Source: Convolutriloba macropyga
Taxonomy: Eukaryota
Assembly (NCBI RefSeq): GCF_964194025.1
Contig: NC_134468.1
Coordinates: 87,792,001 to 87,856,000, forward strand
DNA length: 64,000 bases
Direction: 5' to 3'
In this document: piece by piece, positions 1-64,000 of the stretch
How positions within the stretch are numbered: the first letter of the stretch is position 1
How the letters are laid out: every line of letters begins with the position of its first letter
Program-made: the position numbers and the translations under genes
The notes under the pieces: model-generated
The model's database searches: none
Seen by the model: only the letters and a program-made list of their open reading frames with translations
Told to the model about the DNA's origin: nothing

Positions 1-211
1 CATTTTCGACGGTTTTCTTACCAATTTGAAAAATAACAAAATCGTAATTTTTTGAAAAAAATTTTTAGCTTCTGTGAATACAGAAGTCGCACCGACGCAA
101 GACTAAGCATCATTGCACCAGAGCAATCCAACAGTTAGGTTGGAAAATACCAAAAGACTCTAAGAAAATTTTCAACACTTAAGATGAAGCGGTTATCGCA
201 GCTGGTGTTCA

Positions 212-720
212 TCCCCAGACTATTTGATTGATTTTTGCTGAAATTTTGAAGTGTTGATTTTATGTTAGGAATGTGTCGAAAGATGTGGTGCTGTTTTGTG
301 AGAAAAGCGATGAAACTCTGTAGGGAAAGTGCTTGGGGCGCTGAAATACTCTTTTTTCCCAAGCGCTAAAATTATGAAAGAATTTTGCTGAAATTTTAAA
401 GCGTTGAGTTTTTGTAAGGAAGGTGACAAAAGATGTGCTGTTTTTGTAAGAAATTTGCTCTGAATTTATGTAAGGATTGCTCTAAAAGTGCTGAATTCGG
501 AATTTTTGTTTTTGCTGAAACTATGTAAGAGATATGCTGAAAAATGTGTTAAAAATTTGTAGGAATTGTGTTGACAAGCGCTGAAAATTTTTTTATTCAG
601 CACATTCAGCCCCTATAACAACTTTCAACACATTCAGCATATTCCTTGCATAATTTCAACACTTTTAGCTCATTTCGTACAGAATTTTCAGCTTACACCC
701 GCTTAAATCTCTACCCAGGA
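212..720. repeat. MITE-like element built of gctgaaa motifs
   Basis: Repeated gctgaaa(t) units in the left part and their reverse complements (ttcagc/ttcaac) in the right part; ends not resolved. Confidence 0.4.
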
Positions 721-1170
721 ATGTAATTGTTATATTGAAGGAAAAAGTGCCATTCTTTGCGCATGCATTACTTGATTACTGATCTTCTGCGCTGTTAATA
801 AAGTGCACGTAGTTTTACCTGAAATGTGCAAGTAATCCTACTGCACAATTTACAGCTGTAGTCTAAACAACGCTGTCAAATTCGACGTGATGAAGAGATC
901 AGTAGTTACATGGTTAAGTGTCTTTTTTTATGGCATTAGCAAAAAATTCTACAATGGGAGCCAAGGAAAAGATATTTTTTTTGAAAAAAATATTGTCGTT
1001 ATACAAAATATTATAATGAGAGAGTGTGTTTCCGTGTTTGCATAACTGTTGAGTTACAAAAACTAGAAGTATCTATTGCTAGAATTGTTTGAATGTTGAG
1101 AGAAAACAACCTAATGTAATTTGTGCATGAGATAAGCTGGCACTGTCTCGAATCTAGTACTGGTCCATTT

Positions 1171-1185
1171 TCACAGTAGTTGCGC
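1171..1185 (-). CDS. Putative terminal coding exon (AQLL*)
   Basis: tacag| acceptor, then GCG CAA CTA CTG TGA in phase 0. The pyrimidine tract is weak, and the true last exon could lie outside the window. Confidence 0.4.
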   Translation of the reverse strand, partial: AQLL

Positions 1186-4100
1186 CTGTATAGATCCCTC
1201 ATGACGAATTTCATTTTTTACTACTTTTTTACTTGGTTTTAACGTGCAATGTTTTTTTTTTACTTTTTAACATAATTTTACATAATTTTTACATAATTAC
1301 AATGTTTTTATGTAAATATTATGAAATTCTCTTTTTTCCGACAAGTCATATACATAAATTTTCATATAATTGCCAATTTTTGGTTAATAATGCTAATTTT
1401 TGCAGTTGAATATAATTGAGTTTGATACTGTTTTCTATATGACGTATCTGAAGATTTTGAATATGTGTGCAATATCAGCTCGCCAACGAAGGTTAATGAG
1501 TTGGTTTGAAAGTTTTGGGGTGAAATTGTATCCAACTTTTTTTCAATTAGTATTTCCATCATTATGTTTCCATTACTTATCGAACCTTGAGCAAGGCCTT
1601 ACAGAATCCAAGCCCAGTCAACATTCACATTTTTCAAACATTTCTGAATAATTAATGTCAACTAAAATCAGCGAATCAGGGACAAATGTTTACAAAACTG
1701 ATAATACTCACAGTAAATCACAGATAAAACAGAAAATCAATGTCAAACTGCCGCATGTGAACAAAAAACCATAAGCGTGAAATTGAAATTTAGTTCAAAC
1801 AAAAAACTAGGCCTAGAATGAACTATAAATTGATTGGGAAAACCACTTACAAAAAAATCCGGTCCAAAAAATCGAAAAAAAAACTGTAAAAATCAAAGTG
1901 AAATTGCCGCATGTGAACAAAAACCACTAGCGAGAAAGCGAATTTTTGTTCCAACACCATTTTCTCACTCTACTTTAAATTTAGAGCAAAAAAATTTCAC
2001 ACCGCAAAACCACTCGCTTTTTTGGTCCACTTCCGGTATCGGCGTTACCAAAATCACTACTCCAATTTGACTTCAAAAATCTTGAAAATGTGTGAACAGA
2101 TCTTTAAAAAAAGACACCGCCCCAATACAATTCAAATTCTTTGAATTGTAACAACCACGATGTCACCAATAATAGCCGCTATCGCTTCGCGGCTATTGAT
2201 AAAACTGATAATACTCACAGGTTCTTTATGTTTATCTTTCTTCTTATCGTGGTCCGGGTCATGAGATGATGGTTGTTTTTCTGATCCATACTCGTTGTAC
2301 ATTACGACCTCCTTAGATGAGTCGCTGTGACTACTCTGGTCTTTACCCCTGTCGTCTTTCTTCTTCTTTTCATCCGCGGAGTAGTAAACCTTGTATTTGT
2401 GCCCACCATCTGCGTCATAGGCGTAATAGTAGCCACCTGAACCAATTAAGCACCATTCAAAAATTGAAAAGAGATCAATTTAACTGTTTCGAACAAGAGA
2501 TTTCGAGATCCGCAGTCACTTTTACAGTCGCAATAATTTAAAGTCCCAATAATTTAAAGTCCCAATAATTTAAAGTCCCAATAATTTCAAGAAGAATGGG
2601 ACCCGAGTCCCGAAAACGACAAGTCATTTGAAAAAAATCAACGCTATGTTTGGTTTCAAACCTAAGAAAGCTTTGGAATGGTCGGTTTCATCGGTTTCGT
2701 CCAAAAAAAAGGTTTGGTATGAATAATTTTAGAACGTAAAAAAGCTTCCGTGTGTTCGGTTACAAAAGGAAAAAGTTGTTTTTAATTCCATACTATTACT
2801 TTTTTAAAATAAATACGCGGAAATTCCAAACTTGCATCTCGGAGAATTTTGTTTTCAGAAAATGTGCGAATTTATTGAAATTTTATTAGCTCGATGACAA
2901 AACTAGTCGAAAAAAGATTTTTTTTATTTAGTTTAAGCTAAAAGATGAAACCAACATGTTAAACAAACATAACCGACTATCATTCGGCGAATTGTTCTCA
3001 AAAGATTGGCAAGCGGTTTGCTTCAGTAGAAGCCGGCTAGAGCTTAGGGCTGCTAGCATGCTAGGGGTGTCAAGCAATAGGGGGAGATATGGTTGGTAGG
3101 GCTGTACAAGAAGGGGGTCCAAATTGCCAGGTGGAGGATGGTGAACGATGGAGCGCTGTGGATGCGGGATGCGAGTGGGGGTGAGTGGCTGAGTGTAGCG
3201 GATGTTAAGCGAGTGTATCACTCTTGCCGCTCTTCACACCAACAAATTTGCTCCTCAAAACAGTTTCAGTGAATCTCATATTTAAAAACTAGTATGACAT
3301 AAGGCTCTAAGAGAGTTGCAAAGCCACATAATGCATTCCGGGCGTTAACTGTTTATCTCCCGCTTTTGAAGACAAAAATTTAAAAAGGTCAGACGAAAAT
3401 TCTGTCAAGCGAAAAACTGCATAAAAAGATTGCAGGGCTAATATAATTGCAAAATACTTTGTTGGGGAGCAATTAATTAATTAATGGCGATGCATAGGTG
3501 TAAACCGGGTTAGGAACAATTAATCAAGGGATTCAATTCACTAATTATTATTCACCGAGCCTTGATATGATTAGGAGAAAAAAATTAAATAAATTGTTTT
3601 TCTATATTTTTAAGACTATAAAAACATACCAATGACACCGAAAAAACTCAACGAGGAACTTGAAATTTTTTATGTTTGAAATCTATATTTTCTATATTTA
3701 AAATGTGTATTTTCTATAAGTTTTCTATGTTTGAAGCCTAAATTGTCTGGTGTAGGGAAAGAATTCTAAAGAAACCTGTCTTTTTCCTTCCATCACTTTT
3801 GACACTTCTAAAATTAAATTAGAGAAAGACATGAGAGTAGTGGTATTATTCTAAAACCCTTGTGGCGCGCTCATCAATAATTTCTTTGATTTATCCAACC
3901 GACATTTAGTTGAAGTTTACCAAAAATTTTCTTCATTTTTTAAAAAAATGGGCAACGTCAAACTCATGAAATAATATGGAGATACGGATATGGAGAACTT
4001 TTTCTGAATTTTAGATTTTTTTTTGTGAATTCTGCAGTAATTCAAAAAATGGTTGCATAGAAAAACATTAAATTTTTTGTTTTTCAAACCTTTTTTATTT

Positions 4101-7100
4101 AACATTAGTTTTTTTTCAATTTCTAGTATGTCGAAACATTCTGGTTTCTGACAATGTTTAATTTCAAATAAATTTTTAATGGCACTAATAGTAAAACTGT
4201 TGAATTTCAAAAGTTTTTTTATAAAAAGATATGTTATTTTACAATATCAATTTTATTCCAACAAGCAGGATTTACTTTTAGTTCAATCATTTGAACGTTT
4301 TGTTCATTAATCAAATAATGATAAAAAATGTCTTAAAAATGTTTGAAATTTTTTCCAAATATTAATTTGAGGCACATAAATGTTTTTTTTTTCAACTTAA
4401 TAAAACGTAATAAGTAGCTGATATAAGTAGGTTACTGATATGCTGCTGGGATCAACAGTCCCAAATTTAAAAAACTCAAATATATTTATATGCAAAATCA
4501 CAAAAATCACATTTTTTATATAAAATAATATGCAAAATTTATGAAAAGTGAATTTTTTGGTTTTTACGGGCTGCGAATCGAAGTGGAGCTGAGTCGCTAT
4601 TGGCAAAATTCTTGCATTTCATATTTTTGCGGTTTTGCCTACTTTCAAAGCTTTAAACATTTTATTATCAAAGGCAAACCCTTTTTCGTGATTCGACGCA
4701 CTTTTAATTTGCCAACAAAATTAATGTCAAATGGTAAATTTAAACTATCAACTAGCTTTTCTTGCTTTTTGCAGTCATTTTACATTGATTGTCACTTTTT
4801 CTCATTTTATCTAAAACGGCAACCTTCAGTGGACAAACTTTTTTAATCCTTTCCAACTTTAGTGGGGGAGAGGAACTACATTTTCAAATGTTTTTTTTGC
4901 TTTGTCAATTTTCGCCGATAGATATATTCATCGTAGAGAGATTTGTGTGGTATCATTTAAAAGCCCGTCAAGTGTAACAAATAGAATTAAAATGTTTTTT
5001 TCCGAGTTCTGTTTTTGCCAAGTAAAAATTGAGGTTTACAGTTTTGTGAGTAAAAGACCAATTACCGTTGTTTTTGTTCATATTTTTTTGTCATTTTAGC
5101 CTAATTTTTTTTTATTAATATTGCTAAAAATTGTTCAAAATCACAAGAATAGTGTTATTTTACCAATAAGGACAGAGAAGGGTTGCTGAATAGTTTGATT
5201 CGAGTTTTTTGTTAAAATTTAGCTTTATTGTTCGAAGTTCGGACTTTCTCATCAAAAATGTTGTCAAATATGCTCTCAAAGCCCATTTTTTTTAAGTTTG
5301 CCAGAAGTAGAGACCTGAAAACTGCTAACAGAATCATTTCACCTGCAGAAGAGGGCTATTTCTGTTCAAACTTCCTACAAAGAACTCCTTTAATTAAAAA
5401 ATTGGCCGGTTTTCACTAATTTAACTCGTATGTATACAAAATGCATCGTTTGTATTTGATATTGAAAGATTTCATTCGCCTAATTGTTTTTTTTGCTGAT
5501 AATTGGAAAAATTAGAGGGTTAGTGGGACCTGCAGCTACATCAGGGCTAGCTTTGTTCTCTTTGTCGAGTCTTATAGTCTAAAATTCGTTTGAAATATAG
5601 TGGGCCGCGATCTTTTTTTTTGGGAAAATTATTTGCAATTTTTAGTTTGCCTTTTTTATGTTAATTACTCAATAAAATGATTTCATAGTAATATCCAATT
5701 GAAGCAAGCCCCCTTTAACATAAAATGAGCTCCAATGAACACAAGATATTAGCTTTTGAGTTTGAGTTCATGTGTATTAAGACTCCGACAAAACGTTTTA
5801 AAAAATTTCAACTGAATTCTTGTGTTTTGCTTGCACTTACTGTTCATTTTGCAGGTTCATGAATTAGTCTCACTATATAAAAAATTTATTTAGCTGCTGT
5901 GTTTGTTAGAATCATAACAATAGCGTGTTTTCAATTGATATCTAATGGCTTTCATTACTTTGTACTTATTTGTTTTGCAAAAATAAGAGTGAAGTTCTGA
6001 ACTGTGCATCATTTATATCATCTGTAGCCTAGTCTCGGTAAAAAAGCTCATACATTTTTTCATTTGAAATAGCATTTTGTTTCCGTAAGGGTTCTAATTT
6101 TTAATACCGTTTCTCGGCTTTGGTAATACCATTTTCCTAAAAACGTTTTGATTTATTCATGATTGCCAATTTTTGAGGTTCAATTTTGTTTGCTTAGCAA
6201 TTCTCTTTATTGAAAAATCTAAGTGACGTCTAAGAAAAAGCAATGAAATTTTTTCAATTTTCTTGATGAATGTATTATGGTTTTGACTGCTGCGACACTG
6301 TTCTCTCGTAAATTTTTCAAAATTTTAAATTTTTACAATTGTTTGTTGTTGTTTTGTGGTTGTCAAAAATTTTTTTTAGCTCATCAAAAGTCTCAATTGT
6401 TTCCCTTGAAAATTAGAAGGGGCAAATTCATTAATTTCATTTTGTAGATTTTGGACTTAATGACTTTCATATAAATCATTGTCTAAAAACAAATGGGAAT
6501 TTGATGTTCTTGATTTTTTCTTGCCTCGAAATGATCATTCTTATTTCCATTATTGATCGGTCTTACCACTTTTTTGCTGAAGCAATTATTGACTAATTTG
6601 TTGTTTATTTTATTCAACTCAAGTTTATAGGGCTAAGACCATTTGTTTTTAAAAGAACTTTTATGAGTTCTCAGAAATGGTCATTGATTCATGTTCGTTC
6701 GTCTTTTTCACGTAGACCCTTTACAAAGAGGACGATTGATTATCAACTGAGATGAGAAGCAAAAAAATACCTTCAGACCATCACACTCTTAATTGTTTTT
6801 GATATCTCACAGTTTTAATGGCTTCAATACTGTGGTTTCGGAGATTAGTTCTTTTAATTTTGAGTTCTGGTCATGTTCATTGTTTTGTGAAGTCTTATTG
6901 CTTAGTCTCATTCAGAACACTCCGAATTTTACAACAACGGAGTTAAAGATTAAATTGTTTTCTTTTTCTTGTCTGTTGAAAGCTAATTGTTTTCATGATA
7001 TTTAAATAAAAAATCAGCATTATAAAATAAAATAATGATTCAGCTTTTTTAATTTTTAGCTTCTTTCGTTTAAAGGTGGCTTAGTCTCTGTAAAGACAGG

Positions 7101-10100
7101 CCGTATTTTCTTTCCAGAGAATCAAGGAGCAGTTTTGTAATTGATTTATTATCAAATAATGGTCTCTTGGCTTTGATACTACGCATTTTTATTTGAAAAA
7201 TGCCGTTTTAGTTATATGCGATATCTGAGTGTTGAAATTGTTCTTTGTTTCCTGGCCGCAACAACTAACTAATCGGAGTTTTTCGGGCTTTGACAGAATG
7301 CAAAATTGATTTTATATTGCTTGTAGTGAATTTATTACGATATATCGGCTGTGACAAGGTTTTCCTGCTAAATTTTTTTGTTTGTGCACTCTGCCCTTTC
7401 TGCAATTATTTTTCTAATTGTTACGATGTTTCATTAAGGACAAGTTTCATATCTATTTAGCGATGTAGAGGTCAATTTGTTTTTTTAGGCGTTATCTAGT
7501 GCCATTTTCATTTTGTGATTTGGTTTTTTATCAACGTTGACATCTAGTATTTTTTGTTTTTTTTTATTCTTCATATCTCGTATTTTCATCATATGGAAAT
7601 ATCAATCTTCTAATGCGGCATTACTTTCATTTAATGGTTTGTTGAACAATATAGAAATCTTTGAAATTTCCTATCTCTTCCGGTTGAATAGACCATTAGG
7701 TCAAATATGCACATGAGCGGGGTCGGAACATTACGTGTAAAGTCACATTACCGAGCATCCGCGTCTCATTTTAAACGCTTTTTCCGATTCCACTAATTTT
7801 CAGATCACCTTTTTAAACAAATAAGAAAAACATAGCCGGAAAATTGCCGAAAATAGCGGCAATTGCTTGTTTGCTTCCATGAATCAAAACAACTAATAAA
7901 ATAATATAGACAGATTGACCACCAGTCATTAATAGACCAACGGAATTTTTGGTTAGATCCGGCTGTCATTTTTAAGTGACATATAGACTCTTTGAGGATA
8001 AAACACTGATGAAGTTTTGTCAAAACTAATATTTCAAATACAGAACTCAAGTCTCTTATACTCAATAATTGGTTCATATACGTTTGACACTACCTAGATG
8101 CACACTATTGACCTTTAACTAGTAAATTCTCATAAAATTTAAAGTTCCAGAAATGAATTCAAAAGTCGTTTTTAATTGAGTTAACTCACACAACTGAACT
8201 TAAAGCAGAATGATGTCATGCACACAAACATTAACTGCAATGCACTAGAAGTCACTGCAGTTATTGAAAAAGTCAATTCCAAGAAGTCATGTAGTAAGAA
8301 TTGCCGATGGAGACGACGAATTAAAAAAACATAGAAGGACGAGTCCAGAAAAACAATTGAATAAATTGTTTGACAAATTTAGAAGTGCTTTAGCAGACCA
8401 CCAGAACAATTGAATAATGCCAGCCAAAACACAAACAAAATCTTTTTCATTTGAAAGAATTGAGAAACTGAAACAATCAAACAAACTAAACAAAAAAATA
8501 CTCAATGCCAAAACTCTTGAAGCTTTTACCCCGCGGGTAAAATTTGATCTTATTAAATGCACCTATTTCAAAAATATGTTCAGTTTCAATTTGTCTCTGA
8601 AATAGGCAAGGATTATATCTGCAAGACATGAAAAAAACTCATTGACTCTTGGTGATCGATTAACTCAGAAAATGGAAGACGATTTTTTTTTTAAAAAAAG
8701 AAATTACAAATTCTAAAGAAATTTTGCCAAAAATTGTGATATTAATATTATCAGAATCCTATCTTTGTCTCTAGAGGCAATCCAGTAACCCAAATCCAGG
8801 CCTTTAGAATTTCACTGGCTCGTTCTGGAAAACTATTCCGCTGCCCCCTACGAAAGCTAGCAACTGTGTAACAACAGACTATGTAACCCTGGAGAAAGTT
8901 ACTTAACTAAACCGGCAAGAAAAACTTAATAAAGACAATGTTTTTAAAAAAATGCAAAGTTTATCAAATACTTCTAAAATTCCAATGTTAAATTGTAGAA
9001 AAAAATTTTCTAGACGTTAGCAACTATGAAGTATCTTTTTATCAGACGGTGGAAGAAGTTTTATGTCACTTGAGAATGGACAAATATCAAAAATCGACGA
9101 AAATTTTAGGAAAACTTAAAAAAATGACAGACTTTATGAAAAAATTTTATTATTGGAAACATTAAAGAGTTGAAAATTTTTCCATTCTTACTAGAAACTA
9201 CGCAGTGACCTATTACCAAACCCTAAAGGAAAACTTTCAAAAAACTTGAAGAAAAAGCAAAAATTAGTATCATTTTGAGTTTTTGTGTTTGTAGTACCCT
9301 TACATACAGCTCAAAGAATGCTCATAAAAAGTAATTTTTTCTCGCAAATGACCTTTATCAGCATTGGAAAACTTCAATCTAACTGCAATAAAACATAAAA
9401 CTAAAAAAAACATGAAAAATTGCACCATTTTGAGCCCAAAAACTCCAAAAATTGACCTTTTAAACTTAGATTGATGCCATCTGGGCAGCTTTATTTTTCT
9501 GAGTTTTTCGACGACAAATAAAACCTACTCTGAACCTCTAATGAAACCTGATGCCCGCTTGGCTTTTCCTGATTGTCCCGTTTTGAAATATCAAAGTCAT
9601 TGAAAAGTGTGTGAAGACATCTAAAAAAATATACCAGGAAAAGCCTTTAGGCAAAATTCATGTGAATGTATTATTTATAATCTGACACCAATTACTCCAC
9701 TTTAAAAGGCAAATGAGGGCTGTTAGTGCTGAGACTAAAAATTTCAAATTTTAATTTTTCAAAAAGACAGGATCAACATAAAAAAACTGCTATTAAATCA
9801 AACAGCCAACTTTATTTCTCTTTTGCTCAAGAGCAACCTGTCAAAAATTGTCAATTAGTCTCACTAATAACATTAAATGATAAGACAAAAATGACCAAAA
9901 TTGCAATAAAACTCGCTGAAGCTTTTTGAAAATATTTGGTATAAAAGTCACAGAACGCAACAGCTACTGAAGGATTCAATTGCATCAATTAATTGAGTCC
10001 CCCAATGGCCACAATTGAGACCTATCATCAATTAGAGTAAGTGATATCTCAACAATAGTTATGCTAGTTTTTTTATCTCAACAATAAAAAACTAGCACAA

Positions 10101-13100
10101 CTAAAAAAATTCACGAAGATTTTATTAAGAAACAAACAAGCGTCCTAGTCACAAAAAGTAATAGCTATGAACTGAAATGACTTGTTCTTATTGAAGCCTT
10201 TTTAGCAATCAGTGAGATCTCTCAATTATGAGACTAAGAATTAAGATGACACAGTTGAAAAGAAAAATTCGGAAAACTCCAAATTCGATAGTTTTTAATG
10301 AAAACAATTAGTGTCGAAGTCATAGAAAGCACTAGATGAGAACAAAAACGATTAATTGGACAAACTTTACCCCTATAAGCAGCATCAAAGACTTGTCCTC
10401 AATGAGATTAAATGATAAGACATCAAACAAGTCAATAATTACTTGCAGAACTTTATATTCAAAGAAATAAGAAAAAGTATTTTTGAGAAAAAGTAGTGTC
10501 AAAGTCATGAAAACCACTAGCACCAATACAATTCAATTTGTTTGTTTTGTAAAATTGCAGCGCCACAATACAATTCAAAATTGTTCAATTGTAAAAAAAA
10601 CCTCGATGTCCCCAATAATAGCCTATATCCCTTTGCGGCTATTAATAAAACATATTTCAATACATTTTCTTCATAAATTTTTCTTCCCTCTCAATCGATG
10701 TCACCTCTTTCTAAATATTCTACTTGAAAAAATTTCTGTTTTCGTTGCTGTATTGCATTATCACTGGAACATTAACAGGTAGATCAGAACCCATATCCAC
10801 TTCGGACATGTTTGCTCAATCTATTTTATTTACTAATGCGTTGGTTCTTAATTATTTTTCATCCCCTAGCTAAAAAATGATTCCGTGGCGAAATATACGG
10901 TACATGCCATGCTCTAGCACCCGATATTACGACAATAAATAAAGAAAAGGGTTTCAGGTTCTATCGCCACAAAATTATGTCTCCGATGCATTGGGAAAAG
11001 GTCTGAATGAGTCGAAATTGAAAAGAAAAAATCAACATTCCTTTTTTCTTCTTTGACTTCCTCCTCTTCTCTCCATATGTCTTGTCCCTCTTTTTCTTCT
11101 TGCTTCGATGACGATGTTTCCTACTCTGTTTATGACCTGAAACAGTTCACTATAAATTTTCAGAAGTTGTAAATCAACATTGAAAAGTCTTTTGTTCAAC
11201 CGCTTAAAAACCATGCTCAGCCCAACCTGCTTATAAAAATAGTTAAAACTTCACTCGATCAGTTACAGAGAGTTTAATAGACAAGTCATCACTTAACCCC
11301 CCCCCCCCCCCCCCCCCCCACCTCCACCCTCCCTCACTAAAAAAATGTTTATAAGTAAAACCTGGGTGCTAATAAGAATTAAAAACATAAAACGACTAAA
11401 GTCGGGTGAATTGATCTCGAACAACAGTCGTGGGTTAATTAACTTAGAGGGGTTGTACCTTGGAAAATTTCAATGGGTGCAGAAAAAAACGCACGTACAG
11501 GGGATCGAAATGCTGACCTCCAAATTAGCAGTCCCAAATATTTACCCCCCAGCCACATTATCTTTGACTTCATTTCGCCCATGATCACTTTTACAAACGA
11601 ATTTGAATTGAAAACGAGAGGGACTTAGATGAATCAAAAATGAACAACTAAAGTGTGAAAAAGTCACCCGAAAAATCAAGACACGTTCCAGAACAAAAGT
11701 TCCAGAGGAGAAGTTTGAAATTGAAACGTAAAGAACTGCATAAAATGTTCTTAATGCTATATAACACTGGCTGGGCAATAGCGGAAAATATCTTTAGGTT
11801 CAACTGATCTGTTGTTAAGCTTCACTTTATTTTAGTTGAAAAAATTCATTTCAAGAGAATGAAAACTCGCTGAGCATTACGTTTACTAACCGTGTCCGAA
11901 CGTAATGCTCCTTCCAGTTTGTGCTCAATTAAGCGTATAACAAACGAATGCAACATTAAGGAAAGAAAATTAATTGAGGTTGCTCTTCGTGGTCGATTAC
12001 AGAAAACAAGGTTAACCGGATCTATTCTGTTTCTTGCTCTTTGCTCTTGCTCTTGGAAAATTCAAACCATTGGGTCCTCTTGGAAAATTCAAACCATTGG
12101 GTCCTCATTGGGTCCTACCATTCTCTCATGGGCATTGCGAGACGCAGCTAGTGAATAAGCTGAGCCTATTTGTTTTCTATTGAGTGAGTTTATAAAAACA
12201 GAAACATTCCCTGCTGAACTCGAAAGAGCGGACATCACTCCACTTTTTAAAAAAGGAGACCTTGATGATCCTTTAAACTATCGACCAATTTCGTCAACAC
12301 CAGCATTAGCAAAACTTTTTGAATCTCTTAGTAAACAATAAATTGATGAAAATGTTCATAAGAATGCCCTGCTTTCTAAAACACAGTTTGGTTTCAGAAA
12401 AAAATTTTCTTCAACAGATGCGCTCGTTTATTTAACTGAAAAAATAAAATGCAACAAAAACGAGAAAAAAAACTGCAGCAGCATTTTTAGATCTATCAAA
12501 AACTTTTGAGTCCATTAATCACGAGCTCATGATTATAAAAGCTTTCCATTCTTGGATTTTCGATACCAGCTCAAAATCTATTTATGAGCTATCTTTCAAA
12601 CAGAACACAAAGAGTCATAATCTGTTAGCGCCACTTCAGACCAGCTAGAAAAGCCATCAGACAGCAAGAAATAACTTTTGAAATTGAAAAAACTTAGAAT
12701 TTGTCAAAACTCAAAAATGGTCAAAAAAGAAAAATTTTACAAGTTGGGACCGAAATTCTGTACACCACCCCCCCCCCCAATTTTGGGAAGGCAAAACCCG
12801 AGCAACCCGAGGTTATGGCAGACGGTTAGGGTTACCTCTAAGCTACTCATGGACCCAGCGAACATTATTGCATCAGACCCACAAGTGTGGCTATTAGCAC
12901 TTAAATGGTGCAAAATTGGCATTTTTCGATATTTTGTTATTTATTATTAATTTTCTTAAGTCGTTTATTTTATGATACTTTAGATGATCACTAAAGGTGA
13001 AATACCGTACATTCGAGGCATTTAGAGCCACGTAATAACCATCCCTGCTTATGTCAACAAAAGCAAATATTGCAGTAATTTGACATTTACTATGTAAACA

Positions 13101-16100
13101 ATGACCTAAATCATTTTCTTGATTAACCAATCAAAAACAAGTAGCGATGATGTTATAATTGATAAATATTTGATTATTTACTTTAACCCAATTGTTTGAT
13201 TAGTGAAACCGTATTGTATTTAGAACCATTAGAAACTGTTACCAAGAGCAGTTGGCTCTCAGATTGACTAAAATCTGATTCTTGAACAACTTTAGTCTTT
13301 TTGCTAAGTTTTGCTAGATCTTAAAATCTTGCGAGTTCTAAGTTAGTTGAGCTTACTTAACGAGAAGTTAGCAACATTACTAACACTTGTTGAAGCTTTA
13401 CGAACTTCAGCACAAGATTGAACATAGACTATCACTAAGGATTTACTTAACTTCAATCAACAAAATTAAAGTTACAGTCCTTTATTACGTCCGAACGACT
13501 CATTATTTGTGCAAGATGGTTAGTCAATCGAACCCAGTGAAAAACCAGGCCGGCTTAAAACTCGAGAACCAGGCTGTGATATATCGGTTCCGCTAAGATT
13601 CTTGAGCAGCCGCAACATTTGTTCCGCTGACCCGGACAACAACAACAGCAGTGTCACGAACAGCAACAAATCTTCGATTCAACCTGGTGGACCAAAACAC
13701 AACCAGCAACGATGGCCAGCAAAAGTCCCAACAGACACTGGAAGACAGCTGATTGGAAGGCAAGTGGTCAACTCAGGACATTAGAGAAAGAGCAAGCTGA
13801 CCTACTCAAGTCCTTCTCCAGACACCTCAACGAGCTAGAAGGCTACCTGACACAAAACAAAACAATGACGGCCGAAGGTGCTTATCGATGTTTCTTCGAG
13901 ACGTACAACAGCTTGGAAGACAACAGAAAACAGCAAGGTTACTATTAAAACCAAAGTATTTTGAAAACTTTGACAATGACACCAAGCGTATGTTAGAAGA
14001 AAAGAGTAAAGTTTTGCGATGGGTAGTTGACAAAATACCAGATCTCCAAGATATTGAAGATTGTCGCGCAGTAGTCGTCGACTACCGGAAAAACACATTG
14101 CGATGGTACAATAAATTGGAAGATTCTGTTCCAATCGAGAACGAATTGGTAGAACTCGAAAAGAATTGGTAGAACTCTTAAATCAGAAAATTTAAGCGAC
14201 TCTGAAAAACAGATACTGTGCGATCAGGCGGAACGGTTATTAGAAAAGCGAGATGAAATTTGCGCAGAAGCTATTTCAATATTGAAGATAGAAATTGTTC
14301 CCATGGGTTTGCGAAATTCAGTAAAGCTAGGAGTCACAATCAGGACCTGCTCAAACAGTACAGGCTCAGCAAGGATTGTGGAAACCAAACATCGTTAGTG
14401 TCAACTACATCGACTGGTGACAAAGACCCAAACGACGAAACTGTAATTGATACAAGAAAGGGAGCAATAGAAAACGCTGAGGAGAACGCGGAGGTCTCTT
14501 CCATGCATTCTGCTACACATGGAAGCCGAAAACAACCCAGTATCGCCGACTCGCGATCATCAAAGAGGCGAGAGATCGAAGAAATGGAGCACGAAAACTT
14601 GAAAGCAAAGAGAGAAAAAGAGCAACGACTGCTAGAGCGCCAGTTGGAGTTAGAGCGGGAGCGTGAAGAAATAGAACTTCGTCGCCAGCAAGAAGAGTTA
14701 CGTTTACAACAGCAACAACAACAACAACAGCGGCGAGAACAAGAGTTACAACAACAACAAAGAGAACAAGAGTTACAACAACAACAACAAGAGCAAGAGT
14801 TACGTCTAAAGATGCAACAGCAAGAAGGTGAACTGCGTCTTCGACAGCATGAGCGAACACTTGAAAACGAAAGAAAGAAAGCAGAAGAAGAAGAAGAAGA
14901 AGAAAGACGTATGAAACTTGAGCTGATCAAAGGAAGCTCAAGAGCTTTTGGATCAGTTGCAGATGAGATAGACAGTGTTGGATCAAAACGAACTCACGAA
15001 GGAAGAGCCGGGTGGGCAGAATCAGTGGCTCAACAGTCTGTCCCTAGACGGCCACTATCTCCAAATCTTGTTATCGACCCTCCAACGAATGTCACCAAGG
15101 ACAGAGCTGACAAACGTTTCAGCACCTACCCGAAAACTACCCTGCTGTTCCAACCAGGCGAAAGACTTTTTCAAAGCAACTGGCTGAACCGAGTTTTCTC
15201 AAGAAACCAGAAGTCCGTAAACCAATTAGAGTAACGGACCCACCAGCACCACCGTTGACAAAGCCGACGTTTCAGCAGCAGGGAACGTCAGCAGTTCAAA
15301 CTAAAAACAGGAGTCAGAGTCCCATTAACAACTCTCGAAACAGGTCTGCCGAGAATAGAAAAAGGAGCACAATGAATCACACCACTCCCCAAGTCATTTA
15401 CCAACCAGTACCAAGCAGTGGTACCAGTGGCTTGCCAGAACTAAAACTGACTGACTTTTCAGGAGATCCTCTGGAGTGGTCAGAGTGGTCAGGTCTCTTT
15501 GATGTTGTTGTTCATCAAAAGCCAATCAGCGATACAGAAAAGATGCAATACCTGAAGATCAGTCTCACGGGTCAAGCGAAAGCAGCAATATCAGGAATGG
15601 GATTCAGCTCACGATCATACTATCATGCTTGGGAAAAACTCTGTGAGAAATATGGCAGATCAGATTTCATAGTCAACGCGCAATTTAAGAAAATACATAC
15701 TCATCCTCCAGTTCGACATGACGATTCTACGGGCATCGTCAAATTCGCAAGTTTGGTTACAAATGTGGTAACACTTTGACTCAACTTGGATACACATCCG
15801 ACCTAGAATTAGAAGGAGGGCCAAGCTCAACAACGAGAAAATTTTCTCCGCAACCGAGAGAACAGTGGTTGCAATAAATGCAAGATCGTCGACTACTGAG
15901 AGGCAATCGGATTTTTTTCAAAGAGCGGCTGGCCTCCAAAGCTGTAATTCATAAGAACCTGTTAGCACAGACAAACTCGTCATTTGACAGAAACAAATTT
16001 CAAAGCCGTGATAAACTGAAGACGAGTACTTTTTCTTCAAACGCTGAAGAGTCAAGCAAATCCAAGAATTTTGAATGTCCCTTCAAATACAGACAACATC

Positions 16101-19100
16101 CTATTGGGGCGTGTGAAAAGTTTAAATCACAGAAAGTAAATGAACGACGAGAGCATGTCCAGAAGTTTTGACTGTGTTTCAATTGTTTGAAACCAGGTCA
16201 CATGTCGAAGGACTGCAGAAGCAGGACATGCAGTGTACCCAGCTGTGGAAGGCGACACAACAGGTTTTTGCACAGCGACCTACCGAAGGAGGAAACTACA
16301 AAGAATGTCTCAGATGCTACAACAGCATTAGCAACTAACATCACCCAAGGAGGACTCCCAGTGATACGAATCAAGCTGACAAACAGAGACTTAAGCCTAA
16401 ATGTACTAGCAATGTGTGATTCGGGATCCTCAATCTCATTTGTAGACAAGTCAGTGGTGTCAAAACTCCAACTCCAAGGCCGAAAAGCATATCTATCAGT
16501 AGCAGGGATCCATGGATCACAGGATGTAAAGACTGAAATAGTGTCGACAGCTGTGTCAGCCCATGAGAAGTCTCGACCATTGCCAACAGTGCAATTCTAC
16601 GTTCACGAAAAACTGAAATTGGGTGACCAGATTGTAGAGCTGCAAGAGTTGAAAGACCATTACCCACATTTGAGAAATTTGCCAGATCAGAGCTACAATC
16701 TAAACGATGTTCAGGTGATTCTTGGACAAGATTGTTACGATAATCATCACTCTTTTGAATTCAAGAAGTCAGAAGACAAAACTGCACCATGGGCAGTGAA
16801 ATCGAAGATCGGCTGGGCCTTAAGTGGTCCGCAACTCTTGCCACAACAGCAACATCAATTGCCGATGCCAAACTAGCAAACCAGTTGAGTAAGTGGAGGG
16901 ATATCGAATCCTACGCTTCAAACTGCGATGTCACCGGTCATTCGAAAGAAGAACAACGAGCGATCAAGACCTCGGAGCAAACAACTTGATTCAATGGTGA
17001 AAGATACGAAGTTGGACTTCTGTGGCAAGAGGACGAAGTGAAGTTACCGCACAACTTTTACTCTGCAATGGGGCAGCTCAAGTCCCTGGAACGACGCCTA
17101 CAGAAAGACGAGACGCTACGAAAGCGCTATCAGAAAACCATTGACACGGATGTCAACGCTGGATACGTTCGGAGAGTAGATCAAGCTGAACTGAATGAAA
17201 CAAGAGACAAACTGCAATGGTATTTTCCACATCATCCCATCATACACCCGCACAAACCCGAAAAAGTTGGAAGAGTGTGCAACAAATGACAAACTTCTAC
17301 TTTGGCCAGACCTGTTGCAGAGTCTTATCGGAATTATTTTTCGCTTCCGAGAACACCAAATAGCTTTATCAGCCGACATAGAAGCGGTTCAGCGAAACTT
17401 CTACATGGACGATTTCCTCAAGTCAGTCAGAAAACCTCAAGAAGCGATTGAAATCTACCAGAAAGTCAGAGAGATCCTTAACAAAGTTGGATTCAAATTG
17501 ACGAAATGGATAACAAGTGACGATGAAGTCAAGTCACAAATCCCAGAGACAGACAGGTCAACGAAAGTTGTGAAAACTTTCGAAGCAGAACCACAATTAT
17601 CTTCAATCCTAGAACTCAACTGGAATGTGGACGCAGACAGGCTTATAGTCTGTCGTGAAACTGAGCAAGAAGTTCCACCAAAAATAACTCAGAGAATTGT
17701 CCTATCCTTTGTCTCAGCAGTGTTCGACCCACTTGGGATATGTTCACCCTTCACCATACGAATGCGATTTCTACTCCAAAGCATTTGGGCAGCAATGGGA
17801 CACGCATGGGACAAAGCTTTGTCAGCAGAACACTCAAAACTGTCCAGTAATTGGTGCTCTGAGTTGAGGGAAATAAGAACCATGTCAATAAATCGACTTT
17901 ATTTTGAAAACGGATGCACAAACCTGAGACTTCACATCTTTACAGATGCATCAGAGGAAGCGATGTGCATCGTGGCATATCTGCAAAACATAGCAACGTT
18001 GAAACTTTTATATGTGGTAGGGAAATGCCGTGTGGCACCCATTAGACATATGACAATACCGAAGTTAGAACTTCAAGCCGCAGTCTACGGAGTTCGGCTC
18101 AGAGAGCAGATACTTAATAATGAACATGATGTCAGAACTGACAAAATCTATCTTTGGACCGACTCATCAACAGTGCTACAGTGGCTAAAGGCAGCGCACA
18201 AGAAACAACAAGTATTCGTTGCGAACAGAGCAGCGGAAATACTGGAAAACTCATCGATGGATCAATGGAGACACGTCAAAGATGCGAAAACCCTGCCGAC
18301 ATTGGAACCCGAGGAATGTCTATCGAAGGGCTCAAAGAGTCCGTACGGCTAAACGGGCCGGCATGGCTCCAGGCAGATGAAGAAAAGTGGCCCAAGCCGT
18401 GGTGCCAAGATAATGAACTCGAACCTGAGCAAGTTATGAGTACTGTAGCAACAGAAAATAAACTAGACCAACTGTTTGACTGGAGACAATACAGTTCCTT
18501 CTGCAAGACAAAACAGAAGGGTACCCTCAAAGCAGACGAAATTCATCACGCAGAGCAAATACTGTTTCGGTTTGTTCAAACCGAAAGCTTCCCGAATGTT
18601 TCGAAGTCTATAGCAAACAGCAAAGAAATCTCCAAAACTTTAAACATTGCCAAATTGTCGTCCTTCATAGAGGAAGATTGAACAATTAGAGTGAAAAGCC
18701 GACTGAAGCATTCAAACCTTGAATACAATGCAAAACATCCAATATTGTTAACAGCAAAACATCCAGTTGTACAACTTCTGTTGGAAAGAGCGCATCGAGA
18801 CAACCTAAATGAGGGCACAGAATACGTGAGAAACATGCTCCAACAAGAATACTGGATCATCGGGCTGAGAAATGCATTAAGAAAAATCAAGTCAAGATGC
18901 ATCAAGTGCAGACACAGAAACGCCAACCCAATTCATCCAGCGATGGCAGATCTAACCCGAGAACGACTTGACGAACATGTGTTCCCATTCACTCATAGCG
19001 GATTCGACTACTTGGGAACCTTCGAAGTCAAGTTCCTACGACGTACCTTGAAAAGATGGTGCTGCCTTTTCACTTGCCTGACAACCAGAGCAGTACACAT

Positions 19101-22100
19101 CGAAGTCGCACAGTCATTGGACACCGAGTCATGTCTAGCTGCAGTGACAAGAATCATTGCAAGACGTGGCTACCCAAGTACCATCATCAAAGACAAAGGA
19201 AAAAATTTTGTTGGAGCAGCCAATTAGCTGAAATCATTCATGAACTAGTGGGACAAAGCAAAGATTGAGAGTGACTTAGCACAGAAAAAGATTGTTTGGA
19301 AATTCAATTCTCCCGGAGCTCCTCACTTTGGTGGAATCTGGGAAAGTGGGAAAGACTGGTTCAAAATTGCAAGAAGGTCATGATTGCAATCTTGGACCAC
19401 AGAAGCCTCACCGACAAGGTACTCAGCACAACAATGTGTCTTGTAGAGCAGACTCTCAACGCAAGACCCCTGACAGCAGTAAGTGACAACCCTGAAGATT
19501 TGACAGCACTCACAACTAATTATTTCTTGCTAGGACAAGAGAACGCGAGTGCACCTTTCATGCCATCCAGTGAACGCTACCATGACCTGAGAAATTCTTT
19601 CAGAACGGTTCAAGCATATGGCGACATGATCTGGAAAGGATGAACTCGTGAAAATCTTCCACAATGGAACCAGAGATCGAAGTGGTCAAAAGAACATGTG
19701 CGAAACATGAAAGAAGGCGAGTTAGTGTGGCTAGTAGATGACTCTGTGAAACGCTGTGAATACAAACTTGGACGAATCATTGAGATCTTCACTGGCAATG
19801 ACGGAGTTGTGAGATCAGCGAGAGTCAAAATGGCACATGGAGAGCTAAACCGGCCAGTCGTGAAGTTAGCGCCAGTATTCTACGATGGTATTTCCGAGAT
19901 CGAAAACAGGGCCGGCGATTTTGGCGCAACTTCAGATCAGCTAGAAAAGCCATCAGACAGCAAAAAATAACTTTTGAAACTGAAAAAACTTAGAATTTGT
20001 CAAAACTCAAAAAAGGTCAAAAATGAAAAATTTTACAAGTTGGGACCGAAAATCTGTACATCCCCCCCCCGATTATGGGAAGGCAAAACCCGAGCAACCC
20101 GAGGTTATGGCAGACTGTTAGAGTTATCTCTAAGCTACTCATGGACCCAACGAACATTATTGCATCAGACCCACAAGTGTGGCTATTAGCACTTAAATGG
20201 TGCAAAATTGGCATTTTTCGATATTTTGTTATTTATTATTAATTTTCTTAAGTTGTTTTTTTATGATACTTTAGATGATCATTAAAGGTGAAATACCGTA
20301 CATTCGAGGCATTTAGAGCCACGTAATAACCATCCGTGCTTATGTCAACAAAAGCAAATATTGCAGTAATTTGACATTTACTATGTAAACATTGACCTAA
20401 ATCATTTTCTTGATTAACCAATCAGAAACAAGTAGCGATGATGTTATAATTGCTAAATATTTGATTATTTACTTTAACCAAATTGTTGGATTAGTGAAAC
20501 CGTATTGTATTTAGAACCATTAGAAACTGTTACCAAGAACAGTTGGCTCTCAGATTGACTAAAATTTGATTCTTTAACAACTTTAGTCTTTTTGCAAAGT
20601 TTTGCTAGATCTTAAGATCTCGCGAGTTCTAAGTTAGTTGAGCTTATTTAACGAGAAGTTAGCAACATTACTAACACTGGTTGAATCCTTACGAACTTCA
20701 GCACGAGATTGAACATAGACTATCACTAAGGATTCTCTTGACTTCAATCAACAAAATTAAAGTTACAGTCCTTTAATACGTCCGAACGAATAATTATTTC
20801 TGCGAGATCGTTAGTCAATCGAACCCAGTGAAGAACCAGGCCGGCGTAAAACTAGAGAACCAGGCTGTGATATATCGGTTCCGCTGAGATTCTTGAGCAG
20901 CCGCAACATAATCAATAATGTTAAATCAGGGTCAAATGAAGTGGCTCAAGGAGTTCCCTAAGGAACAGTCTTGAGTCCTCTCTTGTTCAATCTATTTGTT
21001 AACGATCTTAACAACTTTTTGTCATGTGAAACAATACAATACGCAGATGACACAGTCCTATTAAGCTCTCATGATGAAGCTCTCAAATGCAAAGACGAGC
21101 ATGAGAAGGCCATAGAAAAATGCATACAATATTTTCAATTACATCACCTCAAGATCAATCAGGATAAAGCAGAGTTTATTAGTTTTGGTAGCTCGAATCC
21201 TCAAGACGAAACGACATTAAAAGTTTGAGACAAATTATTAAGTTCGAAAGCGGAAATCATATATCTCGGTGTTTTTCATGCAAATTGAATTTGGAAATTG
21301 TCTGGGTAAAAATTTTTTGAGTTCACTCGTGTAGACAAAAACCTGCGGTAGTTAATTTCAAAGCTGAGTTTGAGAAGGCAGGCTTCTTTTTATTCATAGT
21401 GCCGTGACAGTAAGTTGCAGCCCTGTAATCAAAAAGGTAGTATACCAAGGTTCATTTTAAGGTCTGAGGATGAGTCAAACTTTTGTCTGTAAAAACTTGA
21501 GGTGATGTAATTGACAAAGACCTCAAATATCAAAAACAAGCAAAAATTCTTTTGTCAAAATGGCCCAGGGCATTAAATGCATATATGTACTCAGGAACAT
21601 AATTCCCACTGTATACAACAAAAAGTATTTTGAATTCTTTTGTTCTCAGTCATGTTCAATATTCTTCTGTATTAATTGCAACCATCAATCAAAATCTCAT
21701 AGCAACACTAAAAGCAGTTGAATTGGGCCGTCAAAGCTTGTTTTCACAGACAAAAGTTTGACTCATCCTCAGACCTTAAAATGACCCTTGGTATACTACC
21801 TTTTTGATTAAAGGGCTGCAACTTACTGTCACGGCATTATGAATAAAAAGAAGCCTGCCTTCTCAAGCTCAGCGATGAAATTAACAATCGCAAGTTTTTG
21901 TCTACACGAGTGAACTCAAAAAATTTTTACCCAGACAATTTCCAAATGCAATTTGCATGAAAAAAGTAATAATAAAAGAGGTATTCTGCAGCACAATTCT
22001 TTCCCAATAAAATATTTGTCAATGTCATACAGTCTTGCAAAGAAGAAATATAAGCAGTTTTTCCTTAATGAATACAAGAAGGTTGACAACATGGACACAA

Positions 22101-25100
22101 CATGGTTCAATTACTTGGAAACATTTTAAGTTCAATTAAATTTTTTTCTGTTTTCTATTGAATTTATGTTACTGTCGTCCCTCCCCGCCAATACAAATGA
22201 CTTCTCTCTTCGGTCGATATTTTAGTTATTATAAATTATTAGTTTCTCTGTTGTAATTATCAATACTCTACACTGCCTATCTCTGTAATTTTTACTATGA
22301 CTGAAACATTTACAGATATTAGGAGAACTACAGTGTTCGTTTTTTTTGTTTCGCTCCCTCCCCCCCCCCCCCCAGTGTGTTTTATGCCCCCGGTTACAAA
22401 TTATATGTTGTTATATAGCACGTTAGTATGTAAGAAAAAAGCATGTGCGCCTGTGGGTCATAAAAGATTTATGCGCACTAAGCTGGGGGGGGGCAGAATA
22501 GATCCAATTAACCATTATGGTACAATTGAATTGAAGCTATTAAATCCTAGTGTCCTTATAATCACGTGCGCATTTTTTTTCCTTTTTTTATTATTGTTGT
22601 GCTGTCGAGAGTATCTCTTTATATTTTTTTCTTTTTTTTCTTTGTGTGTGGAAGGTGACATGCAGAAGCTACCAAAAATTCCCGCCATCAACAGTTTCAT
22701 TGAATAATGCAAATAGATTACTACGGCTGTAAGAGAACTTCACAAGGAACTATTATCTATGAGTTTTGTTTCTTTTTTTTCTGTTTGGTTTGACAAGAAA
22801 TTCAAACTGCGCGAGCGCGCAGAAAAATATTTACAACAAAAACTGTGAACCGAAAATTTTGCATCAAGAAGAAAACTTGCACGAATACTGTTGTTGCTTC
22901 AGAATTCCTTCAAATTTTTTGGTACGATTATTTCATTTTACCCGTCAATTACTCAATCACCACTGCCACTGTTTTCTGAAGTTTTTTTCATACTGAACCT
23001 TGGAAGCAACCGACGACAATATGCAGCACAATTTCTGTGAAAGTTAAACAGAAAATCCTTACTTTAAAACAGAAAATAAAGCAGAAAATAAAACAGACTT
23101 AAACAGAGTGTCCTCCTTCTCTCATACTCATATACTCTGTCAAACTGTCAACACAAATTTCAAAACAAAGTGGAGGTTTGAATCTGGCATTTTGGAATTT
23201 TGACAACTCTCAGTTTTGGAAATTTGAACTAATGTCAATATTGCTGTTCGAAAGAAACTTTGTTTTTTCATTTTTGTTTTGCTTACTTAACCATTAGCAC
23301 TGCTTGCCGTCTTCCGAAATAATTAACTGGAAACATTTTTTTTTCAAAATGCATTCAAATGCATACAAACTTATGTATAAAAAAAGTCAAGTAACGGTGA
23401 ACAAACAAAAAAAATTACAGACAAAAAATGTACACAACAGGCACTGGCAACAATGGAGTGCCATCGATAGACTCAAATAACTACTATGGAAGTATTATGA
23501 AGCATAAGAAAAGGCAACAGATATCGACTAACGTCAAAAGAATCTCATCAAAATTTACCATGACTGAATATTTTTTTCCAATGCTGTCAAGATTTTTTTT
23601 CATTGAGGAACTTGAACATCTTTGTGATGGTCTAGCATAACACCACAGAAATGTTGTCAAATCGCAAAAATACTGAGGCTTGTGAATGTTATCTAACTAA
23701 CATAGGCCAAAAAATGAGTGACTCTGAAACGAATGGCAAGTGTTTGGCTTCGGTAGTACCCAGCTGAGGCTCAGAGATGCTAGCATTGATGGGGATGAGA
23801 ATGGGGGGGGGGGGGGGGTGAGTGGAGTGTGGGGGATTCAAGCGATTGAGGAGTAGAAATGGGACTTGGGGGTGGTGCGTGACTGGGGGCGTGACTGGGG
23901 GGGGGGGTTGGGGTGAGACTGGGGGATGGCTGATGGGGGGCGTGGACAAAAACTTTCTTAAATCACATTAAAAGGACCACAGGACTAATATAATTGCTAC
24001 AAAAGTTGCTTCAGAGCAATTAAGAGTGACGATGAATGAGCTTGGTAATGTTATTTTGTAAATTGTCGATTTGAAAACAACGGAAACAATCTGCCCCAAA
24101 TTATTGATTAGAAGTCGACGAATTTTTCAAGTTAGCTGAATCCGCAGTATCTGTTTTTCATAAACAATAAGGTGGTGTGTGAATAATATTTACAATTCAA
24201 GACAATTCAGCTTCGGCTCTGTGGCGTAATGAGCTGTTTGTTTTAAAAAATTCAATAAATTATAGGAAGTGTTTTGGAATCTGGCGGATTAGTTATAAGT
24301 GCGACTAGAAAAATGGGCAAAAAATATCGCTCTTCCACAATAACAGAAAATTCGTTGACACGTTACGCGCAAATTAATGCAAATTTTGCACTGCCCGAAC
24401 CAAGTTCCAAGTCTAAATCAGGACTAAGCAAGTCTAAATGCAAATTTTATGCCGTTTTTCAGTAATATGAAAACCGTAATTCAAGTCTTACAAGTCTTGG
24501 CCAAGACATGGGTAACATTTGGATTTTCGTTGGTTTTTTGTATTTTATCAAATTTGCCCAAAATCAGCGACAATACCAAAATCACCGAGCAAATTGCCAT
24601 TCCTCGTCGCTAATCTCGGCAGCACTTTCTAGCGACAAAATCACTGCAAAAGTCAAGGGACTAGATTAGAGTCAGCGACAAGATCAAAGGATTAGAATCA
24701 ATTACTTTTGTCGCTAGTATTCGCGCACGAAAACCTGCGACCTATATACCAAAATTTGAAGCTGTCAGACCTTTTCGGGCTCTTACTTTCCTGATCTTAA
24801 TACATGTGCTTAAAATAGATGCGTAAAACAGTGACGAGCCGAGTATATGGTCGAACAAATGTGCTTTTTACAATGTAATGCAAGTTGATTCCATGAGTCA
24901 AAACTAAATTTTCAAAAACTGTTGAGCGAAAATTTTGAATTTGAAAAAAATTTTGAAGCGTGCCACGATTTGGGCGTTAATTTTCAGCTACTTTCCCGGG
25001 GTGCTTACATAACACCCAACAGCCGTCCAAAACAGTCAACTAGCACCGCGGGGGGGAGGGGTTTAGATTTGCACTTGCGATTAAATTTGCTGAGTACCGA

Positions 25101-28100
25101 TACTGCCTTGGCGATAAGTACGGGTGGTTATGACTTGCCTAGAGCTCGGCAAGGAATTTGACCAATCATTGCAATTGATGTACATCATTATAAACTTGTA
25201 ATCGTGTCAATTATAGATGGGTATGTTTCAACAGGGGAGGGGGGGGTTCGAAATGGTGAAATATATGAATCATACCTTCAGCGTCCTCTGTATAATCAGC
25301 ACCATATGCTTGTGTCTCGTCACCTGATACATACAGGGGTTGACCTCCACCCTCTTTTCCCTCTTTTTTGCTCCTTCTCCTGTGCCTCTTCTCTGTTGCA
25401 GTGTCTTCCCCTGAGGCATCTGCCGAGTAGTACCTGCCGCCCCCCTCGGGACTCTCCTCTTTGTCTTTGAGTGGGCCGTACTTCCTACGATGCTTGCGAC
25501 CGCTTTTTCTTGTCTCATTCACTCCTTCTTTGTTATCCTCGTCAGGCTGTTTAACTGAAACAAGGAAAACCTCTACAGTGACGTGCACCCCCCTAAACAC
25601 ACACCCACACACACACAACAAACACACACACCCACACACACGCACGCACATCATGATAAAATTTGAGATGTTTTTAAGAGTATAACCGGGGGTTAATGTC
25701 AAGGGGGCGCATCATTGTTCCAGTAGAGAAGTGGGTGCGGAGGATGGGGTCGAGGTAAAAAATTAAATTTACTTGGGAGGGTGGTCAAAAATATGTAAGA
25801 GATGAAAAGCAATGATGGATTTCCTGCAAGAGTTATGAGTAGGATAATTAAAGAAAATGAAACGAAAGACACTGTATTATTCCTATGATCTCCGAGACAG
25901 ACAGTGCTAAATAACAGTAATAAAAACCAACAATTCTGGCCCAAAGTGATCAGAGTCTGTTCAGTTAGGCCAAGAAACTGTCTTGCATCTGTTCTGTCTG
26001 TCCTAATCACCTCAGACATATTTGGTCTGGATCAGGGTCTGAGTTGGATCTTTTCATTCTGGGCTCCCATGTAGGTAGACTAAATCCTTCTGGCCCATAT
26101 CAGCTCATTATGGGTTCTTCAAATCAAGTTAATACAAAACAAATTAGTATAAATGTGAATTCAACTAATATACGGCTTGGTAAGATAATCTTGGTCGACT
26201 TTATTAACTCATTGACATGCTATTACTTGTCAGTTTAAAGACATAATCCAAGTTTGGAATCACAGCAATACTCGGATTAATGGCCCCTCGCCACTCTGAT
26301 GATGATTTATTATGTGAATCAAAACCCACACAATCGGGTTTTCAAATTAATATAAATTAGTTTAAAATCTGTTTTTATGGGGAAAATAACCTTTATCAGG
26401 GGTTTCTTCATAAACTTCTTTTTGAGTTTCAGCTTCGTAGAAGACTCCCTCATTGCCCACTTCTGCGTCAGTGACCCCGTAGGCACCCTCCCCTGCTCCT
26501 TCCCCATATTTGGCCTCTTCTGCTTTTTCCTCAAACTCTTTTCCATATGTTCGGGTACTGCTGCGTTTCTTCCTCCCTTTCTTTCCCTTCTTATTCTTCT
26601 CCTCGCCTCCTGGGACAACATAAAAACAATTAGATAAATTAAAATTAAATTATATAAATTTGGAAATTCGAACTTAAAAATTAAAATTATAACTTGAAAA
26701 TAGGAACTTGAAAACAAAATTATATAAAATTGGAACTTGGAACTTAAAAATTAAAATTGGAACTTGAAAATTAAATTATATGAAATTGGAACATTACATA
26801 ATTAAAATTGGAACTTGTTGTTTACTACGACGAAAGAAAATTGTCGAAACAACTTTTTACTCGACCGTTTTGACTTCTGACATTTACGCCCCTGGGTATT
26901 TTGCGAGAAATTGAAGGAAAAAGGTTTGTTTCTTATCATTTTTTGCGTATAGAATGATCAGAAACAAGCAATTTTCCATGGATAAAATAGCCTGGGAACT
27001 TTTAAATTTGGCATATTATTCCACTCAATGCAACTATGGTACCGTAGTTGCAATGAGGTGGAATAACATGCCAAATTTAGGAGTTCCCACGCTGTTTTTC
27101 TCGAGAGTTATCCCCATAGTTAGACTCTTTTTGGTGGCACTCTGAGGGTAGAGTGCATCCCAAGTTATGTGATGCGGAAAAAGTTGATCATTAAGTTGAA
27201 GTGAATTGTTGATTAAATCGTTTCGAAAATAATCTGACCATAAATCGTACAACAGTCAGATAAGAAACAAAAGTCTCGGAAATCATCCAAGTATAAGTCG
27301 CAAAAAACCCAGAGGTTAACACGTTCATCAAGGTGCTTCAAATGACGTCATTAAAAGTTTTTACATACCACTAAAAAGATTGAAAGTGAAAGAAACGGCA
27401 CCAATTTTGGCACCAACTTTGATTTCAATACCACCAAATGAGTTCAGCTGCTCAAAATGAGAGAAAAATTGTGATCACAAAAACGCAAATACTCAGGGGC
27501 GTAAATGTCAGAAGTCAAAACGGTCCAGTAAAATTTGCATAGAAAAGACGCACACGGAATTCTGCCCTCAGAGCTGCGGACGGTAAGAAATAATAAATAT
27601 TATAAAGATACATCCCAACAGATTGCCGAAGGAGCTCCTGACTAGACTTACGTGATGTAGAATATAGATGAAAACAGACAGAGAATTAAATTTATTCAGC
27701 TGCAAACATTTTTAAAGAGTGAAATAACAGCTTCGCAGCTATAAATTGTATAAAAGTTCGAGTAACTTATATTCGGATAATTGAGTGTGCCTATAATTTT
27801 TTTTGTAATTTGAAGCCTGTTGTGTGGTTCCCTTGAAGATAAGTCAATGTATATTAGTTGTATGTGGTGTTACTTCAGGAATTCTTGATGGTTGAGTCAT
27901 TGTTTGCACCATTGTGTACCAAGGCTATGAGTCTGAGTTTTATGCTGTTTTCCTTTTTTACAATTTTCTCATTTTTTCTAATACAAGGCAATTTTGCTCT
28001 CTGTAGGATCCGTTATAAAAATTTGAATTCTATCTGGACAAAAACGTTGGCCTCGAGGATAAAAAAGATCGCGGATATACTTTTATGACCAAGAACCGCC

Positions 28101-31100
28101 TTTCACACCATAAATTTAATTTTCTCAAACAGTTTTGGTGAACCGAATACTTAGAGACTAGTGAGCAGTATGGCTCTAAGAAAACTTAATGTCTTCTGGG
28201 TTTTACCTGTTTATTTACCTGTTATCGAGGACGAAAAGTCAAATGGATCAGACGAAATAAGCAATCCCAGAAAAATTAGTTGGTCTGAAAAATGGTAAAC
28301 ATAGCTGGCAGATTGCCAGAAAATAGCCGCAATAGCATTGCAGATCTGCAGTATCACAAAATAGTAAAAGAAACAGAATAAAAAACCTCTGAGATGTTAC
28401 ATTTTGATTAAGAATCTGTTTTATTTATTGCCGCTTCTGTTAACTTCACTCAAATAACCTTCATTCAGAGTGACACACACACTCACTTGACCTTATCGCC
28501 TTGAATTAAAGTTGAAAAAAGTCAATTTCAAACTGAGGAATTCATTTTTGAGAGTGAGGTAAGTCAAGTGTAACCAAAAACTTAATCGTGCGAAAGAACA
28601 AAAAAACTCGCTCCACTAAGAGCAAATAATGACGTCTCGCACGCAATTCAGTTGAAAATGCTTGAACGAATGACCAAAAAGCAGATTTTGACGTCATATG
28701 GTCGTAACAAAAATCTTGACGATGAAATTAAAAAGATAACAGTACAAGTCCTGGCGTACAATTCAAAATTTTTTAAATGACTAAACATAAAACCAGACCT
28801 AGAAAGGACTATTAGTGAATTGGGAAAACCATTTCCAAAAAAATCAGATCAAAAAATGAAAGAAAAAACCCAAAATCAATGTCAAAGTGCCGCATGTGAA
28901 CAAAAAACCACTAGCGAGGAAGCGATTTTTTGTTCAAACACCGTTTTCTCACTCTTCTTTAAAATTAGAGCGAACAAATTTCACGCCGCAAAACCACTCG
29001 CTTTTTCGCTCCATTTCCTGTTTCGGCGTGACCAAAATCACTACTCCAATTTGACTTCAAAAATCATGAAAATGTGTGAAGAGATCTTAAAAAAAGACAG
29101 CGCCCCAATACAATTCAAATTCTTTGAATTGCAAAAAAACCAAGAGAAGCACAATAATAGCCCCAGCTATCTCCGTGCGGCTATTAAAAAAGACCACATG
29201 GCTAATATAATTGATGCAAACTTTATTTGACAGCAAATATTAAACATTTTGGCACCTAAATGAACTAGTTTTCACGCATTTAGAGGGTCCAAAAATTGTA
29301 ACTTACCCTCTTTATTATTAATTTCCTCCACCGTTGGATCCTTCACGCTATCATTCGCTTTCTTCCTGCTTTTCTTGCTCTTGACAGTCTGGTCATCCGT
29401 GGGAGAGAGAGAGGCGGAAGCTGCCCCCTTGGTGGCTGCTACTGGCTCTTCGTAATTCTGCAGATACAACTCACCATCTCCGTCTCCATAGGGCTTAATC
29501 TCTCCTTCGTCTTCTTGGGCTTCCGCTTTTTCCTCTTGATTCCCTTGCTCGTACCTGGGATGCATCGTCGAAAGTTAAAGTTGAACATGATTTTTTTTCA
29601 TTGTGTCACTTTGTCAAGGTGACCAAACGAGCCAAAATGGACAGTAAGAACTCACAGAAGCTGTGCCACCAAAAGCATATCCTTAGTCCAGAAATGCTTG
29701 TTTTTAAACGTAGAAAATAACAGCAATAATGAGAACTGATCACTTCGACTAAGCTAATTGATGATGTTGTTTTGTATGCTTAAATGAAGGTTCACTTTTT
29801 CCGAACTTTTATTATACATGGAAATCAAAATTATGACCTAATTTAGTCGAAGTTGTAAGTTTTGTTTACACCTGCCTCTGCCGACGCAGAATCCGGACGG
29901 TTTTGTATCTATTCTGCCCTCCACCCCCCAAGGATAGTGAGCATATAACTTTTACGTCCCCCGGCGCACGTGCTATTTTCTGCCTAAAAACGTGTTATAT
30001 ATAACCCAGGTCAAGGTTGCCAGTCCGAAGTAACCTCTGATAAGACCATCTTCGAGTGCACACATGGCTTTAGTGCGCTCGAATTACGTGGACTGGAAAA
30101 GACTTCGAGCGCACCTTTGTCTGGACAATGGTCTGAAACTTGTCTGATCAGAGGTCACTTCGGTCTGAGACGGTCTGACTAGAGGCCGATTCGAGTGCAC
30201 ACTAGTCTAATTAAAGGTCGATTAGAGCAAACTTTTTCAAATTTTTTTACTGGCAAATGTTGTCTCTTACAAGAGTTATCAATACATAGCAGCCTTCTGA
30301 TCACAGACTCATGGAGAGACTGATGGGTTGATCAGAAACAAGAAGTTCAGCTGATAGCAACTGCCTGTCCTCTTTGAGAAGCTTCTGGAATAACTGTAGA
30401 TCAAAACGCTATTAATCAAAGCTGTCTAAGTTCATCTATTCAGTCAAAAACATGAATTAATGGAATACTCAACAATAGTTTTTTCAGCAATTGAGATTTC
30501 TTATCAGAATACTTTTAGAATACGTTTTTCCTTAGTTGATTATACTTCTGAAAACATCAATTTTTATTAAATGAATATATCATAAACAATATTGAGAGAT
30601 TTTTTCATGTTCAAATCTATTCTCTGATCAGACTATTTTGAACGCACTTTAATCTGATCAGAGGCAATTTTGAGCGAACATTGGTCTGATCACAGGCGGA
30701 TTCGAGCGCACAATCGTCTGATCAGAGGACAAAACAGTCTGGGTCGGTCTGATCAGAGGTCACTTTTATCTGAGATCGTCTGATCAGAAGCCATTTCGGC
30801 GTGGACCTCAACCTGGGAACGGCATATAAATTGTAATTGAGAGGCGTAAAAGTTATGGAAGGGGGGGTGGTGGTGAAGCAGAATTATCGTACCAACTTGG
30901 TATGGTTAAGGTTATAGTTAAGTTCATTGTTCCATTATGACAGTTTAATAATGTCATTGTTCCATTTGATTATGACCTCTTTTATCGTTGACGAAATACA
31001 CAACTATGCCGCGTTTTATGGTTTATATTGTATTTTTATGACCACAAGAAACAGGATTTTTAGACTTCGGCATTTTAAAAGAGCCGCGAATTCTAGTTTG

Positions 31101-34100
31101 ATTCAAAAATAACCTAGACGCACGAGCCATATTTTAACGTAGTGATTTGAAATGTAATAGCGCGTGCTCTGTAAATGGGCGCGCGTAACTTACTGGGGGG
31201 CACAAACGGAAAAGATTCCAATTTTCTATTTCTTGAGAAAGATCGCTTGAATTTTGGACCAACTTTTTAGCACATTACCGAACAGTTTTTGTAAGACTTA
31301 CACCACCTTAGCCTTAGTGCCTGCAGAGGTACACCTTAGTGTTCATGATTTTTTAATCAGTTTTTAAAGTTTAATCAGTGCGTGATTCTCATGTAAATAC
31401 ATTTAAAATAACCAATTTTTGCGGATTTAGTAAAATTTCAAATAATTTTGGGGTGAAAGCCACAAGCATTTTCTATCAGTTTCAGTTTTTACATGAATCT
31501 ACACGTCACGTGATGGCTAGGCGCCCAGAATGAGGTCCGAGGCTGAAAATCAATATATCCAAATTGAAGTGAGCGCACCAGGGGGCATCCTGCGTTCAAA
31601 AAAACACGGTTTGGAAAGAATAATGATGAATGGACGAAAGTCTGGACATAAGTGTGATTGAAGATTAAGTCACAGAAAAATTAAGTATACCTGTGAGTTG
31701 CTATGTCATTTAGACCACAAGTTATGAACAACCTTTAAAATGTATTTTAGAAGGATGGGGATTAAGATTAGCCAATTTTCGACCACCACAAAGAAATATA
31801 TGCACGAAGTTAAGAACGGATGAATTTAATGTTGATTATAAATACAACACACAACGCTGTAGTTACCTTTGCAAAAAAATTAACTTCTTCCAGTCCAGAG
31901 CCAGATCAGGCAACATTTTTCATCGGAATTTTGATGAAATGTTAATTTTTTGGTCCTTTTCGATTTAAAAAACGTCAGTTTACACTTAGATAGTACACTC
32001 GCATCTTTTTCAAATTGACCACTGAAAACAGAGCAACCTCAATTTGGCGCATGAAAACATGAACCGACTAACGTCGGATGAACTGCTCTCAAACGAGAGG
32101 CTTGGGGATTTAAGTTAGGGGTGTAGAGTAGATTTTTTTAATGGATGCGAATACTCTCACTTCATAGGGCGTAGAGCACGCTAACTCCAGGATATGAGTC
32201 TGACAGTTTAACCTCTGCTATCTGACACTAAGCTAAAACGTTTTTAATTCTCCACTGCTCACAATCGCTTTTATATTAGCAACAAACAATAAGAGCAATT
32301 GAGGCAACTCAAAAATGAAGGAGTGAAACTTGAAAAAGAAACTTGAGAAAAAAAAGAAGTTTCTAGAGCGAAAGCAAAAAAACTGGCTAGGAAAAAATTT
32401 TGTATATGAAAAGACACACATTTTTAAAACCATTGCTTTAATCGAGAGCAATTAAATTTGTGATTATTTACAGTGATTAAATTGCATTTTGCCTCTATTT
32501 TGGTGTGCACTTTGGCGAGTTCTTTTTTTGTTATTTTTTCTTTTCAATTGTTGTCCTTTTTTAAAGTAAATTTACGGCTTTGACGCTCTGTTATAAGCAA
32601 GGAAATCTGTATATACAATACCGGTTATTTGCAGAAATAGTCAAAGATTCACTGTACTTGGCTAAATTTGTACATCGGTTTTCTTTTCAAGTTAACCAAA
32701 TTTCACGAACTTACGAGCTGGGAAATAAAGTAAAACCACCTCAGTTGGGGGTGGGAATTAATTACGTAAACAGCCAAGTCTTCAATTGCACAAGATTGCA
32801 ATATTCAAATGAAATATTCTTCAACGCACTTTTCATTTGCCCCTTGACTAGTAAACTGCCATCATGTAAGCTAACCTACCCTAAAATCTAATTGAGAACT
32901 ATTTAATACATCAAAAGCAAAAAGTCAAGCATAAGAAATCAGTTGAAGTTTGGTTGTTAAAATAATTGAAGTTTGCAGCAATTTAAATCATTTTTCTACA
33001 CACATTGTTTGATAGCAATTGAAAATCTGATCAGTAGCCGTTTTGATAATGGGACCCTCGCAGTAATTTTCCCATTTAGAGCCCCCTTCCCCCACTATAT
33101 GCCCATATAAAGTATGCCTCCAATCATGGTAAACATATCAGAATTGCCATTTTTTTCTTATTCTCCCACTGAAATGTTGAAAACTATCTGTTCTCTACTT
33201 TAGAGCAGACTTTGATATTTTTGTATATGTTTTTATTCTATCAAGGTTCCAAAAGGTTTGTTTCCTAGCCAGTGTGAACAATCTAAATGAGTATATCTGC
33301 ACTGATTATGAGTTACATAACCTAATGTGAAACGATGAGACAAAACACAATTTTTATACGATTGCAAAGCTTCAAAGTTATTGTTACATTTTTTGAAAAA
33401 AAAATGTGCGAATTTTATGCCAGCTCCACTTTTTGTTAAGTCAGTTTTTGACTTTTTTGAGTGCATCCCAGGCTATCATATGCAGTATCAAAAAACTGCC
33501 TGGGTCTAAATGGTCAATGCAAAAAGACTTCGAGAGTTCCGCCTCTAAACAAATTTTGGCGCCTCCTCATGTCAATTTAGCCAAAATTTTGGCTAAATTT
33601 GACCACAAAATATATTTTCTTCATTTTTTCAAGACAAATTACGCCTTCTCTGATGGCATTCTATTACAAAAAATACAATGCCTCTCCAAAAATTTTATGC
33701 GTCTAGAGACTACCTCAAAACAGCAATTATTTTATCTCTCAAGCAAAAATAGATTTTTTTAAAACGATTTGACACAACTTTTCAGCCGAATCTTTTACAA
33801 ATTGATATACTGAATTTTTCTGTTCATTTTCTGTTCGTTTCTTATATTCGTTGAACAAATAAAACAAAGAAACAAATAACGATCTGTCCTAACCGATGTG
33901 TTGTTCAGAAATCACTATGGTATTTGCAGATAACGCTTACCGAGCTTCAAATTAAGAATTGTTGTATGTTTCAGCCAGAGTCAAAAACGAAACTTCTTTG
34001 AAGTTTGCTTTTAGTTTTGTCGTAACTTCGGAAACATTGAATTTGTGCTTTTTTGCTAAATCTTGTTGGTATTTCATTCTCTGAAATACTACAAACTTAT

Positions 34101-37100
34101 GTTTTCGTAAGCAACACAATCTACACAGTATTCTGTTAAGGGGCTCTAAAATTTAACATTCATAAAATGTGGATCATACTCCACCGTCATCTCTTTCTGC
34201 TAACACAATTTGATCATTTTGAAAGCCATAGAAGTCAAAACAGAGCATGGTTGTTCTCGCTTTAGAACAATACAGACGTAAGAAAAGCTGAATTGGGGTT
34301 GGAAATGGCACTTTAGAATCAATGGTGAAAATGGATTGGGCAAAAATTACAGTTTACTTGCGGTATTTTAAAATTGTTTTCTCTTTTTCTCCGATTACTC
34401 TCTGAATTTTTGCGACTACTATTGAACATAAATGCAAAATTTTGTTGGTGCCTTTTTTCTACAAATGTTTTATTTAGTACTGTTCTCAATTATGACATAT
34501 GACAAAAATCAGTTTTTAATTTTTTTGAGCAATTTTTGAATTTGATTGTATCTGTTCTATGTCAAGTGTTATCCCAATAATCTATTTCTACTTTTTTCAA
34601 AAATTTTTTTCACCAAAATTTTTTTTCAAACTAATATGAAACTACAGTCCTTCTTCGTAGCGAAAATTCTTTTCAAAAACATTCAACAATTGACCGACAG
34701 TTAGACAACCCCCTTGTTGAGCTATAATTTTTAAAAATAGTAGAATTATGTAAAACCCACAATACAAAAACAATTGTTTCAGTGTATTTTCTGAAATTCA
34801 TAGTTAGTTGATACGAGATAAAAAGTCTTTTTTGAGGTTGTGGAGGGATTACATCAATAGATACAAGGCAATTGTTTTCTTTTATAATTATTGAGATCAT
34901 TCATGCAAGACATTGTTTTTACTAAGTTTTCAATTTTTAAGTGATATATGTGCTTCTTGCTAAGAAAAGGTGTTGCTTATTGTAAAAACTGTTTTTCGAA
35001 GACAATTGGTTTGAAGTTGAGATTCAATCCAATTAAGGGACTTTAATACCTTCCTTTCTCAGAATTTATGGGTTGCGAAATTGGCTCCCAATCTGAGCTC
35101 GGAACTAGAATGGAGTTTTAATAGATTGACGACCACCATTCTCAAAAAACTGTCATAAATATTGATTTAAATCGTAATTTTTTTCTCATTTCTAGTCCCC
35201 ATAGTGCTTTTGCTGTTGCTCATTATCAGCGTAGGTAATTTTTGCTAACTTGACATTTTATGTTCTACATTCGAAGTAACTAGAGCTCCAAAGTTTTTAA
35301 TTGATTGTTTTGTTTTTATTTCTAATTATTTGGTTTTAATTAATTTTTGAAAAACAAGAAATCTTGAAAATTATTATCAAATATGTTTGCTTGTGTGTTT
35401 AGTTTGGCTACGTTTGTTAACCAATCTCTTATGACTACAGATGGGCAGTTTTGAGATCACTTCCCTGAATACAAGGCGAAGTTGGAAAACGACTCTTATT
35501 GCGTCTTTTTCATGTCCGTGAGATAATTTTCTATTATCAAGGCAAACCGTAAAAGCTCCCTAGTTGTGTTGTTTTATTGTATTTTCTAAAGCCATTTTCG
35601 CTAATGTTTTTAATTGCACTAAATTTTATTTGAAAAGTGCACATTATCAAATACAGGGAGTCATTCAATATGTCCTTAAATCTTATAAAAATCTCGGATC
35701 TTTTCCGTTTGTGCCCCCTCCCTTCCCCCCAGCTTAGTGGGCGCATATTATTTGCGCCCACAGACGCACGTGCGATTTTTTTACATAATAATTTACTATG
35801 TAATGGCACGTGCTCTGTAACTGGGAGGTGAATAACGTACTGGGGGGGGGGGGCAAACGGAAAAGATCCAAGATATCAAAGTCTGCTAAATGTCAGAAAA
35901 AGACTGGATGAGATTGATGAAGCATATTTGAAAACATAACGACTTTCAATCGAGTGGCGAGCAGTTGGCTTACGGAGTCTAACTTTAGCCTAATTAACAG
36001 AACAATGGGTACTTAGCTCGTTTATTAATTGGGTTATCTGTTATCATTGCAACGCCCCTTTTGTTAACAAATTTCAAAAAAGGCTCAAAAAAAGTTCATT
36101 CGTGAAAGGGCTCTGAGGCATTCTCGGTTCCTCTGAAAATTCGAATGGTTTCTTTTTGCCTTCCTTTTATCTAATTTAAGTTTTAAAACAGATTCCTCTT
36201 TTTCACAAACTTACTGAAACGCAAAATTTTTTTTGCCTAGGTAAATATATATCGTTTCAGGTCAGATAGGGTGATGTGATTCATTGTATGGTTCAGAATG
36301 CCTATGAAGGAACTTTCTGTGTCACGCACAGACTCATGCGAACCTTTTTGATAATCATATATAGTATTTATTCTACCCCTGTATCATTTAACCCCGCTAT
36401 CTTTAACCCCTCTATCATTTCACCCCGATTTTAATTTTTCTATAAAATAAGGATTATTAAATTAGCAAAGACATTTCACCATGCCTCGTGAGTTCAAACA
36501 CTCACGTACAAATTTTGAATTTCCAAAAATCTGCAATGCCAGCCAGAAGTTAGAGTGGCAAAAGTTCTTATATACTAAGCCAGAAACTGAAATTCATGAT
36601 TTTAAAACGTGCATTTTCGTGTTTTAAGCAAGGTTACGTTACTCAGAAAAAGTCACTCCGAAACTTTGCCTGAACATCTCTAACCACTAAGCGATTCTCG
36701 ATAATTGCCAGAAGTTCTGAGTGACTTCAAGGAGAGTCACGTAACCTATACATATTTAATAACAATTACAGCACGTTTATTTTTGTTCCCAATGCTGGTA
36801 AATCAAAAAAGTTAAATTTTGCGATGATTTTGACTTAAGAACAGTTTTTCCAGCAAAAAATCATCTTATTTAAAATATTCTGTATAATAAAACTTTGTTT
36901 TTATTTTTAATTTCTTTAGCAGTTGTTCCATCAATTATTGTTTATTTATGCCCACTATATTGCTGATTTGGCCCAGTGCTTTGCAAAGCAATGCGCTGTG
37001 GTGGTGGTTTTGGAGGGGGGCTTGATTCACGAAAGACTCGACTCAAGACGATTTCTGCTAAGACAGAATATTATGCACTTCGTTAATTGCGGAGGGATAA

Positions 37101-38478
37101 CTCATGCCTTGCTCTGCTGTTATTTGCGGTGAAATAAATATTTCACCAATCGCATTTCTCGTACGATCAAAATAGGATTTGTACACAATTTAGTTCAGCT
37201 ATCACTCTAAGCCGAAAACACGTTTCACAGTTCAAAACACTAATTAATGGACGAACTGTCTTCAATTTCGTTTCGTAAATTCATTGTATTCAGCATTTAT
37301 TGTATCAATACATTGTATCAATACTTTTTAGTTTTAGAAATCTTGTGATTGTTTATTGCAAATTAGTGTAATAAAGTGTGACAAATGTGTTTTCGGCTTA
37401 GCGTCATAGCTGAACTAAATCATGTACACCCTACTTTTGTTTGATCGTACGAGAAATTCGATTGACGAAATATTGATTTCGCAAATAACAGCAGAACAAG
37501 GCATGAGTTATCCCTCTGCAAATAACGAAGTGTACAATTTTTGCCGTTATCGGAAATCGTGTTGAGTAGAATCTTTCTTGAATCAACCCGTCCCCCTCCC
37601 CCTGCCACCACCACCATCGCAACGCACTATATCGAACCGCATTACACCAACTCAACAACTTATTGGGCATTACTTATTTTTTAATGGAATTTGTGACATC
37701 GACAGCAATGAGGGGGCGAGGAAGAAGGGGCATCATAATAATAGATCCAAGATGCCGCTTTAATAGATCCAAGATGCCGCTGACCAGAATTAGATTTGGT
37801 GTCCCGCTTTTTCACCCCTATTCATTTAACCGCCTATCATTTAACCCCGATTTGTTCACCCCTGTATCATGTAACCCCTCTCTCTTTTAACCCCTCTATC
37901 ATTTCACCCCGATTTTAATCTTTCTATAAAATAAGGACTTAAATTAGCAATATAATCATTTGGCCATGCCTCGCGGGCCATGGCCATGCCTCAGCGGCCC
38001 GTGAGACTTGATATGAAATTATCACAACCGAACATGGGATTAATTTATCCACTTAATTATGACAAAACATGCCTTTAATGTCGACTGCTAATTGGCGGGA
38101 TGAAATGATAGAGGGGTGAAATGATAGAGGGGTTAAATGATAGAGGGGTGGAAACGATAGAGGGGTTAAATGATAGAGGGGTGAATAAATCGGGGTTAAA
38201 TGATAGAGGTTAAATGAATAGGGGTGAAAAAAAGTAGAACCATTTATTCTACAATGGCGGGAGAGAGGGGAGGGGCAGCTAGTTCATTTTATTTACTTCT
38301 TCTCATTCGAATTACTGTTTATTTACTTTTTCTCATCTCCCTCCTCGATTAGTTCATCTTTTGCCGCAATCTGTTCATCATGGTCCTCTTGTTCTACAGC
38401 GTTTTCTTTGATGGTGTATTTGGGCTTCTTAGAGGACTGTTTTGAAGTCTCTTTGTCTTTCTTCGAACTCTTTGTCAT
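1171..38478 (-). CDS. Spliced host gene, 7 coding exons: 38478-38327, 29554-29307, 26609-26391, 25554-25276, 11136-11041, 2436-2219, 1185-1171; 408-aa charged, Tyr/Gly-rich low-complexity protein of unknown function
   Basis: Six purine-rich islands plus a short putative last exon, each preceded by a CAG acceptor. Donors are gtaaat, gtaagt, gttatt, gtatga, gaatgt and gtgagt. Exon lengths 152/248/219/279/96/218/15 give intron phases 2,1,1,1,1,0 and one uninterrupted frame, MTKSSKKDKE...KKKDKHKEPAQLL*. An in-frame TAA lies 12 nt upstream of the ATG. Confidence 0.8.
1714..2200 (+). mobile_element. SINE-like or 5'-truncated retroposon with 3' hairpin and 20-bp TSD
   Basis: Direct repeat aaaactgataatactcacag at 1694-1713 and 2201-2220; terminal hairpin aatagccgc-N9-gcggctatt at 2171-2197; homologues at ~28770-29185 and ~10520-10643. 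Confidence 0.75.
2219..2436 (-). CDS. Host gene coding exon 6 (GYYYAYDADGGHKYKVYYSADEKKKK...KHKEP)
   Basis: ggttcag| acceptor in phase 1 and CCT|gtgagt donor in phase 0; repeats the YYSAD motif of exon 4. Confidence 0.85.
2531..2590. repeat. 16-bp tandem repeat (caataatttaaagtcc) x3.5
   Basis: Directly visible. Confidence 0.95.
2960..3225 (-). repeat. Dispersed repeat, possibly non-autonomous Helitron-like (copy 1 of 3)
   Basis: Diverged similarity to 23694-23950 and, inverted, to 40905-41162. Confidence 0.5.
3740..7760 (-). mobile_element. Highly decayed non-LTR retrotransposon (R2/NeSL-like RT pseudogene)
   Basis: Minus-strand remnants occur in RT domain order: LFLQNK (~5970), SPDVAAGP (~5540), ITLFL..IFS (~5150), DKAKKTFENV (~4895), Q.GDSAPLRF (~4590), ISVTY (~4435), IELKVNPAC (~4275). 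There are many stops and frameshifts. A homologue lies at ~43850-45830. Confidence 0.55.
10520..10643 (+). repeat. 3' fragment of the hairpin-tailed SINE-like family
   Basis: ccaatacaattcaa...aataatagcc...gcggctatt, as at 2120-2197. The element may extend further upstream. Confidence 0.65.
11041..11136 (-). CDS. Host gene coding exon 5 (HKQSRKHRHRSKKKKRDKTYGEKRRKSKKKK)
   Basis: tgtttcag| acceptor; same basic-cluster and TYG vocabulary as exons 3-4. The end is inferred at AAG|GAATGT (non-canonical donor). Confidence 0.7.
12160..12622 (+). pseudogene. 5'-truncated CR1/L2-like LINE, RT N-terminal part
   Basis: Translates as FPAELERADITPLFKKGD..DPLNYRPIS, QFGFRKKFSSTDAL, AAAFLDLSKTFESINH, YLSNRTQRVII. 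Confidence 0.9.
12623..13617 (+). repeat. 5' LTR of BEL/Pao element
   Basis: TGTT...AACA termini; roughly 95% identical to 19919-20908 by manual count; followed by PBS-like tgttccgctgacccgga. Confidence 0.95.
13712..19970 (+). pseudogene. BEL/Pao gag-pol polyprotein, disrupted
   Basis: ORF fragments from 13712 to 19970 carry Pao-type motifs (KCRVAP, IPKLEL, NPADIGTRG, CLTTRAVHIEV, DGVVRSARVK) and are broken by stops and frameshifts. Confidence 0.95.
19919..20908 (+). repeat. 3' LTR of BEL/Pao element
   Basis: Copy of 12623-13617 (TG mutated to TT), preceded by purine-rich gaaaacagggccggcga. Confidence 0.95.
20909..22140 (+). pseudogene. CR1/L2-like LINE, RT C-terminal part (continuation of 12160-12622)
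   Basis: INNVKS...QGVP*GTVLSPLLFNLFVNDL...QYADDT...LKINQDK...YLGV / IDKDLKY. Confidence 0.9.
21272..21964. repeat. Long inverted repeat, arms 21272-21496 and 21740-21964
   Basis: The 225-bp arms are reverse complements with about 10 mismatches. Confidence 0.95.
22335..22506 (-). mobile_element. Degenerate MITE related to 35691-35874
   Basis: gcatgtgcgcctgtggg...cactaagctggggg matches the reverse complement of 35725-35780. Confidence 0.6.
23694..23950 (-). repeat. Dispersed Helitron-like repeat (copy 2)
   Basis: gtagtacccagctgaggctcag and tcaagcgattg are shared with the reverse complement of 40905-41162. Confidence 0.55.
25276..25554 (-). CDS. Host gene coding exon 4 (KQPDEDNKEG...RYYSAD...YTEDAE)
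   Basis: ttccttgtttcag| acceptor and AAG|gtatga donor; 279 nt, phase 1-1; lies within ORF 25211..25702. Confidence 0.85.
26391..26609 (-). CDS. Host gene coding exon 3 (GEEKNKKGKKGRKKRSSTRTYG...YEETPDK)
   Basis: ttgtcccag| acceptor and AAG|gttatt donor; 219 nt, symmetric phase 1-1, open in the joined frame. Confidence 0.8.
26630..26817. repeat. Degenerate AT-rich minisatellite (aaaattggaacttg units)
   Basis: Directly visible, just upstream of the exon 3 acceptor. Confidence 0.8.
26860..27528. mobile_element. Non-autonomous Tc1/mariner-type DNA transposon (MITE)
   Basis: ~45-bp TIRs ctcgaccgttttgacttctgacatttacgcccctg / caggggcgtaaatgtcagaagtcaaaacggtccag, flanked by TA on both sides. Confidence 0.85.
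28770..29185 (+). repeat. Copy of the hairpin-tailed SINE-like family
   Basis: Colinear with 1790-2197, including the terminal aatagcc...gcggctatt and an A-run. Confidence 0.85.
29307..29554 (-). CDS. Host gene coding exon 2 (YEQGNQEEKAEAQEDEGEIKPYGDG...EEINNKE)
   Basis: cccag| acceptor and G|gtaagt donor; lies within ORF 29272..29565. Confidence 0.85.
29904..30893. mobile_element. Non-autonomous TIR element with internal tctgatcaga palindrome arrays (possibly nested, inner element 30005-30817)
   Basis: Outer IRs attctgc/gcagaat and ataacttttacg/cgtaaaagttat; inner IR cccaggt/acctggg; many (gg)tctgatcaga and tcgagcgcac units. Confidence 0.6.
35691..35874. mobile_element. MITE with TIR ggatcttttccgtttg
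   Basis: Perfect 16-bp inverted termini followed by C/G runs; relatives at ~22335-22506 and ~31150-31220. Confidence 0.85.
36366..38252. mobile_element. Composite foldback-like element with 17-bp subterminal repeats (tctatcatttaacccc / ggggttaaatgataga)
   Basis: Repeat arrays at 36376-36430, 37810-37912 and, inverted, 38095-38230; 11-bp direct repeat atttattctac at 36366-36376 and 38242-38252. Confidence 0.7.
36990..37628. repeat. Long imperfect inverted repeat (arms ~36990-37229 and ~37378-37628), MITE-like
   Basis: For example gggataactcatgccttg / caaggcatgagttatccc and taagccgaaaacac / gtgttttcggctta. Confidence 0.9.
38327..38478 (-). CDS. Host gene coding exon 1 (MTKSSKKDKETSKQSSKKPKY...EEGDEK)
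   Basis: Acceptor cag at 38494-38492, ATG at 38478, donor AA|gtaaat in phase 2, which matches the next exon. Confidence 0.75.
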
Positions 38479-40904
38479 AATAACACATTAACTGATACAA
38501 GTAATCAAATAAATATACATTTATTATGTTAAACGAACACCGCTTGTCAATAAAATAATTTTTCACAGATCAGAAAGACGTACGAAATATTCAGCGAATT
38601 ACTAATATATTAGCTAATTATTAATGCACGACGCATAGTAAAAGTTCTAAGAAAGGCCATCAATTGCATGCTACATTACAGAACTCCTTAGCCTGCTTTA
38701 CTTGATCGATGGTTTTTGTTCGTATTAGATAGGGACCTACTCCGAATTGATTCATGTACAGGGTAGAGTGAAGACGAGTTGAAGCAGAGCTAAAATGAAG
38801 GCCGACTCTAATAAAGGAGGCATCAAGCGTAGTTCCCTAATTATTTCAGACCACCGATATAAATAAGCAAAACGGTGTGACTTCTCAAACAACCTTTTTT
38901 TTCTAAGGAGTTTGTACTAGTGTTAGATGACGGCAAAGTCATTAGAGTGCCATTAAAGCTATGTACTATTTTTGTTACAGAACCCTGGGTACGATCTCTC
39001 AGGCCACTAAAACTTCGAGGCAGAGAGTTTAGTTTGAAAAATTGAACTTAGACTTAAACAACTGAAATTTGTAGTTTTTTCTCCTAAACTTAGTGTCCTA
39101 TATGACACTAAGTTTACCACAAAAATAGACCTTCACTCGTTTAAGTCAAAGTTCAACCTTTCAAACTATGATATCTAACTTTTGACATTTGAAATAAATC
39201 CGCTATTAACAGTAGGCTGCGTCATTACCGGAGACGGAGACAGATACGTTTGGTTTATTTCAGCTCCTGTATTTTTTTAAGATGAAAATTTTTCTTTCAC
39301 TGATCCGAAAAATTGTACTCTTAATATCAATTTCAAATGAAACTCATCACTTTTGTACCTTTTGGTTCTCTAAATTTGTTAAAACAAAATCTTTGTTCCC
39401 CTTGGGCCTCATACCCCGGCCTCGGGCTCGAGCACCCTTGTGTCAGGGCACTAAGTCCCTCGGACGACAAAAAATTTGTTCTAACACATACTTAGAGTAC
39501 TAATAATCTATTTATATATTAATGATGTTAGTGTATTGATACTTTTAAAGCCGTCGAATTATTATTGGGTGAAGCCGGTAAGTAACAAATTGAAACTCTG
39601 TAACTAGTTTGGAAGAGCTGTAGTCTAATCTGTTCAATTTGCAAGTGTATTTGTTTTCAGAGTATATTGGATTTTCAGAGTATCTTTCCAAGAATTTTTG
39701 ACCAACGTTCTGCTGGTGTTACTATATAACGGACTATTATGTCAAGCGTCAATAATTCAACTTAATTGGAAACAAAGGGTACCAAAGTGTACCAAAAGTT
39801 ACGAGCAGGCCGCCGAATTGAACTTTTTTGTTTCTTATTTGAGTTTCCATCTTTAAATTTGATTAGAAACATTTGACGAACTAATAGCGTCCCTCATTCC
39901 CCTGTGGTTTTTGACTAAAATGTCTTTTAAATTTCAAAAAAACAATGGTTCTCAGAATAATCTAGAACATTTTCAATTTTGCACCATAAAAGTATAACCA
40001 AAATTTGAATAATGAGTAAGAGTTTCCATGACTGTGTATGCAAAATAAAAGCTTATTTATTCATGAAACTGACAGAAACATAATATTATTTAACAAAAAT
40101 TTATGTTTTTATATTTGATGAAGGTTCACGGGAAATATAACTGCACAATTTTTTATAGTCCTTGAAAAAAGTTGCAATTTACATATATACAACAATATAA
40201 TTTTTATAAAAACTCGTTTTTTGAGGCCATCTTCTTTCTCAATGGTCAACTTTGTGTCCAACTCTTGCACAAAAGTAATCAATTTTCATTTCAGTGGATG
40301 CTAAAAAAAGCGCTTTGAGTGCAGATTAAACAGAAATTACCAAATTTGATCTGAAATGTCTTTAAAAAGCATAAAATGAGTGCTAGCTATCCTTCTGTGT
40401 TTTTCCATTCTTATATTTACGAACTATTTCTGTTGTATATTTAGAAGCTGCCAAAAACCAGGCAAAATAATGCCACTAGTTTGTCTCTATTCAGAAGGCA
40501 ACGGCCGCTTGAGCAAAACGCTTTGGCAATTTTTTCACACCAATTATTCTGCTTGAACTCATTTCAGATCCATCCGCGTTGACTCCTCAGTCAATCTTTA
40601 CTTATTGGGTGTAAAATCGGTTATATCAAGGTCACTCATTCATCAGTTTTGTTTCTAGAATAATATTAGCAGTTTAAAGGGTTTTAGTTCCTCTCAAACA
40701 AAGTTTTGTTTTTCTTATGATTTTTTTTTCGCTTGACCGGTCTTTCGTCCGACACGATTAAATTCTTGTGCTAAAGGGACAAACAAGCAACGCTCAAGTT
40801 GTCTTAGAGCTTTACATCTAAACAGTCTCTTAAGATTGCAATTCATTTAAAACAGTTTATAGAAGGCAATTTCATGGCGTGACGGGCGTTTCTTAATCTT
40901 GAAA

Positions 40905-41162
40905 ATTTGACGAAGTCAACACCCCCTACTCAATCACCCCCTCATCACCACCACTCACAACCCAAAAGACCATCCTCCATCTGGTGGTTTGGACCCTGTC
41001 TGGTCTCTTCTCCTACCCCCCAATCGCTTGAGCTCCCTTCCCTAGTACTTCACTCTAGCTTTCCTCCCCCAACGCTTGCATTTGTGAGCACTGAGCCCCA
41101 GCTGGGTACTACCTACACCCAGCGCTCACCAGTCGTTTGACAGCAATTCGGCCCATGCTAGT
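40905..41162 (+). repeat. Dispersed Helitron-like repeat (copy 3), ending ...ggcccatgCTAG|T
   Basis: GC-rich hairpin gctgggt..acccagc and terminal CTAG followed by T; homologous to the two inverted copies. Confidence 0.5.
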
Positions 41163-43344
41163 CGGCTATGTGTAACTATTTTAATGATTAAAAACAAACT
41201 GAAGCATTATTTTCTTTCACAACAACAGCTTTTCATATCGTAAGATCAATTATGTTAACAACTGTCTTTTGTGGCCATAACGGTGTCCAATTCTCCCGCA
41301 TTTTTCTTTAAAATTTTTCATGCAACTAAGCAGTTTTTATAGCCAAAAATTTCAATGAATTTTTACAGGTTACCTTCAATTTGGCTTTCAACAATTAGGA
41401 TGACAATTTCTCAGCTCAGTCAATATTTACGTCAAAATTTTTTGCAGCTATCTTCAGTTTTAGGGCTGAGTAGATCTGCTGAATAGCGTTACACAAAAAA
41501 ATCTTTATTCTGCCTTGCTTTTCACATTGAGCATATGAGCATATTAAACAAAATCTTTGAAAATGATAAATTTAGATCTGTCATTAGAACTAAAATAATC
41601 TTCACCTAATTAACAAATTGCCTTTGCTCTCCAGTTCTTTTTGAGAAATTTGGCTGTGGTAGTATGGTTTGAACATACATGTGGTGTGATGTATTAGAGT
41701 GTAATTATGACTGTGGTGTGTTGTTGTGTGGTTTGAATATGCCTGCCAGGTGATTCCAAATCAGGGCTGAAACAGGTTAAAAAGACAATTGTATAAAGGC
41801 TTAAAGAATTTACCTATAATGTTATTTAGGTTGATTATGATATTTGTTTGATAATAGTAATGGACTGTTTAGAAAAAGTAAAAATGAGGAGTACAATTTT
41901 TATTCTGAAAAAAAAACCGGTCAGTCTAATTTTTGACAAGAATAAAGAATGTGCAAGTGTAAAAATGACAATATACAGTTACGCAAAAACACTGTAAGGT
42001 AAACCCGGGTGCTATGTTGTCATCTTTTAGATCGATGATCTTTATCTCTAATTCAAGTGGGCATAGATATAGTGTCAGCTAAGCAGCACCTGGTACTGAA
42101 AACTACAATGAAATCTTTGATTGCTTCATTACACAGTATAAAACCGTGCAAAACACTCAACTAAGCGGCACTTTTTTAACGTGGCTCTGGCTATGTATTC
42201 CATCACCTGTAAATTAACATTTTGTTTTTTTACCCTCTCATGGAAAAACTAATTTTCAGCTAATTATTAAACCGAATTATTTTTTGCTAGAAACCAACAA
42301 CGTATTTTTTCAAAATGTTTTTGCTACCGTTTCAGAGATTTTTTTAAGTTCAAACCTCACATTTTTGCACTCTTTTTCTGTAGCTTTTAGTGAGTTTTCA
42401 CATCCAGTTTGTTTCTCTTGATGTTTTTTTTATAAAGAATACAATGCTATGGACACCAATGTGATCAATGCAATCATCTGAAAATTTATTTATAATTACT
42501 TCTCTATATCTGATGGTTATCTCAGAGCATGAAGAAAAGCCTCACAGCATATAATGGGACACTAAAACCACTAGAGTTATTGGAAAAATAAGAAATATTT
42601 TACAATTAAAAGTTAGGATCCCAGAGGGAAAATGAAATTGAAATGCACTTAAAAATCTTAAAACTAATTTGGAATTAAATACAATTCTTGATAATGTTGC
42701 ATTTGTCCAAAAAAAATAGCTTGAGAAATTTTTTGATAGCGCTCTTAACCACACTCCTGCTGTTGTCTTCGTTTGGACCACAGACAGGCCAAGAAGACTA
42801 GGCATCTCGGTTTGGATACCTCATCAATTTCAAGTGAGGGAATAAAGGCAGGCAAATTTAGGTGCCGTCCATCTATAGTGCACGCCCTGTGGAAAAATTT
42901 TATGGATAAGTTCTCATAGAGCCTGCAATTCTTTTTAAAGCGAAACTAGAAGTGACTGGACTCATTGTAATGTGAGTACCTGAACTTTGGCCTCATAATC
43001 CAATTATTAATCATGAAGCTATGAAACATTATAGTTCAAAACGAAGTTCTTCCTATATAGAATCGGTTTGAGATAGACACCTCCTTCATCTGCCTCTTCG
43101 CTCCTGACCACAACATCAAAAAACAAGGAATCAAAACGCTTGAGACAAACTTTGGCTTATGATTAAATTTTTTTGGACAAAAAATCAGAACAATGCTGTT
43201 TATAATTTACGGCATTTGGGAATTTTGAGAAAAGTGCATCTGTAAACTCAATTGTAAGTAAAGAGAACAGAGCTCTCTTCGATGTCTGATCTCATATGAG
43301 AAAATGATCTTTGAGTTAATAAGACTTAAAAATTTCACTTATCG

Positions 43345-43451
43345 ACGTCTATCTTGCAAGATCTTCGTCCGGATCTTGCATCTTGCAAAATAAGCGTCAT
43401 TTGCAACAATCTTGCAAGATCTTGCAAGATAAGCGTCGGAGTTTGACTATG
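43345..43451. repeat. Short palindromic element of atcttgcaag units
   Basis: gacgtctatcttgcaagatc ... gatcttgcaagataagcgtc. Confidence 0.6.
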
Positions 43452-43849
43452 GCAGTCAATACTTAAACAGCATATGTTGTTAATGACCTTTGTGACTTGC
43501 ACTTTCTTTTGTGATTGTAAGTGGATTTAAGGATATTTTTTGAAGCGCAAACATGCAGGTGATGCTCACAGGAGAAAAGTGCATGTGAAATCTTTGTTAC
43601 TTATGTTACCACAAATAAGTATGCAGCGACATAGGGCCGGAGGCAATTGTAATAAACGCTTAGGAATAATTGCAAGTGCAGTTTCCAAATCCAAAGTATT
43701 GTTCACAAACACTCCCAGAGACTCTAGAGAGTGGACAACACATGTCCAATTTTGCCGTCATATAGACATTAACGAAACAAATTCTGTTAAACCGTTTTCA
43801 ATACCTGTCAACCAAACAGCAAGATAAAAAGCTAAACAAAATTGTTCCA

Positions 43850-45830
43850 TTGCACCATTGTATCACATTTTATCCGTTTGTATTGTCGTTTTTCCGTTTA
43901 TTCTTACTTGAAACTTTAGGAAGTGGTTAACATTCAGAATTTTCTCAAATTACGTTCCTGAATTTGCCACAGTCTAATAAATTTATAATTTTCCCCGTTT
44001 TTTGCAAATTTATACTCGATAATTAAAAAAAATCATTATTTACTTTGATAAAATGAAAAGTTTTGTTCAAAAATTGATCTATTTTGCCACCATATGAATG
44101 ATTGACTGAGTTCTTAGCCGTGCAGCAACATCAGGGTTGATCTTGATCTCAACATGGATCCTCGCGTTTAAAAAAATTTTAGATTTCATTATGGCGCGGT
44201 CTTTTTTTTAAAAAAATATTTCCGCATATATAACTTTTTTATTTAAATTACTGACAAGAAATAAAATTGAGGGCTCAATTATTCACAAAAGTGAGACCAA
44301 TTTTAATGCTTTAAGAGCTCTTTTCATTGTTTTAAGGCTCTGACCAATTGTTTTTGTAAATTTTTATGGACTTCGTATGATTTAATTGCATTTTTTTAAA
44401 TTTTGTAGCCTAATGACTTAGTATCCTTAATCAGAGATCCAATTGGCTATTTCAAGAGTTATATGTGAACCTAGACAATACTTTCAGTTGTTGTCGGATG
44501 TCTCTTATCACTGTGAATTTATTTGTTTTCAGAAAAGATCGGTGAATATTTGAACTTTGCCACTGATTTTTGTTTCTTCTCTCAAACTCTGGCGTAGTCT
44601 TGGTAACAACAAGCGGAAACCCATTTTGTGTGAATCTATAAGGAAGAGTTGTTGGTGTTCAGACGAGAAGCAACTGATAATTATAGATCTTGCACATAAC
44701 ATCTTATAGTTATGGTGCCTTTAACACTGTGGTGTCTTTAAAATGTTAGCGAAGTTCGGCTTCTGACTTCATTCGTTGTTATTTTGTAGTCTCGTGGCTT
44801 ATTCTCATTAATACATTAATAACAAGCCCAAATCGCTTCAAGAGTTGGAGCAATTCAAGCCATCTCTTTTTTTGAAAATGTAAATGTCTGTTATGACTTT
44901 TGAAAAAATTTGTTTTCAAAGACATTTCAATTTCTCGAGCTGCGGTTTTTCGAAAAATCGTTTTTCAGTCAACGTTTTAGCTAGCTATACTTTAATTTTT
45001 ACACCTGTTTTAGTTTCAACTATTTACTTCTCGGCTTTGTTCCGACTGTTTCTACGAGATTTCATAAAATGTTAGATAAATTTTTATAATTGTACAGTTT
45101 AAAGCATTTTTGTTTTCATTTATGATAATATCAACGGTAGGTCCCATTGGTTTTGAAAATTTGTGCAATTCACCATTTTTCATGCACTTACACACATTTT
45201 TGTTTTTAACGGCTTCACTGCCATTTTCGCACAAAGTTTAATTGAAATTGAACTTTTTTGCCGTTATTTGTCCTTATTTATGCAGTCTTATGAAGTACAT
45301 TGGATAATGACAGGTCTCAACTGCTTCCCGTGTAGCAATAATTTAACTTTTAAGTTCTTTCAGTTAATATCTAATAATGTTAGTCACTTTGAACTCAATT
45401 GTTTTCAAAAACAGAAACGTATTTTTAAACTTCGAAATCTTTTGCTCTTTTTTTTCGTCGACCTGCTACCCAGTTGCCTTGAAGACAGGTTCCATATCAT
45501 TTCTAATGAGCTATAGGTAATTTGTTTTATTTGGGTTTTTTTCTGATATCAGTTCGATTTTGTAATGATTTTTTTTGTAAAATAGACATCGAGTTTTGGT
45601 CGCGATTAATGTTTGTTATTTGATTTTTATTTTTGTCTTTTTAGTAACCGTTTTAACAGCAAGTTTCATCGGCTCTCTACCGCTGCAATAATTTATTCCA
45701 TTAGTGGTTTATTGAACGATATGTATTTTTTGAATGTTTTCTATCTCTTCATCATTTGGTAGCCAATTAATACAAGAATGTGGATGAGCGGGGTCGGAAC
45801 ATTATGTGCGTACGCACATTACCGAGCTTC
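43850..45830 (-). mobile_element. Second decayed copy or relative of the R2/NeSL-like non-LTR element
   Basis: KDR..NPDVAA (~44130-44205) aligns with KDR..SPDVAAGP (~5530-5615); 44480-44560 aligns with 5930-6010; shared motif at 45784-45827. Confidence 0.6.
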
Positions 45831-47019
45831 CTTGTTTTGTTCTAAGTTTAGAAAGCGAAGCGTAAACAGCACTACGCATTTAATAGGTTTGCTCATAAAC
45901 AGAGCACTACGCATTTAATAGGTTTGCTCATAAAACTTGGAAACGCCTCAAAAGGCCGAAACTTGGAAGAGATTACTCGTCTTTTTCTTATAAAAAACAA
46001 TGAAAGTTATTAACTAATAAATTTGATCGACCGCTTCATTAAGCATCGTTGCTTTGAGACAAGATATGGTGATCAGAAAGCTTTTGAATGAAAAAATTCT
46101 ATAGACGCATTTAAGCTGCTTCTTCAATTAGTTAAGTTAGAAACATAGTTAAATTGCTAATCATGTATCAAATTTTATGCGAAGAAGCTTAGTCTTCACA
46201 AAAAGCAGCTTCAATCTTTTTGCATCTTTCTACTCTTTTGATTTAAGGTTTAGATTAAAAACTAATTTTGTAAAAATCTGAATACATAGAACCAAAACAG
46301 CTCTTAAACAACATTGAGTGTTTTTCTCTATCAGTGAACGAAATCTTAATTTGATCCACTTTACAAAAACATTTTTCAATTCAAATAGAGCCTCTTTGTA
46401 TACTGTTGAAAAAACATTCGGAAGCAACAAATAAAAAATATGGCAGAAAAGACATTGCCATATTTCTATCAAAATAGAACCTGAAAGATAGAATCTTTCG
46501 AAAAAACGAGTTAGTTCATTTGGCCTGCAAATCGTTTCTATCAAACTCCATATTAAATGCTTAGGATATCTTTGAGATGTTAAAGTTTCTCCAGATCAGA
46601 GATATGAGTAAGTGCTAATCACCGATTAGTCTTTTAAATACACAATTGTCATTGAAGGGACTTAAAAGTCCTGTTATGCAATTGTGTCCCACTAAAAACT
46701 CTAAAAACAGCTGAACAACTTAGCTATAAGCAGACGAGCAAAGTTAATCTATTTTTCATATAACTGTCTAGAAGGATTTGATTACTATTTGCTTTCCACA
46801 AACTGACAATTGACATTAGGGGTGTTCTCTTTGTGTAGAGAACACTTTTCTAGTAATGTAAATTCAGTAAGATAATGTTAAGTTCAGTCATTTTTATCGG
46901 AGAGTTACTGTTTTACACGTGTTATTTGGACGAAGTCAAGTTCCCACTTTTTTGGCGGAAAGAGTTTCAACTTTTCTAATATTGGCTTAGGCCATCTTGA
47001 ATTAATGCATCATTAACAG

Positions 47020-50000
47020 GCTCCGGAGAGAGGAAACCCATAAACTAAACCAAAGAAGGGGCGAATGATGTAATTAAGAAACCAGAGGGTAGCTCGCGTT
47101 GCCTAGATTTAAGTTCCAAGAAAAATAGTGAGCAAAAAAAACGGCTAATCAGCCAAAACACGTGCCAGGCCGGCAACGGGGTGGACGTACGTACCGTAAC
47201 CCATTTTTACTCTGACAACGCGTACCGATCCATCTTTTCCAGGCGACGTTTCAACAATTTGTCCCAGAGGCCATATCTCACGCGTAGTGAGGTCTTTGAG
47301 GATCCACACCAGGTCATTGACTTTCAACGAATCACCCTGTTCAGACCATTTGCTTCGCTTCGTTAAAGTGGGAAAGTACTCATAAACTAGGCGTCTCCAG
47401 GCGCGGTTCATAAGCTGCTGCACGTTTTTCCACGACTTGAAGGATGCTGGCATGGTTGATGAAAAGTCTCCTGGTGGCAGTGAATTGTAAGGTCTCTGCA
47501 GCAGAAAATGATTTGGGGTGATGGGTTCTTCATTGTCTGGTACGTCAGCCATATGTGTAAGTGGTTGAGAGTTCGGCATGCTTTCGCTCTCAACCATGAT
47601 TGTGAAGAAGACACCTGATGTAAGCCTCTTGCTCCCTAGAGTGATCAAAATGATCCGTTTAGCATTTTGGATCAACCGTTCCCAAGCACCACCAAATGTG
47701 GTCCGTATGGTGGGTTAAATTTCCAAACTGAGTTCTTTATAAGAACTTCAGAGGCAATGCGTTGATTGTCGAGACTACGGACGCATCGCTTCAATTCTTC
47801 ATTTGCCCCGGCAAAAGTTTTGCCGTTGTCACTTAGAATAAGTTTTGGTTGACACCTTCGTGATGCATAACGTCGGAGGGCGTTGAGAAAAGTGTCCGTG
47901 TTTAAATCAAGGCATGACTCAAGATGTGCGGCACGTGTGACCATGCATGTGAAAATGAGGCCGCAGTACTCGGTGAGCTTGTCTTTGGTGTCTTCAATAT
48001 AGAAAGGTCCGATAAAATCAATTCCTGTAGTAGCGAAAAGGAATTGCGAGAAAGTCTCAGGAAACCTGCACACTGGTAGTGGAGCTATTAAAGGCTGGAT
48101 ATTTTAAGCATCAAAACGGCGGCACAAAAACATCGAAATTGGATGCTTAACAATGTTTTCCTGAGGCCGATAACAACGTATCGTTGTTGAACAAAAGCTT
48201 TGACGGCTTCGGTACCTTGGGGTATACAAATTCGGTGCGCATGCTCAAGATACAGGCGTGTTATTGAGTCTTTGGCTTGAAGAAATATTGGTAATTTAGC
48301 TAATTGTAACTCTTCAGGAGCAAATTGTACTCGGCCTTGTGATCTAAGTAATCCGTTTTTGTCTAAGTTCGCGTTTAGGGTTCGAATCTTGCATTTAGAG
48401 TCTAGTTTACGTCCTCTTCTTAGCGAGTGAATAGCTGAATGGAAAACTTTTTCCTGTGAAATTCGAATTAAGTGACTGTGTGCTTGGTTGATGTCGTCTA
48501 CAGTGTACTGCTCTTTGTTATTTCGTTCTTTTTTAATTCTGAAGAGAAGGATGTAAATAGTTGCGAGTAACAACTGCAGTTTTGTCCCAGATTGAAAACG
48601 GGTTGGGTCAATGACAGGTTCAATTGGTTTTGATGTACTCGTTATGTGAACAGAAATTGTTTTGTGTGCGGAGTTCCGGTCGGAGTAATGTTTCTTTAGG
48701 AAATCAGGAACCTGTAACCATTTAGAACATAATTCTTCTGGTTCTAGGCCACGTGTTCCATGGTCTAGAGGATTTTGATTTGTTGGTATATAATGCCATT
48801 GACTGGATTTTGTAGATTCGTGTATTTCTCGGATTCTGTTGGCGACAAACAGTTTCTGTTTCTTTTTAGAAACAATCCAATCAAGAACAACTCGACTGTC
48901 TGTCCAAAAATGTGTATCGTATATATTGAGTGTTGTCTCTTTTTGAACTGTTTTGAGTAGTCGCATCCTAATTATTGCGGCCTCAAGCTCAAGTTTTTTA
49001 AAGAACGCTGAACAATTTTAAAGGAGTTAGTTTGCATTTACTGATTATGAAGCTGGTTTCTGTTTGTTTGGTGTTATTGTCATAACTCCGTAGATAAATC
49101 ATTGCTGCAATAGCACAAGTAGACGCATCAAGAAAGACGTGCAATTGATGTTCAATTTCCTGTTAATTTGAAAGAAAATTGAGTGTTCGCGATTGTTCAA
49201 TGGGGGTTATCTGAAAAAGCTGTTTAGTACTTTTTGCAGTGGTTTATGTAATTTTTCAGATAGCGGTGTGTCCCATTTCAAACCCAGTTGCCAAATTTGT
49301 TGCATAACAACCTTGAGGCTTATAATCACCGGTGACGCAATACCTATGGGGTCGAAAATTGACGCAACAGTACTTAAAAGTTTTCTTTGGGTATACATTG
49401 TTGCATTCTTCGGAAATTCTTCCAATGGTTTTATGAAAAATTTATCATCAACGAAATTTCATTTTTGTCCTATTACGCGAGTGAAATCTTTTGACTCGTC
49501 TAAGTCTTCATATGGAATTCGTTCCAGCATTTCAGGACAGTTAGATAAGAACTTGGTCAATTTGCAACCCCCTCGTTGGAGGCACTCTTTGACTTGCATT
49601 ACAGTGTCTTTAGCTTCAGTGATAGTGGGCAGCGAATGAACGTAGTCCTCGATGTAAAATTGCTTCGTTATTGATGCAAAAGCTTTGGGAAAATTTTCTC
49701 TATTGTCTTTAGCACATTGATTTAGGACAAAGATGGCCATTGAAGGCGAATAAGTTGCCCCAGAAATCAAGCGAGTGAATTGATATTGCATTATAAAGTT
49801 GTTTTTTGACCAGAGAAAGCGAAGTGCTGATTGATGTTCTTGTTTGACAGCAATTTACATGAACATACTTTCAATATCCGCAAGGATTGCAATTGGATGC
49901 TCGCAAAAACGTAGCAGTATGCCAAGTAAGCTGTTCAAGGGATCTGGTCCTGTTAGGAGTTTGCTGTTCACTGACTGTCCTCGATACTTTGAAGCAGCAT

Positions 50001-53000
50001 TTGCCACCTGTCGAATTTTTTTCCGTTTTGTTTGGATTTTGAACGGGATGATGAGGCAGGTACCATATTTTTTCAGGTTCAGGTTCTGTCATTTCGACTG
50101 GTTTTTTGTAATTTTTGATTAAGTCTGTTGAAAGCGTTTGATCGTATTTTTTTTTCAGCGTTGGATTATTACCTAGTCTTTTCTCCAGGCACCGCAGCTG
50201 ATTAAGAGCACAGTAATAATTGTTCTCCAAAAGGCAGGGCATTTTCCAGGGAAAACCAATTTTATATCTCTCAGAGTTATGTCAGGTAGTTTTCCGAAAA
50301 GCTTTTAAGGCATCATTGTCTTCATCTGAAAGACCAGAACTGTTTTTTTGGGTTCCCTCACTTTCAATTTTCCAGAATTGCTCAACTATTTCGCTTAAAT
50401 GTGGTTCTTCCGTCTGCTGTCTTGAAACGGTTTGTAAACGGTTTGTATGCTGTTGAATGATGTCTAAATGTAGATTCGGAAGGATTGAGAGAAGTTTCAA
50501 ACTCCCGAGCTAATGTCCATCCGAGTTCTGTTTTCACAACAAATGGTTGATTTATGTTTTCGGTTATTACTTCGATTAGATGAGTGTAAGCGAAAGTGTT
50601 TACAACTAAAAGGGCTGCAATTTTGCCACCAGCAACCTGAGAGAAATGGATGTGGCGGAGATTACTAAACGTGTCACATATTTGATTCAACTCAAATATG
50701 CTGGCTGGTGTGACGTTCATTGCTGGCGTGCTGTATGCACGAGATACCTGAAAGCTTTGTCTCAATGACTTATATGGAGTGATAATGACGGACGCTGTCA
50801 TCTTTGAGAGTAGCATTTCGTTCTGGGTATTCACGTATTTGAGTGTAGTTGATGTTTGCGCTTCGCAAGGAAGTACTAGAAAGTTTGTTATGGCGTCAGG
50901 CAAGAAAGTGAACTGGCTGCCATGATCTATGAGTGCAAACGTATCAAAGGGCTTGTTGCCATTGACAAAAGACACCGGCATCAGCTGTAGTTGTTCAAGC
51001 CAGTCTCTCGGAGGAGACGGCTTTTTATTTACGCAGAAGCTTTGATTGTTTGAAGGAGAATCGAGGGTACTTCTCTGAGTATTTGACTGTTTCGTTTTAC
51101 CAAAAGATTGTCCATATCGACAGTATTGTTGTTTGTTTTGACTTGGTGACACTTCATTTGATGAATGCTGTGTAGGAGCAAATGGAGCAGATCCTGTGGA
51201 GAATGCTGCTAACGGTCGTTTCACTTGTTTTGAAGGGTCGTGTAGAGTAAAATGATGTCGGCCGTTGCAGGAATGGCAGTTTTTTTTTGTGAAGAACAAT
51301 TTTGTCTGAGGTTATTATTGCTCAAACAATTCCTGCACAATTTGTTTTTGATAACGATTTTATATCGATCTTGTGGTGATTGCTTTTGGAAGTCCGGAAA
51401 AGTTGCCAAAAAATGGTTACTATTGCAATGGGGGCAATTTCGGTTGTTTTGCTGTTTTCCGTTAGTTTTTGTGTTGTTTGAGATAGTTACGGAGGATTAC
51501 CACTCCCTATTAGAAGTTGTTATTTGTGGTTTAATTGCAGGCTGCAAAACAGCGTTAGAATTGTCTTTGCCAAATAAGTTTTGGTTATTTATTTGTGATG
51601 ACAGTTTATAGTGAGCCATCGGAACACTAGAGTCTTTGACGTAAGCTATGTTGTTTTGTTGTTGTCTAAATGACGTGAAAGTTTGCTCGCGATTGATGGT
51701 ATCGTAAATTTGAGCTTGAAATTGTTAAAAGGAACGAAGTGACGCTGGTTCAGCTGTTGTTGTGAGCCTATGTTCAGTACATTTCAACAAAATATTGTAG
51801 GGCACTTTTTCTTTTGTTTTTTTGAGCAATGTGGAACACTGAAGGTCTGCCTGGAAGCCAAGGTTTTCGAATGTCTGAAATAAGCGCTTTAGAAAATTTG
51901 AGAATGCGACAAACGATTTTTTATTATTTGAATCAATGGTGTGCCAAGACTTGAGTTGATGTATAAAGGCACTCACTACAACACTTGGATCTGCAAAATG
52001 GTTCATCAGTTCAGTTAGAGCTGTTTCATAAAACGCTGGTTGTAGGAGTACGTATCAATGAATTGTTTTGCTTTTCCAGAGACTGAATTTTGGAGATACG
52101 TGATCCAATGTGTGTCAGTTATACCAGTATTATTATGAACCATAGAAAAGAGATTGTTATTCCATTCATGGTATCGCAGAGAGTTGCCATTGAAGTGAGG
52201 CAGTGACAGTGGTGGTAGTTTTATGGCTTGCTCGTTACTTACAACGTTGTTAGCGATGTAGTGTTTGCCTATGTTTTCTGGAACTGGTTGAGGCGAAGAC
52301 TGCGGTAATTGAGGAAAATGAGAAGGATTTGGGTTACTGTTATCATTAAAGATTGGAACCGTTAGACCAGGCAATCTGGAAAGTTCATTTTGGTAGTTGT
52401 CGCTGTTGTTATAAATTGTTGTGGCAGGAGGTCTGTGGTTCAATTGTAAATGATCTGTGTACTTTTGTCTGATTTTGGTAGACCTTGCAATTGATTCACC
52501 GATGCAGAATGACAATCATTAATTGTTTTTGTCCTGTATTGGTGTATAGAAAGATTTGGCTCGATGTTATTCGCAATCTCATGAAGAACTAAGTGGTTGC
52601 CGAGGAGCTGTTGCTGGTGAGAATTTTGCCATGACTGTGAACTTCTAGCTATCTGATCTTCTGTATTGTGCGCAATATTTCTCGTTGCGACTGAGTTTAC
52701 GATATCAAAAGGATGGTTTAACGGCACTCCATTTGCATCATATATAATATTCCCCTTTTCGTTTGACGTCATTGTGTTTTGCGAAGTACCAAGGTTTAAT
52801 TAAGTATTCATTTGAAAATTGGACACCGTTACTGTGGGATAACTGTTCCTTACTTGTGAAGAAATCGTAGTTTCTGCCATAGTACCAGGAGGAAACTGAT
52901 AATTGTGAATCTTTCCTGTACTCATTGCGGTTTGCAGTACATTCTGAGTTTCAGTTGCTCTTTGAGACTTTGTACATTAATGTCAAATTCTCCAGATTCA

Positions 53001-54360
53001 ACTCGCGGTTCGTGAATTTTCGTTTTTGGTCCAACAACTGCTGGCATCTTTTTTTTGCTACTTATATTATCTCTTGTAGCGGAAAGATAATGCAATTCCA
53101 ATTGGTTCTGTGTAGTAGAACTTTCGAAACCGATCTGTGTTTCGCAGTTTTTCAAAAGTACTTGATCAGTTTGTTGAGCTTGATTTTCTAAAAAGGGGTC
53201 CTGAGGTTGTTCATATGGCCGTTTTACCCGTTGAATGGCACTAGGGGAGATAGTTGTGAAAGTTGACATGTTGTCAATATTTTTAGGTATGGGAAATTGA
53301 TTGTAAGGTTTGTTCTGAATACTAATTTCATTATCAAATTGATACGTCTCCAGGTAATTATCCTCATCGGATGTTTTCTGATGTTTAGTTATGTTGGGCT
53401 CAACGTTGTTTTTACTATATCCTGAAAGATTTTCAGCATTTTGTCTAGTATTTTGAATGTTGGTGTTATGTTGTTTGGTGTCAAAAATTGTGCTTGTGGC
53501 TGTTGACAGTTGAGTTTTTGGCAAATTAACAAACTTTTTGCTGGAGGTTACATCAACCTCAAACGAAACGTCTATTGGTTGCTTTGTTGGAAGTAATGCG
53601 ATGTCTCCTGATGCGTTGGGATTCAGTTCGTCAGTTTGAATTGTGTCAAAGGCAAATGGATTTGTGGATGTATCCAGTTCTTGGTTCGCTTTGGCCTTTT
53701 TTGCTGAGAAAGTTTGACTAGTTCTCAGAAATTTTGATAACAGTGGTTGTGTATTGCTGTTTGTTGGCAAAAAGTGTGAAGGTTTTGTCCTGGGAGGCAT
53801 TGGTGGAGGTTGAAGTAGAGCTTTAACTTCATTATTGTTGTTCTGAACCGTCTGTGTTGATTTCTCGGTTCTTGTTGGCGATGATCTGTTGGATTCAAGA
53901 AGGCGTGAGCTGCACTACGAGCTGACGCTAATGTCATCTTGTAATCTAGTGGACGACTGGCTAAGCTGTCCATCGTCATCCAGGCTATTGATTTAATGTT
54001 CGAAGATCTGCAATTTCGAGAGAAGGTTTGACTGTCTTTCTGTTATTGATGAAACTGTGCTTGGACGACGGTTTTCGAGGAAATTTTTTTCAGTGGCTTT
54101 TATCAGTTCTTCCTTTGTTTCTTTGATGTTCTTGATTAGAAGAGTCAGCGTTCTAAAACTTGTTCTCTGCGAAATTGCGGTTTGCAGTAGATCGAGTTGA
54201 TTCTTGAAACTCAATTCTGACATCATGAAAATGTTCAGTGGGATTTGGCAGACCTGAGTGTTTTTCTTTGTCATCTTGTTGTTTCGATCTCGTTGTTTTT
54301 CCCGAGTTCTTTCTTAATTAGAGATAGTTAAAAACGGCTAGAACATTTCTTCGCGGCGCA
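47020..54360 (-). mobile_element. Second decayed BEL/Pao retrotransposon (different family), LTR pair not found
   Basis: gag FNGNSLRYHEW/YLQNSVSGKAK with Cys/His knuckles, protease LIDHGS, WYLPHHPV, RT FYIEDY, FDPIG, FWTDS, integrase GIDFIGP/CMVTRAAHLE/SDNGKTF, PGKDGSVRVVRVK. Confidence 0.93.
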
Positions 54361-55854
54361 ACATTTATGAAGTAAGGGGTTGAGATTCCCAACACCAATT
54401 CAATCATTAGACCTAATAATGTGTTTTTGGTTTTGATAGTTTTACCCAAAGGAAATCCCTCCAAAAACAGTTACACTATAATTGAAGCTAAATCTAGCTT
54501 TTAGATTTTTCGTTTGAGAAACACCGAAAAATCTCCAACCGTTTTTTTTCTCAACAGATTCAAATAATTGCTGGCTTTGTTTATGAACTTTTGACCAATA
54601 AATTTAGGATGACTAAATAATTGTTACATTAGACCAAGGACTTTTGCTTTTGTTAGTTGCTCACCACAATTAAATTTCAGATGTTTTTTCACTTCAAGTG
54701 AACGATACCCTAACCAATTGTGTCTGAGGCAAGGATTAGAAAAAAAGCTTCATATAATTCGTAATTAGGAAAAAGGCGATGCGTTCAGGCAACACGAGCT
54801 ACTGAACACAAATTAGGTAGCTTGCAAAGAAAATTTTTTGTTGTGAGAACTTTTCTGTTGACCAGTTATATGAAACCAGTCCGAAGGTAACATATGAAAC
54901 TAGTCTTTAATCATCGATCTTCATCATCTTTTAAGGTGACGTCTGAAACCAGTTTTTCTACTGTGACAGTTGGTGTCTATTGTGACCTTTGGAGAAAAAA
55001 CTTCCTCCATCTAATTGGTAACGTCTGTAACCAGGGAAAAAAGGACTTCAACTGTAACTGCTGAGACAGAGGACAAATTTAACGAAAAAAAATCTGAGCT
55101 TTGTAAAAGCTATGTTGCCATATGTTTTGATCAAGATTTTGCTATCTGAGTCGGAAAAATGCATGAAGCGTAAAAAATAATCTTCCTTATCAGCTAGCTT
55201 TTTGATCAATTGTTTTCGAATGTTCTGGCTCATGTAGCTTTCACTTTTCAATGACTTCGCAAAAGCATCAAAACTTTTTTTTGTTTTGCTTAATTAATTT
55301 ATTGCTGCTGTTTTAATCTAGTAAAGAGTTTTTCTTTCCAATAAAAGTGCAGCCATTCATCTAGAAAGAAAAGACGAGGCTGTAAGCAAAGTTGAAAAAG
55401 ACTCCAACAAACTTTAATATCTGATTCGGAAAAGGTAAAACTTTTCTATCAAAATCTTTTTGCAGCTCTTTTGTTAGCAACGACACTCGACTTTTGTTTT
55501 GATGGGCCTGAGTTTTAGCTGTCATCAACTCTTTTTTTATCGAAATAATGCAAAAGAATCAGTAATTCTTTTGTCCAAAACTTGAAATATTGTCAGAACT
55601 TTCAGAAAAGTAACAGTTGCTTCTTTGCTCAAGCTATGGTAAGAAAAATTCGAATTTTGAATCAATGTTTTTTAAAGGGGGAACGGGACTTCTTAGGCAA
55701 CGTCTGAGACCTAGGCGATCATCTGCGGTAATGTCTGAAACCGAAAACAAATATCATGGCCTTCTCTAGGTGACTACAGAAACCTATATTTTCCAAAAAA
55801 AAAATGTCACAGTTCAGATTTTGATTTTTTTTTTCGGTATAGTCAAAGAACATC

Positions 55855-55905
55855 CATTGTCATAGAATACCCATTGTCATAGATTACCCATTGCCATAGA
55901 ACACC
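55855..55905. repeat. 17-bp tandem repeat (cccattgtcatagaata) x3
   Basis: Directly visible. Confidence 0.85.
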
Positions 55906-56155
55906 AACAAGGCGGCATTCCGCTAACAACTAAATCTTTTAGAGTTCCAGTAACTGTGTAAATTAGAATTCCACCACCAAACTAGTGACGTATAGGTAAT
56001 TTGTTTTAATTGTGTTTTCATCTGATATCAGTTCGATTTTGTAATGATTTTTTTTGTAATATAGACATCGAGTTTTGGTCGTAATTAATGTTTGTTATTT
56101 GATTTTTATTTTTGTCTTTTTAGTAGCCCTTTTAACAGCAAGATTCATCGGCCCT

Positions 56156-56564
56156 TGTAATAGCTTAGGTTAGCTAATTGAAATGGATGAGTAGTGTGAT
56201 TACGCTATTTTGAATCTATTGTGGAATCGCAGGGCGAATCCTGAATTATGTGTATTTTATTAAATTTGCTAGATGAAATTGCAAGGCGAATCCAGATTAA
56301 GTTGAACTTGAGTAAGTGAAGAGCAATTACAGAGACAACTTGAATTCGGGAGAATAATCGAGATTATGATTACTTAACATAAAATAGTATAAAAAACTAT
56401 GAAATAATTTAGTAGACTAGCGTCAATATAGATATATGTGAATGAAAAAAGTCATCATAGCCTTTGTTATAAAACGCATGATATAAATATTAAAATAGCG
56501 GGTAATTTATAATTTAGTAAACATAAGGGTTTCAATATATAATTATGTATCCATAGGTATGACA
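56156..56564 (-). repeat. 3' LTR of Gypsy element
   Basis: 409 bp, about 33 differences from 62564-62973 by manual count. Confidence 0.95.
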
Positions 56565-57200
56565 TTTCCCCCATGACAGAAAAAAAATTTTGTAATGTAT
56601 TTACAATTTGTTTAGAAAGTAGCAACAAAAATAAATTAAATATGTGGAAGAGAATGGACAGTACAAGTGTCGGAATCATTAGTGGATAAGCGCCACGAAT
56701 CTAAAATTAAATAAACGAAAAGGCAATATTTTATGCACTTGTAGAGCAAATACATTTGAAGAAATTTAATTGCACAAGCATTGGATATACTATTGAATAC
56801 TATATGGATGGAATTGCGAGGCGGTTGCAGCAACTGTAATTTTCAAAAACAACGAAAATGGGATTCGCAGGGCAAATACATGAAAGAATTGCAATTGAGG
56901 AAATGAAGAATGAAATTAATAAATAAATGAAACACAAACACAATAAATTGTATTCGCAGAGAGAATACATGACTGAAGTTTAATGGAATAGTTTTTTCAA
57001 CAGTATTGAAGTTTTATCAATTGTCCTTAAATTTCGTTCTCAGCATCCCATACTGACATCTCTATTTGTTCATATTCATAGTAACGGATTTGGGAGTCGG
57101 GTGGAGATACTTGACCAATTTGGTTATCAGGCCTTGGTGGAGATGGAACTCGAGATTGTTCAGCACTTTGAATTAAGGCAACTACCGATTCATCGGTGAC

Positions 57201-60200
57201 TTAACTTTTCTTGCTTTGTTTTTTCGTTATACGTTTCTTTGATTTGGAAGGGTTAGAAGATGTCAATGAACTAGTTGGTGAAATGTCTGCCTCCGTAAAG
57301 CCGTAGAATTGAGGTCGTTTTCGCTTCCGCCCTTCGTTCTGTGATGAAGAATCTGATACCAGTGACAATTCGGGTTGTTCTTGAGGTGGTGGTACTGGCG
57401 GAGCGGGTACTGATGAAATTCCAGGTTGGCCTTGAGATGCACTTTCACTGGGTTCGATCGGAGGGGCTGTGGTTCGTCGACGTTTAGGTTGCGGCTTTGT
57501 GGGTTGACGAACGGTTAAAGCACGGGTGACGTCGGAATTTACGGACGAGACTACTGATGTGGTGTCTCGCTGACAATGACGAATTTTAATTTCTCCCCTC
57601 TTCTGTTTTTTCAAGTCATTGCTATGCTTGGCTATTTTCGTTTCTATCGTTTGCTCATATGCTGCGGTTCTGCGCTGTGCGTAAGTCCACAGATTAGTGG
57701 CGCACTCTGCTTGAGTGCCAAACTTTGCCAAATCGCTATCCCGAACTTTTACAGGTGCTCGTACTGGCTCGTTGATGATTGTTGTCGTTGGGGAAGAATT
57801 GGTCACATACGATCCAGGTTTGAGTACTTCTTACAAGCCAGCAAGTTGTCTTTTTGCTCTCTTCTTGTTCGGCAGTTTTCGGGCAACTTTGATGTTTAAT
57901 GAGGCCTCAGTCCTGGGAATGGGGTTCGGTATTTTTGGGTGGATTATGAATCGGGATTCCTTGTTATTGCAGTCACGATAGCGGCGGCCTGCGTCATGTT
58001 TTGCTCGACACATACTTTTCTCAATCTCCAAATCGCTCCTATCGGGTTTGATCCATCCCAACTCGTTGAGGAAATCATCTGCGGGGACCGTGTCGGCATC
58101 TAAATAGTGGTTAATAATTTTTTCATAAGTTAAATTTAGACCCGAAGGAACAGTACTAATATTCTTTAAAGGCGTATCTGCAGGGCGACCAAAAGGAGCT
58201 TCGAACGGTGTTATCTTTGTAGTTTTCTGTTTTGTTAGACGGATGTCTGTAATAATCTGTTTAATTGCAATGGAAGTAGCAAAGGTTTCTCTTTTCTCAG
58301 CTTTCATGCAGGAGAGACGCCTTTTTATTGTTCAAATCATTCGCTCCACTAATCCAATAGCCCTATGATAACCTACAGGAGCGTCGAGAATGTCAATATT
58401 ATTTTTATTGCAGTAACTTGTTAATTGTTTACCTAGTAGACAGGTAGCTCGGTCTAAACTTATCGTTCGTGAAATCCCAAGATTATATGCATATTCTCGT
58501 AGAAATTTAACTACATTTGTCCCATTAGCCTTTTCAAAAATCTCAACTGTGGGGTACTTTGAATAACGATCGATACATGTGAGAAAGTAGATTTTTTTTT
58601 AATCTTTTTCATTCAATATTGGACCTCCAAAGTCAATTTGAATTTCCTCATTATGGTCTTGATATAGTTTATGTGGATGCCATTTAGATTTAGGGATGAT
58701 AGGTCTGAGGTTCTTACCAATATCTGTACACGGAACACAATCAGAAGTTTTAGCGAGAATTTCCCTATGCATGTAGGGCCAACATGCATATTGGGATAAG
58801 GAGATCATCCCCCAGCTTCCTGGATGCGTCATATGAATTGACTCGATTACATGATCTTTGATCGAGTTCGGGATCGCGACGCGTTCGTCGACGCAAAGAC
58901 ATCCGGATTTCACGTGGAGGTCCTTCCAGAAAGAGTGGATGTAGTGACTGACCTCTTTACATCTAGCCTCGTCATCTTGCATCACACAGTCCTTGATTTC
59001 CTTTAGAACAGCATCCTTGCTGGTGAAGACTGCGAGGAAGGACTTCGTGAATAGTTGATTTAAATTATTTTAAATCCTCCCGGGATAGCTCGATGTCTCG
59101 GTGTTCGGGTGATGAAGAGGCCGGGGTATTGTTGATGCTTGCACTAGTGTTTTTATTTGGCGTTGATTGTGCTCTGAAGGTAACTCGGGGAGTTTGCGGT
59201 TAAGTTGAGGGGTTGTGTTGAGCGGACTCATTAGCAGACATGATATGATTTACGTTTTTGCTAGGATTGGTGGCTGAATTTAGCTTCAAATTTTGTGACT
59301 GGATTTGCGAAGCGGGTACAGTATTAATTTTGAGCAAGTGATTTGCGTGAAAATTGAAGTTGGAAATGAATTTTGGATTGTAATTATTTGCTTTAGCTAC
59401 AGTAGTGAGTGAGTTATTTGAGGCATTTGGAGTATGTGCGCTGCTTTTTGCAAGTTTGCAAGAGTGGACGCGCGTCTTGTTTACTTGTAATTGACTTTTG
59501 AGTGACTAAATAAGGCTGTAATTGCGTCGCGAATGCGGGAAATTGTAGCTACCATGATTTCCTCATCATATTGAGTGATGCTTTTTACTTTCTGATTTGG
59601 TTGGAGCGAAATATAATGAACTAATCCCATTCTAGTGCCAGGGATATGTTCTATATTAAAATCAAAGGGTAACAAACGATCTATCCACCGTGTTAATCGA
59701 CCATTACAGGATTTATTTGAACAATGAGATTTAAAAACGGAAAGAAGTGCTCTATGATCTGTCAATACTGTAAAATTTTTTCCCAAAAAGATAATATTTA
59801 AAGTATTCGGTGGCCCAAACCACGCCGAGCAATTCTAGTGCAATGATACTGTAACGTTCTTCATTGCTTTTAAGGAAACGAGATGCAAAAGCTACCGTTT
59901 TCCACCCCTCACTATCCAATTGTTCAAGCTCAGCGCCTAGACCTTGGCAAGATGCATCGCATTTGACCCGCGTCTCCAAGGTCGGATCAAAATGAATGTT
60001 TTCCGTAGCATTTGCAATTGTAGTTTTAATATGTTCGAAATAAATTTTGTGATTTTCAGTCAAGAGAAATTTTTTGTTTTTCTTTAAAAGAGGCCGAAGA
60101 CAGTGACAAATTTTTGCGAAATTGGGAATGAATTTGCTTAGATGATAAACAACAAGATGACAAGGCCCAAGAAGATTCATAGTTGTTTTAATCTTTTTGG

Positions 60201-62564
60201 AGCCTTGATTTCTGCTATTGCTGCTGTTTTCGATTTTATAGGTTTAACACCATTTTTGGAAAATGTGAAACCAGGCCAGTTTATCTGGTGTTTTGCAAAA
60301 TGACATTTACATAAGTTTATTCTGAGATTATCGGCATCAAGTTTTTGTAAGCATTTGTAGACGTATTGGATGTGTGATTCCTTACTCCCTTTGCTAACTA
60401 TAACTATGTCGTCAAGAAAGCAATATGTATAAGTCAAACCAACCAATGTGTAATCCATGGCCTTTTGAAACTCCGCCGGCATATCGGAAAGACCATAAAA
60501 ACCCATTTTAAAACGATACGTACGAGTCAAGTCACAACGAATATTATTGAAATTACAGTGGCGAGAGGTCTCCGGATGCAATTTTAATTGGCTATACGCA
60601 TATTTTAGATCAATTGTTGGAAAATATACGTTATCACCTGGATTGGAATCGTTGATGTGCTGTGAAATAGAATCGATAAGACTGTCTATTTTCGGCATTT
60701 GGTACTCATTTTTATGAGTTGCTTTATTCAAAACTTTTGAATCAAGGGCTAATTTAACTGATTTGTCTTTCTTAACTGTTATTACGATTGGTGAAATAAA
60801 ATTTTTATCGGAGATTTCCTGTTACTTTTCGATATGTCCTTGATATGAGAGTTTCTCCAGTTCATCAGATACTTTATGACACAAATTTATAAGAACACGC
60901 CGACCTTTTTGATGTGATGGGGTATAATGTTTATGAAATTTTGAGCGAACTTTATGTAAATTTGACTTACCAATTCTGGAGATTAAATCAGGAAAATCGG
61001 CTGCAATTTGTTTTTTGATTGGACAGTTTTCCTGTTCTACCTGATTAACTGTATTCGGGCTGTTAGATTGTTTAATTGAAAGTCCGAGGGCAGGGAACAA
61101 ATCTCTACCCAATAGCGAACGGTGACCATCTGTCACTACTTGAATTTCAATTGGACTCGCGTACCAATTGTTGCTTTGAATTGACGTTTGTATAATATCT
61201 AGCGTTTGAATGACTTCATTAGAGAAAGTTTTCAATTGTTTGGGAACCGCCTGGCGTATCCACTTTGAATTTGAGTCCTGGGAAATGATGGAGTTTGCCA
61301 GCGTTTAATTTATTATCGTGCAAACGCTGCCCGAATCCACCAAAACATTTGTTGCTGTATTTCCGAGTACCACAGGGAGATTAATTGCTTCTATTGAAGT
61401 TGCAGAGTCTGCTGAAAATACTGATACAATGCAGTTATCTTCATGCGAAGAGTAGTTCGATTCCAAATCAGGGTTGAACTCTTCCGAAATTTGATTAACA
61501 TTATCAGTCTGATCTTCTTTTTCGACATTGTTGACCCGGGGTCTAGGTTTTGGATATGAGCTAGGATCCTTGGGTTTGCGACAAACTTTAGCAAAACGAT
61601 TTTCAATGCCACAGTTATTGCATTTCTTCCCACGTGCAGGACATTTGTTTCAATGTTCTGAAGTCCAATTCATTCCACAAAAAAGACAAGTCGTAGGCTT
61701 TTTCCCTGCAGTCGTGTTCATATTTGAGAAGGGGCTAGCATTTGCGATGCGCATCCGTTGTACTTGATTGACTGTGGAATTGAGTTCGGATTTAATTGCA
61801 GTCATTTTTAGTTGATTGAGAGTACCCATTTCGATATTGATTGCAATTGCCAAAGCTTTATCGGGTTCTACCGTTTCTTTTAAAAGCTCTTTTTGAATAT
61901 CTTCATCTTACATGTTAGCAATAAAAACATCTCTGATAATTGTATCTCCCTTTTCTCCTAGATCACAGTTTTCGGAAAGTTCTTTGAGATGACCGTAGAA
62001 TTTTTCGATTGGTTCCCCCTTCTGCTGTTTCCGCGTGAGAAAGCGATACCGATCAAACGTTATATTATGGACTCGATTGAAAGTTTTGTTTAGGATATCC
62101 CAGAGATTCCTTGTCGAAATTTCATCTAAATTGGTAGTCGAATTCATTGACTTGAAATCTTGTCGGCCTTCCGTTCCGAGACTCAAATACATCAACGAGG
62201 AGGCTTTCCGATCACAGATTTTCTAGGGTTGGTCTCCGAACATTACACCTATAGCCTCAATGCGCAAGCTGTTGTTTTTCCATGCCGTCTTTGCTTGTCC
62301 ATTACGAGTACGTCGATCTCGTTCCGATTGCGCTGTAGGATTTTCAACCGCATTTTCGTAGGTGGGTTCAGGAGGTAAAATAACATGCTCTGGATGGTCG
62401 GCCAAGAGAAGATCCACTATAATCCCTTCACGAGCAAGAATCTCAAGTTTAAGTTGTGTTCTCCAATACTCCCATGAAAGAGGGGGTTCTAGAGTTGCTT
62501 TCTCCCAAAAAGGTTGAATTCCGAGTGGAGATTTGCCATTGTGCTTTATTGCTGACTGCGCCAT
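57201..62564 (-). pseudogene. Gypsy gag-pol polyprotein, disrupted
   Basis: Successive minus-strand ORF fragments in gag-PR-RT-RH-INT order, plus a Pro/Ser/Lys-rich C-terminal tail. Confidence 0.93.
62550..62563 (-). promoter_or_regulatory. Primer binding site, tRNA-Ser-like
   Basis: TGGCGCAGTCAGCA directly abuts the LTR and resembles the complement of animal tRNA-Ser 3' ends (...GACUGCGCCA). Confidence 0.75.
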
Positions 62565-62973
62565 GTTATAGATTAGGTTAGCTATTTGAAAAGGATGAGT
62601 AGTGTAATTACACTATATTGAATCTATTGTGGAATCGCAGGGCGAATCCTGAATTATGTGTATTTTATTAAATTTGCTAGATAGATTCGCAAGGCGAATC
62701 CAGATTAAGTTGAACTTAAGTAAGTGAAGAGCGATTACAGAGACAATTTGAATTCAGGAGAATAATCGAGATTATGATTACTTAACATAAGATAGTATAA
62801 ACAAACTATGAAATAATTTAGTAGACTAGCGGGAATATAAATATATGTGAATAATAAAAGTCATCATAAACTTAGTTATAAAACGCATGATAGAAATATT
62901 AAAATAGAGGGGAACTTATAATTTAGTACACATAAGGGTTCCAATATATATTTATGTATCCATAGGTATCACA
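62564..62973 (-). repeat. 5' LTR of Gypsy element
   Basis: 410 bp, immediately followed on the minus strand by the PBS. Confidence 0.95.
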
Positions 62974-63516
62974 GCCCTCTACCGCTGCAATAATTTATTC
63001 CATTAGTGGTTTATTGAATGATATGTATGTTTTTGAATGTTTTCTATCTCTCCATCATTTGGTAGCCAATTAATACAAGAATGTGGATGAGCGGAGTCGG
63101 AACGCACATTACCGAGCCTCTTGTTTTGCATTGGCCTTCATACTCTTCTGGATGAATTTCAAGTTACCCTAGCTACGGCCTGGACTTTTTGCAAAGACTC
63201 AATAAATCGAGGACGGGGTAATCGAGGACGGGGTAATCGAGGACTCTAGTTAAAGTGGAGCCTTATTCTCTTCAGATGTGAAACACAATCTCACAATTGC
63301 GATATACGATCAAGAACTGGACCAGCAATTTTTGGTACATCTGGATCAGTTTTGTTTACGGCAACCAACTTCGTGTGTTTTCAACACACTGCTGCTGTCT
63401 CTAGGAAAGAGTTATTATGGTCATAGCAACTTAACACACATCAATTAGGCAATCCTGTTTCTGTAGAGATAATTGTTAGGTCTCGGATTCATCCAAACGT
63501 CGCTACTAAACAGGCC

Positions 63517-63671
63517 TAAAAGTCCTGTTATGCAATTGTGTCCCACTAAAAACTCTAAAAACAGCTGAACAACGTAGCTCTAAGCAGGCGAGCAAAGTTG
63601 CTCTATTTTTCATAAAACTGTCTAGGAGTATTTGATTACTATTTGCTTTCCACAATTTGACAATTGACATT
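63517..63671 (+). repeat. Duplicate of 46663-46817
   Basis: taaaagtcctgttatgcaattgtgtcccactaaaaactctaaaaacagctgaacaac... is near-identical in both places. Confidence 0.92.
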
Positions 63672-64000
63672 GGGGGGGGGGGAGGGGGGAGGGGTGGGGT
63701 GGGGCTGCTTACAGTGAATGTTAGAATTGTGTTTGTTCGCCCTTGACACTGCTCACTGACATTTAAAAAATATTGGTATATGCAACATCAAAAAAGAAAT
63801 AAAAGAAACCGCTGCAGTGTAGTGTGAACTGAATAAAATGTTTGAGTTATAATGTTGTGCCAGTATCAACCTCTTTGTAGACTATCAAATATTTTGTGCA
63901 CATAAACAAACATTGTACCAACATTTTCTCCAATTTACTTACTTTGAGCGCATAAACATATTGAGTGTTTGATACTAAACGTGTGGAATTTACCAATTTC

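Follow-up and report, generated by a model that had tools for sequence, protein, structure and literature searches.

The 64,000-nucleotide stretch of Convolutriloba macropyga DNA analysed here (hereafter the window) carries on its minus strand a protein-coding, single-copy and lineage-restricted gene of this acoel, with a locus of approximately 36-37 kb and introns filled with transposable elements (TEs). Its product of approximately 400 residues (404 from exons 1-6) is a near-neutral, strong polyampholyte with almost no hydrophobic residues, in which the charges are segregated: five or six Lys/Arg/His clusters alternate with acidic blocks that bear Tyr and Gly. The best overall explanation, which we favour with somewhat more than even confidence, is an orphan coding gene whose probably disordered, charge-patterned and multivalent protein would form part of a body in the nucleus or nucleolus, or scaffold it.

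Gene structure and purifying selection

The original prediction drew the gene as seven exons on the minus strand, and the model rebuilt from the coordinates is in frame and encodes exactly 408 residues. Exon 1 (38478-38327) starts at the ATG at 38478, contributes approximately 50 codons and ends in a phase 2 donor (AA|GTAAAT) that fits the phase 2 acceptor of exon 2 (29554-29307, 248 nt, phase 1 donor G|GTAAGT). Exons 3 (26609-26391, 219 nt, donor G|GTTATT), 4 (25554-25276, 279 nt, donor G|GTATGA) and 5 (11136-11041, 96 nt, non-canonical donor G|GAATGT) are symmetric in phase 1-1, as had been claimed, although for exon 5 this holds only with GA as the donor. Exon 6 (2436-2219, 218 nt) ends in the phase 0 donor CCT|GTGAGT, and the predicted exon 7 (1185-1174, stop codon at 1173-1171) adds the four codons AQLL. 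The in-frame stop said to precede the ATG is a TAA 9 nt upstream. All six main exons have a GC content of 0.40-0.51 and a purine content of 0.63-0.80, compared with a GC content of 0.25-0.44 in the flanks. When a composition model trained on exons 2-4 was applied to the 1152 open frames on both strands of the whole window, the frames of exons 6, 1 and 5 ranked 4th, 7th and 11th, which places each of them beyond the 99th percentile.

The genome of C. macropyga has a heterozygosity of 3.65% (PMC13650328), which lets a comparison of haplotypes stand in for RNA and for related species. A second haplotype of the same species, 2-6% diverged from the window, was found on the contigs ctg34119 (ENA) and G000:C1193, the former reached by walking along the contig via TE proteins. 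An exact look-up of nine small open reading frames (ORFs) returned only a repeat ORF on record.

Between the haplotypes, 18 of 1212 positions are different in the six main exons, compared with 415 of 10858 in the aligned intron flanks (odds ratio 0.38, p = 6e-6), a 2.6-fold lower rate of substitution in the exons, and dozens of indels in the flanks stand against none in the exons. Half of the exonic changes are synonymous (9/18 vs 21% expected, p = 0.006), with a synonymous to non-synonymous ratio of 6:3 in exons 2-4 (p = 0.004), and the allele of the other haplotype is open across all six exons (404 codons, nine replacements). The exon/flank contrast, the synonymous share and the two open alleles together show that the gene is under purifying selection; with fewer changes and no indels in the exons, a synonymous excess and both alleles intact, the prediction of a genuine multi-exon coding gene is upheld.

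This signal is not spread evenly over the exons. Exon 2 has three changes in 248 nt (two synonymous, one D>E), exon 3 has one in 219 nt, where the introns are 6% diverged, and exon 4 has five in 279 nt (four synonymous, one A>G) and no indels. Exons 3 and 4 together differ at 6 of 498 positions and their introns at 137 of 2292 (Fisher p = 9e-7), and the splice sites of exons 2-4 with the 20 nt around them are identical. Exon 5 is unchanged over its 96 nt, a result with a chance of 0.007, compared with 54 changes in 1065 nt and 81 gap columns in its flanks. Exon 6 carries three changes in 218 nt (one synonymous, R>K and G>D) and no indels, its flanks 90 in 2951 nt and many indels, a contrast that is not significant for this exon alone (p = 0.21). 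Exons 2-5 are thus firmly coding, and exon 6 is probably coding. Exon 1 has six changes in 152 nt (four non-synonymous, two synonymous), a rate of 3.9% that equals that of its flanks, and neither this rate nor the 2:4 synonymous split revealed constraint on it; since its allele on G000:C1193 is intact but its divergence is that of the flanks, its place in the gene is plausible.

The exon 5-exon 6 junction and the transcript ends

Only one join of exons 5 and 6 is in frame and keeps the Tyr-rich frame of exon 6, and it requires intron 5 (2437-11040, 8.6 kb, with a decayed non-LTR element inside) to be a GA-AG intron. The donor GA and the acceptor CAG are kept in both haplotypes, which diverge by approximately 5% around the GA, and intron 5 is approximately 4.7 kb longer in the other haplotype. 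Exon 5 is identical up to the G|GAATG boundary and is bracketed by differences, with mismatches at -8 and -23 and a 2-nt insertion at +6. This insertion removes the sole nearby GT (11036) from the other haplotype.

Three other arrangements were considered and rejected. Use of the GT at 11036 as donor, absent as it is from one haplotype, leads to a frameshift and a stop after eight codons. A 13-nt microexon with the donor GTAGGA at 11123 is in frame and would leave 83 unchanged intronic nucleotides, which has a chance of 0.014. A terminal exon 5 is contradicted by the 2-nt indel, as the insertion in the other haplotype shifts the frame of the read-through tail. On the sequence as it stands, exons 5 and 6 are therefore most likely joined across a GA-AG intron. 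Pairing of the intron ends into a closing hairpin was not found (z = -0.19), and a limited literature search returned no paper on non-canonical splicing in acoels. Non-canonical G*-AG introns are a feature of Oikopleura dioica, and intron 5 resembles these in that it starts with GA and ends with AG; apart from position +2, its donor GAATGT matches the good donor GTATGT. Unlike the introns of O. dioica, it is very long (8.6-13 kb).

At the 5' end, the stretch directly upstream of the ATG (38480-38660, minus strand) is AT-rich, contains TATA-like motifs and diverges less between the haplotypes than any other part of its block (1-5 differences per 150 nt; mean of the block 5.9%). It is a probable promoter and 5' UTR, a function suggested by these features. 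An alternative ATG (29565-29563) lies in frame with exon 2 just 5' of its acceptor, is kept in the other haplotype and has a stop codon four codons upstream.

The 3' end is less well defined. Exon 7 can be rebuilt in frame, as proposed, but its four codons and stop follow an arbitrary in-phase CAG and amount to an unsupported guess. It lies in a repeat with a contig depth of approximately 7,000-56,000, compared with approximately 40 for unique DNA; no local drop in divergence between haplotypes was seen there, and neither AATAAA nor ATTAAA occurs on the minus strand until 597. Alternatively, exon 6 could be read through to a stop at 2137-2135. A hyper-abundant repeat of approximately 485 bp (1716-2200, strand unassigned) is inserted 18 nt past the end of exon 6 in both haplotypes, and the 20-bp target duplication that flanks it (2220-2201 and 1715-1696) includes the GTGAGT donor. 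TE insertions are dense both in the introns and at the 3' end. The first 28 kb beyond the window start contain no compositionally similar open frame that could be a further downstream exon, and the next candidate frames, approximately 29-30 kb beyond it, look like another gene.

A charge-segregated orphan protein

In the rebuilt protein of 408 residues, the composition noted originally was recovered in full: no Cys, no Trp, two Phe, 26 Tyr, eight YG dipeptides, YYSAD twice and GYYYAY once, with all six of the quoted motifs in open minus-strand frames. The exon 1 product is a hydrophilic N-terminus rich in Lys, Ser, Glu and Asp. Exon 3 encodes the basic cluster KKGRKKR followed by a YG-bearing acidic block, exon 4 encodes RKHRRK, YYSAD and RHRRRSKK, exon 5 the basic block RKHRHRSKKKKRDKTYGEKRRKSKKKK, and exon 6 GYYYAY, YYSAD and a tail rich in His, Lys, Asp and Ser. 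The alternation of acidic and basic blocks, also part of the prediction, is borne out by a charge segregation that 2000 shuffled versions of the protein place at z = 5.2. These shuffles gave 2.5 expected YG dipeptides for the eight observed (p = 0.001) and 0.8 expected runs of at least four Lys/Arg for the five observed. The charged fraction is 0.45 and the net charge 0.00 (92 Lys and Arg, 91 Asp and Glu), the mean Kyte-Doolittle hydropathy is -1.85 and the longest hydrophobic run is three residues. A signal peptide is absent, as claimed, because the N-terminus is fully hydrophilic: neither MTKSSKKDKETSKQ... nor the alternative MHPRYEQ... contains a hydrophobic stretch. With regard to the predicted disorder, the charged, charge-segregated and Tyr/Gly-bearing composition stands, and disorder itself is what such a composition leads one to expect.

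The proposed origin of the exons by duplication did not hold up. In 15 local alignments with 500 composition-preserving shuffles each, no pair of exon peptides convincingly exceeded the shuffles (best pair, exons 1 and 2, p = 0.04; all others p > 0.2), and exon duplication is thus unsupported because the similarity between exons lies within that of the shuffles. Of the vocabulary that exons share, only YYSAD, a 5-mer common to exons 4 and 6, is mildly unusual (p = 0.013).

No family was recognised in the original prediction, and HMMER, Pfam and the ESM Atlas likewise gave no relative. An exhaustive HMMER search with exon 4 over 1.84 billion representatives returned only ORF calls on genomic contigs of the same species, and a collection of 15 billion proteins contained neither a transcript-derived nor an annotated spliced protein that includes exon 4. 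None of the six exon peptides matched Pfam at E ≤ 10, a word-indexed protein search with the exon 6 frame, limited by protein length, found nothing, and the ESM Atlas gave nothing usable. Paralogues of any exon were not found in the 1.18-Gb genome, where the sole second copies are haplotigs. The gene looks lineage-restricted, as predicted, because it belongs to no recognisable family and is single-copy. Searches of sequencing runs with exons 3-4 and their introns, and with exon 4 alone, matched only DNA-like runs of one study, in an index whose coverage of RNA runs from this species had no positive control; four of these runs, compared over 900-3700, contained genomic DNA contigs only. RNA-seq of C. 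macropyga is deposited under PRJEB75559.

Possible roles and comparable proteins

Two of the alternatives concern the gene itself. It is possible, though only tentatively so, that the gene is real and its transcript differs from the model, either starting without exon 1 at the ATG before exon 2 (MHPRYEQ...) or ending by read-through of exon 6 or in another 3' exon. Such a transcript would account for the unconstrained exon 1, for the in-frame ATG at 29565 that both haplotypes keep, and for a four-codon exon 7 that sits in a repeat with neither a conservation signal nor a nearby poly(A) signal. However, exon 1 fits in phase and scores within the top 1% of open frames by composition, both haplotypes preserve its ATG and reading frame, and the sequence just upstream is unusually conserved; at the other end, CCT|GTGAGT is a strong donor at which the composition changes abruptly. 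That the gene is silent or dying, either recently inactivated or never transcribed, with the GA donor of exon 5 as a disabling mutation, we consider highly improbable. The run and protein searches did give neither an RNA run (in that same index) nor a transcript-derived protein, and the non-canonical donor and the TE invasion of introns and 3' end would suit a gene in decay. Against this, all six frames are open and free of indels in both haplotypes, the exons are 2.6-fold less diverged with a synonymous excess, and the GA is common to haplotypes that are 5% apart around a perfectly conserved exon 5.

The remaining alternatives concern the product. A cytosolic, heat-soluble shield of the Hero, LEA or dehydrin kind, whose disordered chain protects proteins or membranes under stress, is unlikely. 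The chain is extremely hydrophilic, charged and free of Cys and Trp, it abounds in Gly and Lys and contains DEYG-like motifs (NEYGSE, for instance), and the host is a photosymbiotic animal of shallow water that is exposed to light and oxidative stress; yet no exon matches a Pfam dehydrin or LEA profile at E ≤ 10, and the five strong Lys/Arg clusters resemble nuclear import signals and not dehydrin K-segments. We regard as very unlikely a secreted precursor, or a matrix or adhesive protein, with a missed signal-peptide exon, basic clusters as convertase sites and Tyr residues that undergo sulfation, or oxidation that leads to cross-links. In keeping with it are the numerous di- and multibasic sites, the acidic surroundings of Tyr, which recall sulfation sites, the position of exon 1 as the least supported exon and a richness in Tyr, Lys and Gly that resembles the eggshell proteins of flatworms and the adhesive proteins of mussels. 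However, both candidate N-termini lack a hydrophobic stretch, neither intron 1 nor the upstream region yielded a compositionally matching frame that opens like a signal peptide, and the chain has no Cys.

A charge-patterned, multivalent role in the nucleus or nucleolus is what we infer to be most likely. The protein would be intrinsically disordered, judging by its composition, and its repeated Lys/Arg clusters (KKGRKKR, RKHRRK, RHRRRSKK and a 27-residue Lys/Arg block) may direct it to the nucleus or nucleolus. The K-K/R-x-K/R pattern is that of classical nuclear import signals, and long Lys/Arg blocks with Asp/Glu tracts are typical of nucleolar disordered regions; Lys-rich basic clusters occur in cytosolic and secreted proteins too. 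Blocks of opposite charge could attract each other electrostatically and be reinforced by Tyr/Arg contacts, giving many weak interactions, and the basic blocks might bind nucleic acid. Nuclear targeting and such multivalent contacts would together suit a constituent or scaffolding protein of a body in the nucleus or nucleolus. A bolder version of this role, which we consider quite unlikely, supposes a young gene, specific to Convolutriloba, that emerged from purine-rich sequence, possibly de novo, and whose product is a self-coacervating polyampholyte with Tyr/Arg stickers forming a lineage-specific nuclear or germline body; its expression would need a permissive spliceosome that efficiently removes a GA-AG intron of 8.6-13 kb.

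The haplotype comparison told the firmly coding exons from the guessed one and fixed an exon boundary within five bases. That boundary, of exon 5, makes an independent case, drawn from selection, for the splicing of GA-AG introns in acoels, here across a very long and TE-laden intron. The protein is one more lineage-restricted, charge-blocked and presumably disordered protein. Were it to build an acoel-specific body (in neoblasts, say, or in the germline or cells that carry symbionts), it would be of interest, speculative as this is.

Among known systems, dehydrins, LEA and Hero proteins share with it the absence of Cys and Trp, an abundance of Gly, Lys and Glu, DEYG-like surroundings of Tyr and an expected disorder. 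It differs from dehydrins and LEA proteins in having no profile match and no K-segment or S-segment, and from all three in that its basic clusters consist of Arg/His/Lys runs that resemble import signals. Nopp140/NOLC1, the nucleolin N-terminus and treacle likewise alternate acidic tracts with Lys-rich blocks, carry multiple import-signal-like clusters and are of low complexity over their entire length; unlike these, the present protein is much shorter, has no Pfam match and no LisH, RRM or GAR part, and its acidic blocks consist of Glu, Asp, Gly and Tyr instead of poly-Ser/Asp/Glu. Self-association is known for blocky polyampholytes that contain aromatic residues, among them the N-terminal region of the germ-granule helicase Ddx4. 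Our protein has no sequence similarity to Ddx4 and no helicase or other folded domain attached to it, is richer in Lys than in Arg (73 K, 20 R), uses Tyr instead of Phe, and its phase separation is putative; like the Ddx4 region, it alternates blocks of opposite charge of 8-25 residues, over-represents aromatic-Gly dipeptides, contains Arg and is nearly devoid of hydrophobic residues.

Gene model and haplotype divergence

The window lies at 87,792,001-87,856,000 of G000:C1, the chromosome that holds it in the reference assembly (assembly total 1,175,981,408 bases). The chromosomal genome of Convolutriloba macropyga (1,175.98 Mb, heterozygosity 3.65%) was published without annotation, with directional poly(A) RNA-seq from specimen txConMacr14 deposited as PRJEB75559 (PMC13650328). 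Among sequencing runs, e4 alone and e3-e4 with their introns matched only DNA-like ones, and those aligned to 900-3700 of the window were genomic contigs. As the test for a gene we compared exon with intron-flank divergence between the two haplotypes of this highly heterozygous species. The second haplotype is carried by G000:C1193 for exons e1 and e2 and by contig ctg34119 (ENA assembly ERZ25071359) for the remaining exons; the entry point to ctg34119 was an ORF call that overlaps e4, from which TE proteins led along the contig.

All motifs quoted in the original prediction lie on the minus strand and within open frames of the window. A base-by-base rebuild of its model returned identical numbers: 408 aa with no Cys or Trp, two Phe, 26 Tyr, eight YG dipeptides, YYSAD twice and GYYYAY once. 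The stated in-frame stop, a TAA, is present upstream of the ATG. On the minus strand, e1 (38478-38327) opens with this ATG and ends at the donor AA|GTAAAT in phase 2, and e2 (29554-29307) ends at G|GTAAGT in phase 1. Symmetric phase 1-1 modules had been proposed for exons 3-5; this holds for e3 (26609-26391, donor G|GTTATT) and e4 (25554-25276, donor G|GTATGA), and for e5 (11136-11041) only if its donor is G|GAATGT. Exon e6 (2436-2219) ends at CCT|GTGAGT in phase 0, and the proposed e7 (1185-1174) adds four codons before a stop at 1173-1171. All six exons e1-e6 are GC- and purine-rich islands, and a composition model trained on e2-e4 placed the frames of e6, e1 and e5 at ranks 4, 7 and 11 among the window's 1152 open frames (both strands counted).

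Pooled over the six exons, the haplotypes differ at 18/1212 positions, compared to 415/10858 in the flanks (odds ratio 0.38, p = 6e-6), and no indel separates them in any exon. Exons e3 and e4 together show 6/498 differences (four synonymous, R>P and A>G) against 137/2292 plus 98 gap columns in the flanks (p = 9e-7). Exon e5 shows 0/96, its flanks 54/1065 and 81 gap columns (chance 0.007). Exon e2 shows 3/248 (two synonymous, D>E; flanks 67/2983) and e6 3/218 (one synonymous, R>K and G>D; flanks 90/2951 plus many gaps). Exon e1 diverges at the flank rate, with 6/152 differences, two synonymous and four not, against 67/1567 (67 mismatches in a 1719-column alignment, minus e1); conservation is unusually high in the 150 nt that lead up to its ATG. 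Nine of the 18 exon changes are synonymous, where 21% is expected (p = 0.006). In the second allele the whole of e1-e6 (404 codons) stays open and carries nine replacements, and the splice sites of e2-e4 show no difference within 20 nt on either side. A rough dN/dS estimate is 0.3, a ratio that we place within the range of disordered proteins. Low exon divergence without indels, synonymous excess and an open second allele uphold the locus as a real gene and are what moderate purifying selection on a translated sequence leaves behind; by these comparisons, coding support is strong for e2-e5, consistent for e6 and absent for e1.

Intron 5 and the 3' end

Only one join of e5 to e6 keeps the Tyr-rich frame of e6, a GA-AG intron (starting GA and ending AG). 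No base of e5 differs between haplotypes as far as G|GAATG, both alleles have the GA and the CAG acceptor of intron 5, and the donor GAATGT differs from the good donor GTATGT at +2 only. In the other allele, 2 nt are inserted five bases into the intron; this abolishes the sole nearby GT (11036), and any tail read through beyond e5 would change frame. A canonical alternative, in which GTAGGA at 11123 is the donor of a 13-nt microexon, was rejected: it leaves 83 unchanged intronic bases against a local rate of 5% (chance 0.014). No pairing was found between the intron 5 ends. The haplotype data bear directly on the join, and we regard e5 and e6 as connected by a putative GA-AG intron. It measures 8.6 kb in the reference, and the other allele has about 4.7 kb more.

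Past the 2-nt indel, the opening 41 nt of intron 5 (10995-11035) show no haplotype difference in a region where divergence is otherwise 5%; this stretch may control splicing at the GA donor. The direct repeat AATGTTGATTT lies 35 nt upstream of e5 and recurs at the e5 GA donor (short repeats at 11012-11040, 11165-11183 and 2462-2473), and TCTTTTCAATTT is present twice in intron 5, at 18 nt from its start and 25 nt short of its end; these repeats may be a trace of exon or intron origin.

The originally proposed seventh exon is unsupported and arbitrary: it lies inside a repeat (contig depth 7,000-56,000 versus about 40), follows an in-phase AG and shows no local conservation between haplotypes, and no AATAAA or ATTAAA occurs on the minus strand until 597. 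Directly after e6, both alleles carry a hyper-abundant repeat of ~485 bp (1716-2200), flanked by a 20-bp target duplication that includes the GTGAGT donor; alternatively, translation may run on past e6 as far as 2137-2135, gaining 28 TE-derived residues. This repeat reaches a contig depth of ~2.5 million versus ~40 for unique DNA, and contains the palindrome AATAGCCGCGAAGCGATAGCGGCTATT; diverged copies of it (85-88%) are present in this gene's intron 1. Within 28 kb downstream there are no further exons of similar composition. The minus strand at G000:C1:87761845-87763207, roughly 29-30 kb past the start of the window, has open frames in which acidic Ser/Glu-rich stretches precede a hydrophobic stretch of folded appearance; this is probably the next gene in that orientation.

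Transposable elements in and around the gene

In the reference haplotype, intron 4 holds a BEL/Pao LTR retrotransposon with surrounding sequence (11697-23099), its ORFs lying at 14260-19227 on the plus strand with Pao peptidase, RVT, DUF1759 and DUF5641 domains. This block is missing from the other haplotype, where only ~1.2 kb is found. There, intron 4 carries an ~11-kb element (L019:2000-13500, a stretch of ctg34119) inserted at ~23935 of the window. Since its ORFs encode a 429-aa gag-like protein, a pol of 1847 aa (RVT, RNase H, integrase) and a 780-aa protein matching the Monjiviricetes_fusion glycoprotein family, we take it to be an env-bearing Ty3/gypsy-like retroelement; the 429-aa protein recurs unchanged on four contigs, suggesting that the element was recently active. 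In intron 5, the other haplotype has ~4.7 kb of extra, diverged (84-86%) copies of this intron's non-LTR element (L024:8303-13017, on that haplotype, versus window 6590-8821). Upstream of the gene (39000-64000) lies a TE field with further Pao-type (DUF5641) and RVT_1 fragments. Two minus-strand ORFs of equal length (292 aa; 48088-48966 and 52922-53800) without a Pfam match also lie there, where GC skew is strong.

Relatives, composition and possible role of the product

An exhaustive HMMER search of 1.84 billion representatives with e4 matched only ORF calls on C. macropyga's own contigs; Pfam gave no match for any exon at E<=10, a length-limited word search with e6 none, and an Atlas search nothing usable. 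Every exon is single-copy genome-wide, haplotigs aside. This agrees with the original statement that no family was recognised, and the locus appears to be an orphan gene without detectable relatives. Assembly by exon duplication, also proposed, is unsupported because the exon peptides match one another no better than shuffled ones do, the common YYSAD being only mildly unusual (p = 0.013).

The product is 45% charged with a net charge of zero (K+R 92, D+E 91), has a mean hydropathy of -1.85 and no hydrophobic run longer than three residues, and is probably disordered. Against 2000 shuffles, its charges are segregated above chance (z = 5.2), YG dipeptides number eight versus 2.5 (p = 0.001) and K/R runs five versus 0.8; five or six K/R(/H) clusters lie along the chain. 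The original interpretation is partly supported: what stands is a real orphan gene whose product is charge-blocked, carries Tyr and is probably disordered.

A silent or dying locus is unlikely because of the selection signal. A cytosolic stress-shield protein is an alternative, and a less likely one is a precursor for secretion whose signal exon was missed. Our tentative proposal, held at well below even confidence, is a nuclear or nucleolar multivalent component. It is put forward because the K/R(/H) clusters resemble classical nuclear import signals in form, the longest having that of a nucleolar signal, and because segregated opposite charges with Tyr and Arg would supply the ingredients of multivalent self-association. 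Such self-association is known for Ddx4-type regions and for nucleolar K-block/acidic-tract proteins; the product resembles the former in its segregated opposite charges with Tyr and Arg, and the latter in its basic clusters alternating with acidic blocks.

What the first reader, a model, noticed from the sequence alone, without database searches (positions are those of the whole stretch)
11031..11050. Probable non-canonical GA-AG intron of 8.6 kb
Seen: exon 6 needs a phase-1 donor. Exon 5's Lys-rich sequence ends exactly at AAG AAA AAA G|GAATGT. This matches a strong donor (AAG|GTATGT) at every position except +2 and makes the exon 96 nt and symmetric like exons 3 and 4. The nearest GT (AT|gttgat) is weak and in phase 2, and read-through gives hydrophobic residues and then a stop. 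Established: GA-AG introns are rare in most animals but are reported in a few lineages such as larvaceans and some copepods. Inference: this genome may tolerate GA donors even in long introns. Alternatively this is a T>A allele causing in-frame exon skipping, or a sequencing error.
Basis: partly seen in the sequence, partly recalled or inferred. Interest (0 to 1): 0.75.

Follow-up and report, generated by a model that had tools for sequence, protein, structure and literature searches.

The report
Probable GA-AG intron in acoel gene
A small lysine-rich exon of an orphan gene in the acoel worm Convolutriloba macropyga is present in RNA and stops matching the genome exactly where the intron starts with GA instead of the usual GT, so this is probably a rare but known kind of odd intron rather than an error.

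Summary
On the minus strand a 96-nt phase 1-1 exon (11136-11041) has a clean tttcag acceptor and is followed by G|GAATGT. The next in-frame exon (2436-2219) lies 8,604 nt downstream.

New evidence:
- One RNA-like public run has a 201-letter contig matching 11040-11138 with no mismatch. It leaves the genome at both exon borders. At the 3' border it leaves at +2 (11039), as the junction ...AAAAAAG|GTGGCT predicts. So the exon is expressed, and this contig does not use the GT at +5.
- DNA contigs from two other specimens list no difference at 11039. The other haplotype carries a 2-nt insertion that destroys the +5 GT.
- Apart from +2, the site scores above 73% of 56 real donors I read in this genome.

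Limits:
- The downstream partner exon was not read, and the genotype of the RNA animals is unknown.
- My census of 55 conserved-gene introns gave 54 GT, 1 GC and 0 GA, so general GA tolerance is not shown.
- The intron ends do not pair, and no U1 variant compensates for +2 A.

Other windows of this scan already noted non-GT donors in this genome.

Verdict: probable genuine GA-AG intron (about 0.6), a new member of a known kind, of moderate interest.

The parts
11041..11136 (-). 'Exon 5': a 96-nt phase 1-1 coding exon, (G)HKQSRKHRHRSKKKKRDKTYGEKRRKSKKKK(G)
   Evidence: Sequence. Run X5 contig record 23 lies on 11040-11138 with 0 mismatches and 0 gaps, and departs from the genome on both sides. 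The [KR]xYG motif is shared with exons B and C.
11035..11040 (-). Proposed 5' splice site AAG|GAATGT (+1 G at 11040, +2 A at 11039). The weak alternative GT is at 11036-11035.
   Evidence: No difference is listed at 11039 in DNA runs X1 and X2. One haplotype has 2 nt inserted behind 11035, which removes the +5 GT. The position-weight score without +1/+2 is 5.95 bits, above 73% of 56 real donors. AAT|GTTGAT scores -2.67, below all 56.
2437..11040 (-). Proposed GA-AG intron of 8,604 nt, holding decayed repeats
Evidence: Coordinates. High-copy repeat depth at 9300-10667. The intron ends do not pair beyond chance.
2437..2470 (-). 3' splice site region ...tgcttaattggttcag| with a candidate branch point TTAAT
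   Evidence: Sequence.
2219..2436 (-). 'Exon 6': 218 nt, (G)GYYYAYDADGGHKYKVYYSADEKKKK...KHKEP, followed by the donor CCT|GTGAGT
   Evidence: Only one frame is open. It is single-copy in the genome.
25276..25554 (-). Exon C (279 nt, phase 1-1), donor GAAG|GTATGA. Probable upstream partner of exon 5.
   Evidence: The X5 contig match runs 2 nt past the acceptor (to 11138), as expected if the exon before it ends in ..AAG.
26391..26609 (-). Exon B (219 nt, phase 1-1), donor AAAG|GTTATT
29307..29554 (-). Exon A (248 nt), donor GAGG|GTAAGT. A possible start ATG lies just upstream.
12740..20611 (.). Probable LTR retrotransposon inside the 14.1-kb intron between exon C and exon 5
   Evidence: Near-identical ORF pieces at 12940-12740 / 20232-20020 and at 13320-13186 / 20611-20477, with higher GC at 14-20 kb.

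Best explanation
The 8.6-kb interval 11040-2437 (minus strand) is a genuine U2-type intron with a GA-AG boundary, in an orphan low-complexity (Lys/Arg/Glu/Tyr-rich) gene of the acoel Convolutriloba macropyga. Exon 5 is included in mRNA. Its 5' splice site AAG|GAAUGU is recognised by ordinary U1 and U6 pairing because every position except +2 fits the local consensus: exon-end AAG, +1 G, +3 A, +5 G and +6 U. The intron is then joined to the ordinary pyrimidine-tract/CAG acceptor of exon 6, which keeps the frame (...KSKKKK-G-GYYYAYD...). All flanking exons are phase 1-1, so skipping exon 5 would also keep the frame. Like most described GA donors, it may therefore be used alongside a skipped isoform. 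Shown: the GA in DNA, the exon in RNA, and its two borders. Inferred: the partner exon, how efficiently the site is used, and that the RNA animals carried GA.
For:: run X5 has no depth over the unique intron bins (10668-11009, 11238-11351, 11466-11579). It has one 201-letter contig that fits 11040-11138 perfectly. A further 100 letters beyond 11138 and 2 letters beyond 11040 do not fit the genome. That is the behaviour of spliced RNA. The break at 11039 and the 1-nt overhang G are what ...AAAAAAG|GTGGCT predicts (G matches g; T and G mismatch a and a).

The same call excludes read-through to the GT at 11036-35 in that contig, and shows no expressed piece at 10765-10705.

One search also shows DNA contigs of two further specimens (X1, X2) covering the site. 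Neighbouring heterozygous differences are listed (11035 +TT, 11145 G>C, 11171 +AATT), but none at 11039 and none inside the exon.

with +1/+2 left out, the site scores above 73% of 56 donors read in this genome. On the other haplotype it scores above 57%. The rival GT scores below all 56.

exon 5 and exon 6 are single-copy, so the contig comes from this locus.

(PMC5714493): working GA donors in Eurytemora need an exon-end AG and +3 A. Both are present here.

(PMC13650328): the genome animals come from the Bergen laboratory culture of a species that buds asexually. This makes a shared genotype with older laboratory RNA plausible, but that is an inference.
Against: The junction itself was not read. 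The two contig letters beyond 11040 were not shown, and the contig ends there. No transcript-derived protein spanning the junction exists in the protein collections. The RNA run is from another sample and year, so its genotype at 11039 is unknown. The table of differences is truncated, so 'no row at 11039' is strong but not absolute. GA donors were 0 of 55 in my census of conserved genes, so the prior in this genome is low for ordinary introns. None of the 20 U1 loci read has the A7-to-U change that would pair with +2 A.
Confidence: 0.6

Rival explanations
1. T/A polymorphism. The animals behind the RNA run carried an allele with the canonical G|GTATGT and spliced it normally. In the GA/GA genotype of the reference animals, exon 5 is skipped in frame or poorly spliced.
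For: The RNA run (X5; sample S4, study P2, 2016) is not from the genome specimens. An mRNA reads the same whichever allele produced it. Heterozygosity is high at 3.65%. GA donors are 0 of 55 in my census. Skipping keeps the frame because all these exons are phase 1-1.
Against: Both haplotypes seen in two separate specimens list no difference at 11039, while intron differences around it are listed. The exon shows no listed difference between haplotypes, although the flanks carry many. That fits continued selection on an exon that is still used. The culture is largely clonal. The X5 contig is 99/99 identical to the reference.
Confidence: 0.15
2. The GA donor is real, but the intron is not the one drawn. 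Exon 5 is joined to another downstream exon that also starts with G followed by a base other than A, or exon 5 ends a minor or aberrant transcript.
For: Only one matching letter (G) and two mismatching letters constrain the partner. The contig stops 3 nt past the exon. The 8.6-kb interval is full of repeats that could supply cryptic exons. No downstream exon beyond exon 6 was found within 20 kb, so the gene's 3' end is poorly known.
Against: Exon 6 is the only open, compositionally matching exon downstream. It needs exactly phase 1 and begins GTG, which fits the match/mismatch pattern. X5 shows no unique-sequence depth between 10668 and 11009.
Confidence: 0.12
3. Artefact. The X5 contig is a chimeric or mis-assembled de Bruijn path, or the GA is an assembly error shared through common data.
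For: There is a single contig of modest depth (7.9). Logan contigs can join paths. Runs X1-X4 belong to the genome project itself, so they are not fully independent of the assembly.
Against: Both contig break points fall on the predicted acceptor and donor to the base. The acceptor is a perfect tttcag. X1 and X2 are different specimens, with 32x and 54x word depth across the site.
Confidence: 0.05

Closest known systems
GA-AG introns of vertebrate FGFR1-3 and the few other human GA donors (Brackenridge et al. 2003 and Parada et al. 2014, both as cited in PMC5714493)
   Same: It is an isolated GA donor in a genome that otherwise uses GT. The rest of the site is near consensus (exon-end AG, +3 A, +5 G). 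It sits at an exon whose skipping keeps the frame, so alternative use is likely.
   Different: Here the intron is long (8.6 kb) and full of repeats. The gene is an orphan low-complexity gene. Neither conservation in relatives nor efficiency of use has been shown.
Common GA/GG donors of the copepod Eurytemora affinis (PMC5714493), and the G-non-T donors reported in larvaceans (from my own knowledge, not checked here)
   Same: The donor has the form G|GA with an obligate exon-end AG and +3 A, followed by an ordinary acceptor.
   Different: In the copepod these donors make up about 10-12% of introns, including introns of conserved genes. In this acoel I found 0 GA/GG among 55 introns of conserved genes, so a lineage-wide relaxation is not shown.
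Hairpin-ended non-GT introns noted elsewhere in this genome by this scan (s1-250063, s1-263042, s1-217432; unchecked notes)
   Same: Same genome, and non-GT donors with G at +1.
   Different: Those introns are described as having 5' ends that pair with a segment just upstream of the acceptor. Here the first and last 80 nt pair no better than shuffled sequence (-21.9 against -20.9 +/- 4.1 kcal/mol).

Membership tests
U2-type GA-AG intron | The genomic intron begins with GA, and this is not a sequencing error | tested here: met
   for the sequence. In one search, DNA contigs of two further specimens cover 11039 and list no difference there, while listing neighbouring heterozygous sites.
U2-type GA-AG intron | The intron ends in AG after a pyrimidine-rich tract with a plausible branch point | tested here: met
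   ...tgcttaattggttcag|GTGGCT.
U2-type GA-AG intron | The spliced junction is observed in RNA | tested here: inconclusive
   an RNA-derived contig leaves the genome exactly at +2 and at the acceptor of exon 5. The letters of the partner exon were not displayed, and the contig ends 3 nt past the exon.
U2-type GA-AG intron | The rest of the 5' splice site is near consensus (exon-end AG, +3 A, +5 G), as in working GA donors | tested here: met
   AAG|GAATGT; the score is above 73% of 56 local donors. The criteria are from PMC5714493.
U12-type (minor spliceosome) intron | 5' splice site /RTATCCTT and a TCCTTAAC-like branch site | tested here: not met
   The intron starts GAATGTTG. No ATCC motif is present.
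Hairpin-ended non-GT introns of this genome (earlier notes) | The 5' end of the intron pairs with a segment just upstream of the acceptor | tested here: not met
   the duplex energy lies within the shuffle distribution (117 of 300 shuffles were as good or better); no terminal inverted repeat was found.
Lineage-wide relaxed +2 specificity (Eurytemora-like) | GA/GG donors at several per cent or more of introns, including those of conserved genes | tested here: not met
   55 introns of HSP70, CCT, ATP-synthase/V-ATPase, TRAP1 and iGluR genes gave 54 GT, 1 GC and 0 GA/GG. The sample is small and excludes young introns.
Compensating U1 snRNA variant | A U1 gene whose position 7 (the partner of +2) is U instead of A | tested here: not met
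   at least 25 U1 loci exist, and 20 were read. Variants exist at positions 1-6 and 9, but none at A7.

The most novel reading that the evidence does not exclude
The acoel spliceosome needs only G at +1 when the rest of the 5' splice site is strong. On this reading GA, GG and GC donors are used routinely in fast-evolving or young genes and introns, even across 8.6 kb and without any hairpin between the intron ends. Acoels would then be a further animal lineage, after a copepod and larvaceans, with relaxed +2 recognition.
Probability: 0.2. Interest if true: 0.7.

Novelty: new member of a known kind. Interest (0 to 1): 0.42.

Why it matters
If the junction is confirmed, gene prediction in this newly released acoel genome must allow G|GA donors. 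Otherwise short in-frame exons like this one will be dropped or mis-joined. It would also give a clean test case of how far a strong surrounding consensus can rescue a +2 A over a long, repeat-filled intron, with no hairpin to help. Together with other notes of this scan, it bears on whether acoels have loosened 5' splice-site recognition. My own census warns that any such loosening does not reach old introns of housekeeping genes.

Tried and rejected
1) Transcript-derived proteins across the junction. I searched with the exon 6, exon C and exon 5 open frames against the 5.8-billion-protein collection, and with exon 6 against the 1.84-billion representatives. Only the window's own ORFs came back (P0001, P0002). 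There is no relative and no transcript.

2) Pfam on exons A, B, C and 6 gave nothing.

3) Paralogous copies whose donors could be compared. Exon 5 DNA and exon 6 protein are single-copy.

4) Run X6 ('RNA?', organism B) laid nothing. Run X4 (sample S3) may have been the project's poly(A) RNA run, but I did not lay it.

5) Pairing of the intron ends, as in earlier notes of this scan, was no better than shuffles. A 12-nt direct repeat TCTTTTCAATTT lies near both ends. It scored 24 against a shuffle maximum of 23, which is too weak to interpret.

6) A compensating U1 variant was not found.

7) Genome-wide GA use gave 0 of 55 in my census. Two apparent GA/GG candidates in CCT genes turned out to be GAAG|GTAACG and GAAG|GTAAGT once I read the DNA.

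8) I re-read part of the region of note s1-263051 (an iGluR gene). The six introns I could fix are all GT-AG. I did not find that note's non-GT cases in the part I read.

9) Further exons downstream of exon 6. None with matching composition lies within 20 kb.

10) Literature on non-canonical splicing in acoels. Nothing was found.

Full report
**What is there.** The gene lies on the minus strand. Reading it and fixing coordinates by script gives five exons:
- A, 29554-29307
- B, 26609-26391 (219 nt)
- C, 25554-25276 (279 nt)
- 'exon 5', 11136-11041 (96 nt)
- 'exon 6', 2436-2219 (218 nt)

B, C and exon 5 all enter and leave in phase 1. The donors of A, B, C and exon 6 are GAGG|GTAAGT, AAAG|GTTATT, GAAG|GTATGA and CCT|GTGAGT. 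Exon 5 has a clean acceptor (ctgtttcag|GTCATA) and is followed by AAAAAAG|GAATGTTGAT, with +2 A at 11039.

The next GT is at 11036-35 and would leave phase 2. Read-through runs into GMLIFSFQF... and then a stop. Exon 6 is open in only one frame, and that frame needs a phase-1 donor. The proposed intron, 11040-2437, is 8,604 nt.

**The protein.** It is an orphan, rich in Lys, Arg, Glu, Tyr and Gly, with a recurring [KR]xYG motif that exon 5 shares (DKTYGEKRRK against RTYGKEFEEK in exon B). There is no Pfam match. No relative turned up in the protein collections, and there is no paralogue in the genome.

**Organism.** The window is C1:87792001-87856000 of an assembly of 1,175,981,408 bases. That equals the 1,175.98 Mb reported for Convolutriloba macropyga (PMC13650328). 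The specimens came from the Bergen laboratory culture. The species buds asexually, and heterozygosity is 3.65%.

**RNA and DNA evidence.** The only sequencing-run search returned six holders. I laid X5, X6, X1 and X2 on 9300-12700.

X1 and X2 are two specimens of the genome project. They cover unique intron sequence evenly, at word depths of about 32 and 54, so they are DNA.

X5 is a different study from 2016, labelled 'DNA?'. It has zero depth over the unique intron bins, while repeats reach depths of hundreds to thousands. It has exactly one contig on unique sequence, record 23:
- It is 201 letters long with depth 7.9.
- It fits 11040-11138 with 0 mismatches and 0 gaps.
- A further 100 letters beyond 11138 and 2 letters beyond 11040 do not fit the stretch, although the stretch continues for more than a kilobase on both sides.

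That is how spliced RNA behaves. The 2-nt overrun at the acceptor is expected if the upstream exon ends in ..AAG, as exon C does, against the intron's ..CAG. The 1-nt overrun at the donor, followed by a break at 11039, is what ...AAAAAAG|GTGGCT predicts against genomic G-A-A.

- Exon 5 is not constitutively skipped.
- This contig does not read through to the GT at 11036-35.
- Nothing is expressed at 10765-10705 in X5.

The fourth condition was a T at +2 in genomic reads. It is not seen. X1 and X2 list neighbouring differences carried by the same contigs (TT inserted behind 11035, 11145 G>C, AATT inserted behind 11171, a 10-nt deletion at 11200), but none at 11039 and none within the exon. The insertion behind 11035 turns the other haplotype into G|GAATGAATTGAT. 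That removes the +5 GT altogether and leaves the GA in place.

**Limits of that evidence.** The tool did not display the two loose letters, and the contig ends there. The partner exon is therefore inferred. The table of differences is truncated, so it is not absolute proof. The RNA animals were not genotyped. An mRNA made from a GT allele would look the same. The laboratory-culture origin makes a shared genotype plausible but does not prove it.

**Strength of the site.** While taking the census below, I collected 56 donors from this genome. A position-weight score over -3..-1 and +3..+6 gives:
- 5.95 bits for AAG|G.ATGT, above 73% of the real donors;
- 3.84 bits on the other haplotype, above 57%;
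- -2.67 bits for AAT|GTTGAT, below all 56.

The site also has the exon-end AG and +3 A that Robertson found nearly obligatory for working GA donors in Eurytemora (PMC5714493).

**Does this genome tolerate GA in general?** Earlier notes of this scan report GA, GG and GC donors in other genes, many with intron ends that pair. I treated these as leads.

For this intron, the first and last 80 nt pair no better than shuffles (-21.9 against -20.9 +/- 4.1 kcal/mol). No terminal inverted repeat exists.

U1 snRNA has at least 25 loci. Of the 20 I read, most start with ATACTTACCTG. Several variants change positions 1-6 or 9, but none changes A7, the partner of +2.

For a census of my own, I fixed intron borders by HMM coordinates and by continuity with orthologues in these genes:

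| Gene or group | Introns |
|---|---|
| mitochondrial HSP70 | 8 |
| two other HSP70 genes | 5 |
| an iGluR gene | 6 |
| five CCT paralogues | 25 |
| ATP5A, ATP5B, V-ATPase A and B | 10 |
| TRAP1 | 1 |

The result over 55 introns was 54 GT, 1 GC (AAAG|GCTAGT in mitochondrial HSP70) and 0 GA or GG. Two seeming GA/GG cases vanished once I read the DNA. GA donors are therefore rare in old introns of conserved genes, roughly under 5% at 95% confidence.

**Conclusion.** The most likely reading (about 0.6) is a genuine U2-type GA-AG intron, used thanks to an otherwise strong 5' splice site. It may coexist with an in-frame skipped isoform.

The main rival (about 0.15) is that the RNA came from a GT allele absent from the genome specimens. 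Lesser rivals are a different downstream partner (about 0.12) and an assembly artefact (about 0.05).

GA-AG introns are a known rarity in vertebrates and are common in one copepod. This is therefore a new member of a known kind, in a phylum where I found no published report. This scan has, however, noted such donors on other DNA of the same genome.

Noticed in passing
L006-L009, L015, L016, L018, L021, L022 (U1 snRNA loci of G000): Several U1 snRNA gene copies have altered 5' ends in the stretch that pairs with the 5' splice site. Examples are TTGATTACCTG (four copies with identical upstream flanks)..AAAACCTG, ATTTATACCTG, ATACTAACCTG and ATACTTACTTG. The rest of each RNA scores well above the Rfam cut-off. 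They could be pseudogenes or variant U1s for odd donors. None pairs with +2 A.
   Followed up: partly
G000:C5:75865131-75865140 (locus L040): There is a GC-AG intron in the mitochondrial HSP70 gene (GCCAAAG|GCTAGT ... ttgttcag|ACAAGGGA). It is fixed by exact continuity of ...NVHAK-D-KGTGREQ.
   Followed up: yes
window 12740-20611: A probable LTR retrotransposon sits in the intron upstream of exon 5. Repeated ends lie at about 12740-13320 and 20020-20611. The GC-richer interior (14-20 kb) probably codes on the plus strand.
   Followed up: no
window 2160-2200, 10600-10645, 29150-29185; also L055 (a CCT gene intron): A short, very high-copy hairpin-like repeat (AATAGCCGC...GC.GCTATTATTG...) recurs in introns and right after exon 6. 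Word depth there reaches tens of thousands in the DNA runs (bin 10554-10667). It may be the mobile element behind the hairpin-ended introns noted elsewhere.
   Followed up: no
G000: C5:58619057, C10:44361310, C3:72042826, C6:7657230, C5:67869977 (HSP70); C6:35240786, C9:40441724, C5:75033746 (CCT): There are many full-length intronless copies of HSP70 and CCT genes beside intron-rich paralogues. Two CCT copies have identical scores. They may be retrogenes or recent duplicates.
   Followed up: no
window 2521-2585: A tandem 16-nt repeat (TTTAAAGTCCCAATAA, about four copies on the plus strand) lies about 90-150 nt upstream of the exon 6 acceptor.
   Followed up: no
window 11287-11335: A homopolymer run (G on the minus strand, about 30 nt or more) lies in the intron just upstream of exon 5. 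Contigs of all DNA runs break or differ there.
   Followed up: no
window 11035-11211: The two haplotypes differ by several indels and substitutions in the intron flanks of exon 5 (+TT behind 11035, 11145 G>C, +AATT behind 11171, -10 at 11200, -1 at 11211). No difference is listed inside the 96-nt exon. This is a weak hint of constraint on the exon.
   Followed up: partly
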